Positions 1 to 64,000 of a DNA stretch of 64,000 bases are shown in pieces. Origin of the DNA: Candidatus Latescibacterota bacterium (GTDB lineage Bacteria; Latescibacterota; UBA2968; UBA8231). Below the pieces are notes generated by a model, which saw only the letters and a program-made list of their open reading frames with translations, had not been told where the DNA came from and searched no databases. Positions within the stretch are counted from its first letter, which is position 1. Every line of letters begins with the position of its first letter. Location: NCBI GenBank assembly GCA_965217585.1, contig OZ244561.1, forward strand, positions 2,880,001 through 2,944,000. The letters run 5' to 3'. Both the position numbers and the translations under genes were made by a program.

Positions 1-926
1 ATTTCTGGCACCCTTTTCGGCATTGGAGGAAATACCAGGTAATGACCGAGAGCAACCGGGGAGCGGAGGTCTTCCCTTACGAGGTGGATCACAACTTTGC
101 AGAGACCATGAACTTGGAGCTGATACATGGACGGGACTTCTCGCTGGCCCAAGGAGACAAGGATAATCTTGTGTTGATCTCCGAGAGCACGGCGACGCAG
201 TTGGGACTCATCGACCCACTCGATCAGAAGATCGATATCGTCCGCATATCGAGTGAGGGGCCCGAGCCGATACATCGCAGGGTCGGGACTGGAGCGCGCA
301 TCATCGGCGTAGTCAAGGACTTCACCTTCGAGTCAGGGTACGAGGATGTTCCCTTGGGTCTGCTGCTGCTCAATCCCGACCACGGTACTGCCGATCTCAT
401 GTTCGTCCGCGTGAAGCCGGGAGACCCGCAGGAGGCCGTCCAGTACATGCAGGAGACGTGGAGCAGCATCGTTGACTATGCCGACTTCGAGTTCTCCTTC
501 CTACAGCAGAATTTGGAGGCGGCCTACCGCGACGAGCTGCGCTGGCGTCGGCTCATCACCTGGGCTGCGATCGGCGCGGTGTTTATCTCCGCCCTTGGGG
601 CCTTTGCGCTCACTGCCCTCGCTGCGGGTCGCCGCACCAAGGAAATCGGCATCCGCAAAGCCCTTGGTGCCAGTGTCTTCGGCCTTACCACGCTGATGGC
701 CCGCGAGTTTGCCTGTCTCGCCCTGATCGGCTCGCTCGTGGCGTGGCCTCTGTCTTGGTGGTGGATGCGCGATTGGCTGAACGGCTTTGCCTTCCGCATT
801 GATCTGGAGGCGTGGCACTTTGCCGCTGGCGCTGCGATTGCGCTCGTCGCGGTTTTGATTAGCTCCGGCCATCAGGCCTATAAGGCCGCTAAGGGAGACC
901 CGGTAGAAGCGCTGCGCTACGAGTAG
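1..926 (+). CDS. MacB/FtsX-family ABC transporter permease (5'-partial)
   Basis: C-terminal FtsX domain (RRTKEIGIRKALGA) ending DPVEALRYE; the frame runs off the window start; C-terminal half nearly identical to the next gene. Confidence 0.9.
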   Translation, partial: FWHPFRHWRKYQVMTESNRGAEVFPYEVDHNFAETMNLELIHGRDFSLAQGDKDNLVLISESTATQLGLIDPLDQKIDIVRISSEGPEPIHRRVGTGARIIGVVKDFTFESGYEDVPLGLLLLNPDHGTADLMFVRVKPGDPQEAVQYMQETWSSIVDYADFEFSFLQQNLEAAYRDELRWRRLITWAAIGAVFISALGAFALTALAAGRRTKEIGIRKALGASVFGLTTLMAREFACLALIGSLVAWPLSWWWMRDWLNGFAFRIDLEAWHFAAGAAIALVAVLISSGHQAYKAAKGDPVEALRYE

Positions 927-977
927 AGGGATTCCCTATAAGTCGCACCGATTTGAGTGAGAAGGAAGGTACTAATC

Positions 978-3476
978 ATGCTACGCAATAATCTGATCAT
1001 CGCTTGGCGCAATTTGATGCGCCACCGCCTGCACACGGTCATCAACCTCGCCGGGCTGAGCCTAGGCATGGCGTTCTGTCTGCTCGCTTGGCGCTTTGCC
1101 TCTCAGGAGTGGTCGTTTGATCGCTTCCACAGCAAAGGGGACCGGGTCTATCGCGTTTATGTCGAGGCCATGGACCCAGAGGAGGGGTTAGTGCGCTACG
1201 CCGACGTGATTGATTTTGCTTTCGCGCCCGAGCTGGAGGCCCTCTCACCGCAGGTGGAGCGCACGGTGCGCCTCAGCGCGGCGAGAGGGAACGACATAGA
1301 TGACCGCGTCGTGCGGACGACCTTCGCGGGCAACTCGGCCGATGAGGAATTCCTCCTCGTCGATCCCGCGTTTTTCGAGGTCTTTGACTTCCCGCTCCTG
1401 CTAGGGAACGCCGCCACGGCGCTGGCCGAGCGCAATTCCGTCGTCTTGAGCTACGAAATGGCTCAACGCCTGTTCGGGGACGCCGATCCGCTGGGCCAGA
1501 GTCTGAGGTTAACCTCGCTGGCCACGTCCGATGTCGAGGACTTCACCATCACCGGAGTGGCGGCACCAGTTCCGCGCACGTCGTCGATTCAGTTCAACAT
1601 GCTGCTGCCGTTCGACAACACGGAGTTACTCTACCACCGTTCCCCGGATGAGTGGGAAGGCACGTGCAACGCATACGTCCTACTCGCGTCCGATGCAGAC
1701 CCGGCTGACGTAGCGCCGGCCTTCGTGCAACTCACGCGGGCCATAGCTCAAAGGGATGGAGGGGAGATCCCGGAAGACCTCCCGGAGGATTTCTCTTGGT
1801 TTCGGTTGCAGCCGCTGGCCGACCTGCGCTCGGATACCAGCTTGATGTCATTTAAGGACGGACACGGCGTGGTGGAGCCGAGGGATCCGTACGTCTCGTA
1901 TGTACTCGTCAGTATGGCCTTGGCAGTCTTGTTGATGGGATGTATCAACTTCGTCAATCTGGCCATTGGCCGGGCCTCGCTGAGGGCAGCGGAGGTCGGT
2001 GTGCGCAAGGCGGCGGGTGCTGGACGCGGGCAGTTGATGCGTCAGTTCATCGGCGAGGCGGTGGTGCTGTCTGTTGTCGGGTTGGGTGCCGGATGTGCGT
2101 TGGCGGCGCTGCTACTGCCGGCGTTCAACGCCACCTTCTCGCAAGAGCTGTCGCTTGGTCTGAGCGAGCCGGGTATGCTGGGTGCATTGGGGGCGTTGTT
2201 GTTGCTGGTCAGTTTGGGAGCGGGTTGGTATCCGGCGTTCGTGCTATCCCGTCTGGATCCTTTGAGCGCGATTCGGCGCAACGTGTCTATGTCCGGGATC
2301 GCTCGATTTAGCCGCGTGCTCGTGGGTGTGCAGTTGGCCATTTCCGTGGGGTTGATCACTTGTACGCTGGTCATGTATCACCAACTAGAGCACGTCATGG
2401 CCCGCGACTTGGGGCTCGACCAAGAGCGCGTCATAGCGGTACATACGAATGCTCTCTACGACTTGAAGCCCGATCATCCCGAACTCGTGGAGGCTTTCCT
2501 CCGCCATAGTCGGGTCGCCTCGGTTACCATGGTGGACAACAACTTCCTGCAAGACACTCGTTGGTCCGACTACCGCGCTAAGACCGAGAACGGCCGGGAG
2601 ACAAAAGTCCGTCTTTACACGGTAGATCACAACTTCGTGGAGACCATGAACTTGGAACTGATAGCTGGACGGGACTTCTCGCTGGCGCAGGGCGACAAGA
2701 ATAACCTCGCTCTGATCTCCGAGAGCGCGGCGACACAACTCGTACTCGTCGACCCGATTGGTGAGATGATCGAAGTTGGGCGGATGTCGAGCAGATCGGG
2801 GTTCAGGCCGGTGTTTGGGGCGCGGGATGGGGCACGCATCATCGGTGTAGTCGAGGACTTCACCTTCGAGTCAGGGTACGAAGACGTCCCCCCGGGCCTG
2901 CTGTTGCTCAATCCCGCCTTGGGACCAGGTCACTACGAAGCCAATCTCATGCTCGTGCGCGTGAAGCCAGGAGATATGCAAGAGGTCGTCCAGCATATGC
3001 AAGAGTCATGGGACAGCATCGTTGATTACGCTGACTTCGAGTTCTCCTTCCTGCAGCAGGACTTGGAAGCGGCTTACCGCGACGAGTTGCGCTGGCGTCG
3101 GCTCATCACGTGGGCTGCGGTCGGCGCGGTGTTTATCTCCGCCCTTGGGGCCTTTGCGCTCACCGCCCTCGCCGCCGGTCGCCGCACCAAGGAGATCGGC
3201 ATCCGCAAAGCCCTTGGTTCCAGCGTCCTCGGCCTCACCACGCTGATCACCCGCGAGTTTGCCTGTCTCGCCCTGATTGGCTCGGCGGTGGCGTGGCCTC
3301 TGTCTTGGTGGTGGATGCGCGATTGGCTGAACGGCTTTGCCTTCCGCATCGATCTGGCGGCGTGGCATTTTGCCGCTGGCGCTGCGATTGCGCTCGTCGC
3401 GGTTCTGATTAGCTCCGGCCATCAGGCGTACAAGGCCGCTAAGGCCGATCCAGTAGAAGCGCTGCGCTACGAATGA
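978..3476 (+). CDS. Duplicated MacB/FtsX-family ABC permease
   Basis: MLRNNLIIAWRNL start after GGAAGG; two periplasmic plus FtsX halves (EVGVRKAAGA, EIGIRKALGS); ends EALRYE. Confidence 0.92.
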   Translation: MLRNNLIIAWRNLMRHRLHTVINLAGLSLGMAFCLLAWRFASQEWSFDRFHSKGDRVYRVYVEAMDPEEGLVRYADVIDFAFAPELEALSPQVERTVRLSAARGNDIDDRVVRTTFAGNSADEEFLLVDPAFFEVFDFPLLLGNAATALAERNSVVLSYEMAQRLFGDADPLGQSLRLTSLATSDVEDFTITGVAAPVPRTSSIQFNMLLPFDNTELLYHRSPDEWEGTCNAYVLLASDADPADVAPAFVQLTRAIAQRDGGEIPEDLPEDFSWFRLQPLADLRSDTSLMSFKDGHGVVEPRDPYVSYVLVSMALAVLLMGCINFVNLAIGRASLRAAEVGVRKAAGAGRGQLMRQFIGEAVVLSVVGLGAGCALAALLLPAFNATFSQELSLGLSEPGMLGALGALLLLVSLGAGWYPAFVLSRLDPLSAIRRNVSMSGIARFSRVLVGVQLAISVGLITCTLVMYHQLEHVMARDLGLDQERVIAVHTNALYDLKPDHPELVEAFLRHSRVASVTMVDNNFLQDTRWSDYRAKTENGRETKVRLYTVDHNFVETMNLELIAGRDFSLAQGDKNNLALISESAATQLVLVDPIGEMIEVGRMSSRSGFRPVFGARDGARIIGVVEDFTFESGYEDVPPGLLLLNPALGPGHYEANLMLVRVKPGDMQEVVQHMQESWDSIVDYADFEFSFLQQDLEAAYRDELRWRRLITWAAVGAVFISALGAFALTALAAGRRTKEIGIRKALGSSVLGLTTLITREFACLALIGSAVAWPLSWWWMRDWLNGFAFRIDLAAWHFAAGAAIALVAVLISSGHQAYKAAKADPVEALRYE

Positions 3477-3513
3477 GTCCACGCAGCGTGGATGTCTTCG
3501 CTAGGAGTAGATC

Positions 3514-5889
3514 ATGTTCAAGAGCTACCTGCACATCGCCGCCCGCCATCTGACTCGCCACCGGATCTACGCGCTGACCAATGTCGGCGGCTTAGCGGTT
3601 GGGCTCGCGGGCTGTATGCTCATGGCCTTATGGGTGCTCGGCCAACTGGAGACCGACCGGTTTCACGAGCACGGCGAGCGCATCTACCGAGTTGTCTCCC
3701 AGGGTGAGAAAGCTACCCGCTTGACGACGCCTGCCGTCCTCGGCACCAGCCTTCAGCGCGAGGCGACCGAGGTGGAAGCTGTAGGGCGCTTGCTGAGTGT
3801 GGACAACCCAGTGCCGCTCGTCAGCCACGGAGAGAAGCGTTTCTACGAGGATGCCTTTCTCTTCGCCGACCCGGAGATTCTGAAGGTTTTTACCCTGCCC
3901 TTGGTTGCTGGCGACGCCGCCACTGCGCTCGACCAGCCTTTTGCCGTCCTCCTCTCCGAGTCTGCGGCGCGCAAGCTGTTCGGCGACGCCGATCCCATGG
4001 GGCAAGTCATCCGCTTCAAGGATTATCTCGACCTGAAGGTGACCGGGATTCTGCGCGACCTGCCCGAGCAGTCGCACCTGCGGATTGAGTTCCTCGCCTC
4101 CTTTGCCACGGTGGAACGCTGGCTGGGGTCTAGCGCGGTGAGCGACTGGCGGCGCAGCATGTACCGCACGTATCTGCTGCTGCGTCCCGGCGTTGAGCAG
4201 CATTCGTTGAGCGGTCTGCTCGACCAACTGCGGCAAGAACACTTCGGCGTTGACGATCGCGGCCACTGGGAGCTACAGGCGCTTCACCGGATTCACCTTT
4301 ATTCGCGGGAGGATTTGGGCATCTCAGGGGGTGGAGATATCCGCGAGGTGATCATCTTGGCGACGGTCGCGTGCTTGGTCCTGCTCGTCGCCTGCCTCAA
4401 CTACGCCAATCTGGGGACCGCTTTGGCCGCACAGCGAGTGCGCGAGATTGGGCTGCGGCTGTCGATGGGCGCTGGTCGCAGCCAACTGGCGCGGCAGTTC
4501 TTGATCGAATCAGCCGTGGTGACCTCCTTGGCCTTTGCTATCGCCGTGGCCTTGGCGGACACGTTGGCTCCACACGTGACGCGCTTCGGCGGGACGGAGA
4601 TTGCCCTGGCGTACTCCGATCCGAAGGTGTTGGCCCTGATGGCGTCGATCTTTCTCTTGGCGGTGGTCTTGTCGGGGGGATACCCCGCCTTTTGCCTCGC
4701 CCGGATCGCGCCGGTGCGGGCTTTGGAAGGTAGTGGTACCGTCGGCAGCAGAAGGGGTCGCCTAGGTATGGTGACGGCGCAGTTCGTCGTCTCCGTGGGA
4801 CTGCTCTGCGCAACGGCGATCGCTCAGCAGCAATTGGCTTTTATCGAGAACGCGGAACTTGGTATCGAGACTGAGCAGGTCTTGGTGGTGCCGATCCGCA
4901 GCCAGCCGATGCGGGGCGACCCGCAGGCGGTGAAGGCGCGGTTGGGCCAGCTACCGGAGATCACCTCGGTGAGCGCAGCCGCGTTGTTGCCGGCAGGGCC
5001 GGTGGGCAAAAGCAGCATCCAGCCGCATCGGGCGGAGGCAGATCCCGTGAGCGTCGATCTGCTGTGGGTCGATGCCGGAGCGACGGAAACGCTCGGCATG
5101 ACCCTAGCAGCAGGAGAGGGGTTCACTGAGAACATGGAGCCGCGCAACGGGTACTTTGTCCTCTCGCAGGCGGCGGTGCAGGCGCTGGGATGGGAGTCTG
5201 CGGAGGCTGCCATTGGCCGGACTTTGGCGATCGGGCAAGCCGGGGGCACAGGCGTCTCCCCTGAGGGCACTGTCGTCGGCGTGGTTGAGGACTTCCACTC
5301 AGGATCTCTGCGGCGCGGCATCCAACCGGTCGTCATGCAGCTATGGCCGTGGAACAACTACCTGCTCATTCGCTTCCGCGCCCATTCCCTACAGCACGTC
5401 GTGCAGCAAGTCGAAGCGGTGATGGCAGAGTTAGATCCCGTCCACCCCTTTGAGTATTCCCTGCTCGACGACCGCTTTGCCGCCATGTACCGAAAGGATG
5501 AAAGGCTGGGGACGCTGTTTGCCGGCTTCGGCGGGCTGGCCCTGCTCGTCGCCTGCGTGGGGATGTTCGGCCTCGCTTCCTTTGCCGCGCAGCGCCGGCG
5601 CATGGAGTTCGGAGTGCGCAAGGCATTGGGTGCTACCGGAGTAGAGATCGGTCGCCTCCTCGCCGGAGAGCTTACGCGTTTGGTGCTGGTGGCCAGCTTG
5701 CTCGCCTGCCCGATCGCCTACTTTGGCATGGCTGCGTGGGTGGAGCAGTTCAGCGAGCGCGCCGAGGTCGGTGCTGCTTCGTTCGTCGTGGCGGTTGCAG
5801 CCGCGTTGGTCGCCGCTTGGGTGAGCGTCGCGTACCATGCCATCAGGACGAGTCGGATCGATCCAGTGGAAGCGCTGCGCTATGAGTAG
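3514..5889 (+). CDS. Duplicated MacB/FtsX-family ABC permease
   Basis: MFKSYLHIAARHL start after AGGAG; EIGLRLSMGA and EFGVRKALGA motifs; ends EALRYE. Confidence 0.92.
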   Translation: MFKSYLHIAARHLTRHRIYALTNVGGLAVGLAGCMLMALWVLGQLETDRFHEHGERIYRVVSQGEKATRLTTPAVLGTSLQREATEVEAVGRLLSVDNPVPLVSHGEKRFYEDAFLFADPEILKVFTLPLVAGDAATALDQPFAVLLSESAARKLFGDADPMGQVIRFKDYLDLKVTGILRDLPEQSHLRIEFLASFATVERWLGSSAVSDWRRSMYRTYLLLRPGVEQHSLSGLLDQLRQEHFGVDDRGHWELQALHRIHLYSREDLGISGGGDIREVIILATVACLVLLVACLNYANLGTALAAQRVREIGLRLSMGAGRSQLARQFLIESAVVTSLAFAIAVALADTLAPHVTRFGGTEIALAYSDPKVLALMASIFLLAVVLSGGYPAFCLARIAPVRALEGSGTVGSRRGRLGMVTAQFVVSVGLLCATAIAQQQLAFIENAELGIETEQVLVVPIRSQPMRGDPQAVKARLGQLPEITSVSAAALLPAGPVGKSSIQPHRAEADPVSVDLLWVDAGATETLGMTLAAGEGFTENMEPRNGYFVLSQAAVQALGWESAEAAIGRTLAIGQAGGTGVSPEGTVVGVVEDFHSGSLRRGIQPVVMQLWPWNNYLLIRFRAHSLQHVVQQVEAVMAELDPVHPFEYSLLDDRFAAMYRKDERLGTLFAGFGGLALLVACVGMFGLASFAAQRRRMEFGVRKALGATGVEIGRLLAGELTRLVLVASLLACPIAYFGMAAWVEQFSERAEVGAASFVVAVAAALVAAWVSVAYHAIRTSRIDPVEALRYE

Positions 5890-5964
5890 TCAATGGAAGA
5901 ACGAACGTATACTGCGAGTTACTAACAGTCCTGAACACTCAACGAGAATATGGGGAATCACACT

Positions 5965-8364
5965 ATGTGGAAGAGCAATCTGATTATTGCCCTGCGCGTA
6001 TTGGGGCGCAACAAGACGATTTCGCTGATCAACATCGTCGGCCTGTCTGCGGCCTTTGCCGTGGCGGTTCTGTGTCTGCTGTTCGTGCGCCACGAGACCT
6101 CCTTCGACGCTTGGCACGAAAAAGGGGACCGGATCTTCGCCATCTATGTTGAGCTTCTAGAGCCCGACCCCGGTTCCTCTCCCAAGCGTTCCACGATGAT
6201 AGGTTACCGTCTGCGCGAGGACGTGCGCGCTAAAGTCACCGGCATCCGCGAATTGGTTTCTATGAAGTTGGGATACAGCAAAGTCTCGTATGGCGATGCG
6301 ACCTTTGACGAGTCCTTCCTCGCTGTCGATCCGGCCTTCCTGACTATGTTCACCTTGCCGCTGGCTGCGGGCGATGCGGCGACGGCCCTCGACGATCCCC
6401 AGAACGTTGTTCTCGCCCATGAGACGGCGCAGAAGTACTTCGGCCCGAATGTGCCAGCCCATGCCATGCTGGGCAAGCACATCCGGTTGCACACTGTCGA
6501 GCGGGACTACTCGACGTCACCACCGCAGGAGACACCCATTGAGGTGGAACGCACCATTGCGGGTGTGCTGGCCCCGCTGCCGGGGCCTTCTATTTTGCGT
6601 CTAAAAGTACTCGTGCCCGCGGTAACGGCCGAGGCGCTGTACTTCAGGGGCGTAGAGGGACTTTTTGTTGAACTCGAAGAGGGCGTAGAGCATACCGAAG
6701 TGGAAACGCGGCTGGAGCCCCTGGTCTCGCGGGACCGACTGAAGTTGCAACCTTTTGCGGGCGCTCACATAGGACCTGAGATAGCGGGACCCGCCGACTT
6801 TGGTTATGGCACGGTCAAGCATATCTATCTGCTGGCGGGGCTGGCCGCGCTCGTGCTGCTGATCGCTGCTATCAACTTCGTCAATCTCGCCATGAGCCGC
6901 GCTATGACGCGGACTTTGGAGGTTGGGATGCGCAAGGCGATCGGCGCGACGCGCCACCAGCTTTCCAACCAGTTCCTCGCCGAAGCCATCGTGGTGAGTC
7001 TAATCGCCATCGTCGTTGGCATGGGCCTTGCCGAAGTCGCGCTGCCGACGTTTAACGCGGTCGTGCATCAGCAGCTGGAGATCGAGTGGTTGTCGGTCGA
7101 GACGGGGATAGGTGCCTTAGCCCTTGCCTTGGTGGTCGGCGTACTGTCGGGCTTGTACCCGGCCCAAGTGGTTGCGCGGCTCCATCCCGTCCGGGCACTG
7201 TCCCGCAAGACGCCTCAGCCGGGTCGCGGTTGGCTCGGTCGCGGTCTGATTGTCGTGCAGTTTGCTCTGTCAGCCGTTCTCGTCGTCGTAACGATCACTA
7301 TGGTGCGACAGCTCGATTTTATGCGCACCAAGGATTTGGGCTTCGACGGCGACCGGGTCGTGCTGGTTGCCCACAAAGGCGATCTCAATCCTTTGCAGAT
7401 TGAGCGTCTCGCCGACGAGATCAATTCTCGACCGGGACTTTTACAAGGAGTCACGGGTGCCTGGCCAGCACCCGGCTTTGGTGGCTTCTCCCCCATGCCA
7501 ATCCGGTCCGATGAGAAAGTGCTCCGCGCCAAGCCCTTCTACGTAAGTCCAAACTTCCTAAGCGTCATGGGTATCGAGATCCTCTCCGGGCAGGGCTTCG
7601 ATCCCAATCTGCCGCATGGCGTCCTGCTCAACGAGACTGCTGCACACTTCTTCGGCCCTGAAGACCTAATTGGTCGCACCTTGACAGGCCCTGGTGACGA
7701 GCCGATAACGGTGATCGGCATAGTCAAGGATTTCCACTTCGTGGATATGCGCCATACCGTAGGACCGGCTTTTCTGACGACGAGCCCGCTTATATCCAAG
7801 CCCAAATCCAGGCAGACAGACCAGTTCAAGTACACCCTATTCCGGCTCGACCGCGCCGACCTGCCCGCGGCAGTTGAAGAGGTAAAGGCGCTGTGGAAGC
7901 GGGTTTTGCCGGAATACGAATTATGGGGCGTGCGCTTCCTCGACGAGTCCTTTGCCTCGAGATACTGGGAAGAGCAGCGCATCGGTCTTGTCATGCGATG
8001 GATGAGCGCCGTCGCCATTGCGATCTCCTGCATGGGGCTTTTCGGCTTGGTCGCCTTAGCGGCGGTGCGGCGCACCAAGGAAATTGGCATCCGCAAGGTA
8101 TTGGGCGCTACGACCGGCAGCGTGCTGCTGTTGATGTCGCGCGAATTCGGCTGGCTGGTGGTGGTGGCCAATGTCATTGCCTGGCCTGTGGCCTATTTCG
8201 TCTTGAACCGCTGGCTCGCGTTCTACGCCTATCGCATTGACATTGGCTTGGGTTGGTTTGTGTTGGCAGGCGTGGGCGTTCTCGCGGTCGCGCTGGCCAC
8301 CGTCAGCAGCCAGACGTGGCTGGCGGCGCGGACCAATCCGGCGGATGCGTTGAGATACGAGTAG
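5965..8364 (+). CDS. Duplicated MacB/FtsX-family ABC permease
   Basis: MWKSNLIIALRVL start; EVGMRKAIGA and EIGIRKVLGA; ends DALRYE; close paralog of 13634-16027. Confidence 0.92.
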   Translation: MWKSNLIIALRVLGRNKTISLINIVGLSAAFAVAVLCLLFVRHETSFDAWHEKGDRIFAIYVELLEPDPGSSPKRSTMIGYRLREDVRAKVTGIRELVSMKLGYSKVSYGDATFDESFLAVDPAFLTMFTLPLAAGDAATALDDPQNVVLAHETAQKYFGPNVPAHAMLGKHIRLHTVERDYSTSPPQETPIEVERTIAGVLAPLPGPSILRLKVLVPAVTAEALYFRGVEGLFVELEEGVEHTEVETRLEPLVSRDRLKLQPFAGAHIGPEIAGPADFGYGTVKHIYLLAGLAALVLLIAAINFVNLAMSRAMTRTLEVGMRKAIGATRHQLSNQFLAEAIVVSLIAIVVGMGLAEVALPTFNAVVHQQLEIEWLSVETGIGALALALVVGVLSGLYPAQVVARLHPVRALSRKTPQPGRGWLGRGLIVVQFALSAVLVVVTITMVRQLDFMRTKDLGFDGDRVVLVAHKGDLNPLQIERLADEINSRPGLLQGVTGAWPAPGFGGFSPMPIRSDEKVLRAKPFYVSPNFLSVMGIEILSGQGFDPNLPHGVLLNETAAHFFGPEDLIGRTLTGPGDEPITVIGIVKDFHFVDMRHTVGPAFLTTSPLISKPKSRQTDQFKYTLFRLDRADLPAAVEEVKALWKRVLPEYELWGVRFLDESFASRYWEEQRIGLVMRWMSAVAIAISCMGLFGLVALAAVRRTKEIGIRKVLGATTGSVLLLMSREFGWLVVVANVIAWPVAYFVLNRWLAFYAYRIDIGLGWFVLAGVGVLAVALATVSSQTWLAARTNPADALRYE

Positions 8365-8413
8365 GGGGAGAGAGAGCAAGTAGAAGCAGACCCCGAAGCC
8401 GAAAGGGAATGGG

Positions 8414-10822
8414 ATGCTAAGAAACCTAATTATCACGGCTGGACGCAATCTCGTCCGGCACAAGGCGTATGCGCTGCTGAACGTCGTTGGGCTGACGATT
8501 GGCATCTCGGGTTGTCTGCTCGTCCTGCTCTTCGTGCGATTGGAGTTTTCGAGAGGAACCGCGTATCCCAAGACGGATCGCATCTACCGCGTGATCTCGT
8601 GGACGCTCAACAACGACAATGAGCGTCGGTACAATCGTGGATCGGACGGCCTAGTCGGTCCTGCCATGTTGGAGAGGTTGCCAGAGGTCGAAGGGTTTGT
8701 GCGCTCTCAAGCACATTGGCCTGTGCGCGTGTGGTGGGGGGACGCAGTAACCGGGGACCATCAGATCGCGATCGTGGATACGTCTTTTCTTGAGACCTTT
8801 GATGTGGAACTGATTTCCGGCGACCGCCGTACTGCGCTGTCGGCACCGAACGGTGTCGTTCTCGCCGAACGTGCGGCAAAGGTCATTTTCGGCGATCGGG
8901 ATCCAATGGGGCAAACCCTGACGGTGGATCATCGGCAAGTTCGCGGGGAGTACACGGTTACGGGAATAGCTAAAGACCCACGCTGGACCGTTTACGCCCT
9001 CAACTTCAATCTGATCACGGCCCAGCGCCCACAAGCAGCGGCGTGGGACCGCGTGCTCATGAGCGGACCCTGGCGGCCCATCCAGACGTTTGTCTTGCTC
9101 CGGGAAGATGCCAACGTCGAGCGCCTGTCTTCTATGCTGGGCGCACTGAACGTTCAAGTGAACGGGGAAGAATGGGACGGGAAGGCGGGATACGCGCTGC
9201 AGCCGCTGAAACGGATTCATCTGTATGGTCAGCAAGACTATCCCGGCATTGCTGCTTTCGGCAACATTCAGACGGTGTATGTGCTGTCCGGCATTGCGCT
9301 GTTCGTTCTGTTGATTGCCGGCGTCAACTTCGTGAATCTGACGACCGCGCAGTTCGCGCAGCGAACCAAAGAGGTTGGCGTCCGGAAAGTGGTCGGGGCT
9401 GGGCGCTTGTCGCTGGTCTCCCAGTTCCTGAGTGAGTCGATTCTACTGACGCTCGGGGCTGGGCTGCTCTCCGTGCTGGTCGCATGGCTTGCGCTACCGG
9501 CTTTTAACAGCTACGTGGCCAGGCGTCTCACGCTCGACGGCGACGTGTCGCTGTGGCTGATGTACGGATCCCTAATCCTAGCGGTTGGTGTGCTCGCCGG
9601 TCTCTACCCAGCGGTTGTCATGACGCGGCTGCGACCGACGCACGCCCTCTTCGGCGCGAGGGCTACGGGAGGTGCCCCTTGGCTAAGGAGATTCTTGGTC
9701 ACCTTTCAGTTCGCGATCTCGGTGGCGCTGATCACGTCAGCGCTTGTTCTGCGCGATCAGGTGCACTACTTGCTGTCCAAGGACACCGGGCTCGATCGCA
9801 GTCACGTCCTGTGGATACCGATCATCGATAAAAATCCAACGCTTGCCGGCCGCAAGGATGAGATCAGGCGTGCCTTCAGGCAAAACCCGAATGTGCTCGG
9901 GTCTGCGTTTTCGTCGATTCTTCCGGTATATAAGTGGCCGGTAAAGGTGATTCCAGAAGGGGCTTCCGAGGCGTGGACGATGCTGGATGTCCATGTGGAC
10001 GAAGATTTTGTCGAGCTGATGGGAATCGAGCTGATCGCGGGCCGGAACTTCTCGCGGGATAGGCCCAGCGATGCTAGCGAGGCATTCTTGCTCAACGAAA
10101 CCGCAGTCCGGCATTTGGGTTGGGAGATCGGCGGCACTGAGCCGGAGAGAGACGCCCTCGGCAAGGCATTCTACTGGCCCGATCTGAAGCGGCAGGGTTA
10201 CATCGTGGGTATTGTCAAAGACTTCCACATCGGGACGCTGCGAGACCCGACCGAGCCGGCCTTCCTCGCGATTCAGCGCGAGAGAGAATTCAGTCTGCTG
10301 GTCAAGATCCGCCCCGAGCGCATGCGCGAGACGATAGACTTCCTCGGGGAGACATGGCGGTCGTTTGCACCCGCCAAGCCGTTCCAGTATCGGTTTCTGG
10401 ACGATGCCGTTGAATACCTTCACCGAGAAGAGATCCGTCTGAGCAACGTTGCGACGAGCTTCGTCGTGCTCGCCATGCTTCTCGCCTGTCTCGGCTTGTT
10501 CTCACTGGTCTCATTTTCAGCGGAGCAGCGGACTAAGGAGATTGCGATTCGGAAAGTGGCCGGGGCAACTAGCGGAAACCTCTTCGCACTGCTGACGCGC
10601 GGTTTCCTGCAGCCGGTGCTGCTCGCCTGTCTGATTGGCTGGCCTATTGCCTATGTCTTGATGGATAGATGGCTGTCGGACTATGCGCACCGGATCGATC
10701 TCGATGCCGTGCCGTTCTTGATGGGCGGCATCGGAGTAATGGTCGCCGCCTTGGTGACGGTCGGGTACCGGACCTTGAAGGCAGCCGGGGCCAATCCAGT
10801 CGAAGCATTGAGAAACGAGTAG
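8414..10822 (+). CDS. Duplicated MacB/FtsX-family ABC permease
   Basis: EVGVRKVVGA and EIAIRKVAGA motifs; ends EALRNE. Confidence 0.92.
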   Translation: MLRNLIITAGRNLVRHKAYALLNVVGLTIGISGCLLVLLFVRLEFSRGTAYPKTDRIYRVISWTLNNDNERRYNRGSDGLVGPAMLERLPEVEGFVRSQAHWPVRVWWGDAVTGDHQIAIVDTSFLETFDVELISGDRRTALSAPNGVVLAERAAKVIFGDRDPMGQTLTVDHRQVRGEYTVTGIAKDPRWTVYALNFNLITAQRPQAAAWDRVLMSGPWRPIQTFVLLREDANVERLSSMLGALNVQVNGEEWDGKAGYALQPLKRIHLYGQQDYPGIAAFGNIQTVYVLSGIALFVLLIAGVNFVNLTTAQFAQRTKEVGVRKVVGAGRLSLVSQFLSESILLTLGAGLLSVLVAWLALPAFNSYVARRLTLDGDVSLWLMYGSLILAVGVLAGLYPAVVMTRLRPTHALFGARATGGAPWLRRFLVTFQFAISVALITSALVLRDQVHYLLSKDTGLDRSHVLWIPIIDKNPTLAGRKDEIRRAFRQNPNVLGSAFSSILPVYKWPVKVIPEGASEAWTMLDVHVDEDFVELMGIELIAGRNFSRDRPSDASEAFLLNETAVRHLGWEIGGTEPERDALGKAFYWPDLKRQGYIVGIVKDFHIGTLRDPTEPAFLAIQREREFSLLVKIRPERMRETIDFLGETWRSFAPAKPFQYRFLDDAVEYLHREEIRLSNVATSFVVLAMLLACLGLFSLVSFSAEQRTKEIAIRKVAGATSGNLFALLTRGFLQPVLLACLIGWPIAYVLMDRWLSDYAHRIDLDAVPFLMGGIGVMVAALVTVGYRTLKAAGANPVEALRNE

Positions 10823-10910
10823 CGCGCGGAGTCAGGGCACCGCGTGGGTGAGTGTCGCCTACCACGCCATCAGGAGGAGCCGGATCGATCCGGTGGGAGT
10901 AGTCATGTTC

Positions 10911-11076
10911 CTACGTACACGACAGTAGAAGCGGTATGAGATGCTTCGCTTCGCTCAGCATGACAGATGCTATCACTCTGTTCGCCGGTCATGCTGAGCG
11001 AAGCGAAGCGGAGTCGAAGCATCTTATACCTAGATGCTTATGCGTAACGTCCATTGGATGACTTTCGTGTAGTAAG
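10911..11076. mobile_element. MITE-like element with internal long palindrome
   Basis: Flanked by the 9-bp direct repeat gtcatgttc (10902-10910, 11077-11085); imperfect 16-bp terminal inverted repeats (ctacgtacacgacagt / actttcgtgtagtaag, 12/16); internal inverted repeat 10933-10964 / 10988-11030 (agatgcttcgcttcgctcagcatgac ... gtcatgctgagcgaag...cgaagcatct). Confidence 0.6.
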
Positions 11077-11113
11077 GTCATGTTCAAACGCAACTAAATG
11101 AAGGAGATTCAGG

Positions 11114-13555
11114 ATGCTGCGCAGTTACGTCGTAATCGCACTGCGGAACCTGCTGCGCGACAAGGTGGTGACCGGCATCAACATCGTGGGTTTGTCCGTC
11201 GCCATCGCAGTCAGCGCCATCCTTGGCATTGGCGTGCACGGCATGCTGACCGCGGATTGGAACCTCCGCGAGGATGACCGCCTCTTCCGCGTGGTGACGC
11301 GCGAGATTAGCGCTGCGGGTCACGTACAGCGCTCGGCTTGGCAGCGCGAGGATCTCGCGGCGGCGCTCGCGGAGACGTTTCCCGAGATCGCCAGCACCAC
11401 GCGCGTCATCAAGACGAGTATCCTAATGACGGTCGGCGAGCGCCATCTCGAACACGGGGTGGTCGAAGTTGATCCCCCGTTCCTGCGGATGTTCCACTAC
11501 CCCCTCACGGCCGGTGACCCCGCCACGGTGCTGAATGGCCTCGATCAGGTCGTCATTTCCAAGCGACTGGCCGAGCGGATGTTTGGGGATGAATTCAGAG
11601 ACTACCCAGCGCTCATCGGCCAGCAGATCGTCTTGCACGGCAACGAGGGTCCCGAGGCATACACCATCTCCGGCGTCTTTGCCGATCTGCCGAAAGAGCG
11701 GAGCTTGGATTTTGACGCGGCGGTCCGTTTTGAGAACCGAACCAAGTATGGCATGGTCAGTTACTGGGGCGCTACGGCTTCTACATACATCGCGCTTCAC
11801 CCTCTTGCCGAGCGGAAGGCGCTCGAAGCGAAGCTCCCGGAGTTCTCCCGCGAGTTCATCGCCCCGGTCTGGGAACGCTACAAAGGCGTTCGCTGGCAGG
11901 ACGATCCAAATGCCTTCCAACTAGAACTCCAAGACGCGCGGACGATCTACTTCGACTCGCAGGCCCAGACCTATTATGGCTATGAAAACTTCGTGCCCAT
12001 CGAGGGAATCCTCGCCCTCGTCGCCCTGATCGGAGTCATTCTGACCGTCGCCTGCCTCAACTTCACGACCCTCGCCGTAGCGGGTTCCATCGGCCGGAGC
12101 GCGGAAGTGGGCGTCCGCAAGGCGCTCGGTGCTAACAAGGCACAAATCGCCCTGCAGTTTTTGGGAGAGGGCGTCCTGCTGGCCTTTTTCTCCCTGATCG
12201 CCGGACTGGTCCTCGTGCAGTTGGGGCTGCCCGCCTTTAACGCGTACTATGGACTTGACGCTTGGTCCGGGCTAGCGCTCCACGACTTGGGGGCCTCGAT
12301 TATCGTCGGCGGAGGCGTCTTGTTGGTGGTGCTGATCGGCATCGCGGCGGGAAGCTATCCGGCCCTAATCGCGGCGCGCATGCAGCCTGCGTCTGTCGTC
12401 GGCGGGGTGTCGCTGTGGCGCAGAAGTAGGGTGACGAGCGCACTCCTGACCTTGCAGTACGGCATGGCGGTCCTCCTGATCTTCTGCACCATCGCGATTT
12501 TTCAGCAGTTGGCCTACATCCAGTCGCGCGACCTTGGATACGCGGCTGAGCAGGTCGTCGTTGTCAAGCTACGCGGTGCGGACCCGACGCGGCTTGGCGA
12601 ACGCTTCAAGGAGGCAACTCTTTCCCAGTCGGGCGTCGCTGGTGTAGCCCTGTTGCAGCGCGAGTTTCCGACTAGCACCAACACCAATTACATCAGGCGG
12701 CCGGACGGGGAGCGTATTACAGTGCATCAGTTTGCCGTTGACCCCGACTTCTTTACGACACTCGGCATTGGCCTCGTATCCGGTCGCTCCTTTGCGGCTG
12801 GACGGCTGGCAGACCGGACGGAAAGTGTCGTCGTCAACCAGAGTCTCGCGGACGCCTTCGGCTGGGGGGAAAATGCCGTTGGGGAATTCCTACCGGAGTA
12901 CGGGGGCTACGGGGTGAGCAAAACGCCTACCGTCATCGGCGTCACACCGGACTTCCACTTCCGCTCTCTTAGGGAGCCGATCAAACCCGCCGTGTTTCAC
13001 TATGGGCCGGCAGTGTCCTTTGAGCGAGCACTGGTGCGGCTGAATACACGCGAGGTTGACGACTCTCTCGCGGGCCTAGAGCAGCTATGGGAAAAGGTGG
13101 CACCCGAACAACCCTTTGAGTACGAGTTCCTCGACCAGACTTTTGCCCGTCAGTACGAGGATGACAAGGAAATCAGCCGCACCGTTACCCTTGCATCCGT
13201 CGTCGCCATTCTCATCGCCTGCATGGGCTTGTTCGGCCACGCGACCATCGTCCTGCAGCGGCGCACCAAGGAGATCGGCGTCCGCAAAGTACTCGGCGCT
13301 ACGGTGGCAGAGATCCTCGCTCTCTTGTCGCGCGACGTGACGAAAATGGTCGCCTTGGCCTGCCTGTTAGCGTTTCCGCTGGCCCACTTCTTGGTAGGCC
13401 AATGGTTGTCGCAATACGCCTATCAGTTCGGCTTGGGGCTGACGACCTATCTCCTCTGCGGGACGATCGCTTTTGCGATTGCACTGGGCACGGTGGCGTA
13501 CATAGGCGTCCGCGCCGCGCGTGAGAATCCCGTCAATGCGCTGCGCTATGAGTAG
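11114..13555 (+). CDS. Duplicated MacB/FtsX-family ABC permease
   Basis: AGGAG RBS; MLRSYVVIALRNL start; EVGVRKALGA and EIGVRKVLGA; ends NALRYE. Confidence 0.92.
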   Translation: MLRSYVVIALRNLLRDKVVTGINIVGLSVAIAVSAILGIGVHGMLTADWNLREDDRLFRVVTREISAAGHVQRSAWQREDLAAALAETFPEIASTTRVIKTSILMTVGERHLEHGVVEVDPPFLRMFHYPLTAGDPATVLNGLDQVVISKRLAERMFGDEFRDYPALIGQQIVLHGNEGPEAYTISGVFADLPKERSLDFDAAVRFENRTKYGMVSYWGATASTYIALHPLAERKALEAKLPEFSREFIAPVWERYKGVRWQDDPNAFQLELQDARTIYFDSQAQTYYGYENFVPIEGILALVALIGVILTVACLNFTTLAVAGSIGRSAEVGVRKALGANKAQIALQFLGEGVLLAFFSLIAGLVLVQLGLPAFNAYYGLDAWSGLALHDLGASIIVGGGVLLVVLIGIAAGSYPALIAARMQPASVVGGVSLWRRSRVTSALLTLQYGMAVLLIFCTIAIFQQLAYIQSRDLGYAAEQVVVVKLRGADPTRLGERFKEATLSQSGVAGVALLQREFPTSTNTNYIRRPDGERITVHQFAVDPDFFTTLGIGLVSGRSFAAGRLADRTESVVVNQSLADAFGWGENAVGEFLPEYGGYGVSKTPTVIGVTPDFHFRSLREPIKPAVFHYGPAVSFERALVRLNTREVDDSLAGLEQLWEKVAPEQPFEYEFLDQTFARQYEDDKEISRTVTLASVVAILIACMGLFGHATIVLQRRTKEIGVRKVLGATVAEILALLSRDVTKMVALACLLAFPLAHFLVGQWLSQYAYQFGLGLTTYLLCGTIAFAIALGTVAYIGVRAARENPVNALRYE

Positions 13556-13633
13556 TAATGCTTGAGAGCTAACGGTGCACCGCGAGTTGCTAACTGTCCT
13601 CAAACACTCAACGAGAATGCGAGAAATCACACT

Positions 13634-16027
13634 ATGTGGAAGAGCAACCTGATCATTGCCCTGCGCGTATTGGGGCGCAACAAGACGATCTCGCTGATCA
13701 ACATCATCGGCCTGTCCGTGGCCTTTGCCGTGGCGGTCCTGTGTCTGCTGTTCGTGCGCCACGAGACCTCCTTTGACGCTTGGCACGAAAAAGGGGATCG
13801 AATATTCGCCATCTATTATGACCATCCAGAGCCCGAACCCGGTGCTGCCTTCAACCGTTACACCAGGATACGTGACGATGAGCGCGAGGCTGTGCGCACC
13901 AAAGTCGCCGGTATCCGCGAATCGGTTTCCATGAAGTTGGGATACGGCAAAGTCTCGTACGGTGATGCGACCTTTGACGAGGCCTTCCTCGCTGTCGATC
14001 CGGCCTTCCTGACTATGTTCACCTTGCCGCTGGCTGCGGGCGATGCGGCGACGGCCCTCGACGATCCCCTGAGCGTTGTTCTCGCCCATGAGACGGCGCA
14101 GAAGTACTTCGGCCCCGATGTGCCAGCCCACGCCATGCTAGGCGAGCGCATCCGGCTGCACACCGTCGAGAAGGACTACTCGACATCGCCACCGCAGGAG
14201 ACACCCATCGAGGTAGAGCACACCGTTGCGGGCGTGCTGGCACCCCTGCCGGGGCCTTCTATTTTGCGTCTAAAGGTACTCGTGCCTGAGGTAACGGCCG
14301 AGGCTCTGCACTTCAGGGGTCTAGACGGACTTTTTATTGAACTCGAAGAGGGCGTGGAGCCTGCCGAAGTGGAAACGCGGCTGGAGCCCCTGGCCTCGCG
14401 GGACCGACCGAAGTTGCAGCCATTTGCAGGCGCTCACTTAGGACCTAGTATAACGGGACCCGCTGACTTTGGTTATGGCACGGTCGAGCATATCTATCTG
14501 CTGGCGGGGCTGGCCGCGCTGGTCTTGCTGATCGCTGCCATCAACTTCGTCAACCTCGCCATGAGCCGCGCCATGACGCGGACCTTGGAAGTCGGGGTGC
14601 GCAAGGCGATCGGCGCGACGCGCCACCAGCTTTCCAACCAATTCCTCGCCGAAGCAATCGTGGTGAGCCTAATCGCCATCGTCGTTGGCATGGGCCTCGC
14701 CGAAGTCCTGCTGCCGACATTTAACGAGGTCGCGAATCAGCAGTTAGAGATCGAGTGGCTGTCGGTCGAGACGGGGATAGGTGCCTTAGCCCTTGCCTTG
14801 ATGGTCGGCGTACTCTCGGGCCTGTATCCGGCCCAAGTGATTGCGCGGCTCCATCCCGTCCGGGCACTGTCCCGCAAGACGCCTCAGCCGGGTCGCGGTT
14901 GGCTCGGTCGCGGTCTGATTGTCGTGCAGTTTGCCCTGTCGGCCGTCCTCGTCGTTGTGACGATCACTATGGCGCGACAGCTCGACTTTATGCGCACCAA
15001 GGATTTGGGCTTCGATGGGGACCAAGTCGCGCTGGTTCTCCACAAAGGCGATCTCAATGCTTTGCAGATTGAGCGCCTCGCCGGCGAGATCAATTCCCGA
15101 CCGGGACTCGTACAAGGAGTCACCGGTGCCTGGTCAGCACCCGGCACCGGCGGCTTTCCCCCCATGCCAATCCGGTCCGATGAGAAAGTGCTCCACGCCA
15201 AGCCCTTCTACGTGAGTCCAAACTTCCTGAGCGTCATGGGCATTGAGGTCCTCTCCGGGCAGGGCTTCGATCCGAATCGGCCGCACGGCGTCCTGCTCAA
15301 CGAGACCGCTGCACACTTCTTCGGCCCTGAAGACCTAATCGGCCGCACCTTGACAGGCCTTGGTGACGAGCCGATGACGGTGATCGGCGTAGTCAAGGAT
15401 TTCCACTTCAATACCATGCATCATTCCATAGGACCGGCTCTTCTGACGACGCGTCCGCTTATATCCAAGCCCAAATTGCGAGACCGGTTCACGAACACCC
15501 TAGTCCGGCTCGACCGCGCCGACCTGCCCGCGGCGGTCGAAGAAGTAAAGGCGCTGTGGAAGCGGGTTATGCCGGGATACGAATTATACCGCGTGAAATT
15601 CCTCGACGAGAGATTTGCAGCGGAATACTGGGAAGAGCAGCGCGTCAGCCTTGTCATGAGATGGATGAGTGCCGTCGCCATTGTGATCTCTTGCATGGGG
15701 CTTTTTGGCTTGGTCGCTTTGGCGGCCGTGCGGCGCACCAAGGAAATTGGCATCCGCAAGGTATTGGGAGCTACGACTAGCAGCGTGCTGCTGTTGATGT
15801 CGCGCGAATTCGGCTGGCTGGTGGTGGTGGCCAACGTCATTGCCTGGCCTGTGGCTTATTTCGTGTTGAATCGCTGGCTCGCGTTCTACGCCTATCGCAT
15901 CGACATTGGCTTGGGTTGGTTTGTGTTGGCGGGCGTGGGCGTTCTCGCGGTCGCGTTGGCCACTGTCAGCAGCCAGACGTGGCTGGCGGCGCGGGCCAAT
16001 CCGGCGGATGCGTTGAGATACGAGTAG
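13634..16027 (+). CDS. Duplicated MacB/FtsX-family ABC permease
   Basis: Near-identical to 5965-8364 including about 50 bp of upstream sequence; ends DALRYE. Confidence 0.92.
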   Translation: MWKSNLIIALRVLGRNKTISLINIIGLSVAFAVAVLCLLFVRHETSFDAWHEKGDRIFAIYYDHPEPEPGAAFNRYTRIRDDEREAVRTKVAGIRESVSMKLGYGKVSYGDATFDEAFLAVDPAFLTMFTLPLAAGDAATALDDPLSVVLAHETAQKYFGPDVPAHAMLGERIRLHTVEKDYSTSPPQETPIEVEHTVAGVLAPLPGPSILRLKVLVPEVTAEALHFRGLDGLFIELEEGVEPAEVETRLEPLASRDRPKLQPFAGAHLGPSITGPADFGYGTVEHIYLLAGLAALVLLIAAINFVNLAMSRAMTRTLEVGVRKAIGATRHQLSNQFLAEAIVVSLIAIVVGMGLAEVLLPTFNEVANQQLEIEWLSVETGIGALALALMVGVLSGLYPAQVIARLHPVRALSRKTPQPGRGWLGRGLIVVQFALSAVLVVVTITMARQLDFMRTKDLGFDGDQVALVLHKGDLNALQIERLAGEINSRPGLVQGVTGAWSAPGTGGFPPMPIRSDEKVLHAKPFYVSPNFLSVMGIEVLSGQGFDPNRPHGVLLNETAAHFFGPEDLIGRTLTGLGDEPMTVIGVVKDFHFNTMHHSIGPALLTTRPLISKPKLRDRFTNTLVRLDRADLPAAVEEVKALWKRVMPGYELYRVKFLDERFAAEYWEEQRVSLVMRWMSAVAIVISCMGLFGLVALAAVRRTKEIGIRKVLGATTSSVLLLMSREFGWLVVVANVIAWPVAYFVLNRWLAFYAYRIDIGLGWFVLAGVGVLAVALATVSSQTWLAARANPADALRYE

Positions 16028-16064
16028 TGCGCGGAATCTACCGCCATTCGGTCTAACTCTATAA

Positions 16065-16147
16065 CTGACGTTACGCATAGGTTCGGTATAAGTGGCCAGT
16101 GGCCAGGTTTGTGGTAGGGGCGGCCGGTCGCCCCTACGTAACGTCAT
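16065..16147. mobile_element. Small MITE-like element containing a GTAG-type REP hairpin
   Basis: Inverted ends tgacgttacgca (16066-16077) / tacgtaacgtca (16135-16146); flanking direct repeat tctataa (16058-16064, 16148-16154); internal hairpin gtaggggcg-N6-cgcccctac (16114-16137). Confidence 0.6.
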
Positions 16148-16200
16148 TCTATAAGTTGGAGGGCCGATGGCTCCGAGTAATTGATGAAAGGAGGGCCGCA

Positions 16201-18456
16201 ATGGTACCCTCGCAGCTCCAGTCGGCCGTTGTTGCTTCGGCCCTTGCCACTTCCGCGGCGCTTGCCGAAGAAAACGTAGTTTACTGGGTCTCGGCACCGG
16301 TTCAGCCCGGAGAGACCGTGATGATGTGCGGCTTTTTCCCGCAGCCCGACGCCGTGGAAATTGCGGTGGAGCGCCTTGCAGACCGAGATCCCGACAAGCC
16401 TTCCGAGCAGCCGTGGCAGCCGTGGCAGCCCCCCGAGGGTAAGATGCCCGGAACCGTCAAACCACTCCAGACGAGTGAGACCGCCCTGATGTTCGAGCTG
16501 CCCGAGCACGGCACACCCGGCGTGTATTACTACGCTGTGCACTCGGATGCGACCGACGTGAGCTTCGGGCGTCTCAACGCGCCGGTGCCTTGGTGGACGC
16601 TCGGCGACGTCGTCGCTACCGACACCCCTTTTGGCAAATGGCGCTTGGAGGACGGTGCCGCTTATGCTGGCGGCAGGCTGCGCATCATCGGGCGCTGCCT
16701 GAAGCTGGGGGAGAAAGAGCCAACCGTGGCCCTCCGATCCGAGGACGGGCGCGTGACGCTGCTACAACCAGAAAAAGCGGAGCCTTTCTCGCTCGCAGCG
16801 ATGGTGCCGGAAGGGCTGGCCCCAGGCCGCTATGAGCTGTTTGTGCACAATGGGTACGGCGGGCAGCACGCTTGGAGCGAACCGCTCGACATTGCGGTCC
16901 TGCACCGGGAGGAAGAAAAGGACCAGTCCCTGATAGAGGCGGCTGATTTCGGGGCGGAGGGGGACGATGAGCAGGACGACACCGGTGCGATTCAGTCGGC
17001 GCTGAAGGAGGCGGGCGAGCGCGGCGGGGGCGTCGTGCTGGTACCGCGGGGACGCTTTGTCGTCAGCGAGAAGCTGGTAATTCCGCCGCATGTCACGCTT
17101 CGCGGAGCAGGGCGCGAGCTGACCGCCCTCTGCATGGCGGATACTGACGATCCGCCCGACGCCTGGATCGAAGGCTCCCACCACTTCGCCATTGAGGACC
17201 TCACCTTCTACTGCAACCACCACTACCACGTCATCTCCAACAACACCGCAGCAGCCGTCCACACTCCGGCTGCTCCCATAGAGGACCCAGAGACCGCTGG
17301 CCACGTGCGCCTTACTCGGGTGCGCGTGCGGGCCGACTCGTTCAGGGGGCACCTGTCGCCGGACAAGCAGGAGGAGCGCGCCCGCACCCCCGGGCCGCGC
17401 GACACCATCCGCCTGAGCGGCCCCGACATCCGCATAACGGACTGCGACGTGTACGGCTCCGAGCGCTCCATCTACCTCCACTACGTGGTCGGGGCTATAG
17501 TGGAGAACAACATCTTCTACAACGGGCGCTCGGGCTGGATGAACTTCAACGGCTGTGAGAACATCGTCTTCGAGGGCAACCGCATCGTCGGTGCCGACCT
17601 GATGTCCACCGGTGGGGGATACGCGTGCTTTACCCGAGGAGTCTCCCGCAATATCTACACCGCCCACAATAGCTATGAGAACATGAACGGCTGGGACCGG
17701 GAGGCGTTCACCTCCGACGCCGGCGGCGGGGCGTACTTCGGTCCCGTGGCCGCGGTCGAGGGGGGCTGGATCTTGCTGGCAGGTGACCCGAAGTGGCAGC
17801 ACCGGCATTGGACCAACACCCTCGTCGCCGTCATTGCCGGGCGGGGGCGCGGCCAGTACCGGTTCGTGAAGTCGTGGGACGGGAGGCGGGTGCAGCTAGA
17901 TCGGCCGTTCGACGTTCCGCTGGACGAGACCTCGCGGGTCACGGTCACCATGACGCACCGGCGCTACATCTTCTACAACAACGAAACCCGCGACGCCGGC
18001 ATCGCCATCCAGTTCTACGGCACGGCCACCGAACACATCGTGGCCAATAACCGCAGTTGGCGCACCGACGGGTACCGCGCGTACGGTTTCTCCTACACGG
18101 GAGGAGTCCAGCCCAACCTCTATCTGCAGTTCCTCGGCAACGAGATCCGCGAGGGCAACTGCTACCGCTTCGCCGACCCCTTGGTCTATCCGGCGCGCCT
18201 GAGCGTGGAAGGCACCCTGCCGAGCCTGCACTTTGGCTCCGTCCTGCGCAACAATCACCTCCACAACAATGCGCAGATCGAGGTGGGCGTGGGTGCGGAC
18301 AGCGATGGAGCAACGGAGAACGTGGTGGTCGAGGGCAACACGGTTGAGAACTCCGATCTCGGGATACTCGTGGACGCAGGATGCCGGAACGTGCTGCTGC
18401 GACGGAACCAGACCGAGGGCTGTCTCGTGCCGCTGCTGGACAACCGGGCGCGGTAG
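16201..18456 (+). CDS. Right-handed beta-helix (pectate lyase 3/GH28-like) secreted glycan-active protein
   Basis: AGGAGG RBS; hydrophobic Ala-rich N-terminus; DFGAEGDDEQDDTGAIQSAL...GGGVVLVPRGRF motif; repeated NIVFEGN/NVVVEGN beta-helix turns. Confidence 0.75.
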   Translation: MVPSQLQSAVVASALATSAALAEENVVYWVSAPVQPGETVMMCGFFPQPDAVEIAVERLADRDPDKPSEQPWQPWQPPEGKMPGTVKPLQTSETALMFELPEHGTPGVYYYAVHSDATDVSFGRLNAPVPWWTLGDVVATDTPFGKWRLEDGAAYAGGRLRIIGRCLKLGEKEPTVALRSEDGRVTLLQPEKAEPFSLAAMVPEGLAPGRYELFVHNGYGGQHAWSEPLDIAVLHREEEKDQSLIEAADFGAEGDDEQDDTGAIQSALKEAGERGGGVVLVPRGRFVVSEKLVIPPHVTLRGAGRELTALCMADTDDPPDAWIEGSHHFAIEDLTFYCNHHYHVISNNTAAAVHTPAAPIEDPETAGHVRLTRVRVRADSFRGHLSPDKQEERARTPGPRDTIRLSGPDIRITDCDVYGSERSIYLHYVVGAIVENNIFYNGRSGWMNFNGCENIVFEGNRIVGADLMSTGGGYACFTRGVSRNIYTAHNSYENMNGWDREAFTSDAGGGAYFGPVAAVEGGWILLAGDPKWQHRHWTNTLVAVIAGRGRGQYRFVKSWDGRRVQLDRPFDVPLDETSRVTVTMTHRRYIFYNNETRDAGIAIQFYGTATEHIVANNRSWRTDGYRAYGFSYTGGVQPNLYLQFLGNEIREGNCYRFADPLVYPARLSVEGTLPSLHFGSVLRNNHLHNNAQIEVGVGADSDGATENVVVEGNTVENSDLGILVDAGCRNVLLRRNQTEGCLVPLLDNRAR

Positions 18457-18486
18457 AAGAGAATTTCGAGGTGTGGAGACGTTATC

Positions 18487-18539
18487 ATAATGCAGCCCTC
18501 ACCTAGGACTTTTCCCGCCGCGTCGGTTTATTTTTTGCG
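18487..18539. repeat. Copy 1 of PNPOx-like gene 3'-end/downstream repeat
   Basis: ataatgcagccctcacctaggacttttcccgccgcgtcggtttattttttgcg matches 40415 onward, 39431 onward and 41925 onward. Confidence 0.9.
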
Positions 18540-18574
18540 TTCCTTTGAAGGCCCTGTAGTCCTGCCGCCCGGAC

Positions 18575-19675
18575 TCATCCCCCTCCCAGAGCCCGCCCCA
18601 GGAAATCCACCGCGCGCGGGATGGCACCTCCCAGCGTTAAGATCTGGTGTCCGCCTCCCTCGTAGATGAACGCCTCGAATTCGGGGGGCTCACGTCCCAG
18701 CGCTTCCATGGCTCGGATCAGGGAATGGGCCTGGCTGACGGAAACGGTTCCATCAGCGTCGCCGTGGTGGAGCTGGACCGCGGGCAGGTCCTCGGCGAAC
18801 AGGACCGAGGAGCGGCGCACCAGCTCGAGGCGAACTTCTGCGAGATTGACTTCACCTCTCATGTAGGGCTGGATGAAGGTGGAATCGATGTGGGCGACCC
18901 CAGGCAGGTCGCGCGGAAAGCCCATGGCCGCGTCCCGCGCAATCTCCCGGACCCAGTCGTCGAAGAAGTCGGTGGGCCCGAAGAGGGCCACAATGTTCTC
19001 GATGCGCTCGTCGCGGATCCCGGCCAGCAGGGCGACGCCTGCTCCTCGGCTGCCGCCGACGATGCTCAGGCCTTCGATCCTCGCCTGCGGCGTCAGCTCC
19101 AATGCAACGTTGAGGAGCGCCAGGGCGTCGTCCACGTCGTAGTCCCAGTGACCGCCTGGGCCCGTCGAAACCCACTTTCGGTCCTCGTACTCGAGCGGTT
19201 CGCTGCGAAAGGACGGGATCACGTAGACGAAACTGTCGCGCAGTTCGCCGAGGGCGTAGATCACGATGTCGATGTCATCCACCTCGACGCCGCTGTCGCC
19301 CCCGTGCAGGTACATCAGGATGGGCAAGCTGCCCAAAGCCGCGGAGTCGGGGGCGAGGATCGCTCCGTAGTGGAGTACCTCCCCCATCCTGTGGGACACG
19401 ATGCGCAGGGTTGCCGGGGTTTCGTCCAGCGGATACGACTCGGTGAGTTCGATGGTCGCCTCAGCCGCGGAAATGTCGCGCCGGGCCCAGTCGGCGCGGA
19501 CGGCCTCCACCTCGGCCGCGGTCGGAGGCGCGAAGAGGTCGTCGAGTTTGGCCTCCAGGTCGATCGCGTCGGCAACGGGCTCCACCGGATCGCCGGCCTG
19601 ATCGCATCCCGCCAGCAGCCCAAGCAGCAGCACAGCCGACAATAGCCCCCGCACGCATCGACGCCAGAGGGGCAC
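18575..19675 (-). CDS. Alpha/beta hydrolase (S9-like) lipoprotein
   Basis: Lipobox LLAGC; HGG, GGSRG nucleophile elbow, HGDADGTV, GGGH; start set at GTG after GGGAG rather than the longer ORF call. Confidence 0.8.
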   Translation of the reverse strand: MPLWRRCVRGLLSAVLLLGLLAGCDQAGDPVEPVADAIDLEAKLDDLFAPPTAAEVEAVRADWARRDISAAEATIELTESYPLDETPATLRIVSHRMGEVLHYGAILAPDSAALGSLPILMYLHGGDSGVEVDDIDIVIYALGELRDSFVYVIPSFRSEPLEYEDRKWVSTGPGGHWDYDVDDALALLNVALELTPQARIEGLSIVGGSRGAGVALLAGIRDERIENIVALFGPTDFFDDWVREIARDAAMGFPRDLPGVAHIDSTFIQPYMRGEVNLAEVRLELVRRSSVLFAEDLPAVQLHHGDADGTVSVSQAHSLIRAMEALGREPPEFEAFIYEGGGHQILTLGGAIPRAVDFLGRALGGG

Positions 19676-19845
19676 GCACGCTCCCACCCTTCGCAATGCA
19701 CCATCCTCTGCGGAACGGGCGTTCCGATCGCCTGCCGAGCGCACCGGGTCCGGGGTGCGTCGAATGTCCAGACCACCTGTCTTCAAGAGCGACTCCTGAG
19801 TTCCCGCCCTGATATAACCTGCCCTAAGCACCCTAATATAAGCCC

Positions 19846-19929
19846 GTTGCGCCCTTCGTGTTCCGGGTTGAACCGGATACGGGCCGGAACACGAAGGGCG
19901 CAACCAGACCGTACTGGGAGTCCTGTCGA
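19846..19929. repeat. Dispersed ~80-bp repeat, copy A, with perfect 21-bp hairpin arms
   Basis: gttgcgcccttcgtgttccgg (19846-19866) / ccggaacacgaagggcgcaac (19884-19904) followed by cagaccgtactgggagtcctgtcga; related copies at 24828 and 40525. Confidence 0.85.
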
Positions 19930-19983
19930 AGGACCCGCCAGGGACCATGAGGAGTTTGGCCTGACCCTGGTCTGGGCTGAGCG

Positions 19984-20016
19984 CCTTGACAGAGAATCCC
20001 CAAAAGACCTTTTATT
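19984..20016 (+). promoter_or_regulatory. Repeated promoter-like module (TTGACA-containing)
   Basis: 29/33 identical to 36975-37007; both lie just upstream of an RBS and a catabolic gene. Confidence 0.5.
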
Positions 20017-20049
20017 CGGGAGTGACCTACCTCGCGCGAAGGAGGAGTG

Positions 20050-21126
20050 ATGGGAAAACTGGAACGGAACGGGCGCGTCATCGTCGCGGAAGGGGGGAGT
20101 TGCCCCTCCCTGGAGCGCCTGAGCAACGGCGACCTGCTGGTGGCCTATCGAGACGACACCCACAGCAAGATGTGCGTGAGCGTGACGCGCTCCACCGACT
20201 GCGGCCGGACGTGGCGCAAGGAGCACACCTTCGCCTACGGTGCCTCGGCGGAGCGAGCGGACGAAGAGTTCTACGGCCATCACGGCATGGCGCAACTCGC
20301 CGACGGCACCATCCTGCTGCCCTACAACGTGTACGGAACCAGCTACAGCGGCATCTACAACCGCACCGTGTGCGTGCGCAAGTCGGTGGATCAGGGGGCC
20401 ACCTGGTCGGAGCCGATCGCGGTGATTCCCGGCTCGGGCCCGGCTGCCGGCTGGGCGTCGGCGGTTTCCTACGGCAAGATCCTCACCCTCCACGACGGCA
20501 CCGTGATCCTGCCGATCATCGGCCGCCACGGGTTCCTGACCTCCAGCGATGGCGGCGAGACTTGGGAGCGCTACGTCACGGCCGCCTGTGATCGCTACTC
20601 GGGCGACGAAGCCGACTTTCTGCAGCTCCCGAGCGGCCGCATTCTGTGCGTGAACCGCGATCCCTCCAACACCCACGGGCACGGGGTCGGACCGCTGTTC
20701 TGCAACTGGAGTGACGACAACGGCACCACCTGGAGCAGCCACGAAATGGTGGGCTGGTCCGACCCGCGCTACGGCCACTCCCCGGCGCTGTTTCTCACCA
20801 AGACCGGCACTGTAGTCTGCGGCTACCGGCACGTGGCCGAGATGGACCACCTGCACATCGGCAGCGTGGCGTTCTGTTACGTCAAGGAGGAGGGGCTGGA
20901 TTGGAGCGGCGAAACCCACATTTATGGTGGCCCCATGTACCTCTCGTTCCTGATGCGGTTCGAAGCCATGGGGCAGGGCTACCCCAGCTTCGCCTACGCC
21001 GCCGACGAGCGCATCTTGGTGGTGCACCACAACCAGCCGCCGCCGGCGGTCGGGGAGCGCGACATCGAGGGCGTGTTCTACGTGGAGCGGGACGAGGAGC
21101 CCGCTTGGCGCGGCGACGTGGGCTAA
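20050..21126 (+). CDS. Sialidase-like / BNR Asp-box beta-propeller protein
   Basis: Asp-boxes STDCGRTW, SVDQGATW, SSDGGETW, SDDNGTTW; GGAGGAG RBS. Confidence 0.85.
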   Translation: MGKLERNGRVIVAEGGSCPSLERLSNGDLLVAYRDDTHSKMCVSVTRSTDCGRTWRKEHTFAYGASAERADEEFYGHHGMAQLADGTILLPYNVYGTSYSGIYNRTVCVRKSVDQGATWSEPIAVIPGSGPAAGWASAVSYGKILTLHDGTVILPIIGRHGFLTSSDGGETWERYVTAACDRYSGDEADFLQLPSGRILCVNRDPSNTHGHGVGPLFCNWSDDNGTTWSSHEMVGWSDPRYGHSPALFLTKTGTVVCGYRHVAEMDHLHIGSVAFCYVKEEGLDWSGETHIYGGPMYLSFLMRFEAMGQGYPSFAYAADERILVVHHNQPPPAVGERDIEGVFYVERDEEPAWRGDVG

Positions 21127-21140
21127 GAAGGACTCTTACT

Positions 21141-22088
21141 ATGGCAAGTCAATTTCTCATAGATGGTGACCTGTTCGTCGAAGTGGTAGACAACAACGAC
21201 GGAGGAGGTTTTCCTCAGAAACGGGTTGATGAACTCTCCCAAGCGAACAGGAAAGGGCGTTTTGACAACATCGCCTTCCCTTTTGAACGGGCGAACGGTT
21301 ACAACGGTGTGCGCCAACTCTACAGCCGACGCGGCCCACAGGAGAACATTTTCCGGTCATCTTGGGCAAGTAGCCTCAATTTTGAGTTCATCTATGACCG
21401 GTCCGGCAGGTCAATGATTCCCCGTTGGCTTGGCGGCAAACTCGGAACTCCGCCAACGCCAAGCCAACTCACTCGGCTTGATGACAACTCGGTCCAATTG
21501 ACGACCGCTATCCCCGAACCCCATCGCATTGAGGTCAGCACGACCTTTACCCTCGTTCCACCGCATTACATTGATTTGGAAACCACATGCGTTGCCCATC
21601 CCGACGCTTTCGAGGGGGATTGGCTAGGGCTATTCTGGGCGAGTTATATCCACAACCCCGAAGACAAGACCACCTACTTCCTCGGCCGTCCAGACGAAAA
21701 TAGCCCCGAACAATGGATTGAATCGCTAATGGAACAACCACTGAACGCGCGTGTCTTTGCGAGTGAAGCCGATACGCTAGTCCAGGATGAACCCAATCCA
21801 GATGGTGGCTTGTTCCACAACATCCGCCCCATCCGATATGTCCATCCGTTCTTTTACGGATGCTGGCGCAATATGATGTTCGAACTGATGTTCAAGAGCA
21901 CCGATTCCCTTCGATTCGCGATTCAGCCAACAGGCGGCGGACTGACAAATCCAGCGTGGGACTTTGCCATCCTCATAAAGAATTGCCAACCGTTGACCCA
22001 CTATACCTTCAGTGCCCGTGTGGTCTTCAAGCCATTTGTGAGCCGTGAAGACGCATGGGAAGAGTATCAGAACTGGGTGGCCGATTAG
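21141..22088 (+). CDS. Hypothetical protein, possibly galactose mutarotase-like beta-sandwich
   Basis: Start at MASQFLIDG after AAGGA; aromatic-rich beta-strand pattern (GLFWASY, NPAWDF); fold is a guess. Confidence 0.6.
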   Translation: MASQFLIDGDLFVEVVDNNDGGGFPQKRVDELSQANRKGRFDNIAFPFERANGYNGVRQLYSRRGPQENIFRSSWASSLNFEFIYDRSGRSMIPRWLGGKLGTPPTPSQLTRLDDNSVQLTTAIPEPHRIEVSTTFTLVPPHYIDLETTCVAHPDAFEGDWLGLFWASYIHNPEDKTTYFLGRPDENSPEQWIESLMEQPLNARVFASEADTLVQDEPNPDGGLFHNIRPIRYVHPFFYGCWRNMMFELMFKSTDSLRFAIQPTGGGLTNPAWDFAILIKNCQPLTHYTFSARVVFKPFVSREDAWEEYQNWVAD

Positions 22089-22133
22089 CCCCTTAACAAT
22101 CGGGAATTATATACAATAGTGCCCAAACACTAA

Positions 22134-22166
22134 AACGGCCTAGCTCTCACTCAGAGCTAGGCCGTT
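22134..22166 (-). terminator. Intrinsic terminator of the TA cassette operon
   Basis: 14-bp stem aacggcctagctct / agagctaggccgtt with 5-nt loop; short T-run on the minus strand. Confidence 0.7.
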
Positions 22167-22397
22167 CATTTTCTGAATAGTTATTTATTTAGCCCCGACC
22201 CTATCGGGTTTTGGGTATAGGTCTTCCCCACAGTATCGGCGCTTCTTGGTCCCCAGCTCTAGCGCCGCGGCACAGAATATGCCGGACCAGATAGGCCGCC
22301 GGAGTAAGGCTGAAGGCTGTTATAAGCCTCCGGCGGCAAAGTATTCCCATCGCCCTTTCTCTACAATAAGTTATACCAGAAAAGGAGGAGATTAATC

Positions 22398-22751
22398 TTA
22401 ACATGTATACAACACAGCATTTCCTATATTAACACGAAGCAATTTCCTCAACATATTTGACACATCACGGATGCCTTGGTCAATGTTGCGAGCTTGGCGA
22501 CAAAAATCCGGATCAACGGTACAAACGACAATCCCAAAGTGATTGCAGTCTTCTTTATGCAGAGCTATAAAGTCTTTGCGATTGAGGGTAAGAACGGCCC
22601 GGCCCTGCGTGCGTGCGAAACACAGAACATCTTCATCATCTAAACCTTGATTACCTACTTCTTGAGTAGTCAATACATCGTATCCAAACCCGCGAAGCCC
22701 ATTAACTACCGGTAACGGAAAATTCTCATTAGAGTACAGTCTTCTTACCAT
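22398..22751 (-). CDS. DUF5615 PIN-like toxin
   Basis: LYSNENFP...GYDVLT...DDEDVL...RAVLTLNRKDF...HFGIV pattern; downstream of DUF433. Confidence 0.85.
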   Translation of the reverse strand: MVRRLYSNENFPLPVVNGLRGFGYDVLTTQEVGNQGLDDEDVLCFARTQGRAVLTLNRKDFIALHKEDCNHFGIVVCTVDPDFCRQARNIDQGIRDVSNMLRKLLRVNIGNAVLYTC

Positions 22752-22755
22752 GTGC

Positions 22756-23064
22756 TTAAGCCGATTCGTTATCAGCAATCTGCTGGTCGATCTCTGTCTG
22801 GTTGTATCGGTAATAATTCAAAGCATTTTTTAGGTCTCTCTCCTCCAAAGTAGGAAATGCAGATAGCAGTTCCTTTTCGTCGATGCCTAGTTTATGGTAC
22901 TGCACCAAAACCCAAATCGGAATCCGGCTGCCCTCGATGCAGGCCGCTCCCCCACAGACACCAGGAGTTTTATGAATCCCGAGATACGTATAGGAGTAAA
23001 TAGAATCCGGAAAAGAAGAAAGTGAATCTAAAAAATCGCTCGAAACATGAGAAGATACCATCAC
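22756..23064 (-). CDS. DUF433 antitoxin
   Basis: IHKTPGVCGGAACIEGSRIPIW...ELLSAFPTL...NALNYY. Confidence 0.88.
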   Translation of the reverse strand: MMVSSHVSSDFLDSLSSFPDSIYSYTYLGIHKTPGVCGGAACIEGSRIPIWVLVQYHKLGIDEKELLSAFPTLEERDLKNALNYYRYNQTEIDQQIADNESA

Positions 23065-23330
23065 GAATTCTCCCTCCTTAATTCATCAGGAGTTTTAGAG
23101 ACAAATACCGCCAGTTGGCTCCTAACGTTATACATTGGATTGCCGTCAGTATCCCAATGATCGTCAAGGCGGACCACCTGTAAGATGGACGGCTTGACTC
23201 TTAGAATTGTCCCATCCTCAAGATGAACCTCAAAAGAAGCAAAAGAATCCGACCCAACCAAGGCGGTTACATTAATCTCTGTCCCCTCTAATTTCCCAAA
23301 CGCACTCTGTATCGTTACTTTCTTGGCCAT
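23061..23330 (-). CDS. Small hypothetical protein, first gene of the TA operon
   Basis: AGGAG RBS then MAKKVTIQ; LEDGTILRVK...DGNPMYNV; stop overlaps the DUF433 start. Confidence 0.7.
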   Translation of the reverse strand: MAKKVTIQSAFGKLEGTEINVTALVGSDSFASFEVHLEDGTILRVKPSILQVVRLDDHWDTDGNPMYNVRSQLAVFVSKTPDELRRENS

Positions 23331-23633
23331 AGTATGTCTCCTCTTACACGTCATTTGTTCCCCGACCCAGTCACGGATCATTATAGCTATTGTACCACAA
23401 AAGCATCTTGTCAACAACTGTCTAGACAGCCTACGACTATTTGAATACCTACCGTCCAACCGAATACTTACGACATAGCTAGAAGGTGCCACCTAGGCGG
23501 CACCTTCCCAATGATAGATCCTCGTAACCCTCAAGAAGATCAAAGAGTTATGAAATATTGGGCACTATTGTATATAATTCCCTAACAATACCCGCAATCG
23601 CTCCAAGGTGCCGGTTGCGCGTTGTACTCGGAC

Positions 23634-24641
23634 CTACCGCATTTCCGCCAGCGAGACCGTCCTGTGTTCCCTGGCCGAAACCGAGACGGCTGCGGCAATT
23701 TCGACATCCAGCAGGGCATCTGCTGGAGGATTGCGGGCCTCGCGGCGGCTCTCTATGGCATCGAGGAAGGCGGCTGCCTGCCGGACAAGCGGAGACGGCT
23801 CGTTCGCAAAAGCGCGAACCTCGGAACGGCCCCGATGAAAAACGGTAATGGAATCCTTGCCGGGCGGGCTGTCGGCATTGGGCAGGATTCCGCCCTCGGC
23901 GCAGACAAATCGCGGCTGTGGGTCGGGCATGCCCTCCGGGCCGATATAACTGGCCGTGGCCGCAGCGAAGGCACCGTTTTCAAATCCGATCAGGGCCCCG
24001 CATGTCTCCTCCACTACGTGACCGGGAGCCGTATTTCGCATCCGATTGGCCATCGCGGACACGGTGGTCGGCCTGCCGAGAATCCAGCGGACGGCATTGA
24101 GATAGCAGTAACTCATGTGGGTCAGCGGCATCCCCCCACTCGCCTCCTGGTCATAGTACCACCCGTCCGGGTCCGGGTTCCACAGGGCCATGGTCACGGC
24201 CATCACCGGCACCCCCAGTTCCCTTCCCGCCACCAAGCGCCGGATCTCCTCCCAGGCAGGGTCGTAACGGCGCTGGAACCCGGCCTCCACAATCCGACTG
24301 TTCCGGGCCGCCATTTCTACGATCTGGTGCCCATTTTCCATACTCGAAGCTAGACATCCGCCCACGAGGAGGTCGTAACCGGCATCCAATGCCCAAATGG
24401 AGACCTCATCCTGAACGCGATGCGGAACCTCGATTAGGATCGCGTCCGGTCCGGCCTCCCCCAATCGGCGAAAGTCATCGCAGAAAACGTCGCACCCCAA
24501 CTCAGCCGCGCAGCTTGCAGCACGCTGTGTGCGCCGGGCGGCGACGCCGCAGATTTCCGCACGGCCGGTGTCCAGCAACGCCCTGCCCCGCGCCTGGGCC
24601 ATGTTTCCGGCTCCCACAATCGCTATTCGCTGTTTCGGCAT
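23634..24641 (-). CDS. Gfo/Idh/MocA-family oxidoreductase
   Basis: RIAIVGAGNMA Rossmann motif; GFQRRYDP; SGG...H; atypical GGCLA in place of EKP. Confidence 0.85.
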   Translation of the reverse strand: MPKQRIAIVGAGNMAQARGRALLDTGRAEICGVAARRTQRAASCAAELGCDVFCDDFRRLGEAGPDAILIEVPHRVQDEVSIWALDAGYDLLVGGCLASSMENGHQIVEMAARNSRIVEAGFQRRYDPAWEEIRRLVAGRELGVPVMAVTMALWNPDPDGWYYDQEASGGMPLTHMSYCYLNAVRWILGRPTTVSAMANRMRNTAPGHVVEETCGALIGFENGAFAAATASYIGPEGMPDPQPRFVCAEGGILPNADSPPGKDSITVFHRGRSEVRAFANEPSPLVRQAAAFLDAIESRREARNPPADALLDVEIAAAVSVSAREHRTVSLAEMR

Positions 24642-24827
24642 TGTGCTAGCGCTCCCGTTTTTGAGTTTAATTCCCGCCGCAGCGAATCCTTGCCGTCGAC
24701 GCTTATGCCCATTTCGATCCTCAATCGGTTCGTTTAAGGCGAAACCGGTACTGGGTCTCTTTCATCGGCAGCCGGAAGGGGTGCGTTGATTGCTAACGGT
24801 TTTCTTAATCTCATAAAATATGAAAAG

Positions 24828-24910
24828 TGCGCCCTTCGTGTTCCGGATTGAACCTGATACGGGCCGCAACCGTGCCCGCCGCAACCAGACCGTACTGGGA
24901 GTCCTGTCGA
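24828..24910. repeat. Dispersed ~80-bp repeat, copy B
   Basis: tgcgcccttcgtgttccggattgaacctgatacgggccg...gcaaccagaccgtactgggagtcctgtcga aligns with 19848-19929. Confidence 0.85.
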
Positions 24911-24995
24911 CATGATCGGTTTCATACAATATATGTAGTTGACAACTGACTGAAAATCATTTAATTAATGATGGAAGGTCGGTTGCAAACTGGTT

Positions 24996-26171
24996 ATGAT
25001 CATGTTGTTCACGTATCGTACTCTAGACAATGAAGAGAAGCGGGTAGAAGAAGCTACGGCTCGCCTACGAGCCGACCTGCGTCACTACGTCGCTACGGAG
25101 CCGCGCCGCTGGACGGGCTTGTTAGCCCGTATGACCCGGGCCCGCGCCCTTGCCGGATCCAATAGCATAGAAGGCATCAATGTGTCCGATGATGACGCCA
25201 TCGCCGCGATTGACCGTGAAGATCCCGCCAACACTGACCGTGACACATGGCAGGCTGTCGTCGGCTACCGCGAAGCAATGGACTACATCCTCCAGCGCCG
25301 CAAGAGCCCGTCCTTCATGATCACCGAGGATGTGCTCTTGGCCGTCCATTTCATGATCTGCCAGTCAGACTTGCAAGCAAATCCGGGTCAGTACCGCCCC
25401 GGGTGGGTCGGTGTACGAAACACCAGAACCGGTGAATTGGTCCACGAGGGAGTGGATCGCGACCAATTGGAGCCCCTCATCCACGAGCTTCTAGACTACG
25501 TGAACAACGAGCAAGTCGATTCGGTCTTCCCGCGCGCTGCCATGACACACCTGAACTTGGCGATGCTGCATCCATTTACGGATGGTAACGGGCGGACTGC
25601 CAGATGTATCCACACTGCGGTATTGGCCAGTGACGGGATCGTCGCGCCAACATTCTCTTCAATTGAAGAGTACATCGGCCACAATCAACAAAAATATTAC
25701 GACGTATTAGCGGAGGTCGGAGGGGGTGCATGGCAACCAGCGCGCGACGCTAAGCCGTGGATTCGCTTCTGCTTAACTGGTCACTATATGCAAGCGCAAA
25801 CACTGCTCCGTCGGATGCGAGAATTGGAAAGGCTTTATGCAGAGCTCTCGGATTTGGTAATTGCCAACGGACTACCCGACCGCACGGCTTTGGCCCTCAT
25901 TCAGGCTGCCTTTGGCGGTAGAGTGCGAAACTCGTCCTATCGGGTAAGCGCGGATGTGTCCAAGAATCTCGCTAGCCGTGATCTGAAGGTGCTCGTGGAT
26001 ACAGGACTTCTAGTTCCCGCGGGAGAACGGCGTGGACGGTTCTACATTGCGGCCCCCATTGTGGCGGAAATTCATCAGAAGTTGCGGCTTCCCAAGAAGG
26101 TTGACGATCCTTTTGCCGAGGGCGGGCTGGCTCACGCTCCGCAGCAGAGCCTATTCCCGGAGATCACCTGA
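24996..26171 (+). CDS. Fic-family protein with C-terminal winged HTH
   Basis: Canonical HPFTDGNGRTAR motif; N-terminal SNSIEG inhibitory motif; ASRDLKVLV HTH-like tail. Confidence 0.9.
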   Translation: MIMLFTYRTLDNEEKRVEEATARLRADLRHYVATEPRRWTGLLARMTRARALAGSNSIEGINVSDDDAIAAIDREDPANTDRDTWQAVVGYREAMDYILQRRKSPSFMITEDVLLAVHFMICQSDLQANPGQYRPGWVGVRNTRTGELVHEGVDRDQLEPLIHELLDYVNNEQVDSVFPRAAMTHLNLAMLHPFTDGNGRTARCIHTAVLASDGIVAPTFSSIEEYIGHNQQKYYDVLAEVGGGAWQPARDAKPWIRFCLTGHYMQAQTLLRRMRELERLYAELSDLVIANGLPDRTALALIQAAFGGRVRNSSYRVSADVSKNLASRDLKVLVDTGLLVPAGERRGRFYIAAPIVAEIHQKLRLPKKVDDPFAEGGLAHAPQQSLFPEIT

Positions 26172-26442
26172 CTTCGAACCCCCGGGGTGATCCGCTTGTT
26201 GCGGCTAGACTCACGACGGACTTGGCAGTTCGCTTGATATCCCGGGTTCTCCCGGGGTCCGGCAACTCTCCCGACATGGCGTGTTCCGGCACCCGGGGTC
26301 GGTTCGGCGGCAGGCCGGAACTCGCACTTGACCGGTGCAAGGAGGCAGCCACAGCTTGGTGCCAGAGGCACGGCGCTGGCTGCGCAAACTGGTCAAAATG
26401 CTCCAAGAATAACCCACAACCCCCACCGGAGGTTGAATATCC

Positions 26443-26889
26443 ATGGACTTGCAATCCATCCTAGATATTGTGCAGGAATTAAGGAATTGGACTCCAATCT
26501 TGATAAAGGAGAAGGGAGATAACGCAGCTGAGGAAGGGGACAAACGGGGAAAATACCCGGAGCTACTGAATGAACTTGAGGAGCACCTGCAGCCCCTGCA
26601 GCGCCTATTTACCCTTCAACAAGAGAATCTGTCCCTCCTGAGTGAAATCCGAGAGCTTCGTGAAAGAATATCCCAATATGAACGACAGGAAAGGAACCGA
26701 AGCGAATACGAAGAGAAGCAGATTGGCAAGGGTATGGTTGTTATAAAAAAGGGAACGGATAGTCCTTGGTTCTGCCTATCATGCTATGATAAAGATGTTC
26801 GTGCAATCCTCAATGAGCTTCCGGTTAGTTTTCGTCGCTTCGCTACCCATACCTGCTCAACCTGCCAGACGCATTACCAGCTCGAATAA
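26443..26889 (+). CDS. Hypothetical coiled-coil plus Zn-ribbon protein
   Basis: GGAGG upstream; coiled-coil; CLSC...CSTC. Confidence 0.65.
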   Translation: MDLQSILDIVQELRNWTPILIKEKGDNAAEEGDKRGKYPELLNELEEHLQPLQRLFTLQQENLSLLSEIRELRERISQYERQERNRSEYEEKQIGKGMVVIKKGTDSPWFCLSCYDKDVRAILNELPVSFRRFATHTCSTCQTHYQLE

Positions 26890-27086
26890 AACCTCGGGGG
26901 AATTACACCCCACAGAAGCACAGGCTGACTGAGAAAGATCCACCCGCCAAGCGAAGAACCCCGGAATATTTTCTATACGTTGACCATCGATACGTTGCTA
27001 CCGCTGCTTTTGGGTGCAACGGGCGTATCCCTTCTCCGCGACGACGCGTAAGAGAGTGATAGGAAAACGATTGGAGACGCATCTTA

Positions 27087-28313
27087 ATGTATCCGTTTGG
27101 AGACAATGACTTCTATTTAGTATCTCGTCATATTATTGACAAGATAACGGCAGAGATACAGTCGCTTGAGAACGACTACGTTTTGAAGGCTTCTCCTATT
27201 GAACTGGAACAATACTACGTTGAGAAGACAAGGATAGATCCATTAGTCCTCAATGTGGAAAATCGATATATCAAGGATCAAACGGGCGTTCATATTGATG
27301 TGAGTCATGATATTCGAAGGGCTATTTTTCCTAGTCAGAGAGCAGTTATTAAGGGAACGAGACTTGACATTGCCATTCCCTTTGAAGGCTATCCTGGCCT
27401 TTGGAAAATCCGGGCGTCTGCATTTAGTGTAAGTGGTTATCCTGAGATTGATATCCGTGGAAACGAGGTAATCTTTGGCGTTAGTTTTCCCGACGACTCT
27501 GCGGATCAGGAAAGTCTTCGATCTGAAATCGAACGAGGGATAGATTCGCTCTCGAACGCCGTTGGTAATCTCAAGACAGAAGTGGACAGTCACAATAATT
27601 CGGCTCCTAAAAAAATTCGGCAAGTTCTCGCAAGAAAAAGGGAACTTGCACAGTCGGTAGTAGGTGCCGTCGCGTCTCTAGGGATTCCAATGAAGAGAAG
27701 TGAGACTCAGCCCATCTTCAATATCCCTACTAAGCGACGGCAGACACCGATAAAGCGTCCTACAGTTGCGACAGGTAAGTATGAACCGGAACCAACCCTT
27801 GATGAGGAAGAATACAAACACATTTTAGAAATACTGAGAAGCATGGCGCTTGTCATCGAGCGCAACCCATCTTCCTTTGCGTCTCTTAACGAAGAAGCAA
27901 TAAGGGATCATTTTCTTCTTCAACTCAATGGTCATTATGAAGGTGGTGCTACCGGAGAAACATTCAACGCTGAAGGAAAGACGGACATACTCATTAGAGC
28001 GGACAATAGAAATGTATTCATTGGAGAATGTAAATTCTGGCGTGGTCCAGCATCCTTCAATCAGGCAATTGATCAACTCTTAGGCTATCTGACATGGCGT
28101 GATTCCAAGTGTGCTTTGTTAATTTTTAATAAAACAAAAGACCTGAATGCCGTTCGTATGAAGTCGCACGAGGTAATGGAGACGAGATCTGAATATCGCA
28201 GAACAGTGTTTAGAGACGAATCTGGCGACTCTCGGTATGTTCTCGTAAAGGACTCTGACCCTGGACGCGAGATTACCGTAACAGTCCAGGTGTATGATGT
28301 GCCAAGCCCGTAA
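27087..28313 (+). CDS. Hypothetical protein with C-terminal PD-(D/E)XK nuclease domain
   Basis: EEAIRDHF...GETFNAEGKTDILIR...FIGECKFW; AT-rich relative to flanks. Confidence 0.7.
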   Translation: MYPFGDNDFYLVSRHIIDKITAEIQSLENDYVLKASPIELEQYYVEKTRIDPLVLNVENRYIKDQTGVHIDVSHDIRRAIFPSQRAVIKGTRLDIAIPFEGYPGLWKIRASAFSVSGYPEIDIRGNEVIFGVSFPDDSADQESLRSEIERGIDSLSNAVGNLKTEVDSHNNSAPKKIRQVLARKRELAQSVVGAVASLGIPMKRSETQPIFNIPTKRRQTPIKRPTVATGKYEPEPTLDEEEYKHILEILRSMALVIERNPSSFASLNEEAIRDHFLLQLNGHYEGGATGETFNAEGKTDILIRADNRNVFIGECKFWRGPASFNQAIDQLLGYLTWRDSKCALLIFNKTKDLNAVRMKSHEVMETRSEYRRTVFRDESGDSRYVLVKDSDPGREITVTVQVYDVPSP

Positions 28314-28433
28314 ATTTCCGCCCGCCCGGTGTCCAGCAACGCCCGGCCCCGTGCCCGGGCCATGTTCCCGGCTCCCACAATCGCTATTCGCTGTTTCGGC
28401 ATTGTGCTGCCGCTCCCGTTCTTTGAGTTTAAT
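28314..28433 (-). pseudogene. Duplicated 5' fragment of the Gfo/Idh/MocA gene
   Basis: ~120-bp direct repeat of 24553-24671 encoding MPKQRIAIVGAGNMARARGRALLDTGRAEI plus upstream sequence. Confidence 0.9.
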
Positions 28434-28560
28434 CGCCCCGGATTTGCCGGAGGCTCCATTTCTTGAGAAACTTGGAGCTATGTCAAAACAAAATAGATAT
28501 TCCCCAGAAGTTTGCGAGCGTGATAATGCGCTGGCCGAGGCCATCATCGGGTTGTATACC
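28429..28560 (+). mobile_element. IS3-family remnant with large internal deletion
   Basis: Left-end-like ttaatcgccccggatttgccggaggctcc; OrfA-like start MSKQNRYSPEVCER (ATG 28480) fused to the OrfB integrase motif DNALAEAIIGLY. Confidence 0.75.
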
Positions 28561-28571
28561 AGGAGGAGAGC

Positions 28572-29552
28572 ATGGAATACGTCAAGTTCGGCCGTTCCGG
28601 CCTGAAGGTGTCGCGCCTGGCCTACGGCCTGGGCCTGCGCGGACAGGAGGACGCCAGCGAGGCCGAGCGCGCCATCGAGCGGGCCGTCGAGTTGGGGATC
28701 AACTTCATCGACTGCGCCAACATCTACGGTTTCGGGGACGTGTACGAGACCCGCGGCACGTCGGAGCAGGTCCTATCGCGCGTCCTCAGGCGGCACCGCG
28801 ACGACCTCGTGGTCACCTCGAAGGTGGCCAGCCGCGTCGGCGACGGGCCCAACGATGCCGGTCTGTCGCGCTATCACATCCTGCGGGAGATCGACCGCAC
28901 CTTGGCCCGCCTCGAGACGGATCACATCGACGTCTACATCCTGCACATGTACGACGATGAGACCCCCCTCGAGGAGACGCTGCGCGCCCTAGACGACGTG
29001 GTGCGCGCCGGCAAGACACGTTACGTGGGCGTCTCCAACTTCCAGGTCTGGCAGGTGCTCAAGGCGCTGTGGACGCAGGACCGCCTCGGGCTCGATCCCC
29101 TGCTCTGCATCCAGAACCCCTACAACCTCCTCAACCGAGAACTGGAGCGTGAGATGTGGCCGGCGCAGCGCGACCAAGGCTTTGGGGTCATGACCTACAG
29201 CCCCCTGGGCGTGGGCCTGCTCTCCGGCGCGTATACCCCCGGAGAGCCGCCGCCGGACGGCACCCTGTACGCCTCCCGGCGCGCTGGCGACCTAGAGCAG
29301 GACCTCAACGAGGCGGTGCGCCGGACCCTGGAGATCTTGCGGCAGATCGCCGACGCCCACGGTCGCACCGTGGCGCAGACGGCGATCAACTGGGTGCTCT
29401 CTCACCCCGAGGTGACGGCGGCCATCACCGGCGGCGATACGGCCGCCCACATGGAGGAGAACGCCGGCGCGGTGGGCTGGTCGATCACCGCGGAGGACCG
29501 GGCCCGTCTCGACGAGGCCTCGGCCGGCCAGGATCGCGTCCTAGACGTCTGA
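28572..29552 (+). CDS. Aldo/keto reductase
   Basis: GRSGLKVSRL, FIDCANIY, VTSKV, IDVYILH, VGVSNF, YSPLGVGLL. Confidence 0.92.
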   Translation: MEYVKFGRSGLKVSRLAYGLGLRGQEDASEAERAIERAVELGINFIDCANIYGFGDVYETRGTSEQVLSRVLRRHRDDLVVTSKVASRVGDGPNDAGLSRYHILREIDRTLARLETDHIDVYILHMYDDETPLEETLRALDDVVRAGKTRYVGVSNFQVWQVLKALWTQDRLGLDPLLCIQNPYNLLNRELEREMWPAQRDQGFGVMTYSPLGVGLLSGAYTPGEPPPDGTLYASRRAGDLEQDLNEAVRRTLEILRQIADAHGRTVAQTAINWVLSHPEVTAAITGGDTAAHMEENAGAVGWSITAEDRARLDEASAGQDRVLDV

Positions 29553-29841
29553 CCGCCGCCCTCGCGGCGCAGAAGGAAGCCGAGCCGGAGGAGGCCAATA
29601 GGGCGCTCAACAAAGTGATGCGCTAAGGCTTGGAAATTGCGGCGCTGCGACACCCCTGGGAAGGAGAGAAGGCGGGGCTCGGGTGTCCCGTTTTTTTTTG
29701 CCCAAATGCGAACCTTTTGCCCGTCGGTTTCTTCTTGTAGAGTGAAGGAGGTGCAGCCGTGGATAGAACATCAGCGCCACGGAAAGAAAGGAGTTGGGCG
29801 CTTCCCCGTCGCCTAAAGACGAGTCCCCAGTGCCGGATTGT

Positions 29842-31179
29842 ATGGACAGCGAAGCCGACCTGGTGCGCCGGTGCCAGATGGGTGATGGCACGGCCTTTGC
29901 CCCGCTCCTGCGCCCGTACGAATACGCCCTGGCCGCGCTGATCCGCTACCGGATCGGCCACCCGCAGCACGCCGAAGATGTATTGCAGGAGGCGCTGGTG
30001 CAGGCTTGGACGCGGATCGGCGCGCTTAGAGAACCAGACAAGATCGGCCCTTGGCTGATGCAGATCGGTCGCAACCAATGCCGCGATTTCTTCAAGGCGG
30101 CACAGCGGCGTGAAAAGCCCACCGAGGGCGCGGTGCTGGCGCGGGCCGTCGATAGCGACTTACTGCGGCAGCATCGACGGCAGCTCCAGCGGGACGAAGC
30201 GGCCCAGGCGTTGGAGCAGGTGCCGCAGCCCCAGCAGCAGGTCGCCCGCCTGCACTACCTGGAGGGCTTGAGCATCGCCGAAATAGCCGCCCGCGGCCAA
30301 TGGCCCCAAGGCTCGGTCAAACGACATTTGTTCCAGGCGCGCCTGCACATGCGCCAGAGCATGGAAATCACCGCCCGCGGAAGGAGGCCCGAAATGCGGA
30401 CCCAATTACCCAAAGACCAAAAGGACGGACAGTCCTTCCCCCAGCAGCGGCCCGAAATCGCCGTCCGCGAACTGGACGGGGTGCCCTTTGCGGTCGAATG
30501 CCCCGAGTTGCGCTGGTGGCTGGTGGTGCCGCGTTTGGGCGAGGAAGCAATCCAAGGCACGTACAAAGCGCCCGACTGGCGCTTGGATTGCGTTGCCCGC
30601 ATGCGGGTGGCGCGCCCGGCCGAGGTGCACGGCTTGGAAGGCGTGGAAGTCGAGGTCGAGGAATGGGACGGGGACGTTGAAGGCTGGCGCGATGCCGGCT
30701 GGTCCATGTGCGCCCGGGAGAATGGGGAGGAGATCCAGTATCTGGCGGTCATTGAGCAGCAGGAGGAGGGGATCTCGATCAACACGTATCTAAGTCAGGG
30801 TTTCACCGGGGCCTTCGGGTGTATGAAGCGCCGCATTGAGGACACTGGACGACATGTGCGCCAGCCGGACGGCTCGTGGAAACAGGCCCACAGCGCTGAC
30901 AATCTCGATGCCAGCGGTGCCGGGATGTACGAGGTGCGCATCGGCGATAAAGTCTTCACCTGTCTGCGGGTGCTGCAACTCGAAGGCCTGGTCACCGAAG
31001 AGGACGCGCCCATCGACGAGGCATACATCACCGCCGAGGGCCACACTGTGCTAATCCGAGACTATGCCCACGACTGCTTTGACAATATCGACCTGGACCG
31101 CTCCCATGCCCTAGTAATCGACGGGCAGACGCTGTACCACTGGACGGACCGGGTGACCGGGGCGGGATTGGGGCTTTGA
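29842..31179 (+). CDS. ECF sigma factor with long C-terminal extension
   Basis: AEDVLQEALVQAW, WLMQIGRNQCRD, YLEGLSIAEIA...GSVKRHLFQAR, followed by ~270 aa of unknown domain. Confidence 0.85.
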   Translation: MDSEADLVRRCQMGDGTAFAPLLRPYEYALAALIRYRIGHPQHAEDVLQEALVQAWTRIGALREPDKIGPWLMQIGRNQCRDFFKAAQRREKPTEGAVLARAVDSDLLRQHRRQLQRDEAAQALEQVPQPQQQVARLHYLEGLSIAEIAARGQWPQGSVKRHLFQARLHMRQSMEITARGRRPEMRTQLPKDQKDGQSFPQQRPEIAVRELDGVPFAVECPELRWWLVVPRLGEEAIQGTYKAPDWRLDCVARMRVARPAEVHGLEGVEVEVEEWDGDVEGWRDAGWSMCARENGEEIQYLAVIEQQEEGISINTYLSQGFTGAFGCMKRRIEDTGRHVRQPDGSWKQAHSADNLDASGAGMYEVRIGDKVFTCLRVLQLEGLVTEEDAPIDEAYITAEGHTVLIRDYAHDCFDNIDLDRSHALVIDGQTLYHWTDRVTGAGLGL

Positions 31180-31383
31180 GGGTTACTTCTATAGCAAGGA
31201 GAAAGCTCTCTGATGATTAGGAGCGCTTTCCCGAGCCCCCAGTCTCGACCGATGCGGACACTGCGGAGGACCGAACGACGGCAAGTTTGATTGACCCCGA
31301 CATCGCCTAGGTAAACATCGACGCAAAGCCCCTTGTCGTCACCCGCTACAAATTAAACGCTATCTTCTGAATGCAAGCCCAGT

Positions 31384-34300
31384 CTAGAGCGCACTATTGT
31401 TCTTCTTTGCCGTCTTCTCAACAGGCAATCGGGGACGCAGATCAAGGAGGTGAACCTTTAGTGCTACCATACCACCCATCATATCCTCCACGCGTTTGGC
31501 TTCATCACGGAGGAGCGACATCAACTCTGTTAGACCGATGAGGGTTCCATTGTCCGGGTGTTTCCACTTCTGATCTCTCGCCAGTGTTACCAACAGGCAT
31601 CCTGACCTGCTGGTCTCGGCCGCCATGTATTTCGTGACCAGTTGATCATGGATCGTGTCGCGCAAGTCGCGGGCAGACCGGCTATTGGCCCGGCTATTGG
31701 CGAGCTTGAGTTCGATGATCGCTTCGTGCTCGGACACGACAGAACGCAGACGAATATCCGTTTCCTTTTCGTCTGCCGTAACGGCCTCCTGGTCCACCTT
31801 GTAAAGGCCATTTGCTGCATGGCGCAGTTCCCTCGCGATCTCGCGGCGCATGACCTTCTCGTCGGTGATCCCCGCCCAGGCATCCCTAGGCGACACGTCG
31901 CTTCGCAAGAGTTCATTAAGGTCAAGCAGACGATCGCTCATAATGGCGAACATCGCTTCGTTTGTTGAAGCAGGTGCTTCGCCTGTTTTGTCGAGCGCAA
32001 TGGCCTGTGTTTCGTCGAACGCGACTGAATCGATCTCCTGTGCCCAATGCTCCTCGGCAACCGCGATAATGTGGTCCTTGAATTGTGCGCAAAGAGGATC
32101 ATTAGCCATTTCCAGCTTCGCTGCCCAGCCCTCTTCACCTTTCGCCTCGAACAGAGCGTTCTCAATCCCGTTTCGTGCGCGTTCGGCGTGATCGCGGGTG
32201 TCCGGTGAATAGGAACCCTCGTGCTCGGCATCGTCAACGGGCCGAACATGTTGATACGCGAGACGGAACAGTCGCAGAAGCAGTTGCGGCGTGAATGCCG
32301 GAGTCTTCAAATTGATCACATCATGACGCTCGCCGAAAAGAACACTGAACCATTTGACCGCTTCGCTACGCGCTCCTGGCTCGACCGTTCTGATCCGATC
32401 CTCAAGCGCGGATACACCGAGTTCGGGGTCGACGCGCATAAGCGTCGGCAACCACACAAAAGCAAGTTCTTCCGGCAGGTCATCCTGGAGCCGCTCACGC
32501 GCGACTAGCGAGCACGTGCGTGCGCGTATCTTCGTCGCCATGCTTCAGCATCACGCCGATCACCTGCCGAAGCCGCTTGGTGGCCCCAAAGAGGTCGCCC
32601 GCACCATCGACAACATCTCCGTTCCCGTCCAACCATTCGCGGAGTCGAGGGATAAACAATTTAGCGACCGGCTCAGGCGCGTAACTAATGTCCTGCAATA
32701 GCATCGAATGGCCGTGTGCGCGCGGGTCCCTTTTCAGTTCCCAGCTCAACTCGTTGCCGAGTATTGCATCCACCGCGTCTGGATGGGCATTGACGAGACT
32801 TTCCATCCAATTAGGCAGTCCATTGAGTTGGATGGGGGCGAATCTCACCGCGAGCTTCGCTTCTTCTTCAGTTAGTTTGGTAGCCCATGAAGGATCTTCG
32901 GCCTCCGCATAGAGCGCGGCGAGCCCGAGCTGCCAACGGACGAGATAGGTGCTGCGCTCGTCTTCCGGTCTTTCGCTTGGAACGGTGGGATGGTCTTCGC
33001 GCCAGATATTCATCAGAATCCGCCGCAACCGGTCCGCGGTCTCTTTTCCAAACTGCTCTTCGATAAAGCGTCGATTCCACCCTGATTCACGGCTATCGTC
33101 GTCGTCGTGGCTCATTGCCTGCCAAAGATCCCACGCTGTGTTCCAGCTGCGTTCGGAGGAGAAAGCGCTCTCAGGGCGCTCAGCGACTTCACGCCAGAAC
33201 TCAATCCAACTGGCCCTATTCTTCGCGTCTCGCCTCTCTTGTTGCTGCTTCCGCAGAGCCTGCTCTTTCTCCCAGCGCTTCTCCTCTTCGTCGTGCTGCG
33301 ATGGTTTCAGGTACTCATCGATTGCCGCAAGTAGACTTGGCTGATCGGCAACCAGCGGCTTCAGTCCCGACACATGATCCTGCCGCTGTTCGCGGTGTGG
33401 AACTAGACGCATCGCCGCCTCCAATAGCATGGCCCGGTCGTTTTCGGAGCGCGCCGTGTCGCCGAGGGCTTCCTTGATCCAGTCCAGATCCCGCTCTGGA
33501 CGAAGCTGGACAGGCCCGTGGTGCCATGTGACTGCTGCGAAACGCTTCCAAGGATCCGCGATGGCGTGGAGTGATTGAACCAAGGAGTCTTCCGCCCAGA
33601 AAAGACGCGCATGGTCTTCAGCGGACAGGTTACTCAATCGCTCGTGAAGCGCCTTGTGCGCTTCGTCATTGCTGTATTCGCGATTATGGAGACGAAGCGC
33701 AAGAACGCTCGCATGCAGCCAGCAATCGCTCTTGCTTCCGTCGAGTCCGTGCATGCAGGTCGCGGCCAATGCGCCGCTCAGATGGGGTCGGTCGCAGACA
33801 ATGTGAGGCCATTCCTTGCGCCAGCGGAGTCCGACAGAAAGCAACTCGACCAGTCCGTCGCGAAGCGCCTCAAGGCCCGGCGGGTCAAGTTCTGCATCGA
33901 CGATCGGATGGGGCAGGTGCCAACTCAGGTCGCCCACCCTACGCTCCCCTTCCTTCATCCAACTCAGCGTCTGACAAAGCTGCTCGATTGAGAGATTTCG
34001 AGGAAACAGTCGCAGCACGACGCCCCGCGCAACGTTGTCCGGCCACAGAGCATCAGCAGCCGCTACTTCGGACGCAATGTCCTTGAGCCTAGGATCGCTG
34101 ATCGCCACCATCGCATCGACAGCAATCATCCGTTGGACTTCGGGCGCTTCAACGTCACGGGCAACGTCGTGCATGATGTCAGCACAACCATTGATGCGCC
34201 CCGCCTCGACAAGATAAAGCAGCGTCTGACGAACATCGGGGTTTTCTATACCCTTTTCCCAAAGTTGACTGATGTCGTCTGCCAGTTCGGGCGAAGCGAA

Positions 34301-35719
34301 ACGATGAACCTGGATGTGTGGAACGCTCAGTCCACGCCATCCACCCTGACCATAGCGCTCCACATAGACACGCAGTGCTTGATTGCGCTGCGATTGGGAA
34401 AGAGCCTCCGGGTCACCTTCATTAAGAAGCACTGCAGGCTCGTTGTCCCGCAGCATTTCGAACATTCTATCCTCTGCGAGCGCCAACCAACCAGCGATCG
34501 GTCGTTTTGATGGACGGACAATCGTCTTGCCTTTGGTTTGCGCGAAGATCAGCCGCTTGAGAGCCCGAAACGACATGCCTCGAGCGCGGAGCGCCCGAAG
34601 ACGTTCTGCCGCCAGAAATTCAACGACGGAACGATGGTGAAAACGCACGCGACCATAGGAGGCAAAACCGAACAGCGGCCGTTCAAGTAGAGCTTTTAGC
34701 TCATTGGGGTTCCAGTCCGACAGTATGATCGCCGGATCGAGGGCGGCTTCATCCTCGACGACGTCTGACGCGGCGCTGTGCCGGATCGTCATACGGCGCG
34801 TAACCATCATGGCGAGCGCCAATCGGCTGGCCCCTTCAATGGCTCGGTCGACGGACAGCTCGGCGGGCTCGTGCCTGTCGTCCCTCGGCTGCAGCTTCAC
34901 GCGCACATTCGTCGCCACTTGATCGCGATGAGTTCGGATACGCTTGTGTTCCCGCCAATCCGCGCATAACTCGATCAGGTCCTGCGGGCGCCGCGCGAAT
35001 TCCAGCGCGTTCCGTCTCTCCAAGTCCTCCAGCAGCACCGTAGGATCCTCGACACCTTTAACCCTCGCGAATTCGAGAATCTGTGCGTCCGATAGGGGCA
35101 TAAGCGCGACGGTACGCCAATCGGGAGCGGCGGAATCGTCCTTGTCCCCGACTTGGTGGCTCTGGTGATCGCGCATTGCGATCTTCGCGAAGGTTTCTTC
35201 ACTCGGCTCCGTCGAAGGCGCCGGAGGAATGGGCAGCAGACGACGCACAAGCTGTTCGTCGAATGGGATCGGCCGCGTCGTTATGACGATCCGGGACTGT
35301 CGGAGCTTGCTGCCAATCGCCTTTTCCAAGCGTTTGAGTGCCAGCTCGAACGAACCGAGGCTCAGTTTCAGTTCGTCGATTGAGTCCAGGAAGAACGTCG
35401 CGACGTCGGATTGCGAGGAAAGCCAGGCGTCCAGCCGCGCTTCTTCGTTGTGGCTTAGGAGGCTTCGGAGATCTTCCGCCCCCAAGCCCGCCAAATCAAC
35501 GAAGAACGCGGGTTCCCCCGCATCCCACAGACGCTGAGCCTGTCTGCGGCATTCATACGTCTTGCCCGCGCCCGCCTCTGAGATCATCAGCACACGCTTC
35601 GAGCGCAGCAGGTCTTCCCATGTCGTCCCTCTCGACCAACCTAGGCTGACCAAGAACGACTGCTGATCTGCCTCGCTGAGTTTGCCCTCAGGGATATTCT
35701 GGAATGTTCTTTCGATCAT
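31384..35719 (-). pseudogene. Frameshifted STAND/NACHT NTPase with C-terminal PD-(D/E)XK nuclease (Avs2-like antiphage protein)
   Basis: Walker A SEAGAGKT, Walker B FFLDSIDE, IVITTRP, VRFHHRSVVEFLAAE; second frame carries QEAVTADEKETDIRL...IIELK; removing one base near 32506 joins the frames (HVLA-VARERLQ). Confidence 0.75.
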
Positions 35720-35722
35720 CAG

Positions 35723-36967
35723 TTAGAAGCGCCTTCCGCCAGCGAATCCATTGAATTCGTCCAGGAACCACTCGGCTTGCTTCGTCATAAAGACGCCGAT
35801 CTCTTCCCCCTTGAAGGCGAAAGATACCCTGAGCCCACCCAGGTAAATATCCGTGATATAGACTTCCATGTTGAGCGTCTGCTCGTCGACCCACGCGGCT
35901 GAGGCCAGGCAATCGTATTTGATGCCCGGGACCGAGCCGATCTGTTCGCCGAAGTAATTGCGTTGAGGGAACTTGCCGGACAGTACGCGCCCGACACCGA
36001 ACCGCAGCACGTTGTCGCCCTGACCGTTGGTGTACTCCCAGACGCCCTCATCCTCCTTGAAGGACAGGCGCATCCGCGTGATCCCCATCGGGTTGTCTGC
36101 CAAAGCATACCAGGCTCCGTTGACTTCCAAAGCCGCCCTTGCGTCGGGGCCCCCGGGGATCGGCAGGACTGCCAGCCGCTCGATCTTATCGGAGAGTTCC
36201 GCGTGGGCGTCGCGGTTTTCGGCAAGCGGCGCGTCTGATAGGTGGGGGTAGAGTTCCTGACGCATCACGACCGGAATGGCGCTGCCGGCCGGTGCGCCCT
36301 GTGTGTCGGCGATGCATGTGAACAGAAACTCTTTGTCGGGAAAACAGATCGCGTACTGACTGCCCATCCCGCGGAAGGAGAATCCGTTCTCTTGGTCTCG
36401 CCAGATCTGATATCCATACCCGCAGTTCCCCCGGATGGCGTTGTCGATCTGGCTGGAGGCAAGCCGTTCGACCGTGGCTGTGAGCACGACGGTTGCCGCG
36501 GTGTCGTACGAAAAGATCGTTCCAGAAGGATGCGAGGGGGGCCGGTTGAAGAAGGTCCAAACCCAGTCCGGATCGTCGCGCGTATAGGAGGTTGTCGAAT
36601 GGGGGGTCGCCATCGTCAGGAGATCCCGGACGGTCGCGGCGGCAAGCCACGGATGAAGGTCTTCCGGCAGTTTGTCCGGGAAGTATTCGGCGACCCGATC
36701 GTCGAGGGTGAGCCGGCCTTCGTCGACCATCATCCCGACCGCCAACGCGACAAAGCTCTTACTGACCGAATACATCCGGTGCATGCGTTCCGCCGACCAC
36801 GGGGCCCAGTATCCCTCAGCCGCGATTCTGTTGTGATGCACCAGCAGGAATCCATGCATGCAGATTCGCTCGGAGTCGATCCGCTGCAGGAAATTCAGGA
36901 TCGCCCGTGAAGGTATTCCCTGGCTTTCAGGTGAGGGTGCCGTTGTAAACACTTTTTCACTTTCCAT
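35723..36967 (-). CDS. Serine hydrolase (beta-lactamase class C-like), apparently with an internal in-frame deletion
   Basis: AGGAG RBS then MESEKVF; SVSK, LLTMAT, FSYDT, GYGYQIW motifs; the segment normally found between TVERL and GYGYQIW seems absent. Confidence 0.75.
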   Translation of the reverse strand: MESEKVFTTAPSPESQGIPSRAILNFLQRIDSERICMHGFLLVHHNRIAAEGYWAPWSAERMHRMYSVSKSFVALAVGMMVDEGRLTLDDRVAEYFPDKLPEDLHPWLAAATVRDLLTMATPHSTTSYTRDDPDWVWTFFNRPPSHPSGTIFSYDTAATVVLTATVERLASSQIDNAIRGNCGYGYQIWRDQENGFSFRGMGSQYAICFPDKEFLFTCIADTQGAPAGSAIPVVMRQELYPHLSDAPLAENRDAHAELSDKIERLAVLPIPGGPDARAALEVNGAWYALADNPMGITRMRLSFKEDEGVWEYTNGQGDNVLRFGVGRVLSGKFPQRNYFGEQIGSVPGIKYDCLASAAWVDEQTLNMEVYITDIYLGGLRVSFAFKGEEIGVFMTKQAEWFLDEFNGFAGGRRF

Positions 36968-36974
36968 AGCTGCT

Positions 36975-37007
36975 CCTTGACAAAGAATCCAAAAAAGACC
37001 CTTTATT
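36975..37007 (+). promoter_or_regulatory. Repeated promoter-like module, second copy
   Basis: ccttgacaaagaatccaaaaaagaccctttatt, 29/33 identical to 19984-20016. Confidence 0.5.
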
Positions 37008-37043
37008 TTTCCTATACATTCCAAAAACCTAAGGGAGATCAGC

Positions 37044-37844
37044 ATGCGACTCAAAGACAAAACAGCCATCGTCACTGGTGCCGGGGGCGGCATGGGCCTC
37101 GGCATAGCGAAATGCCTGACGCGCGAAGGGGCCGCCATCGTGGCGACCGACATCGACGGCGACAGGGCGCAGGCCACCGCCGACCAGCTCGAGCGCGAAG
37201 GGGCCGCCGCGGTCGCCATCGCCGCCGACATAACGGATGAATCCGCCTGCCAGGACCTCGTCGCGCAGGCGATCGAGCGCTTCGGCGCCATCGACATCCT
37301 CGTCAACAACGCCGGCCACTTCGGCACCATCGTCGGTGCCCCGTTCACCAACTTCACCGGCGAGGAGTGGGACAGCAACTACGACATACACGTCAAGGGC
37401 CCCTTCTTCCTCTGCAAGGCGATCGCCCCGCACATGATCGAGCGCCGCTACGGCAAGATCATCAACATCTCTTCCGCGGCCGCCAAACGCGACCCGACCT
37501 TCCTACCGGCCTACGCGGCCGCCAAGAACGCGATGCTCAGCCTGACGCGGCTGACCGCCAAGGACCTAGGACCGCACAACATCACCGTAAACGCCGTATG
37601 CCCCGGGTTCGTGTGGACCAACTTCTGGCACACGCTGGCGCCGAAGATCGCCGAGGTAGATCCCGCCTATGCCGGCAAAAGCGCCCGCGAGGTGTTCGAC
37701 CTGTTCATCGCCAACTCGACGCCGATGCAGCGGGAACAGTCGCCTGAGGACATCGGCAACATGGTCGCCTTCCTCGCTTCCGAGGAGGCACGCAACGTCA
37801 CCGGCCAGACGATAAACGTCAGCGGCGGCATGGTCCTGGACTGA
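37044..37844 (+). CDS. Short-chain dehydrogenase/reductase
   Basis: TGAGGGMG, NNAG, YAAAK, VNAVCPG. Confidence 0.93.
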   Translation: MRLKDKTAIVTGAGGGMGLGIAKCLTREGAAIVATDIDGDRAQATADQLEREGAAAVAIAADITDESACQDLVAQAIERFGAIDILVNNAGHFGTIVGAPFTNFTGEEWDSNYDIHVKGPFFLCKAIAPHMIERRYGKIINISSAAAKRDPTFLPAYAAAKNAMLSLTRLTAKDLGPHNITVNAVCPGFVWTNFWHTLAPKIAEVDPAYAGKSAREVFDLFIANSTPMQREQSPEDIGNMVAFLASEEARNVTGQTINVSGGMVLD

Positions 37845-37853
37845 ACAAGGCGA

Positions 37854-38525
37854 ATGCACAAAGAACCTGCTGACTTGCGAGTGATCCTGATCGGCGGCTC
37901 ATCCCACGTCGGAAAATCGACCTTGGCCGATTCGCTGGCAGCAAAGCTGGGGTGGGCCCAAATCTCCACGGACAAACTCGCCCGCCACCCCGGTCGGCCA
38001 TGGCAACCGGAACCACAGCAGGTGCCCGACCACGTAGCCGAGCACTATCTCTCGCTGTCGGTGCGCGAATTGATTGAGGATGTGCTCCATCACTACAAGG
38101 TCAATGTGTGGCCGCAAGTTGAGGCGATCGTCACGGCGACCGCGACCGACACCTCCAAGGAGCGGATAATAATAGAGGGATCTGCTCTGTGGCCAGAGTT
38201 TGTGGCGACCCTAAATGTTGCCAACTTCGCTGCTGTTTGGCTCACAGCCAGTGACGCCGTCTTTGAGCAGAGGATTCGCGCGGCAAGTCAGTATCGAACG
38301 AAGTCCCAGCGCGCAAGAAGGATGGTGGATAAGTTTCTGGAACGCAGCCTGCTCTACAATGCGCAGATGATGGATGCAATTAGGCTGCACGGGCTGGTCA
38401 GTGTGGACGTAAGTGCAGCTAGTGTGGATGAGCTGACGCAGAGGTGTTTGTCGTTGCTGGGCTTGGAGCACGCTGGGCCGCGTCCTGAACGAGAGTACGA
38501 TGGCCGCATGACGGACATTTTTTAA
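37854..38525 (+). CDS. P-loop small-molecule kinase (2-phosphoglycerate kinase-like)
   Basis: GGSSHVGKST Walker A; ISTD; IIIEG. Confidence 0.75.
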   Translation: MHKEPADLRVILIGGSSHVGKSTLADSLAAKLGWAQISTDKLARHPGRPWQPEPQQVPDHVAEHYLSLSVRELIEDVLHHYKVNVWPQVEAIVTATATDTSKERIIIEGSALWPEFVATLNVANFAAVWLTASDAVFEQRIRAASQYRTKSQRARRMVDKFLERSLLYNAQMMDAIRLHGLVSVDVSAASVDELTQRCLSLLGLEHAGPRPEREYDGRMTDIF

Positions 38526-38565
38526 TTTGTATATAATTGCTTAATTGTCCGGTTCTGGATAGCTT

Positions 38566-38613
38566 CAGCATAGAGACGCACTTTATGCCGAGTGGGAAAC
38601 CAAAGTGATATAA
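38566..38613 (+). pseudogene. 3' remnant of a probable DUF4160 toxin gene
   Basis: QHRDALYAEWETKVI* ends directly before the RBS of a DUF2442 gene, the usual position of its partner. Confidence 0.4.
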
Positions 38614-38623
38614 GGAGCTAAAA

Positions 38624-39433
38624 ATGGCAAAGACTGCTGAAATGATTGTCTGGGCTCAAGACCTATTTAGCTATGACATCATTCCGCCCTCTTTCACCGT
38701 TTTTAGACCGGATGAGAGCGAGGTGAACGCTCGGAATATTTTCGTATTAACTTCTGTTGCCGACCTTCCTACTGTAAGTGAGTTTGTCCGCGCTCCCAAT
38801 CATCGAAACCATCTTCGAACCCTTTTCGTCCGCGAAGACAACAACGCTCAGTTTTTGCCGCAGATGCTTTACGAGGCAAAACTCAAAAGCAGCCGACATA
38901 TTCTTGTGTATTCAACTGAGGATGTGCCAAAGCGCGTTCTAACAGCTTGGAGTCTTGGATGTCCCGATCAACTCATTGCCACGGCACAGGTTGTAGGTGA
39001 GGAACTCTTTATCATGGCGTGTGATAACACCTTATTCAGAGTGGGTTTTGCAGAAATGCCCGCACTGGAGCGCATACCATCCCAACAGCGTTCTTCATTT
39101 ACTATCTCCAGTGAAGGCAGTTATATACACTGGCCTGAGGTTGATGTACACATTGACCTAGATGCTGTTCGCTACCTAAAAGACGAAACATGGCGTGAGA
39201 AAAAGGATCGGGAAAAACTAATGTACGACCTCCGATTCGGAGAGGCCGTTGCCGCATTGCGCAAGCAGTACGGGCTTAAGCAAACCGAGATACGAGGGCT
39301 TTCTGAACGCCATGTGCGAAGGATCGAAAAGGGGGAACGGACAAAGATTGATACGCTAGCGATTTTGGCAAGAAACCACGGATTGTCCCTTAAAGAGTAT
39401 CTCGATGAAATTGCCGAAATGTTCTCCCCTTAG
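38624..39433 (+). CDS. DUF2442 plus XRE-HTH protein (antitoxin-like)
   Basis: FTISSEGSYIHWPEVDVHID; C-terminal LRKQYGLKQTEIRGLSERHVRRIEKG. Confidence 0.75.
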   Translation: MAKTAEMIVWAQDLFSYDIIPPSFTVFRPDESEVNARNIFVLTSVADLPTVSEFVRAPNHRNHLRTLFVREDNNAQFLPQMLYEAKLKSSRHILVYSTEDVPKRVLTAWSLGCPDQLIATAQVVGEELFIMACDNTLFRVGFAEMPALERIPSQQRSSFTISSEGSYIHWPEVDVHIDLDAVRYLKDETWREKKDREKLMYDLRFGEAVAALRKQYGLKQTEIRGLSERHVRRIEKGERTKIDTLAILARNHGLSLKEYLDEIAEMFSP

Positions 39434-39502
39434 GACTTTTCCAGCCGCGTCGGTTTATTTTTTGCGGTCCTTGTAGCGGCGGCCCCTGTCTTCGACGCGG
39501 CG
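39431..39502. repeat. Copy 2 of PNPOx-like gene 3'-end repeat
   Basis: 39449-39502 is identical to 41925-41978 (54 bp); starts at the TAG stop of the preceding gene. Confidence 0.95.
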
Positions 39503-39721
39503 GCCTCAAGGATACCGGCGACGATGGCTGAGCCGACCTGTGGAAGTGGGGCTGCTGCGTCTGAGGGTACAAGGGTAAGCACTCAGACCTTGACGCCGCC
39601 TTCAACTAGGTGCGGTAGTACGCTTTAGCGCTGAAAAACTCGCCTCTGCTGATCGTTTGGTACATAGTGCGGTTTCGGATTCGTACGAAATAGTGGAAGG
39701 AGCCGCTCTATGGTCCATCTA

Positions 39722-39757
39722 TTGCCAAGATTTTTGGTATTAGATATAATACCAAAA
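39722..39757 (+). promoter_or_regulatory. Sigma70 promoter with overlapping palindromic operator; predicted leaderless transcript
   Basis: TTGCCA-N17-TATAAT; 11-bp inverted repeat ttttggtatta / taataccaaaa; only 6 nt between the -10 box and the ATG, no RBS. Confidence 0.75.
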
Positions 39758-40185
39758 TGGGACTGTCTCAAATTGTCTTGGATACCAATATTTTGGTCGC
39801 AGCACTTCGCTCTAAACGGGGTGCTTCTTTTAAGCTGGTCTCTTTGGTTGGCCAAGGTCTATTTGGGATCAATCTCTCGGTGCCGCTCGTCTTGCAGTAC
39901 GAAGAGGTACTTCGACGCCAGAGACGTAGTTTACATGTTACGCAGGACAGTATTGCAGATGTTCTTGATTATCTGTGCTCGGTGGCCAATTTGCACGAGA
40001 TATATTTCCTTTGGCGGCCCTACCTGCCGGATCCGCAGGATGATATGCTGCTGGATTTGGCTGTCAATGCGAGCTGTAAGTATATCGTAACCTATAACAA
40101 ACGGGACTTCCGCGGTGTGGAGACGTTTGGCATTAAGGTAGTAACGGCCAAAGAATTTCTGGAAAGGATAGGAGTCTTATCATGA
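39757..40185 (+). CDS. PIN-domain toxin
   Basis: IVLDTNILVAAL...QYEEV...DPQDDMLLDLA...IVTYNKRDF. Confidence 0.9.
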   Translation: MGLSQIVLDTNILVAALRSKRGASFKLVSLVGQGLFGINLSVPLVLQYEEVLRRQRRSLHVTQDSIADVLDYLCSVANLHEIYFLWRPYLPDPQDDMLLDLAVNASCKYIVTYNKRDFRGVETFGIKVVTAKEFLERIGVLS

Positions 40186-40418
40186 GTACGCTGAGCGTTC
40201 GATTGCCCGATTCGCTGCATAAGCGAGTCAAGCAGATGGCGGAGGGGGAGGGGGTTTCAATGAATCAGTTTATCACCTTGGCAGTGACGGAGAAAGTGTC
40301 GGCGCTGATGACGGTTGAGTATCTCGAAGAGCGTACTAAGCGAGGTAGTCGTCAGAAGTTTGAAGCTGTTTTGGCAAATGTGCCGGATATAGAGCCGGAA
40401 GTATATGATCGGTTATAA
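40182..40418 (+). CDS. Ribbon-helix-helix antitoxin
   Basis: MSTLSVRLPDSLH...EGVSMNQFI; ATGA overlap with the PIN gene. Confidence 0.88.
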   Translation: MSTLSVRLPDSLHKRVKQMAEGEGVSMNQFITLAVTEKVSALMTVEYLEERTKRGSRQKFEAVLANVPDIEPEVYDRL

Positions 40419-40520
40419 TGCAGCCCTCACCTAGTACTTTTCCAGCCGCGTCGGCTTATTTTTTACGGTCCTTGTAGCGGCGGCCTCGATCTTCGACGCG
40501 GTGCTCGCGCATTAATTCCA
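40415..40520. repeat. Copy 3 of PNPOx-like gene 3'-end repeat (diverged allele)
   Basis: Minus strand encodes ELMREHRVEDRGRRYKDRKK* versus native ELVRERRVEDRGRRYKDRKK*; starts at the TAA stop of the antitoxin. Confidence 0.92.
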
Positions 40521-40524
40521 CTTA

Positions 40525-40572
40525 ATACGGGCCGGGCCGGATATGTGTCCGCCGCAACCAGACCGTACTGGG
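40525..40572. repeat. Dispersed repeat, partial copy C
   Basis: atacgggccg...ccgccgcaaccagaccgtactggg matches copies A and B. Confidence 0.8.
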
Positions 40573-40596
40573 CTACTGGAAGCAGGAGGTCGATTG

Positions 40597-41409
40597 GTGC
40601 AAGAAATCATAGACAACCTGTCGAGTAATCCACTCGCATTCGTTCTTGATGATGGCTGGGTACTCTACCATGGGACTTCTAAGTCGTATTCCGCTTCGAT
40701 AGAGTCTTTCGGACTCGGACATCAGGAAGGGGTACCAAGTTACTGGGACGACGTACAGTCTTTCATAACGTACTGGCAGATCTTCAACCTGGAATCTCCC
40801 GCCTTTGTAGCCCTAGCGGGATTCAGTCAGGATCGCGAAGGTGTCCGCGCCGTTTCCCTCGCCGAGACATTCGAGCGCGCAGCACGTTATGCCGTAAAAG
40901 AGCCTGGCGGTGAGACCATTGCGCTTATGCGTCGAGCTATTGGTGAGATTGCAGAAGAAATCAGGAACCCGGAGCTTATCAAGACACGCCTACACGAGCA
41001 GCGCACGTGCATCTATCGACTAGCAGTTCGCAGTGGATTCGATAGCGAAGATTCTTGGGATGCAGTAAACGGCGCTGTTGGTCCGTCATTTCATGCTATC
41101 GATCACGCGCTAAGTGTCCTTGAATGTCCGGAGGTTCTCTTCTCAGAACTCGATAAGTTCAAATCCTATAGTAGCGCCAGAGAGCATCCTCCCGTTGTTT
41201 ACGCAGTTCGCATTCACAGTGCGGACATCAGCCATCTTTCGATGAATTCAGCTGGAGTCAACTACCGTGGCGTACTACCTCCAGAACGCCTTCTAGCTCG
41301 CGTTCGGATCTCTGACGACAGAGTCATCCGGCAGCTTGCTGCTGACGACGAAGGCTTCGATTCGTACTTGGAAGCCCGGGGGATGTGGCGCAAGAGACTA
41401 GGCCACTAA
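40597..41409 (+). CDS. Hypothetical protein with ADP-ribosyltransferase-like YHGT motif
   Basis: AGGAGG RBS before GTG; WVLYHGTS...SIESFGL; VSLAETFERAARYA; VVYAVRI. Confidence 0.55.
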   Translation: MQEIIDNLSSNPLAFVLDDGWVLYHGTSKSYSASIESFGLGHQEGVPSYWDDVQSFITYWQIFNLESPAFVALAGFSQDREGVRAVSLAETFERAARYAVKEPGGETIALMRRAIGEIAEEIRNPELIKTRLHEQRTCIYRLAVRSGFDSEDSWDAVNGAVGPSFHAIDHALSVLECPEVLFSELDKFKSYSSAREHPPVVYAVRIHSADISHLSMNSAGVNYRGVLPPERLLARVRISDDRVIRQLAADDEGFDSYLEARGMWRKRLGH

Positions 41410-41669
41410 CGTGGGCAGGCGTCATGTGGTGCCTCACTCCGCTTCGCTCCGGGTTCGGAAACGTGAGAGCCTCTACACGAAAGTGCGCCCCGGCCCATCT
41501 CCTGCGCTAGCACGGTGTTCTGACGCCTCGTGCCCGAGATCGCGACCGCCATCGTGTCGGGGCAGCCGTCGGCTGCGGAGCGCGATTCGAGGGCTTTCTC
41601 CTGCGGTCATCGGCTGCGGTGGGCGGCCCTGCTTGCCCGCGTTGAAAATTAGTGGGAACTGACTTTCGC

Positions 41670-41924
41670 TTAAGCGGCTGTATTCTGTTTGATCTCCCAA
41701 CCGACCAAAACAGCCGGATGGCACTGCAGGGCTTGCGCTAGCACTTTGGCGCGTTCAACCCCAAGCTGTACGCGGTTATTTTCTATGGCTGAAATAGTAG
41801 ATTGAGGAATGCTAGTGCGCCGGGCGAGTTCATTCTGGCTAGGCTCCTGAAGCTCGCGGATAATACGGACGGACTCACCTACAGATACTTCAATCTGCTT
41901 CTTGGCGCGACGATAATTTTTCAT
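41670..41924 (-). CDS. XRE-family HTH protein (HigA-like antitoxin)
   Basis: SQNELARRTSIPQSTISAIEN...GVERAKVLA; no toxin gene upstream. Confidence 0.75.
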   Translation of the reverse strand: MKNYRRAKKQIEVSVGESVRIIRELQEPSQNELARRTSIPQSTISAIENNRVQLGVERAKVLAQALQCHPAVLVGWEIKQNTAA

Positions 41925-41930
41925 GTCGGT

Positions 41931-42440
41931 TTATTTTTTGCGGTCCTTGTAGCGGCGGCCCCTGTCTTCGACGCGGCGTTCGCGCACTAATTCCATTACC
42001 GGGACGCCGTAGCCGCAACTAGTGCCGGTCAGTTCGACTTCGACTTCGATTACATGGCGTTTGGTGCGCAGGTGTTCGGACTCCGTTTGCAGCAGCAATG
42101 CGGCGTGGGGCGATTCTTCGAGCGGGGTGGCCGTGGCTTTGCCGTAGAGGCGGATGATGCCGGCGTCTTCTCCTGCAAAAGAACAGACCATGACAGTGAT
42201 CGGGCCGCCGGCCGTCGCGTGACGCACTGTTTCATTGCCACTGCCCAAGTAGTCGAGGAAGGCCACTCGGTTGGGATCAATTATGTGTAGCGGCACGCCG
42301 CCCTTGGGCGAGAGATTGACCGGGCCGATGCCTTCGGGACCGGGCGCGAGCGCGGGATCGGCGGAGGCGACGAAAAACAATGGCGCGTTGCGGATCAGCG
42401 CAGCTTGGTCGTCGGTGATGGAGGGATAGTAGGTGGCCAT
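41931..42440 (-). CDS. Pyridoxamine 5'-phosphate oxidase-family FMN-binding protein
   Basis: LFFVASA...VNLSPKG...FLDYLGSGNET...ITVMVCSF...IRLYG...TSCGYGVP. Confidence 0.88.
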   Translation of the reverse strand: MATYYPSITDDQAALIRNAPLFFVASADPALAPGPEGIGPVNLSPKGGVPLHIIDPNRVAFLDYLGSGNETVRHATAGGPITVMVCSFAGEDAGIIRLYGKATATPLEESPHAALLLQTESEHLRTKRHVIEVEVELTGTSCGYGVPVMELVRERRVEDRGRRYKDRKK

Positions 42441-42497
42441 AGATCTTTTCCTCGTTGGGAGCTAGGTCCTGCGGTTTGCAGCAGTTGGTTGTACTCG

Positions 42498-44276
42498 CTA
42501 GATGAGCGCTTCGTTGTATTGCAATTGATGCAGGCGGGCGTAGATGCCGTCTTGGGCTAGAAGCTCTTCGTGACGGCCTTCTTCGCGCAACTCGCCCCGA
42601 TGCAGCACGAGGATTTTGTCGGCGCTGCGGATGGTGGACAGGCGGTGGGCAATGACGATGGAGGTGCGGTCGCGCATCAGTTTTTCCACGGCCTCTTGGA
42701 TCCAGCCTTCGGTCTCGGTGTCGATGTGGGCGGTGGCTTCGTCCAGCACCAGAATGTCCGGGTCCGCGGCTAGGGCGCGGGCAAAGGACAAGAGTTGGCG
42801 TTGGCCGGCAGACAGGGTCGCGCCGCGCTCCTGCACCTCGTGCTGGTAGGTGTTGGGCAGGCGGTCGATAAAGCGGTCGGCGTTGACATAGCGGGCCGTC
42901 TGCGCGACTGCCTCATCCGACAGCTCGGGAGCACCGAGGCGGATGTTGCTGGCAATGTCGCCGGCAAAGAGAAAGACGTCCTGCTGCACCAAACCGAAGC
43001 GCCGCCGCAGTGCTTCCACATTCCACTCGCGGATGTCGATGCCATCGACCAAGATCTGCCCCCGTTGAATCTCGTAAAAGCGGCACAGCAAGCTGATGAT
43101 GGTAGTCTTGCCCGAGCCGGTGGCCCCGACTAACGCCAAGCTCTGGCCCGGCTCGGCGCAGAAGGAAACGTCGCGCAGGACCCATTCTTCTTCTTCATAA
43201 GCAAACCACACGTGGCGGAATTCGATGGCCCCTGCGACGCGCTCCCGACGCACGGGACCGCCGATCGGCTCTGGCTCGGCGTCAATCAGTTCAAAGATGC
43301 GCTCGGAAGAGGCCATGGCCACCTGCACGGTAGCGTATTCCTCGGCGAGGTTGCGGATGGGCATGAAGAAGCGGGGCACGTATTGCAGCATGGCCACCAA
43401 AACGCCCCAGGCGATTTCCTCGCGCAACACTTGGCCGACGCCGTACCACAGCACCAGCGCCATCAGCGCGGCACCGCACAATTCCATAAAGGGGAAGTAA
43501 GCCGAGTGGTACAGGGTGCGCACCAAGCGGGCGTCGAGGTATTCGTCGGTACCTTGGTTAAAGCGGCGGGCGCTGCGCGGCTCGCAGTTGAACAGTTTTA
43601 CTACTTCTATACCCGACAAGGTTTCCTGCAAATCGGCGCTGAAGCGGGCAAAACGGGTGCGGGCTTGGCGGAAGGCGTGGTAGGTGCGGTTTTGCAGCCA
43701 CAGGGTGGCGGCAAAGGCGACGGGCAAAAAGGCGCAGGTGATCAGACCCAGTTTGACGTCGAGATAGTAGAAGATGTAAAACAGGATAGAGGCGATGGTG
43801 ACGGCTTCGGTCACTAGGGAGACCGCGCCGTAGGTGAAGAATTCGTTGAGCGCATCGACATCGCTGGTATTGCGGGCCATCAGCCGGCCGATGGGAGTGC
43901 GGTCGAAGAATTTGAGCGGCAGGCGCTGTAGGCAGGTGAAAATGTTCAAGCGCACGTCGCGCATGGTCCACTGGCCGACCATGCTGGTGATCCAGCTCTG
44001 GGCGTAGCCGATGGCGAATTGGGCGACCAACAGCGCGGCAAAGAGCAGGACGAGTTCTCCCAAGCCGTCCAGATCGCCGGGCACGATATGCTCGTCAACG
44101 GCTATTTTGGTCAGCACGGGACCGGCTTGGCGGGCCAGTGAGGCGGCGAGGATGAGCAACAAGGTCGAGACGGCCCAAGGCAAATAAGGCCGCAAAAAAC
44201 CCAACAGCCTAGCCATTAGGCGCAAGTCAATGGACTTTTTGTCTGTTTCTTGCTCGTCGCGGATGGTCGGCGGCAT
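42498..44276 (-). CDS. ABC exporter, fused permease/ATPase (MdlB-like subunit)
   Basis: TM domain plus GATGSGKT, LSAGQRQ, ILVLDEAT. Confidence 0.93.
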   Translation of the reverse strand: MPPTIRDEQETDKKSIDLRLMARLLGFLRPYLPWAVSTLLLILAASLARQAGPVLTKIAVDEHIVPGDLDGLGELVLLFAALLVAQFAIGYAQSWITSMVGQWTMRDVRLNIFTCLQRLPLKFFDRTPIGRLMARNTSDVDALNEFFTYGAVSLVTEAVTIASILFYIFYYLDVKLGLITCAFLPVAFAATLWLQNRTYHAFRQARTRFARFSADLQETLSGIEVVKLFNCEPRSARRFNQGTDEYLDARLVRTLYHSAYFPFMELCGAALMALVLWYGVGQVLREEIAWGVLVAMLQYVPRFFMPIRNLAEEYATVQVAMASSERIFELIDAEPEPIGGPVRRERVAGAIEFRHVWFAYEEEEWVLRDVSFCAEPGQSLALVGATGSGKTTIISLLCRFYEIQRGQILVDGIDIREWNVEALRRRFGLVQQDVFLFAGDIASNIRLGAPELSDEAVAQTARYVNADRFIDRLPNTYQHEVQERGATLSAGQRQLLSFARALAADPDILVLDEATAHIDTETEGWIQEAVEKLMRDRTSIVIAHRLSTIRSADKILVLHRGELREEGRHEELLAQDGIYARLHQLQYNEALI

Positions 44277-46021
44277 TAGAGGTCGCTCAATTCCTCGGTG
44301 AGGTGCTGGCGGCGATACATATCGGCGTACAGGCCATCGCGTTCGAGCAATTGGTCGTGGGTGCCCTCTTCGATGATGCGCCCTTCGTCGAGCACGATGA
44401 TGTGATCCGCGGCCATGACGGTAGAGATGCGATGGGCGATGAGGATGGTGGTGCGCTCGGCCATGATGTCGCGCAGACGATTGAGGATTTGCTCTTCGGT
44501 GCGGGTATCGACGCTGGCCAAGGAGTCGTCGAGGATGAGAATTTTCGGTTGCCGCACCACCGAACGGGCCAAGGCCGTGCGCTGCTTCTGGCCGCCCGAC
44601 AAGGTGACGCCGCGCTCGCCGACGATGGTTCCTAGCCCTTGGGGAAAGGTCTTGAGGTCCGCGGCTAGTTGGGCTACCTCGATAGCGCGTTCGACCTCGT
44701 CCGGGGTGGCCAAGTCGAGGGCGATGTTGTCGCGGATGCTCTCGGAGAACAGGAAGGTGTCCTGCGGCACGTAGCCGATGGCGTCGCGGAAGGCACGCAG
44801 CGGCATTTGTTCAATGGGTTTGCCGTCGATGAAAATCTGCCCCTCGCCGGCTTGGATGAGGCGGGGGATGAGCCGGGCCAGCGTGCTTTTGCCCGAGCCG
44901 ACCCGGCCGACGATGGCCAGGGTGCTACCAGCCGGAATGTGGACATCTATATCGCGCAGCACGGCTTGGCCATTGTATGCAAAGGAGGCGCGGCGGAATT
45001 CGATTTCGCCTTTGATCGCTAAGTCGTCGTCTTGGTGGTGGTCGGCTTGGGGCTCTTCTTTAAGCACGGCCTCAATGCGCAGCATGGAAGCCATGGCGCG
45101 CTGGTATTCATCGACGATGCGGCCCATCATCATCATCGGGCGGCTCATGCGGATCAAGTAGGCATTGAAGGCGACAAAGGCCCCTAGGGTGAGCGCCCCT
45201 TCGACGACGCGGATGCCGCCCAGCCACAGGATGAACACCATCGACAGGCCGCTGATGAGGAAGGTGAAGGGGAAAAACGTGCTGTAGAGGTAGATCAGGC
45301 GGCGGTTGCGCTCGACGTACTCGTCGTTGAGTCGGGTGAAGTGGTCGATCTCGCCGAGGCGGCGGGCAAATGCCTTGACCACGCGCATGCCCGAGAGGTT
45401 TTCCTGCAAGCAGGTGCTAATGGCGGCAAATTGCTCTTGGACCACGCGATAGCGCCGGCGCACTTTGCCGCCCACGAAGCGCAAAATCACGGTCATAACG
45501 GGCATAGGCAACAAGGCGTAGAGGGTCAGTTGCCAGTCGTACAGGCACATGGCCACCATACTCAAGCTGAAGCCGAGCAGGGCGCTGAGGAACATGCGGA
45601 AGCCGTGGCTGAGGTAGCGCTGCACGGCTTCGACGTCGTTGGTCGCCCGGGCCATCAAATCGCCGGTGCGGGCCTGTTGGAAATAGCCGAGGGGCAAGGT
45701 GAGCAGGTGGGCGAAATAGCGCTGGCGGATGTCGCGCTCGACGCGGTACGAGGTGGAGGCCAAGTGCCAGCGCATGCCGAAGGCCATGCACCACTGCGCT
45801 ACTCCGAGCACGACGATGAGGGCGGCGTAGTGCGTTAGAAAAGTCAGGTCCGGTGTGGTTTGATCTAAGCTGGCTCGGGCTTGGTCAATGGCGCGTTCGA
45901 GAATGAGGGGGATAGAGACGGAGATGAGCTGTTCGCCTAGCAAAAAGGCTAGGCCGACGGCTAAGGCCCAGCGATAGGGACGGAGGTAGACGGCGAACGG
46001 TTTGAAGGGATTCAGGCTCAT
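44276..46021 (-). CDS. ABC exporter, fused permease/ATPase (MdlA-like subunit)
   Basis: GRVGSGKS, LSGGQKQ, degenerate ILILDDS typical of heterodimeric exporters; translationally coupled to the partner. Confidence 0.93.
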   Translation of the reverse strand: MSLNPFKPFAVYLRPYRWALAVGLAFLLGEQLISVSIPLILERAIDQARASLDQTTPDLTFLTHYAALIVVLGVAQWCMAFGMRWHLASTSYRVERDIRQRYFAHLLTLPLGYFQQARTGDLMARATNDVEAVQRYLSHGFRMFLSALLGFSLSMVAMCLYDWQLTLYALLPMPVMTVILRFVGGKVRRRYRVVQEQFAAISTCLQENLSGMRVVKAFARRLGEIDHFTRLNDEYVERNRRLIYLYSTFFPFTFLISGLSMVFILWLGGIRVVEGALTLGAFVAFNAYLIRMSRPMMMMGRIVDEYQRAMASMLRIEAVLKEEPQADHHQDDDLAIKGEIEFRRASFAYNGQAVLRDIDVHIPAGSTLAIVGRVGSGKSTLARLIPRLIQAGEGQIFIDGKPIEQMPLRAFRDAIGYVPQDTFLFSESIRDNIALDLATPDEVERAIEVAQLAADLKTFPQGLGTIVGERGVTLSGGQKQRTALARSVVRQPKILILDDSLASVDTRTEEQILNRLRDIMAERTTILIAHRISTVMAADHIIVLDEGRIIEEGTHDQLLERDGLYADMYRRQHLTEELSDL

Positions 46022-46053
46022 GCGCTGTTTGGTGGACTGCTAAGACCCTACTT

Positions 46054-46082
46054 AGACTATACATGTTTACAAACCATGTCAA
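46054..46082 (-). promoter_or_regulatory. Sigma70 promoter of the exporter operon
   Basis: TTGACA-N17-TAGTCT on the minus strand; imperfect inverted repeat acatgttt / aaaccatgt across the spacer. Confidence 0.65.
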
Positions 46083-46128
46083 AGTAAGCGGGCGTTTTTG
46101 ATTGTTACTCAAAAACGCTGTGAGAAGG

Positions 46129-46809
46129 ATGACGGAGATGAGAAGTAGCCACGTAGATCTCTACAATCACGACGAGGATGCTGCCACGTATGATCAGGAT
46201 GTGCTCAGGTCTGAGGACCCTATTCGGGAGGGCTATGCCGAGGTCCTTGACTGGGTCGCGCAGAACGCGGGTATCACCGAGGACTCAGCCGTTGTGGAGC
46301 TTGGCTCTGGGACTGGAAATTTGACCGCTCGCTTACCCCCGTGCCGGTCTCTTGTTTGTGTCGATGTCTCTGGCGAAATGAGTAAGATCGCCAAACAAAA
46401 GCTCTGTGGCGTATCCCATATTTCGTATGTGCAAGCAGATATACTGGAGTACTTCGACGCCGATCCTCCTCCATTTGATGTGGCGATTAGTACGTACGTC
46501 GTCCATCATCTCACTCAGCAGGAGAAAGAACTGCTATTTAACCAGCTCGTGCGACGGCTATTGCCTGGGGGGTGTGCTCTATTTGGGGATCTAATGTTGG
46601 AGAGCGCACAGGAGGAGAGGATTTTGATTGATCACTATCGTTCCATTGGTGACGACGCTACAGCAACCGCCATCGAAGAAGAGTTTTTCTGGCACGTCGA
46701 TGCGTCCGTCGGCTACCTGCGCGGTTTGGGTCTTTCCGTAGAGACGACCAGATTCTCCGCTTTGTCTTGGGGAATCAAGATTCATGTGCCGAGGGTCGCT
46801 GGCGTATAA
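46129..46809 (+). CDS. Class I SAM-dependent methyltransferase
   Basis: VVELGSGTG, CVDVS, FDVAISTYVVHHL. Confidence 0.88.
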   Translation: MTEMRSSHVDLYNHDEDAATYDQDVLRSEDPIREGYAEVLDWVAQNAGITEDSAVVELGSGTGNLTARLPPCRSLVCVDVSGEMSKIAKQKLCGVSHISYVQADILEYFDADPPPFDVAISTYVVHHLTQQEKELLFNQLVRRLLPGGCALFGDLMLESAQEERILIDHYRSIGDDATATAIEEEFFWHVDASVGYLRGLGLSVETTRFSALSWGIKIHVPRVAGV

Positions 46810-46850
46810 CACATCGGTGAAAGCCCCCTCGCCGAGCACTTCGATGCTCC

Positions 46851-48701
46851 TTACCCGGCGGCCCGTTGACTATCCAGCAAAAAGCCTTCGGCTTGCATAT
46901 TGAACAGCTCGGCGTAGAGTCCGTCTTGGGCCATCAGCTCTCGGTGGCTGCCGTGCTCGGCAATGCGCCCCTGCTGAAATACGTAGATCGTATCCGCCAT
47001 GCGGACGGTCGAGAAGCGGTGCGAGATGAGGATCGTGGTCTTGCCGGCGGTCAGTTCGAGGAAGCGTTGGAAAATGTCGTATTCGGCGCGGGCATCGAGG
47101 ACGCTGGTCGGCTCGTCCAAAACGAGAATGTCGGATTGGCGGAAAAAGGCGCGCGCTAAGGCGATCTTCTGCCACTGTCCGCCCGACAGGTCCGTGCCGC
47201 GCTCGAACCAGGAGCCGATGCGGGTCTGATAGCCGTCGTCCAGTGTCTCGATGAATTCGCGCAAGCCGGCTTTCTCGGCCGCGGCTGCGATGCCGTCCAA
47301 ATCGTCGAGCCGCTCGTATTGCGCGTAGCCGATGTTCTCGGCGACCGTCCCGTGGTAGCGCATATAGTCCTGAAAGATGACGCCAAAGCGCTGGCGATAC
47401 GTTTCCACGTTGTATTCGCGCAGGTCGCGGTCGCCGAGGTGAATTTGTCCTGCGGTCGGATCGTAGAGCCGGGTCAGCAGCTTTACAAAGGTCGTCTTGC
47501 CAGAGCCGTTCTCGCCCACCAGCGCAATGCGCTCGCCGGGCCGAATGGTCAGTGACACCCCTTCAATTGCGGGTTTGTCGCTCGTCGGATAGGTCAGAGA
47601 GACGTCTTCGAACACAATGCCCGAGCCGAGATCGGTCGGTACTGCGGGGAGGTTCGGTTCGGGCTTAATTTGCGGCTGTATGTCGAGAAAGGCTTGGTAG
47701 CCCTGAATGCCTTCGAGCGAGCGTTCCCAAGCCCACGCCATCCTGGAAATGCCCGACACGGCCTGCTGAGCAATGAAGACGACGACAAGGGACATAAAGG
47801 CCAGTCCCAAGGAGATCTCCTTGGTCATTACTTGCCCGACGAGCCAGTAGCCAAAACCAAGGGCGATTGCTAGGAAAGGCAGGTAGAAAACCAAGTTTCT
47901 GGCTGCATTTCCGATGGTGAATAATCCCCTACTGTAGAACCGTTCGGCCGCCTCCTCGGCCATGCCTTTGAAATAGGGGATGAGACCAAACAGACGGATC
48001 TCTTTGGCCGGATGCTGGCCCGAGAGCAGGTGCTCAAGGTTGGCTTTGAGCGTAAATTCCTCATCTTGTAATTTCTTCTGCGGCCGAGTCAGCCATTGGA
48101 CGAGGTTCACGACCAGCAGGGCCGCTCCAGCCGCAAAGATCGGCCAGCCGATCAAGGAACAGAGAACCACTAGCCCCACCGCCTCGACGCCAAGAAAAAT
48201 GAAGTGATAGATCGAATCCATCACCCCGCAGACGGTGTAATCGAGTGCGTTCCGGTTCTCCAGCAGCTTCCGTTCGCCCGCAGCTTCGATCTCCGCCAAG
48301 TCGAGTTCCGCAGATTTGGTGATGAATTCGCGCTGCAAAAGTAGGTTGAGATGAAATCCCGCCCGCGAACCTAGCCAAGAGGAGATCTGTCGCCCGACAG
48401 CCTCCGTCGCCAGCAGCCCCCCGGCCAGCAGCGCCAGCCGAGTCAGCATCTGTTCGCTTTGCTGCGGATCCTCAAGTGCCACCATGAGCCAGTCTACCCC
48501 CCACCAGATGGCAACGCAGCGCAAGATGGCAAACAGTCCTTGGACTGCCGAGAAAACGGCGCGGGCTACAAATAGAGCGGGAGAGGCTTCCCGCGACTTG
48601 TTGGTCGTCCACCGCATCACGTACAGCCATTCGTCTATTTTGTTCTTGAACGACTGCGGAAGTCTTATCATTGTCATGGGTCGGTCTCCTGTTGACAGCA
48701 T
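46851..48701 (-). CDS. ABC transporter fused permease/ATP-binding protein
   Basis: GENGSGKT, LSGGQWQ, ILVLDEPT, ISHR; N-terminal TM helices; exact start uncertain. Confidence 0.9.
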   Translation of the reverse strand: MLSTGDRPMTMIRLPQSFKNKIDEWLYVMRWTTNKSREASPALFVARAVFSAVQGLFAILRCVAIWWGVDWLMVALEDPQQSEQMLTRLALLAGGLLATEAVGRQISSWLGSRAGFHLNLLLQREFITKSAELDLAEIEAAGERKLLENRNALDYTVCGVMDSIYHFIFLGVEAVGLVVLCSLIGWPIFAAGAALLVVNLVQWLTRPQKKLQDEEFTLKANLEHLLSGQHPAKEIRLFGLIPYFKGMAEEAAERFYSRGLFTIGNAARNLVFYLPFLAIALGFGYWLVGQVMTKEISLGLAFMSLVVVFIAQQAVSGISRMAWAWERSLEGIQGYQAFLDIQPQIKPEPNLPAVPTDLGSGIVFEDVSLTYPTSDKPAIEGVSLTIRPGERIALVGENGSGKTTFVKLLTRLYDPTAGQIHLGDRDLREYNVETYRQRFGVIFQDYMRYHGTVAENIGYAQYERLDDLDGIAAAAEKAGLREFIETLDDGYQTRIGSWFERGTDLSGGQWQKIALARAFFRQSDILVLDEPTSVLDARAEYDIFQRFLELTAGKTTILISHRFSTVRMADTIYVFQQGRIAEHGSHRELMAQDGLYAELFNMQAEGFLLDSQRAAG

Positions 48702-48745
48702 AGCCAGGCAAAGGCCGAGTTGCGGTTTACGAGGGACGTTGAATT

Positions 48746-48844
48746 TTAGCGCGTGTCGCCGCTTTCCAAATCGTCGAGCATCTGTTGTATTGTCACCTGT
48801 AGAGTAGGTAGCCGCAGCGTAACCCGATAGTCATGCTTGCTCAT
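48746..48844 (-). pseudogene. Internally deleted HEPN/DUF86 toxin
   Basis: 32-aa ORF MSKHDYRVTLR-LPTLQVTIQQMLDDLESGDTR overlaps the MNT gene end; resembles the N- and C-termini of DUF86 with no RxxxxH core. Confidence 0.6.
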
Positions 48845-49139
48845 AGAGCGGCAGCATCTCCTGACGGACAAGGGGTTCTAGCCACCGGTTCAGCCCTGAA
48901 AACAGATCGACCTTGTGTCCTAGGATATTCTCCAACTCTTCATGCCATATAAAAAATTCCCAGCCCGGGGTCTGCCCAGGCAAAAACTCCACTAGAACAT
49001 CCACGTCGCTGCGAACCGGATCAAAATCATCCCGCAGGACCGAGCCAAATAGACTCAGCCGGCCTATCCCGTGCGTACGGCAGAAGACGGCGATTTTTTT
49101 CTGATCAATTTTGATGGGTAAATTTTTAGCTGACGCCAT
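48831..49139 (-). CDS. Minimal nucleotidyltransferase (MNT antitoxin)
   Basis: LSLFGSVLRDDF...SDVDVLVEF...LENILGHKVDL. Confidence 0.88.
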   Translation of the reverse strand: MASAKNLPIKIDQKKIAVFCRTHGIGRLSLFGSVLRDDFDPVRSDVDVLVEFLPGQTPGWEFFIWHEELENILGHKVDLFSGLNRWLEPLVRQEMLPLYEQA

Positions 49140-49186
49140 AACGGGAATTATAGACAGGGTTCTTTGATAGTGGCAAGTACGATTGC

Positions 49187-50089
49187 TTACCCCTTCACCG
49201 CCCCTAGCTGAATCCCGCTGATAAACCACCGCTGAAAAAAGACGAAAACCGCGATCATCGGCACGAGCATCAGCACCGACCCCGCGCAAATCAGCCCGTA
49301 GTCGTTGACATAGAGATCCGACAGCTTGGCCAAGCCCACCGGCAGCACCATCATCGAATCCGAATCCGTCATAATCAGCGGCCAGAGAAAGGCCCGCCAA
49401 CGCCCGAGGAAGGTAAAGATCGCCAGGGCCCCCAGCGCCGGCTTGGACAGCGGCACCACCACGTGCCAAAACACGCCCCACGCCGAGCATCCGTCGATGA
49501 GCGCCGCCTCCTCGATCTCGCGCGAAATGCTCAGCAAAAACTGCCGCAGCATGAACGTCCCATAGGCACTAAAACACCCCGGTGCGATGAGTGCGAAGAA
49601 ACTGTCCAGTCCCACTGGATGGCCGATATAATGACTCCCTAAGTAGAGGAAACCGCTAAAAAAATCCGTTGCTAACACCACGTTCAGGAATTCGGGGATC
49701 TTCTTCATCAGCACGAATTGCGGGATCATCAGCACGTCGGCCGGAATCATCATCGTCGATAGATAGCCGAGAAAGAGCACGTCGCGGCCCCGGAACTGCA
49801 AGCGGGCAAAGGCGTACGCCGCTAGTGCGCTGGTGGCGACTTGGACCACGGTAACTGCGGTGGCGATGAACAGCGAATTGGCGTAGTAGCGGAGGAAGGA
49901 GAAGGCGTGGAACACGCCGGTGTAGTTGTCCGTTGTCCAGCGCGGCGGAATCCACCCGAGCGTCACATCGACGTTGTATTTGAAGGAAGTGAGCAGGGTC
50001 CACACCAGCGGCACCACCATGCCACTGAGTACGAGTAGCAAGATCGCATAGATGAAGACGGTTGATTGGTACTGACGCCAGCGCACCAT
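49187..50089 (-). CDS. Carbohydrate ABC importer permease (MalG-like)
   Basis: EIEEAALIDGCS EAA loop; AAYAFARLQFRGR. Confidence 0.92.
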   Translation of the reverse strand: MVRWRQYQSTVFIYAILLLVLSGMVVPLVWTLLTSFKYNVDVTLGWIPPRWTTDNYTGVFHAFSFLRYYANSLFIATAVTVVQVATSALAAYAFARLQFRGRDVLFLGYLSTMMIPADVLMIPQFVLMKKIPEFLNVVLATDFFSGFLYLGSHYIGHPVGLDSFFALIAPGCFSAYGTFMLRQFLLSISREIEEAALIDGCSAWGVFWHVVVPLSKPALGALAIFTFLGRWRAFLWPLIMTDSDSMMVLPVGLAKLSDLYVNDYGLICAGSVLMLVPMIAVFVFFQRWFISGIQLGAVKG

Positions 50090-51033
50090 TAGATGGCCTC
50101 CAGCCGCTTGCCGCCGTAGCGCCAGTTGAGCAAAGTCGCCGCGAAAATCAGCGCGAAGAGCACCATTGAAATCGCCGCGGCGTACCCTACTTCTAGCTGC
50201 TCGTAAGCTTGGGTGTAGATGTAGTAGCTCATGGTGGTCGTCGATCCCTCGGGGCCGCCCCCGGTCATTACATAAGCAGCCTCAAAGCCGCCTTGCAGAC
50301 CACCGATTACGCTGGTGACGAGGATGAAAAACGTCGTGGGCGCTAGCTGCGGCACAGTGATGTGAATGAGTTGTGCCCACCAGCCCGCTCCGTCCATTTC
50401 AGCGGCCTCGTAGAGCTCGAGCGGGATGTTTTGCAAGCCGGCTAGGTAGAGAACCATGTTGTAGCCGCCGACGCTGGCCCAGATAAACATGATGATCAAC
50501 GCGGGCTTGGCCCAAGCCGCGTCGATGAGCCACCCCGGCAGGAGCGCGGCGGCCTGCTCGGGTGCGATCCCCAACACCCCAAAGACCTGCCACAAAAGCC
50601 CGTTGACGATGCCGACGTTGGGTTCGTAGGTCAGGAGCATCTTCCAGACCATATAGATGGCGATGCCCGTACACAGGTGGGGAATAAAGAATAGGGTGCG
50701 GAAGAAGATGCGGCCGGGCAGTTCTTTGTTTAACAGCACGGCCAAGAGCAGGGAGCCGACCATGGCGAGCGGGATGTTGAGCATCAAAAAGAGCGTGTTG
50801 CCGAGGTACTTCCAAAAGTATGGGTCGCGCGCCACCCACTCGCCGTCGGTCTTTTTGAAGAGCACTAGATCCGCAAAGTTATCCAGCCCGATGAAGACGG
50901 GTGCGCCCGAGGCGAGCTGATAGCGGTAGAAGCCCATGCCCGCAGCCACTATGACCGGCCCGAGCGCAAAGATGAGAAAGCCGACGAAATTGGGCAGCAG
51001 AAAGAAGAAGGCGGCTTTGTTTTGGTTCTTCAT
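50089..51033 (-). CDS. Carbohydrate ABC importer permease (MalF-like)
   Basis: Start MKNQNKAAFF overlaps the binding-protein stop; ELYEAAEMDGAG. Confidence 0.92.
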   Translation of the reverse strand: MKNQNKAAFFFLLPNFVGFLIFALGPVIVAAGMGFYRYQLASGAPVFIGLDNFADLVLFKKTDGEWVARDPYFWKYLGNTLFLMLNIPLAMVGSLLLAVLLNKELPGRIFFRTLFFIPHLCTGIAIYMVWKMLLTYEPNVGIVNGLLWQVFGVLGIAPEQAAALLPGWLIDAAWAKPALIIMFIWASVGGYNMVLYLAGLQNIPLELYEAAEMDGAGWWAQLIHITVPQLAPTTFFILVTSVIGGLQGGFEAAYVMTGGGPEGSTTTMSYYIYTQAYEQLEVGYAAAISMVLFALIFAATLLNWRYGGKRLEAI

Positions 51034-52322
51034 CGAGGGATTTCTTCGGCGTATATACTCTGGAGGTACGCGTTGGTCACTTGATGGGCCTCGGCGAGGG
51101 CTTCGGCCACACTCTCGCGGCCGGTGAGGGCTGCGTCGAGTTCGTCGAGCATCCGGCGGTAGAGGTCCTCCCACCACAGTTCTTGAGGGAAGAGCCGGAC
51201 ATTGTAGTCCATCGAGCGCACGAAGACCTCCTCCTCGTAGGGCGTTGACGCCCGCGGATAGGTACTGCGGGCCACCGAGCGTTGCGGCGGTAGGTCGCTG
51301 CCGAGCTTGGCCATCTTGGTCGTCGCCTCGGCTGAGACCATGTGCTTGAGCACGTCCCAGGCGACTTCTGGCTCGCGCGTGCCCTTCCAGATCGTAAAAC
51401 CGACGCTGGCGTAGCGCGTCTGTCGGCCGGCCGGTCCCTTGGGAAAGAGCGCCGTGTCCCACTCGAAGCGGTCCAAAAGCTGGAAGGTCGGCAGCATCCA
51501 CGGCCCCATGATGCCGATGGCGATCCGCCCGGCCTCAAACGTGAAGGTGCTCATGGCGTTGTCGCTGCGCACTCCAGGGCGAGGTGGGCTGACTTTGTGC
51601 TTAAAGTAGAGATCGACATAGAACTGCACTGCTTGGGCGACTCGCGGATCGTCGAGGTTGGAAACGTAACGCCCGTTTTCCAATCGCAGGAAGTCCCCGC
51701 CCATACTCCACACGTAGCTGGCGATGTCGTACGGGGTGCAGCCGTAGATGTCTGGCAGGCCGTCTTGGTCTTCGTCGATGGTCAGGGTTTTGGCCTTGGC
51801 TAGGAGATCGTCGAGCGTCCAGTCGTCGGTGGGATAGCTGACGCCGTAGCGGTCGAAGAGGTCCTTGTTGTAAAAGCAGGTAATGGTGCTGCCTTTGACC
51901 GGAATGCCGTAGAGCACGTCGTGGTAGGTGTACCCTTGCAGGCCCACCGGATAGTAATCGTCGGTGTCGATCTGGTCGCGCCGCACCAAGTCGTCGAGCG
52001 GCAAAAGCTGCCCGGTGCTAGCTACTTGGGACATCTGCCGCCAGTGCAATACGCAGATGTCGGGGGCGTGGCCGGCGTCCATGCCCGTCAGCAGCTTTTG
52101 CACGACGCTGCGGCTGGGCACTACCTCTAAACGCAGGCGAACTTCCGGGTGCTGCTGGCGGTATTCGGCGGCGACCCTGCGGTACAGCTCGGCCTCTTGC
52201 GGCGAGCCATATACCCACATGGTCAGCACCTCTTCGGCTGGGTACCAGTGGATGGAGAGGACGCCCCAGAGTGCCCCGGCAGCTAGTGCCGCGACGATCC
52301 CCAAGCGAACAAACGGCGGCAA
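51030..52322 (-). CDS. Sugar ABC transporter substrate-binding protein
   Basis: N-terminal anchor; APDI, LYGIP, FYNKDLFD, GPW motifs. Confidence 0.9.
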   Translation of the reverse strand: MPPFVRLGIVAALAAGALWGVLSIHWYPAEEVLTMWVYGSPQEAELYRRVAAEYRQQHPEVRLRLEVVPSRSVVQKLLTGMDAGHAPDICVLHWRQMSQVASTGQLLPLDDLVRRDQIDTDDYYPVGLQGYTYHDVLYGIPVKGSTITCFYNKDLFDRYGVSYPTDDWTLDDLLAKAKTLTIDEDQDGLPDIYGCTPYDIASYVWSMGGDFLRLENGRYVSNLDDPRVAQAVQFYVDLYFKHKVSPPRPGVRSDNAMSTFTFEAGRIAIGIMGPWMLPTFQLLDRFEWDTALFPKGPAGRQTRYASVGFTIWKGTREPEVAWDVLKHMVSAEATTKMAKLGSDLPPQRSVARSTYPRASTPYEEEVFVRSMDYNVRLFPQELWWEDLYRRMLDELDAALTGRESVAEALAEAHQVTNAYLQSIYAEEIPR

Positions 52323-52330
52323 GGCGCGGT

Positions 52331-53197
52331 CTAGCCGGTGGCGAATACTTTTTCTTGCAGCGGCTTTTGTAGCTCGTAGATGCCGCCACCGCTGCGCGAC
52401 CCGGCGGGCATGCGCGTGCGAGCGGTCATCGACACGAGGCGAAAATCGTAGGTGGGTTCGCCGCGCAGAATGTTGGCGTTAAAGGACTCCCAATTGCCCA
52501 CTCCGCCGAGAGGCCAGGCGTCCACGGCCGCGTACTGATACAGCAAGAGCCGCCGGGACATACCCGAGCGGTTGAGCGCCGAGCCGTGCAAGGTGCGGGC
52601 GTGGTGGATGGAAAGCGACCCGGCTTTCATCTCTAGGGGCACGGCCGACGTGAGGTTGATATGGTCGCGACCGGGGCTGATAGCCCCGATGAAGTAGCCA
52701 TCTTGATGGTGATCGAGGATCGGCCCCCGGTGAGAGTCGGGCACTACCATCATGCAGCCGTTTGCTCGCGTGGCGTCGTCCAGCGCAATCCCCACGGCGC
52801 ACAAATCGTCGTTGGTGTGCGGATAATGGGCAAAGTCTTGGTGCCATTCGACCGGGCTGCCGCCGTCGGCCGGCTTCATGTTGAGCTTGTTACCTTGGGC
52901 GCGAATGGCCGGGCCGATTAGAGGCGTCAACAGGTCTAGAATGCGGCTGTCGCGCATCAAGCCGTCGAAGAAGGGGTGATAACTCACCGGCGCGCTCAAG
53001 CGGCGCACCTTGGGGTTTTCGGGTGTGTGATCCGGCTCTAGATCGAAGTGCCCGCCCTGCTCGGAGACGTGCCGCGACTGCTCGACGAAGTCATCGACAA
53101 TCGCGTGTGCTTCCTCCAACTCGTCTGGGCGCAACACATCCGCGACGACCAGATAGCCATGTTCGCGATAGAAATCGACCTGTTCCTGGGTGAGCAT
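52331..53197 (-). CDS. Phytanoyl-CoA dioxygenase (PhyH) family protein
   Basis: AGGAGG RBS then MLTQEQVDFYREHGYL; WHQD; LHGSALNRS. Confidence 0.92.
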   Translation of the reverse strand: MLTQEQVDFYREHGYLVVADVLRPDELEEAHAIVDDFVEQSRHVSEQGGHFDLEPDHTPENPKVRRLSAPVSYHPFFDGLMRDSRILDLLTPLIGPAIRAQGNKLNMKPADGGSPVEWHQDFAHYPHTNDDLCAVGIALDDATRANGCMMVVPDSHRGPILDHHQDGYFIGAISPGRDHINLTSAVPLEMKAGSLSIHHARTLHGSALNRSGMSRRLLLYQYAAVDAWPLGGVGNWESFNANILRGEPTYDFRLVSMTARTRMPAGSRSGGGIYELQKPLQEKVFATG

Positions 53198-53216
53198 ATA
53201 GCCTCCTAAAAGTATT

Positions 53217-53250
53217 CGGGCAGGCCCCGCACCTAGGCGAGACCTGCCCG
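53217..53250 (-). terminator. Intergenic stem-loop (terminator or mRNA stabiliser)
   Basis: cgggcagg...cctgcccg arms downstream of the 53280 gene; no clear U-tract. Confidence 0.4.
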
Positions 53251-53279
53251 GAATGGTACTGCGATTGAGATGAAACAGC

Positions 53280-54176
53280 CTAGAACTGGGACTTGATCCG
53301 GCCCCAGCTACTCGCCTCGACGGCCGTGTCCACAGCACCCCAGTCGATGCTGGGATCGGCCGGAGTTAGCAGCAAGTCTTGGGCAGCGTGGCAGCACGAA
53401 ATGGGATTGGTGCTCCACATGCCGATGCGGTTGTCGCCATCGCCATCGCCGCCATCGACGTCGTTGACCGTCAGGGTGATGTGAATGACCCCGCCCTCGG
53501 TCAGGTCGTGGATCTCAACCTGGTCCTCAGTGGCCTCAGCCGAGCGCGGCATCTTCTCGATCGGCAGGATGCGGAGCTCGTAGGTGTACGTGCTCTCACC
53601 GAACTCTTCGCCCTCGTGACTGGAGGCGATCTCGATCCACTGCGAGCCGCTGGTCAGCCACGGCAGGTTGTAGATCGGGCGATACCACTCAAAGGTCTCC
53701 TGGAAAACCGGGAAGGCGAACTTGTAGCTGAAGCCGGTCGCATCGTCGCCGGGATTCAGGTCGTCGCGGCCTTGGTGTGCAGCGTTGAGCTCGTACTCGA
53801 CGCTGTCATCCCAGAAGAATTTGCCTGGGTCTTGACGCTGAGTGATGTGAATGTCGTCGAAGACGCGGCTGGTGATGTACACGTTGTTAGTCCCGTCGTT
53901 CCAGCCGACGAGGTGGCGGATCTGCATCGAGCTGGCGTCCAGCCCGCCTTGCTCGACGTTCTCGCCGGCAAAACCGTGGATCGAATACAAGGACTCGCTG
54001 AAAATCCCGTACGAGTCGAGGGGCACAGGAGCCCACTCGCCAGCGTCGCCGTCGATGACGGGCACGTTGGCATCGGGAAAGTTCACGGCGACCAACAGCC
54101 CGCCAGGCGGCTCATGGGCTTGGGCGGCAACCACAAGGCCCAACGAGGCAAAAGCGGTGGTGAGGAACTTTTTCAT
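53280..54176 (-). CDS. Secreted CBM9/DOMON-like protein with C-terminal AVEASSWGRIK tail
   Basis: Signal peptide MKKFLTTAFASLGLVVAAQA; PVIDGDAGEW...WND...VFDD...DSVE; GGAGG RBS. Confidence 0.7.
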   Translation of the reverse strand: MKKFLTTAFASLGLVVAAQAHEPPGGLLVAVNFPDANVPVIDGDAGEWAPVPLDSYGIFSESLYSIHGFAGENVEQGGLDASSMQIRHLVGWNDGTNNVYITSRVFDDIHITQRQDPGKFFWDDSVEYELNAAHQGRDDLNPGDDATGFSYKFAFPVFQETFEWYRPIYNLPWLTSGSQWIEIASSHEGEEFGESTYTYELRILPIEKMPRSAEATEDQVEIHDLTEGGVIHITLTVNDVDGGDGDGDNRIGMWSTNPISCCHAAQDLLLTPADPSIDWGAVDTAVEASSWGRIKSQF

Positions 54177-54267
54177 GGTGAAGCTACCTCCACGAGATAG
54201 GGTTTAAAGAAGAGAGAAGGTGCGGCAACTTGGCCGCCTTCTCGGTTCCGCAACGAGATAAAAATTC

Positions 54268-54297
54268 AATATAAACGTCCGCAAAAGCGTACGTCAA
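54268..54297 (-). promoter_or_regulatory. Sigma70-like promoter
   Basis: TTGACG-N18-TATATT on the minus strand upstream of 54176. Confidence 0.5.
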
Positions 54298-54300
54298 GGC

Positions 54301-56889
54301 TTAAATCCCCGCGTAAATGGCGATGAAGGATTGGGTTTCGGTGCGCGATGGGGCGTCCTTGAAATTCTTGCGCTCTAGCACCAGCCCAATCACGGTCTGT
54401 AGCTTGTAGCCTTGGTAGGCCGATTCGTTTTTGAACTGAATGCCCCAAGTCAGCGCCGTGAAGTCGTTGGCATCCAAGTCGAAATCGTCGAAGATCAGGT
54501 ACTCTAGGCCCGCTTGTAGCTTGGTGATCTCTAGGACATCGGTGCCCGCCAACAGCGAGAAGAGTTCGGCCAGGGTCGTCCGGCGCTCGTCCGTGAACAG
54601 GTCGCGGCTCTGTTTGATGAACTCGCTCTTCCAGCGCGGTTCTAAATAGAGGGGGCCGAGCGCATGGCGGTAGTGGGCTTTGTTGATCATCCCCAGGAAG
54701 AAATCCGTCTCGGCTAGGCTCCAGCGCTGCCGCCGCTCGGCGTCCATCAATTGGTGAAAGACTACCCAGTTGACCTTGCTTTGTAGGTTTAGCGAAAAGG
54801 CGCGCGCATTGTGGCCGAGGAAGAGCTGGTTGATCCAAGTGTCGCGGGCCAGCAGCGGATCGTCGATCTCAGTCAGCGTGCCGAGGCGCAGCGCGTTGTC
54901 GGGTGCCCACTGCAAGAGCGGGTCGGCGATGTCGTCCTCTACGTGCTTGGTCATGCCGAAGAGGCGCACATCACCGTAGCGCGCCCAGCTCCGGTCGAAC
55001 CGCAGGAGTGCGTACGCACTGTGGTTTTTCTGGTTGGAAGAGATGCGGCCCTCGCGCAGGAGGCCGGCGATGATCTTTAGCTGAGGTGCCAAATAGGTGC
55101 CGACGTACGCGTTGTAGCCTTGGTGGTCGCGCTTGTAGGGGTAATCCGGCTCTTGGTCGTTTTCGTATTGGTCGGTCCAGAAGTTGTTGTTCATGTCAAC
55201 GCCGAAGAGAAATTCGGGCCGATCTACCGCAAAGCGCAGGAAAGGCTCTTCGTAGTCCGGGATCGAGTTGGTGCGCACGCGGCTGTCGTTTTGGTTGATA
55301 TCGGGTACGAAGTCGTTGTTCTGATCCCAACCCGGAAAGACTTGGCGGTCGGGGAAGGCCCAGTCGGCGCGGAAGGTGTCTGGCACCCGGTCTTGGTCGT
55401 CGTTGTCTTCCACTAGATCCATGAGGCTGCGGTCGTTTTGGTAGTCGATGCTGCCGTCGTCTTGGGTGACGAAAGTTTGGGTGTTGTAGCGCGGGTGCAT
55501 ATGATAGGCTTCGCCGTAGATGAAGAAGCGAGACCACTGACGAGACAGATTGAGCATATAGGCTGGCGCGTTGCGCGCACCGACAATGCCGGATGAGGTC
55601 TGGTGTTCTTCGACGAGGATGTTGGGATATTTGCGGTAGTTCCAATTGATGTCGTACTCGCCGTACAGGTCAAAGCCCATCACATCGCTGGCCGCTACCG
55701 TACCGCCGAGGATGTGGGTCGCCGTCGGTAGCCCGGCCTCAAAGCTAATGACGCGCAAGTTAGACAAGTCCACGATGTTGCCCGGCGCTTGCGTCACCAG
55801 CAGAGACACGTCAGAGGTCATCCAGACCTGATAGTCGTTGGCCACTACCAGCCGGAATTCCACTTTGACGATCTCGGTTTTGTCGGCCGCGGCTCGGTTG
55901 ATGAAACTCGCGCTGTCGAAGTCGTAGCGCAGGCGGATTTCGTCGTTGCCGTTGGCCTCGATATAGCCCGGGCGGGGTGCGCCGCCCTCCACCACAGGTT
56001 CAAAGCGGATCTCGCGGCCCGAATCCACGCGGCCATCTCGATAGGTGATGAAGATGTCCGAGCCAGCTGGAAAGTACGCCGCGCCGCCCACGCCGTCGTC
56101 TGGCGAGTCGTCGCGCAGGGCGATTTCGATGCGGGAGATGGTGTGGTTCTGGCCTTGGGTCAGCGACCCGGTTACCCAATTGCTCAACAGAGCCTCTTCC
56201 GAGAGCGAATTGGCTTGATGCGCGTTGGCAGTGTGGATGCCGAGCTCGACGAAGTCGCCGATTTGCACCTCAAAGCGCCCCCCGATCAGAGTGGTGGAAT
56301 TGGTGCGGCGCAGCTCTTGATTGGTGATGCCGCGAGGGGCACTGGCCTGCGCGTAGAGAAACGTGCCCCGGTACTTGTCCATGGCAAAGTCGAACTGCAC
56401 GCCATCGAGGCGCGGTTTGGATAGCACCATGGGCGTCAGCGTGGTGCGGAGATCGCTGCTGATGGTCAGTGCGTAGGCGTATTGCCCTTTTCGCTCGGAG
56501 GCCACCGCGACCTCGGAAAACCAGTTGCGGAAGCGCTGGGCCTCAAACAATACGGTGCCGAATTCCTCGGGGTTGGCCTGAGATACGTTGTATATCAGCC
56601 AGCCCTGATTGAGGAAGTTGCCAAAGGTGTCGTAGAAGTAATCCCCTTCGATGTTGGGACTGACATACCGCTGGTAGGGCACGCGTGCGTAGTTGGTAGT
56701 GCTCCACTGCCGCCAGTGGTGTTCGGCGACCAGCTCTTGGGGCACGTACCAGCGGCGCACCGCCGGGTCCAGGGCCTCCGCGCCTGGGGAAGCCAGCGAT
56801 TGCAGCCCAATTTGAGCTGTGGCCGAGCCGCCGCTTACGGCCCACAAAAGTAGGGCGATCTTGCAGATGTGTTTCGCAGTTTCTGCCAT
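54301..56889 (-). CDS. Secreted hypothetical protein with Asp/Asn-rich Ca-binding-like loops and a putative beta-barrel
   Basis: Signal peptide; VEDNDDQDRVPD, WDQNNDFVPDINQND, VDMNNNFWTDQYEND; amphipathic strands ending FIAIYAGI. Confidence 0.65.
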   Translation of the reverse strand: MAETAKHICKIALLLWAVSGGSATAQIGLQSLASPGAEALDPAVRRWYVPQELVAEHHWRQWSTTNYARVPYQRYVSPNIEGDYFYDTFGNFLNQGWLIYNVSQANPEEFGTVLFEAQRFRNWFSEVAVASERKGQYAYALTISSDLRTTLTPMVLSKPRLDGVQFDFAMDKYRGTFLYAQASAPRGITNQELRRTNSTTLIGGRFEVQIGDFVELGIHTANAHQANSLSEEALLSNWVTGSLTQGQNHTISRIEIALRDDSPDDGVGGAAYFPAGSDIFITYRDGRVDSGREIRFEPVVEGGAPRPGYIEANGNDEIRLRYDFDSASFINRAAADKTEIVKVEFRLVVANDYQVWMTSDVSLLVTQAPGNIVDLSNLRVISFEAGLPTATHILGGTVAASDVMGFDLYGEYDINWNYRKYPNILVEEHQTSSGIVGARNAPAYMLNLSRQWSRFFIYGEAYHMHPRYNTQTFVTQDDGSIDYQNDRSLMDLVEDNDDQDRVPDTFRADWAFPDRQVFPGWDQNNDFVPDINQNDSRVRTNSIPDYEEPFLRFAVDRPEFLFGVDMNNNFWTDQYENDQEPDYPYKRDHQGYNAYVGTYLAPQLKIIAGLLREGRISSNQKNHSAYALLRFDRSWARYGDVRLFGMTKHVEDDIADPLLQWAPDNALRLGTLTEIDDPLLARDTWINQLFLGHNARAFSLNLQSKVNWVVFHQLMDAERRQRWSLAETDFFLGMINKAHYRHALGPLYLEPRWKSEFIKQSRDLFTDERRTTLAELFSLLAGTDVLEITKLQAGLEYLIFDDFDLDANDFTALTWGIQFKNESAYQGYKLQTVIGLVLERKNFKDAPSRTETQSFIAIYAGI

Positions 56890-56897
56890 TTGCTCGC

Positions 56898-58919
56898 TCA
56901 GTAGGCCACAGCTACGGTACCCGCGGCTGCTGAGAGGCCCTTGTCAGTAGTTAGATCGACTTGGTAGAGGTACACGCCTGGGGCGACTAAGTCTCCCTCG
57001 GTGCGACGGCCGTCCCAAACCGCCGCAAAGCTGCCGCTGACGGCTGGCGTGGAGATCACCTCGCGCACTAGCCGGCCGGACAGGTCGAAAATTCGCAGAG
57101 CGATCTGGCGTGGTTCGCCGATGTTGCGCAGATCGTACGAAATCATGGTCTGATCGTTGATCCCGTCGCCATTGGGCGTCAGCGTCGCGGGATGCGCGGT
57201 GACTTTTCGCACGAGTTCGCCGCCGACGGGCGTGCGCACTGATAGGGCGTCGCCGGCAAAGCGGAAAGTCGCATTGCCAGGCCGGACTTGCTGCTTGAGC
57301 TCGGGCTCGGTGCTGTCGTACACCCAACCGGTGAATTCCGCGCCAAAGCGCAGCACCTTGGCGTCGAAGACGACCTCAATGCGGCGCTCGTTGTCGCGCG
57401 GCGCAACAAACGGCTCAAAGCTAATGACGATCCGGTCTTCCTCTAATTGGGGTGGGAAGTCGTCGATGATTTCCCGGCCATCGACCGCGACCGAATGGAC
57501 GGCTTCGGCCGGAACTTGGGTGAAGATCTCCAGCCGGTCGAAGCCCCGGTCGCCGTCTTCGAGTACGGGCCGCACTACATAGGTGAAGGTCTGCGGCTCG
57601 AAGTTCTCGGTCTCAACTGGCCAGATCTCGGCGATCACGTTTTGGGCCGCGGGATCTTCGGCAAACAGCAAGGACATCTCGTCGATGCGCGGCGCTTTGT
57701 TCCCGTCCGAAAACATGACCACTTCTAGCTGCAAGTACTGGCTAGGTCCGGGCGAGAGGAGGGGCGTTCCGTCTTCCCAGCCCACTGCCTCTGGGTTGCG
57801 CAGCCCGGCCGCAAAGTCGTAGGGCGTTGACCAAAAGCTCCAGTTGTCCACGTCGTAGGTCGCTTGGATCTGGCCAAACCGACCCACTTGGTAGGTCGTG
57901 GTGTACTCGTCTTTGGACACCCGCTCAAAGTTACCGGTGCTGCCGATTTTCCAGAACAGATTGGGCTGTGGTGTGGCGCCAGTGCGCGTGCGCAACACGA
58001 GCCGAGTGCCCTCGGGCACTTCGCCCTGCCAGCGGATCTTGCTCCAAGCCACCGGACGGCCAAAATCCAACACGCCCGTGCGATAGGAGGTCTTGGTGAC
58101 GAAGCCCTCGCCGTACACCTCCATTTCGGCGATCTCCCAGGTGCGCTCGGGGTTGACCGGGCGAATGCCGATCCAGCGCAAGTCGCGCGTGGGAAAGCGC
58201 AAGTCCACGACTTGGTCGAGGTTTTCAACGTTGCGCTTTAGGATGTCGAATTCCGGGTCGTTGGTCGAGGTGAGCGAGCGGCTGATGTCATGGTACCAGC
58301 GCTTGCCCGGTGCTTTCTCTTGGGGTGAGGATATAAAAGGCGCGGTGTTATCGGCTACGCCGATTTCGTACCAAGCCAAGTAGTTTTCCTCAAAGCCTGG
58401 TCGCGGATAGAAGCGGATGCGGTTGACTGGCATCTCGGCACCCAAGTTGAGGACCGTGTTTTTTACGTAGCCGATATTGAGGCCAGCTAGGCGCGGTGAG
58501 ATATCGACCGGACGCAAGGTCGCCGTTTCTGGGTCGCCGTCGATCATCACCTGTACTTCTTTGGCCGCCTCGCGGGTATAGCCGGTGGAGACACTCGTGA
58601 AGAGGTTGCCGCCGCGCGCGGTCAGGTTCACGTCTAGCGCGAGGTTGACCGACGGATCGACCCATATTGGCCGGATGGCGTTGTCGTCGTAGGCGATCAT
58701 GGTATCGACGCCTGCTTCCTCCGCGCCGATGGCGATGGGAAGCGTGCCCAAGACCTCGCCTTGGTCGTCAACGATGGAGTACTCGGTCTGCTCGTCGGTG
58801 ATCAGCCCCTGCCAAGAAGTACCCGTCGGGCCGCCGATGTGAAACTCGGCCCGACCCCACACTGCACTGGTGCACCAAGCCGCGAGTACTACGTTCAATA
58901 ACAGCATTCGCTTTAACAC
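56898..58919 (-). CDS. Secreted protein with discoidin-like domain and C-terminal TPNGDG/FlgD-Ig domain
   Basis: Signal peptide; MIDGDPET...NRIRFYPR...EIAEMEVYGEGF; TPNGDGIND...IFDLSGRLV...WDGR...APGVY. Confidence 0.75.
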   Translation of the reverse strand: MLKRMLLLNVVLAAWCTSAVWGRAEFHIGGPTGTSWQGLITDEQTEYSIVDDQGEVLGTLPIAIGAEEAGVDTMIAYDDNAIRPIWVDPSVNLALDVNLTARGGNLFTSVSTGYTREAAKEVQVMIDGDPETATLRPVDISPRLAGLNIGYVKNTVLNLGAEMPVNRIRFYPRPGFEENYLAWYEIGVADNTAPFISSPQEKAPGKRWYHDISRSLTSTNDPEFDILKRNVENLDQVVDLRFPTRDLRWIGIRPVNPERTWEIAEMEVYGEGFVTKTSYRTGVLDFGRPVAWSKIRWQGEVPEGTRLVLRTRTGATPQPNLFWKIGSTGNFERVSKDEYTTTYQVGRFGQIQATYDVDNWSFWSTPYDFAAGLRNPEAVGWEDGTPLLSPGPSQYLQLEVVMFSDGNKAPRIDEMSLLFAEDPAAQNVIAEIWPVETENFEPQTFTYVVRPVLEDGDRGFDRLEIFTQVPAEAVHSVAVDGREIIDDFPPQLEEDRIVISFEPFVAPRDNERRIEVVFDAKVLRFGAEFTGWVYDSTEPELKQQVRPGNATFRFAGDALSVRTPVGGELVRKVTAHPATLTPNGDGINDQTMISYDLRNIGEPRQIALRIFDLSGRLVREVISTPAVSGSFAAVWDGRRTEGDLVAPGVYLYQVDLTTDKGLSAAAGTVAVAY

Positions 58920-58932
58920 GGTCTTTTCTCCC

Positions 58933-60999
58933 TCAATAGGCTACGCCGACGGTGCGCGTACTGGCGCTAGCGCGCGCATCGCCTTCGATGTTGAGTTGAA
59001 TTAGATAGAGGCCAGGAGCCACGTTCTCACCCTGATCGTCGGTCCCGTCCCACCGCAGTTGGGTCAGGCTTTCCGAGCTGTACACGCCGCTCTGTCCTTT
59101 GATGTTAAAAAGGCGGCGCACCCGGCGGCCCCCTAGGTCGTATATATTGACCGCAATCTGCCCGCCATCGACCGCGAGGACCTCGCACTCCATATCTAAG
59201 ACGTCGTTGATTCCGTCGCCATTGGGCGTGATAACAGATGCGGCGAGGTCAAAGCTGCCCACTAGGCTGCCGCTGTTGACGGCCGGACTCAAGACGGTAG
59301 TGTCCGACTTAAACGAGATGTCGCCTTCGTCCAGCGCAGTGGCGTCTCCGGCTTGGACGCTCTGGAAGGCGTCTTCTTCCAACAGTAATCCCCGGCCCTC
59401 AAAGGCCGTGCTGTACGAGAGGATGCGGCTGACGAAGTGGATCTTCAACACGGTGTTGTGCGCTGCAACTCGCGGGAAGCGCACCGCAAAGCTGCGCTCT
59501 GAGATCGCGGTGATGGCCACGTCGCCCTCGTCGGCGACTGCGTCTTGTACCGCAAAGTTGTGTTCTAGGAGGAACTCACCTTGCGCGTCGATAATTTCAA
59601 TGCGCTCGATGCGATCTATGCGGCTGCCGGTGACTAGCTCAAAGCTGTCGAAGCCCTGCAGATCTCCGCTTTCCATCTCGGCGCGCACGGCATAGACGAA
59701 GGGAATGTCTGCGGCTGCGGGCACCTCGCGTGGAAAGATCTCGCCGACGAGAACATCGGCCAACGCCGGCGTTGTGAAGTCAAAGGAAAACTGCCGCAGG
59801 ATTTTGGCCGATTCTAGGTCGTCGGACTGAAAGTCAACCCGGAACTGGAAGTAGCGGCGCGGCCCAGGCGAGAGGACCAACGCGCCCTCGCTGCCGGTGC
59901 CGGCGACCGGATCGTAGGGCGAAGTCCATGGACTCCAATTGGCCAAGTCGTTGCGCACGGGACCGCGTTCCCACACATCGGCGGGGCCTCCTTTAGCTGG
60001 CAGGTCGAGGTACTCGTCGCGCAAGAGTGGCTGGTCGGGATTATCGACTGAGAAGGATATCTCCTCGGCGTCTTGACGCCCCACGCGCTTGCGCGTATAG
60101 GCGAAGGGCGACAAGTCTCTGCCGCTGCGAGTGCGGATGTGCATCTGTACGGCGCTTGCCTGCCCAACGGTCTCCTCCAGCCAGCGCAAGCGTCCCCAAT
60201 TGGCCGGGGTGCCCATGTCGATAATCGGCGAGATGTACTGCACGGTGGGGAAGAAGCCCTCGCCAAAGACTTGGAATTTCTCCACCTCAAAGGGGATGGA
60301 TGAGGTGGCGCGCAGGCGGATGAAGCGCAAAAAGCGCGGCGGGTTGATTTCGATGGTGGAGATCGGATCGGTGCTGTTGGTGCGCACCGCAAAGGTTTCC
60401 CATATCGGGTTGCCGGCCTCGGTCAACACTTGGCCGTCGTTGACCTGCACCTCGAAGTTTTTGAGGAAATCCTCCTGAAAGGGCGTCGATGGTGACGGGA
60501 AGACCGTATTGCGCGGGAAGAAGCGGACTTGGTTGACGCCAAAGCGCGCGCCCAAATCGAGCACGAGCAAGGTGCCCAACACGTCCCGTCCCTTGCGCTC
60601 GAAGGCCCCGCCAGAGGGGTCGGGCGATACGATCTGCGCGAGGATGTTTTGCAACTGGGACTCGGCGAGGTCGAAAACGGTTGGAGCGCGGATGCTGCCA
60701 CCGCGCTCGGCGATTTCAGTGGCGAGGTTTTGGCCCTCCTGTACTCGGCGGGGCAGGATGCTAGCGGGAAAATCCGCGCTGGCGAAATCGACGAGATTGA
60801 CCGGCGCGACGCCGATTTCGGTGATGTTGGGATCCAAAGTGGAGCGGTACTCCGGCTCGATGGTTTGCACCGCGCCTCCAGCTTCCACTTCTCCCTCCCA
60901 GCTAATCTGGCCGTCTTGGCCGATGAGCAATACTTGACGCCCCTGTGAATCGCTGCCGTGCAAAAGCACCAATGCACCTATGAGAAGCAAGCGCTTCAT
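58933..60999 (-). CDS. Paralogous secreted protein with discoidin-like and TPNGDG/FlgD-Ig domains
   Basis: MKRLLLIGALVLL start overlaps the upstream stop; NQVRFFPR...FQVFGEGF; TPNGDGIND...IYDLGGRRV...WDGTDDQGENVAPGLY. Confidence 0.75.
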   Translation of the reverse strand: MKRLLLIGALVLLHGSDSQGRQVLLIGQDGQISWEGEVEAGGAVQTIEPEYRSTLDPNITEIGVAPVNLVDFASADFPASILPRRVQEGQNLATEIAERGGSIRAPTVFDLAESQLQNILAQIVSPDPSGGAFERKGRDVLGTLLVLDLGARFGVNQVRFFPRNTVFPSPSTPFQEDFLKNFEVQVNDGQVLTEAGNPIWETFAVRTNSTDPISTIEINPPRFLRFIRLRATSSIPFEVEKFQVFGEGFFPTVQYISPIIDMGTPANWGRLRWLEETVGQASAVQMHIRTRSGRDLSPFAYTRKRVGRQDAEEISFSVDNPDQPLLRDEYLDLPAKGGPADVWERGPVRNDLANWSPWTSPYDPVAGTGSEGALVLSPGPRRYFQFRVDFQSDDLESAKILRQFSFDFTTPALADVLVGEIFPREVPAAADIPFVYAVRAEMESGDLQGFDSFELVTGSRIDRIERIEIIDAQGEFLLEHNFAVQDAVADEGDVAITAISERSFAVRFPRVAAHNTVLKIHFVSRILSYSTAFEGRGLLLEEDAFQSVQAGDATALDEGDISFKSDTTVLSPAVNSGSLVGSFDLAASVITPNGDGINDVLDMECEVLAVDGGQIAVNIYDLGGRRVRRLFNIKGQSGVYSSESLTQLRWDGTDDQGENVAPGLYLIQLNIEGDARASASTRTVGVAY

Positions 61000-62939
61000 A
61001 AGCTTTCCCCGAGAATTTTTTCTGCCAATGCCTTTTGCTCCACTTCGACTCGCTGCTGGAGTTGGGCTCGCTGCCTTGCCCGCTGATAGTGCGCCGCTGC
61101 GTCCCGTGCCTCTACGTCCCGTCCCAATTGGCGGTACGCCTTGCTTAAGTGGCCTTGGACCCGCCAGTTGTGAGGCTCTAGTTCGGCGAGGCGCAGCCAA
61201 AGGGCTAGGGCTTCGCTGGGCTGTCCCTGCTCTAACAGTACTTCACCCAATAGGAGCAGCCCCGCGCGGTGGTCTGGTGCCAGCGCTAGGGCTCGCGAGA
61301 GCAGCGACTCGGCCGCTGCTAGCTGCCCGTTGTGCCGCAAGAGTGCGGCTGCTTCCACCCGCGCCCGCACGCCATAGACCGGACTGTCTAGGAGCTGGCG
61401 ATAGGTTCGCTCGGCGTCTGCAATCTGTCCGCTGGCAGCGTAGGCACGCGCTAGTTGGTAGCGCACCCGGCTGCTGTCTGGGCTCAACGTTAGCAGCCGC
61501 TCGTAGGATTGCACGGCCTCGTCGAGTGCGCCGCTTGTCAGTTGCGCGTCCCCCAAGCGCCCGAGTAGGGCCTCCTGTCCGCTGCTTGCGACGAGCTGTT
61601 GGTAGATTGTGCGCGCTTGTTGGGGACGGCCCACCGCCATGTAGCGATCGCCGAGTGCCCGCTGCCCGCGCTCGTCGGCGGGCCAGCGCGCGACGAATGC
61701 TCGGCTGATGCCGAGTGCTCGCTCGGGTTTGCCGCTGGCGTCGTAGAGCGCCGCCAAGGCCCAATACACATTCTTGTCGGAACTGCCCGCGGCCAAGGCC
61801 TGTTCGTATGCGGCAATCGCCGTGGCCGTCATGCCCAACTCTTCATAGGCGCGACCCAAATAGCGGTGCTGCGAGGCTTGCGCCGCTCGGTCCATGGCTG
61901 GCGTGCTGGCGTTGACCAATGCCGCGACTAGGACCAAACCCGCCACGGCTACCCCCTTCCACGCCCAAGACAACTGCGCCAGTTGCCCGACCCCGCTCAC
62001 CGCAAAGAGCAAGAGCACGGGTACCAGCACCATGCGCGTCTCGGCATGGGCGCCGTAGAGCGCAGTTCCGATTGCGCCGGTTGCGACAAACAGCAGGGCG
62101 AGCAAAGCGCCCCGCTCTCGCGCCGCCAAGGCAAAACCCACGCCCAATAGCGCAAGCGGCACGACTAAGCCGAAGGGAAACGCCAGACCCCATTTCCATA
62201 GTAGGGCCGCTAGGACAGCTGAATCGCCGCGCGCGTGATACATATCCAGCGCGGGCAAGTGCTCTCCGCCGCGTACGAGGAGGTCGGGCGAGCCGCCCGC
62301 ACTCGTGGCCATCCCCCAAAAATACCACAGCGCGAACGCACAAGCCGTTCCCAGCGCACAGGCCCAACACGTCCGCTGCTTTCCTCCTATCCACAGCCAC
62401 CACAGCACGGCTGGCGTGAAGAGCGCGACTTGCGGGGCAGCTAGCAAGCAAAGGGCCAGCAAAAGCCCGACTCCGAAGAACGCCCTTCCACTGCTTTGCT
62501 GATCGGTCCACAAAAGCGCTGCCAACAGCGAGAGCACCAGAAATACCGCGAGGACCGGGGGCAGTAATGCGCCGGTGAAATAGAGGGCTGGCCCGTACAG
62601 GGCCGCGCATAAAGCCGCGATAAGTCCCGTGCCCGGCCCCCAGAGCGCACGGCCGATTAGGGCCAACAGCACACAACTAGCCGCGCCTAGCAGGACTTGG
62701 ACGTAGCGGGGTGCCAGCCCGGTGGCGACGAGGCCGCGCAAAAAGAGCGGGTACAAGGGGCTGGCAACCGCGGCGTTCCCCTCCCCCCTAGCGGCTTCGA
62801 CATAGGGCCGGCTCGCCGCTGTCGGCACCTCCAAGAAGGGGTTTTGCTCGACCTCATCCAGATAGGTCAGGCGCGGCCAAAGGGCCATGAGCGCGATGCC
62901 GATGACGGCTGCGCCAAAGTTGTCGTTGCGCCAAATCAC
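60996..62939 (-). CDS. Polytopic membrane protein (GT-C/PMT-like) with C-terminal TPR repeats
   Basis: SPLYPLFL followed by multiple TM helices; TPR-like helices (YLGRAYEELG...AIAAYEQAL). Confidence 0.75.
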   Translation of the reverse strand: MIWRNDNFGAAVIGIALMALWPRLTYLDEVEQNPFLEVPTAASRPYVEAARGEGNAAVASPLYPLFLRGLVATGLAPRYVQVLLGAASCVLLALIGRALWGPGTGLIAALCAALYGPALYFTGALLPPVLAVFLVLSLLAALLWTDQQSSGRAFFGVGLLLALCLLAAPQVALFTPAVLWWLWIGGKQRTCWACALGTACAFALWYFWGMATSAGGSPDLLVRGGEHLPALDMYHARGDSAVLAALLWKWGLAFPFGLVVPLALLGVGFALAARERGALLALLFVATGAIGTALYGAHAETRMVLVPVLLLFAVSGVGQLAQLSWAWKGVAVAGLVLVAALVNASTPAMDRAAQASQHRYLGRAYEELGMTATAIAAYEQALAAGSSDKNVYWALAALYDASGKPERALGISRAFVARWPADERGQRALGDRYMAVGRPQQARTIYQQLVASSGQEALLGRLGDAQLTSGALDEAVQSYERLLTLSPDSSRVRYQLARAYAASGQIADAERTYRQLLDSPVYGVRARVEAAALLRHNGQLAAAESLLSRALALAPDHRAGLLLLGEVLLEQGQPSEALALWLRLAELEPHNWRVQGHLSKAYRQLGRDVEARDAAAHYQRARQRAQLQQRVEVEQKALAEKILGESL

Positions 62940-62942
62940 GCG

Positions 62943-64000
62943 CTATTCCAATCCTGCGTAGATCGTTATAAAGGTCTGACTGGTGTACCGCGCCTTGACC
63001 TCTTTGAAGGCTTGGCGCTCGATGCGCAGCCCGGTTAGGGCGTGGAGGCTGTAACCCAAGTACTGAGACTGGTTGGTAAACTGAACCGCGCCGGTAATGG
63101 AGTTAAAATCATTGGCATCGACGTCGAGATCGTTAAAAATCAGGTACTCGACGCCGGCTTGGAGTCGGGTGGCTCTCAGGAGGCGAGTTTCGACGACGGC
63201 CGAAAAAAGCTCGTAGAGACTGGTGGAATGCTCTAAGGCAAAGAGACTGCGCGACTGCTTGCGGAACTCGCTCTTCCAGCGCGGCTCCAAACTCAGCCGG
63301 CCCAAGGCATAGCGGTAGCTGGCCTTGTTGATCACGCCAAAGAAGAAGTCCTGCTCGTCTAGCTCTAGGGCCTGTCGGCGGGCCTCGCTCATTAGCTGGC
63401 GAAAGCGCACGTAGTTGACTTTGGTCTGCACGCGATAGGAGGCCGATTGCAAGTTGTGGCCCACAAAGAGTTGGTTGATCCAAGTGTCGCGGGCCAACAA
63501 GGGGTCTTCGACCTTAGTCAACTCGCCGCCGCGCAGGGTGTTGTCCGGGGCCCACTGCAAGAGGGGATTGGGAATGTCGTCCTCTACCAATTTGCTCATT
63601 TCAAAGAAGCGCAAGCGCCCAAAGCGCGGGGAGTTGTTGTCGTACGTCACGAGGGCGTAGGTGCTCTTGTTTTGCTGGTTCGACGAGATGAGTTCCTCGC
63701 GCAGCGCGCCGACCATTACCTTGAGTTGTGGCGTCAGGTTCGCACCACCGTACACATTGTACCCGCGGTGGTCGCGGCGATAGGGGTAATCTGGCTCTTC
63801 GTCGTTTTCGTATTGGTCGATCCAGAAGTTGTTGTTCATGTCCATCCCGAAGAGGAATTCCGGACGGTCGGAATGGAAGCGGAGGAAAGGCTCTTCGTAG
63901 TCGGGCACGGCGTTGGAGCGCACGACGTTGTCGTTTTGGTTGATGTCGGGCACGAAGTCGTTGTTTTGGTCCCAACCCGGGAAGACCTGGGAATCGCCTT
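62943..64000 (-). CDS. Paralog of 54301-56889 (5'-partial)
   Basis: Shares PDINQND, PDYEEPFLRF, DMNNNFW, LEPRWKSEF; ends FITIYAGLE. Confidence 0.8.
   Translation of the reverse strand, partial: GDSQVFPGWDQNNDFVPDINQNDNVVRSNAVPDYEEPFLRFHSDRPEFLFGMDMNNNFWIDQYENDEEPDYPYRRDHRGYNVYGGANLTPQLKVMVGALREELISSNQQNKSTYALVTYDNNSPRFGRLRFFEMSKLVEDDIPNPLLQWAPDNTLRGGELTKVEDPLLARDTWINQLFVGHNLQSASYRVQTKVNYVRFRQLMSEARRQALELDEQDFFFGVINKASYRYALGRLSLEPRWKSEFRKQSRSLFALEHSTSLYELFSAVVETRLLRATRLQAGVEYLIFNDLDVDANDFNSITGAVQFTNQSQYLGYSLHALTGLRIERQAFKEVKARYTSQTFITIYAGLE

What the first reader, a model, noticed from the sequence alone, without database searches (positions are those of the whole stretch)
18487..41978. Integrase-free gene-accretion hotspot built on repeated copies of a host gene's 3' end
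Seen: the terminus and/or downstream flank of the PNPOx-like gene occurs four times in direct orientation (18487-18539, 39431-39502, 40415-40520, native from 41925) and brackets about 23.5 kb of accessory genes. The copies differ in length and endpoints. Two begin exactly at the stop codon of a cargo gene (TAG 39431-39433, TAA 40416-40418), and the HigA-like ATG lies 6 bp from the native stop. No integrase, transposase or reverse transcriptase is present in the window. Inference: serial capture of one- or two-gene cassettes with long, variable target duplications. Fixed-length att cores or attC sites do not explain this, so it may be an undescribed cassette-insertion mechanism.
Basis: partly seen in the sequence, partly recalled or inferred. 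Interest (0 to 1): 0.8.

Follow-up and report, generated by a model that had tools for sequence, protein, structure and literature searches.

The report
Integrase-free gene-end displacement hotspot
Behind one conserved gene of an uncultured Latescibacterota bacterium, batches of accessory and defence genes were added one after another by ordinary recombination, each leaving a copy of the gene's tail; dozens of other genes in this genome carry the same scar, and the process is of an already described, integrase-free kind.

Summary
Four direct copies of the PNPOx-like gene's 3' end (18487-18545, 39431-39502, 40415-40520, native from 41925) occur only at this locus of the 7.3-Mb genome. Contigs of other sequencing runs reproduce the junctions. 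No integrase, transposase or reverse transcriptase lies in the window.

The mechanism is probably not new. Relatives show a genus-wide hotspot between a conserved permease-like gene and PNPOx, and at least 7 of 22 relatives carry extra PNPOx-end fragments. The breakpoints inside the gene differ in each event, whereas the end near the stop codon stays fixed. Copy C carries another species' allele and differs mostly at synonymous sites.

Genome-wide, 46 of 101 other local direct-repeat pairs show the same 3'-end geometry, against about 8 expected. They carry unrelated cargo and no integrase, and 62% of their differences fall at third codon positions.

This fits homology-anchored additive recombination: one crossover in the conserved gene and one illegitimate join. 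It matches "insertion with long target duplication" and sequential displacement arrays.

A site-specific process at the shared 24-nt core, or a dedicated 3'-end-targeting system, is not excluded. The scan has noted the same pattern before on other DNA.

The parts
11114..13555 (+). conserved left-flank gene (813 aa); marks the far border of the hotspot in relatives
   Evidence: The 12007-13568 module lies next to the variable region in G014, G012, G024, G009, G002, G013, G019 and G021. G009 has a protein 88% identical.
13562..18456 (+). two variable genes left of copy A: an ADOP-family permease (13562-16027) and a beta-helix/pectate-lyase-like protein (16099-18456)
   Evidence: NCBIfam TIGR03434; Pfam PF12708 and PF13229. 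The beta-helix gene lies near PNPOx only in G022 and G014, among 40 relatives searched.
18487..18545 (+). copy A: the oldest displaced PNPOx end. It keeps the tail of an RHH-type flank plus the 24-nt core and is cut 15 nt upstream of the stop.
   Evidence: The same junction occurs in G014. G011, G024 and G002 carry other PNPOx fragments at this place.
18575..39433 (.). block between A and B. It holds S9-like peptidase, BNR, a 395-aa unknown, the TIR-bounded TA cassette, GFO/IDH/MocA, SoFic, a 148-aa unknown, PDC-S54, aldo-keto reductase, ECF sigma, a split HyoA NACHT gene, beta-lactamase-like, SDR, AAA kinase and DUF2442-HTH.
   Evidence: Pfam, PADLOC and NCBIfam. The S9, GFO, AKR, beta-lactamase-like, SDR and HTH modules are shared at 90-96% identity with most relatives, in shuffled order.
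24547..24679 (-). 5' end of the GFO/IDH/MocA gene. It is duplicated at 28308-28440 (86%; 91% over 126 nt) around the SoFic/PDC-S54 block.
   Evidence: A variant joint 24724->28431 without the block appears in contigs of X19 and X21.
39431..39502 (+). copy B: the resident gene end, still attached to its usual neighbour (DUF2442-HTH gene plus spacer). Positions 39449-39502 equal D.
   Evidence: HTH-spacer-PNPOx is contiguous in G014, G022, G003, G012, G024, G002, G019 and G006 and in three further loci, L052, L054 and L057.
39503..41924 (.). most recent insert (2,422 bp, GC about 0.50). It holds PIN toxin 39757-40185, RHH antitoxin 40182-40418, copy C, a 288-aa unknown 40543-41409 and an orphan HigA-like HTH 41670-41924 (minus strand).
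40415..40520 (+). copy C: a displaced PNPOx end imported inside the last insert. It carries a foreign allele.
   Evidence: It is 88.7% identical to its own D but 92.8% identical to G013 and 93.4% to G024. In the last 21 codons it shows 2 amino-acid changes, and the remaining differences are synonymous.
41925..42440 (-). native PNPOx-like gene (41931-42440) with its 3' end (copy D, from 41925): the homologous anchor
   Evidence: It is found in 18 of 24 genomes of the same genus.
42498..46021 (-). two ABC transporter genes: the conserved right flank
   Evidence: Pfam; aligned at 90-96% identity in relatives

Best explanation
The locus is a recombination hotspot that grows without an integrase, by homology-anchored additive recombination, here called 3'-end displacement. 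DNA enters from another cell of the same genus or species. It carries the conserved PNPOx-like gene followed by that donor's own downstream genes. It pairs with the resident gene and is fixed by one homologous exchange inside or upstream of the gene end. The far end of the incoming piece has no partner. It is joined illegitimately to the resident chromosome at an arbitrary point inside the last 24-510 nt of the resident gene. Integration by a single crossover of a circularised fragment would give the same product. The functional gene then ends with the incoming tail followed by the new cargo. The resident tail, still attached to its old downstream neighbours, is pushed outward as a dead fragment. 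Repeating this, and importing arrays that already hold such a fragment, gives the series A ... B ... C ... D. Deletions, a TIR-bounded transposition and local shuffles then remodel the array. Shown here: the copies and junctions; variability among relatives; absence of recombinase genes; variable inner and constant outer breakpoints; the allele-like nature of the differences; and the same scar genome-wide. Inferred: the route of DNA entry, dependence on RecA, the nature of the illegitimate join, and that selection explains why only 3' ends show the scar.
For: (1) Anchor side constant, far side variable. Displaced PNPOx fragments end inside the gene at 41948 (A), 41978 (B), about 41995-42000 (C), 42011 (G003), 41960 and 42027 (G011), 42027 (G024), 42030 (G002), 42076 and 42167 (L052), and 42434 (a whole second copy in G013). 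The PIN-RHH module keeps its PNPOx-side end, but its far end is cut at 39503, 39972, 40051, 40136 and 40155 in five genomes. (2) Both parental junctions exist in relatives. HTH-spacer-PNPOx is contiguous in 8 genomes and in 3 loci. RHH-flank-PNPOx occurs in G011 and G013, and HigA|PNPOx occurs in G013. (3) Copy C matches other species' alleles (92.8-93.4%) better than its own D (88.7%), and it differs mostly at synonymous sites. The RHH-to-C piece is 95.4% identical to G013, against 91.6% for the G013 core flank. (4) No recombinase was found. G000 has 5 Xer-like PF00589 genes, the nearest 415 kb away, and none reaches the integron-integrase cut-off. It has 0 PF00239 matches. Five relatives have 3-4 PF00589 genes each, none near PNPOx. 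The 24-nt core was found nowhere else in G000. In the relatives where I know the gene's place, every hit but one lies within 10 kb of it; the exception is G003:C42, on another contig of a fragmented assembly. (5) The scar is general. Of 101 low-copy local direct-repeat pairs outside this locus, 46 end within 30 nt of the stop of an ORF of 150 aa or more, with the partner downstream. Shifted controls give 8.1 +/- 2.7, with a maximum of 17 in 300 shifts. In 28 of 48 pairs the edge lies -2 to +6 nt from the stop. Cargo shares no family across more than three loci. 2 of 48 pairs hold a DDE transposase, and 0 of 48 lie within 5 kb of a PF00589 gene. (6) Differences between the intact ends and the displaced copies fall 68:38:170 on codon positions 1:2:3, with 128 synonymous and 81 non-synonymous codon changes. 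The two copies therefore diverged while both were working gene ends. (7) At a second locus (G000 144500-151000), 14 of 30 relatives have the single-copy empty site and 3 carry the cargo. (8) The junctions are real: independent contigs cross them. (9) The inserts have GC of 0.45-0.52 against 0.60-0.62 in the flanks.
Against: B and D are identical and share an allele (ggcccctgtc) seen in no relative. So for the last event the donor was conspecific, or the copies were homogenised by conversion, or the target itself was duplicated. The mechanism as stated is symmetric, yet 5' ends show no excess: 12 of 101 start-containing copies against 12.1 expected. The polarity therefore has to be put down to selection, which I did not test. 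Several junctions fall exactly at the edges of the 24-nt core. A core with unrelated flanks on both sides stands 110 nt from the left-flank gene in G002, G014 and G003. That pattern is what an att site would give. Microhomology at the illegitimate joins could not be assessed, because the donor sequences beyond the joins are unknown. ComEC and DprA are present, but they also ring in non-competent control genomes. The ORF calls behind the genome-wide counts are crude: the longest ORF was taken, with no gene finder.
Confidence: 0.62

Rival explanations
1. Site-specific tandem accretion. The 24-nt core is an att site overlapping the gene's 3' end. Elements integrated one after another through a tyrosine recombinase that is now lost or acts in trans, as with cis-mobilizable elements beside ICEs at the fda 3' end in streptococci. 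The longer matches are element-borne copies of the gene end.
For: All four copies, and the extra copies in G002, G003, G013 and G014, share the same 24 nt. Several junctions lie exactly at its left edge (HigA|core in G000 and G013, SDR|core in G009, HTH-spacer|RHH in G013) or at its right edge (A-type and the solitary type). A solitary core with unrelated flanks sits at the far border of the array in G002, G014 and G003. Targeting of a 3' end and synonymous divergence of the duplicated end are also typical of integrase-borne elements (my own recollection of e14 in icd). Units without an integrase are known as CIMEs (PMC7563491, passages read).
Against: None of the 22 relatives' loci aligned to G000 showed an integrase by position in the five genomes searched. 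Those genomes hold only 3-5 Xer-like recombinases and no serine recombinase. No attP-like core copy occurs elsewhere in 31 genus genomes. The inner ends of the repeats vary from 24 to 510 nt. 46 other repeat pairs at unrelated genes show the same scar without a nearby integrase, which a few site-specific enzymes cannot serve. The clustering of left-edge junctions is also expected from selection, because only about 20 nt separate the two convergent stop codons.
Confidence: 0.12
2. A dedicated, undescribed cassette-capture system that targets gene 3' ends. A host-encoded or trans-acting activity would place cassettes right after stop codons and duplicate the gene tail.
For: The scar is strictly polar: 45 of 101 stop-containing copies in the proper orientation against 12.4 expected, and 12 start-containing copies against 12.1 expected. 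The repeat edge sits -2 to +6 nt from the stop in 28 of 48 pairs. In many loci the first cargo gene follows in the same orientation behind a ribosome-binding site (by eye, not counted). Three different cargo genes of this locus share a local leader element (19846-19918, 24828-24899, 40515-40572) found nowhere else in the genome.
Against: Cargo at different loci shares no gene or motif. Inner breakpoints are scattered. The third-position bias shows that the tails come from diverged orthologues and are not copied from the target. Known processes together with deletion bias and selection against 5' fragments can give the same picture.
Confidence: 0.1
3. Duplication in place. Tandem duplications of PNPOx-containing segments arose by unequal or illegitimate exchange between sister chromosomes. 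Partial deletions and rearrangements followed, with no import.
For: G013 has two intact PNPOx copies flanking HigA. The HigA module lies on either side of PNPOx in different genomes. B and D are identical and share a lineage-specific allele.
Against: The DNA between the copies is not a duplicate of neighbouring DNA. C carries a foreign allele. Genome-wide, the differences between copies are biased to third codon positions, which decay after a local duplication would not give. The inserts have lower GC.
Confidence: 0.07
4. Assembly artefact. Strain variants of a hypervariable locus were laid in tandem in a metagenome-assembled genome.
For: The genome is a MAG (record titles of close relatives) with 6.9% estimated contamination. 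The runs also hold related strains with other arrangements (joints).
Against: Contigs of four other runs from two studies reproduce 40359-41954 and cross 39502|39503, although some of these runs may be the source sample. Comparable arrays stand in independent assemblies: G003, G011, G013, G014 and L052.
Confidence: 0.02

Closest known systems
Insertion with long target duplication (Furuta, Abe & Kobayashi 2010, PMC2853133, passages read; Nobusato et al. 2000 seen only as its reference 37)
   Same: Unique direct repeats of 46-423 bp flank inserts under 20 kb that carry no mobility gene. A related genome holds one copy of the repeat. Two Haemophilus examples overlap a gene's 3' end. Most cases lie in naturally competent species.
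   Different: It was described for restriction-modification genes and as single events. Here any cargo is involved, up to four tiers stand at one gene, and the scar is genome-wide and 3'-specific. The two copies differ as alleles do, so the 'target duplication' is better read as donor tail plus resident tail. I could not see that paper's supplementary figures.
Sequential displacement arrays: T6SS effector-immunity modules of Vibrio cholerae (Kirchberger et al. 2017, PMC5361080, passages read) and Rhs C-terminal displacement (Jackson et al. 2009, seen only as a citation there)
   Same: A conserved upstream stretch serves as the anchor. The new module is inserted next to it and older 3' ends are pushed downstream as orphans. 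No integrase is involved, and homology-facilitated illegitimate recombination is the proposed mechanism.
   Different: In those arrays the incoming 3' end encodes a different toxin domain, and the orphans are toxin tips with immunity genes. Here the incoming tail encodes the same protein end, and the cargo is unrelated to the anchor gene.
Tandem accretion of ICEs/IMEs with cis-mobilizable elements at the 3' end of a protein gene (fda) in streptococci (Lao et al. 2020, PMC7563491, passages read; Bellanger et al. 2011 seen only as a citation)
   Same: A tandem array stands at a protein gene's 3' end, with internal repeat copies and units that lack an integrase.
   Different: CIMEs keep fixed att sites and depend on a related integrase in the same array or cell. 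Here no integrase was found in any array, and the repeat ends vary.
Minimal mobile elements of Neisseria (PMC3787668 and PMC1797815, search listing and abstracts only)
   Same: Cassettes are exchanged without an integrase, between conserved flanking genes, by homologous recombination after DNA uptake.
   Different: As I recall, MMEs are swapped by crossovers in both flanks and leave no duplicated gene end.

Membership tests
Insertion with long target duplication | direct repeats longer than 30 bp flank the insert, and related genomes hold a single copy at the uninterrupted site | tested here: met
   B and D are 54/54 identical around 2,422 bp. HTH-spacer-PNPOx is contiguous with one copy in 8 relatives and 3 loci.
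Insertion with long target duplication | the insert is under 20 kb and carries no integrase or transposase | tested here: met
   39503-41924 holds PIN, RHH, a 288-aa unknown and an HTH only. The fold searches for the 288-aa protein gave no clear match.
Insertion with long target duplication | the repeat is unique in the genome | tested here: met
   The four copies occur only at this locus.
Homology-facilitated illegitimate recombination / sequential displacement | one constant homologous anchor and a variable non-homologous join | tested here: met
   Inner breakpoints range from 41948 to 42434 across events. The far end of the PIN-RHH module differs in 5 genomes while its PNPOx side is constant.
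Homology-facilitated illegitimate recombination / sequential displacement | the displaced and functional ends are alleles from different lineages | tested here: met
   C is closer to G013 and G024 than to D. Genome-wide codon-position counts are 68:38:170. B versus D is an exception, being identical.
Homology-facilitated illegitimate recombination / sequential displacement | short microhomology at the illegitimate join | tested here: inconclusive
   The donor sequence beyond each join is unknown. One 6-nt CCGCGT overlap was seen at the AAA-kinase/HigA boundary.
Homology-facilitated illegitimate recombination / sequential displacement | DNA uptake by natural transformation and dependence on RecA | not testable with these tools
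   ComEC and DprA are present, but they also ring in non-competent control genomes.
Site-specific accretion (ICE/IME/CIME) | an identical att core in every copy | tested here: met
   A 24-nt core with 0-2 mismatches is present in all four copies.
Site-specific accretion (ICE/IME/CIME) | a cognate integrase in the array, or in related arrays of other genomes | tested here: not met
   No PF00589 or PF00239 match lies in the window or near PNPOx in G000 and the 5 relatives searched. No recombinase family matched any ORF scanned.
Site-specific accretion (ICE/IME/CIME) | fixed crossover boundaries | tested here: not met
   The repeats extend 0 to 486 nt beyond the core on the gene side.
Integron / attC cluster without integrase | an integron integrase in the genome | tested here: not met
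   The best TIGR02249 score is 126.8 bits against a cut-off of 265, and that protein is XerD.
Integron / attC cluster without integrase | an attC site behind each co-oriented, promoterless cassette | tested here: inconclusive
   No Rfam match was found at 11-46 kb, but I do not know that Rfam holds an attC model. The genes lie on both strands.

The most novel reading that the evidence does not exclude
Latescibacterota, and the other uncultured lineages where the scan saw the same scar, possess a dedicated pathway that adds foreign cassettes immediately behind stop codons of resident genes. It might be coupled to transcription termination or use one of the three unassigned Xer-like recombinases. 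If so, the strict 3'-end polarity and the stop-codon register are mechanistic rather than products of selection.
Probability: 0.1. Interest if true: 0.85.

Novelty: new member of a known kind. Interest (0 to 1): 0.45.

Why it matters
Most hotspots of gene gain in bacterial chromosomes lack any mobile-element gene, and how genes enter them is still argued from a few cases: restriction-modification genes, Rhs and T6SS arrays. This genome gives a multi-tier example at an ordinary gene, with both parental junctions preserved in relatives. It also gives a genome-wide count: 46 further repeat pairs, strictly at 3' ends, with allele-like differences. That count suggests one-sided homologous capture of a neighbour's genes is a major, measurable route of gene gain, including gain of defence systems (SoFic, PDC-S54, HyoA, toxin-antitoxin pairs), in an uncultured, sponge- and marine-associated phylum. 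The displaced tails are datable scars. They could be used to order acquisitions and to identify donors.

Tried and rejected
- **Hairpin element as attC or a genome-wide repeat:** I tested the element at 19846-19918, 24828-24899 and 40515-40572. It occurs only at these three places. It has no Rfam match. Its likeness to PNPOx is no better than that of shuffled sequence, apart from the part of H3 that is copy C. It remains unexplained.
- **tRNA or tmRNA target:** none in the window.
- **The 288-aa cargo protein as a hidden recombinase:** It has no Pfam, NCBIfam or PADLOC family. It belongs to a small family of 38 proteins without names. The AlphaFold model has pLDDT 81. Foldseek gave nothing at E <= 0.001. 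VIA-align gave only helical-hairpin matches plus one weak ADP-ribose-binding chain (Z 5.3, 85 residues). The Atlas gave a weak ADP-ribosyltransferase lead at 0.89-0.90. The protein is not identified.
- **A shared cargo gene across the genome-wide loci:** none found.
- **IS elements as the cause of the genome-wide repeats:** only 2 of 48 pairs hold a DDE transposase.
- **Ku-type end joining:** no Ku match.
- **A contig joining B directly to D (loss of the last insert):** none among the 15 joints listed. Another 17 joints were not shown, and contigs drop rare variants, so this says nothing either way.
- **Earlier notes of the scan for this place:** none.
- **Baseline from well-studied genomes:** I could not run the genome-wide repeat scan on other genomes, because only G000 can be laid. 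No such baseline exists here.

Full report
**Observation**

The repeat finder on 17000-44000 reports a four-copy direct family. I read the sequences directly and ran blastn against the whole 7,323,734-base single-contig genome, in which the window is 2880001-2944000.
- Copy A is 18487-18545, B is 39431-39502, C is 40415-40520 and D starts at 41925. There is no copy elsewhere.
- B equals D over 54/54 nt. C is 88.7% identical to D over 71 nt. A is 91.5% identical to C over 59 nt.
- All four share 24 nt that include the stop codon of the minus-strand ORF 41931-42440.
- That ORF matches Pfam PNPOx_N only below the cut-off (23.2 against 28.1 bits).

**Are the junctions real?**

Logan contigs of four other runs from two studies were laid on 22050-42049.
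- One contig of X20 covers 40359-41954 without a difference. It runs from the RHH gene through copy C, the 288-aa gene and HigA into D.
- Contigs of X23 (39440-40194) and X19 (39473-40210) cross the 39502|39503 joint.
- Some of these runs may be the source sample.
- Similar arrays stand in independent assemblies of relatives, described below.

**Gene content** (Pfam, PADLOC and NCBIfam)

From left to right the region holds:
- ADOP-family permease, beta-helix protein, copy A;
- S9-like peptidase, BNR protein, a 395-aa unknown;
- a DUF433/DUF5615 toxin-antitoxin cassette;
- GFO/IDH/MocA oxidoreductase, SoFic, a 148-aa unknown, PDC-S54, aldo-keto reductase, ECF sigma;
- a HyoA NACHT antiphage gene split in two;
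- a beta-lactamase-like gene, SDR, AAA kinase, DUF2442-HTH, copy B;
- PIN and RHH, copy C, a 288-aa unknown, an HTH of HigA type, then D with PNPOx and two ABC transporter genes.

No recombinase family matched. Genome-wide there are 5 PF00589 matches, the nearest 415 kb away. One of these is XerD, one is XerC-like and three are unassigned; none is near the integron-integrase cut-off. There are 0 PF00239, 62 PF01609, 4 PF00665 and 1 PF00078 matches, and none lies in the window. No tRNA and no Rfam family lie in the region.

**Relatives**

Record titles of close relatives name Candidatus Latescibacterota MAGs. The PNPOx-like gene is found in 18 of 24 genomes of the same genus. I fetched up to 20 kb downstream of it from 17 genus genomes and 2 of a sister genus, plus five further genus loci, and aligned them with the window.
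1. The S9, GFO, AKR, beta-lactamase-like, SDR and HTH modules recur in most relatives at 90-96% identity, about the identity of the core flank. They differ in presence, order and sometimes orientation. The true hotspot lies between the 11114-13555 gene and PNPOx. It holds one gene (SDR) in G009 and about 28 kb in G000.
2. The commonest neighbour of PNPOx is the convergent DUF2442-HTH gene, separated from it only by a short spacer. Copy B is therefore the resident arrangement, broken after 39502.
3. Extra PNPOx-derived fragments occur in G011, G003, G024, G002, G013 and L052. G008's two pieces are one truncated gene. G014 has two further core-bearing copies. G021 has a flank-only fragment.
4. 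The inner ends of these fragments differ: 41948, 41960, 41978, about 42000, 42011, 42027, 42030, 42076, 42167 and 42434. G013 has a second intact copy.
5. The PIN-RHH module always keeps the end that faces PNPOx. Its far end is cut at five different places in five genomes.
6. HigA in G002, G011, G005, G008 and G019 overlaps an upstream HigB-like reading frame. In G000 and G013 the PNPOx end stands in HigB's place.

**Which copy came from where?**

B and D share an allele (ggcccctgtc) seen in no relative. C shares changes with G013 and is 92.8-93.4% identical to G013 and G024, against 88.7% to its own D. In the last 21 codons C differs from D by two amino acids, and its other differences are synonymous. 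The RHH-to-C piece is 95.4% identical to G013, whose core flank is 91.6% identical. The inserts have GC of 0.45-0.52 against 0.60-0.62 in the flanks. So C was a working gene end in another lineage, was displaced there, and entered G000 inside the 2,422-bp insert 39503-41924. That last event left the resident tail B behind.

**Is the shared 24-nt core an att site?**

For:
- It is common to all copies.
- Several junctions fall at its edges.
- A core with unrelated flanks stands at the far border of the array in G002, G014 and G003.

Against:
- With up to three mismatches the core is found in 19 of 31 genus genomes. In the genomes where I know the gene's place, every hit but one lies within 10 kb of PNPOx; the exception is on another contig of a fragmented assembly.
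- No element elsewhere carries the core.
- Five relatives have 3-4 tyrosine recombinases each, none near the locus.
- The repeat ends vary.

**The same scar genome-wide**

A self-comparison of the genome gave 137 local direct-repeat pairs of 40-300 nt, at least 88% identical and 0.3-25 kb apart. Of these, 107 were low-copy and 101 lay outside this locus.
- In 46 of the 101, the repeat edge lies within 30 nt of the stop of an ORF of 150 aa or more, with the partner copy downstream of that ORF. Pairs shifted by 0.3-3 kb give 8.1 +/- 2.7, with a maximum of 17 in 300 shifts.
- The opposite edge (7 against 7.5 expected) and the 5' ends (11 against 7.5) show no clear excess.
- Counting copies that contain a stop or a start gives 45 against 12.4 for stops and 12 against 12.1 for starts.
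- The edge lies -2 to +6 nt from the stop in 28 of 48 pairs.
- Cargo is unrelated from locus to locus. In ten ORFs scanned it includes a GNAT, an ABC permease, two DNA methylases, a DEAD/HIRAN helicase, an oxidoreductase and an HTH protein.
- Only 2 of 48 pairs hold a DDE transposase, 3 have one nearby, and none lies within 5 kb of a PF00589 gene.
- Differences between the intact end and the displaced copy fall 68:38:170 on codon positions 1:2:3, with 128 synonymous against 81 non-synonymous codon changes. The two tails therefore diverged while both were under selection, which means they are alleles from different lineages. A target that was copied and then decayed would not give this.
- At a second locus (G000 144500-151000; 224-nt repeat around a 4.5-kb helicase insert), 14 of 30 relatives have the uninterrupted single-copy site. 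G001, G046 and G013 carry the cargo.

**Reading**

The simplest account is integrase-free, homology-anchored addition. Incoming DNA from a relative pairs through the conserved gene. Its unmatched far end is joined illegitimately inside the resident gene's tail. The resident tail and its old neighbours are displaced. This is the geometry described as insertion with long target duplication (PMC2853133, passages read). It is also the geometry of sequential displacement by homology-facilitated illegitimate recombination in T6SS and Rhs loci (PMC5361080, passages read). A single crossover of a circularised fragment would give the same product, and I cannot tell the two apart.

Four points remain open:
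- why only 3' ends carry the scar; selection against 5' fragments and promoter disruption is an untested assumption;
- why B and D are identical;
- the junctions at the core's edges;
- the local leader element shared by three cargo genes.

These points keep a site-specific process and a dedicated 3'-end-targeting system alive as rivals. For the site-specific rival, the CIME concept comes from PMC7563491 (passages read).

**Earlier notes**

The scan had no note on this place. It holds at least eight notes of the same pattern in other genomes, with the same candidate explanations. These gave me the literature leads, which I checked in the papers named. My counts are from this genome only.

**Limits**

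- ORFs were called mechanically.
- No other genome could be scanned for a baseline.
- Contigs cannot show rare variants.
- Supplementary files of the papers were not seen.

Noticed in passing
window 22094-23582: A 1,489-bp cassette has perfect 25-nt terminal inverted repeats (22102-22126 / 23558-23582) and a 7-nt direct duplication, TAACAAT. It carries four small genes, including a DUF433/DUF5615 toxin-antitoxin pair, and no transposase. It is absent from G003 and G010 and from a contig of run X23 (joint 22093->23583). One further solitary copy of the repeat lies at G000 763,557.
   Followed up: partly
window 31384-35719 (minus strand): A HyoA-type NACHT antiphage gene is split into 1074-aa and 385-aa ORFs that overlap at 32495-32541. 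A contig of run X23 lacks one base at 32506. The gene therefore appears frameshifted in this assembly or strain and intact in another.
   Followed up: partly
window 19846-19918, 24828-24899, 40515-40572: A local three-copy element is found nowhere else in the genome. The first copy has a perfect 21-bp hairpin. It lies just upstream of three unrelated cargo genes (BNR, SoFic, the 288-aa protein). It is not significantly like PNPOx. Its role is unexplained.
   Followed up: partly
window 24547-24679 and 28308-28440: The 5' end of the GFO/IDH/MocA gene is duplicated around the SoFic / 148-aa / PDC-S54 block. Relatives have either GFO-AKR or GFO-Fic-AKR without the duplicate. Contigs of X19 and X21 show a joint 24724->28431, the junction also seen in G001.
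   Followed up: partly
window 40543-41409: This 288-aa protein belongs to a small unnamed family (38 relatives). It has an invariant HGTS motif, no Pfam family and a confident model without a clear fold match. Leads to ADP-ribosyltransferases are weak. It sits beside an orphan HigA-like HTH, and in G003 it also follows a displaced PNPOx end.
   Followed up: partly
window 35721-36980 versus 19953-20015 and 36965-37000: The beta-lactamase-like module lies inverted, between the S9 and GFO genes, in most relatives but next to SDR in G000. Two similar promoter-like stretches (TTGACA ... TTTAT) stand at the two alternative sites.
   Followed up: no
G000 genome-wide, for example 144500-151000, 609000-612500, 5129500-5138000: 46 further repeat pairs show a gene's last 40-270 nt repeated downstream of an insert of 0.5-19 kb. 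Cargo includes DNA methylases and a DEAD/HIRAN helicase.
   Followed up: partly
L033 (G013) 16142-17520: Two intact PNPOx-like genes (92% and 93% identical to the window's gene) flank the HigA-like gene. This is a whole-gene version of the tail duplication.
   Followed up: partly
G000 whole genome: The genome has 62 DDE_Tnp_1 transposase matches but only five tyrosine recombinases and no serine recombinase. IS elements are common, and integrase-borne islands seem rare.
   Followed up: no
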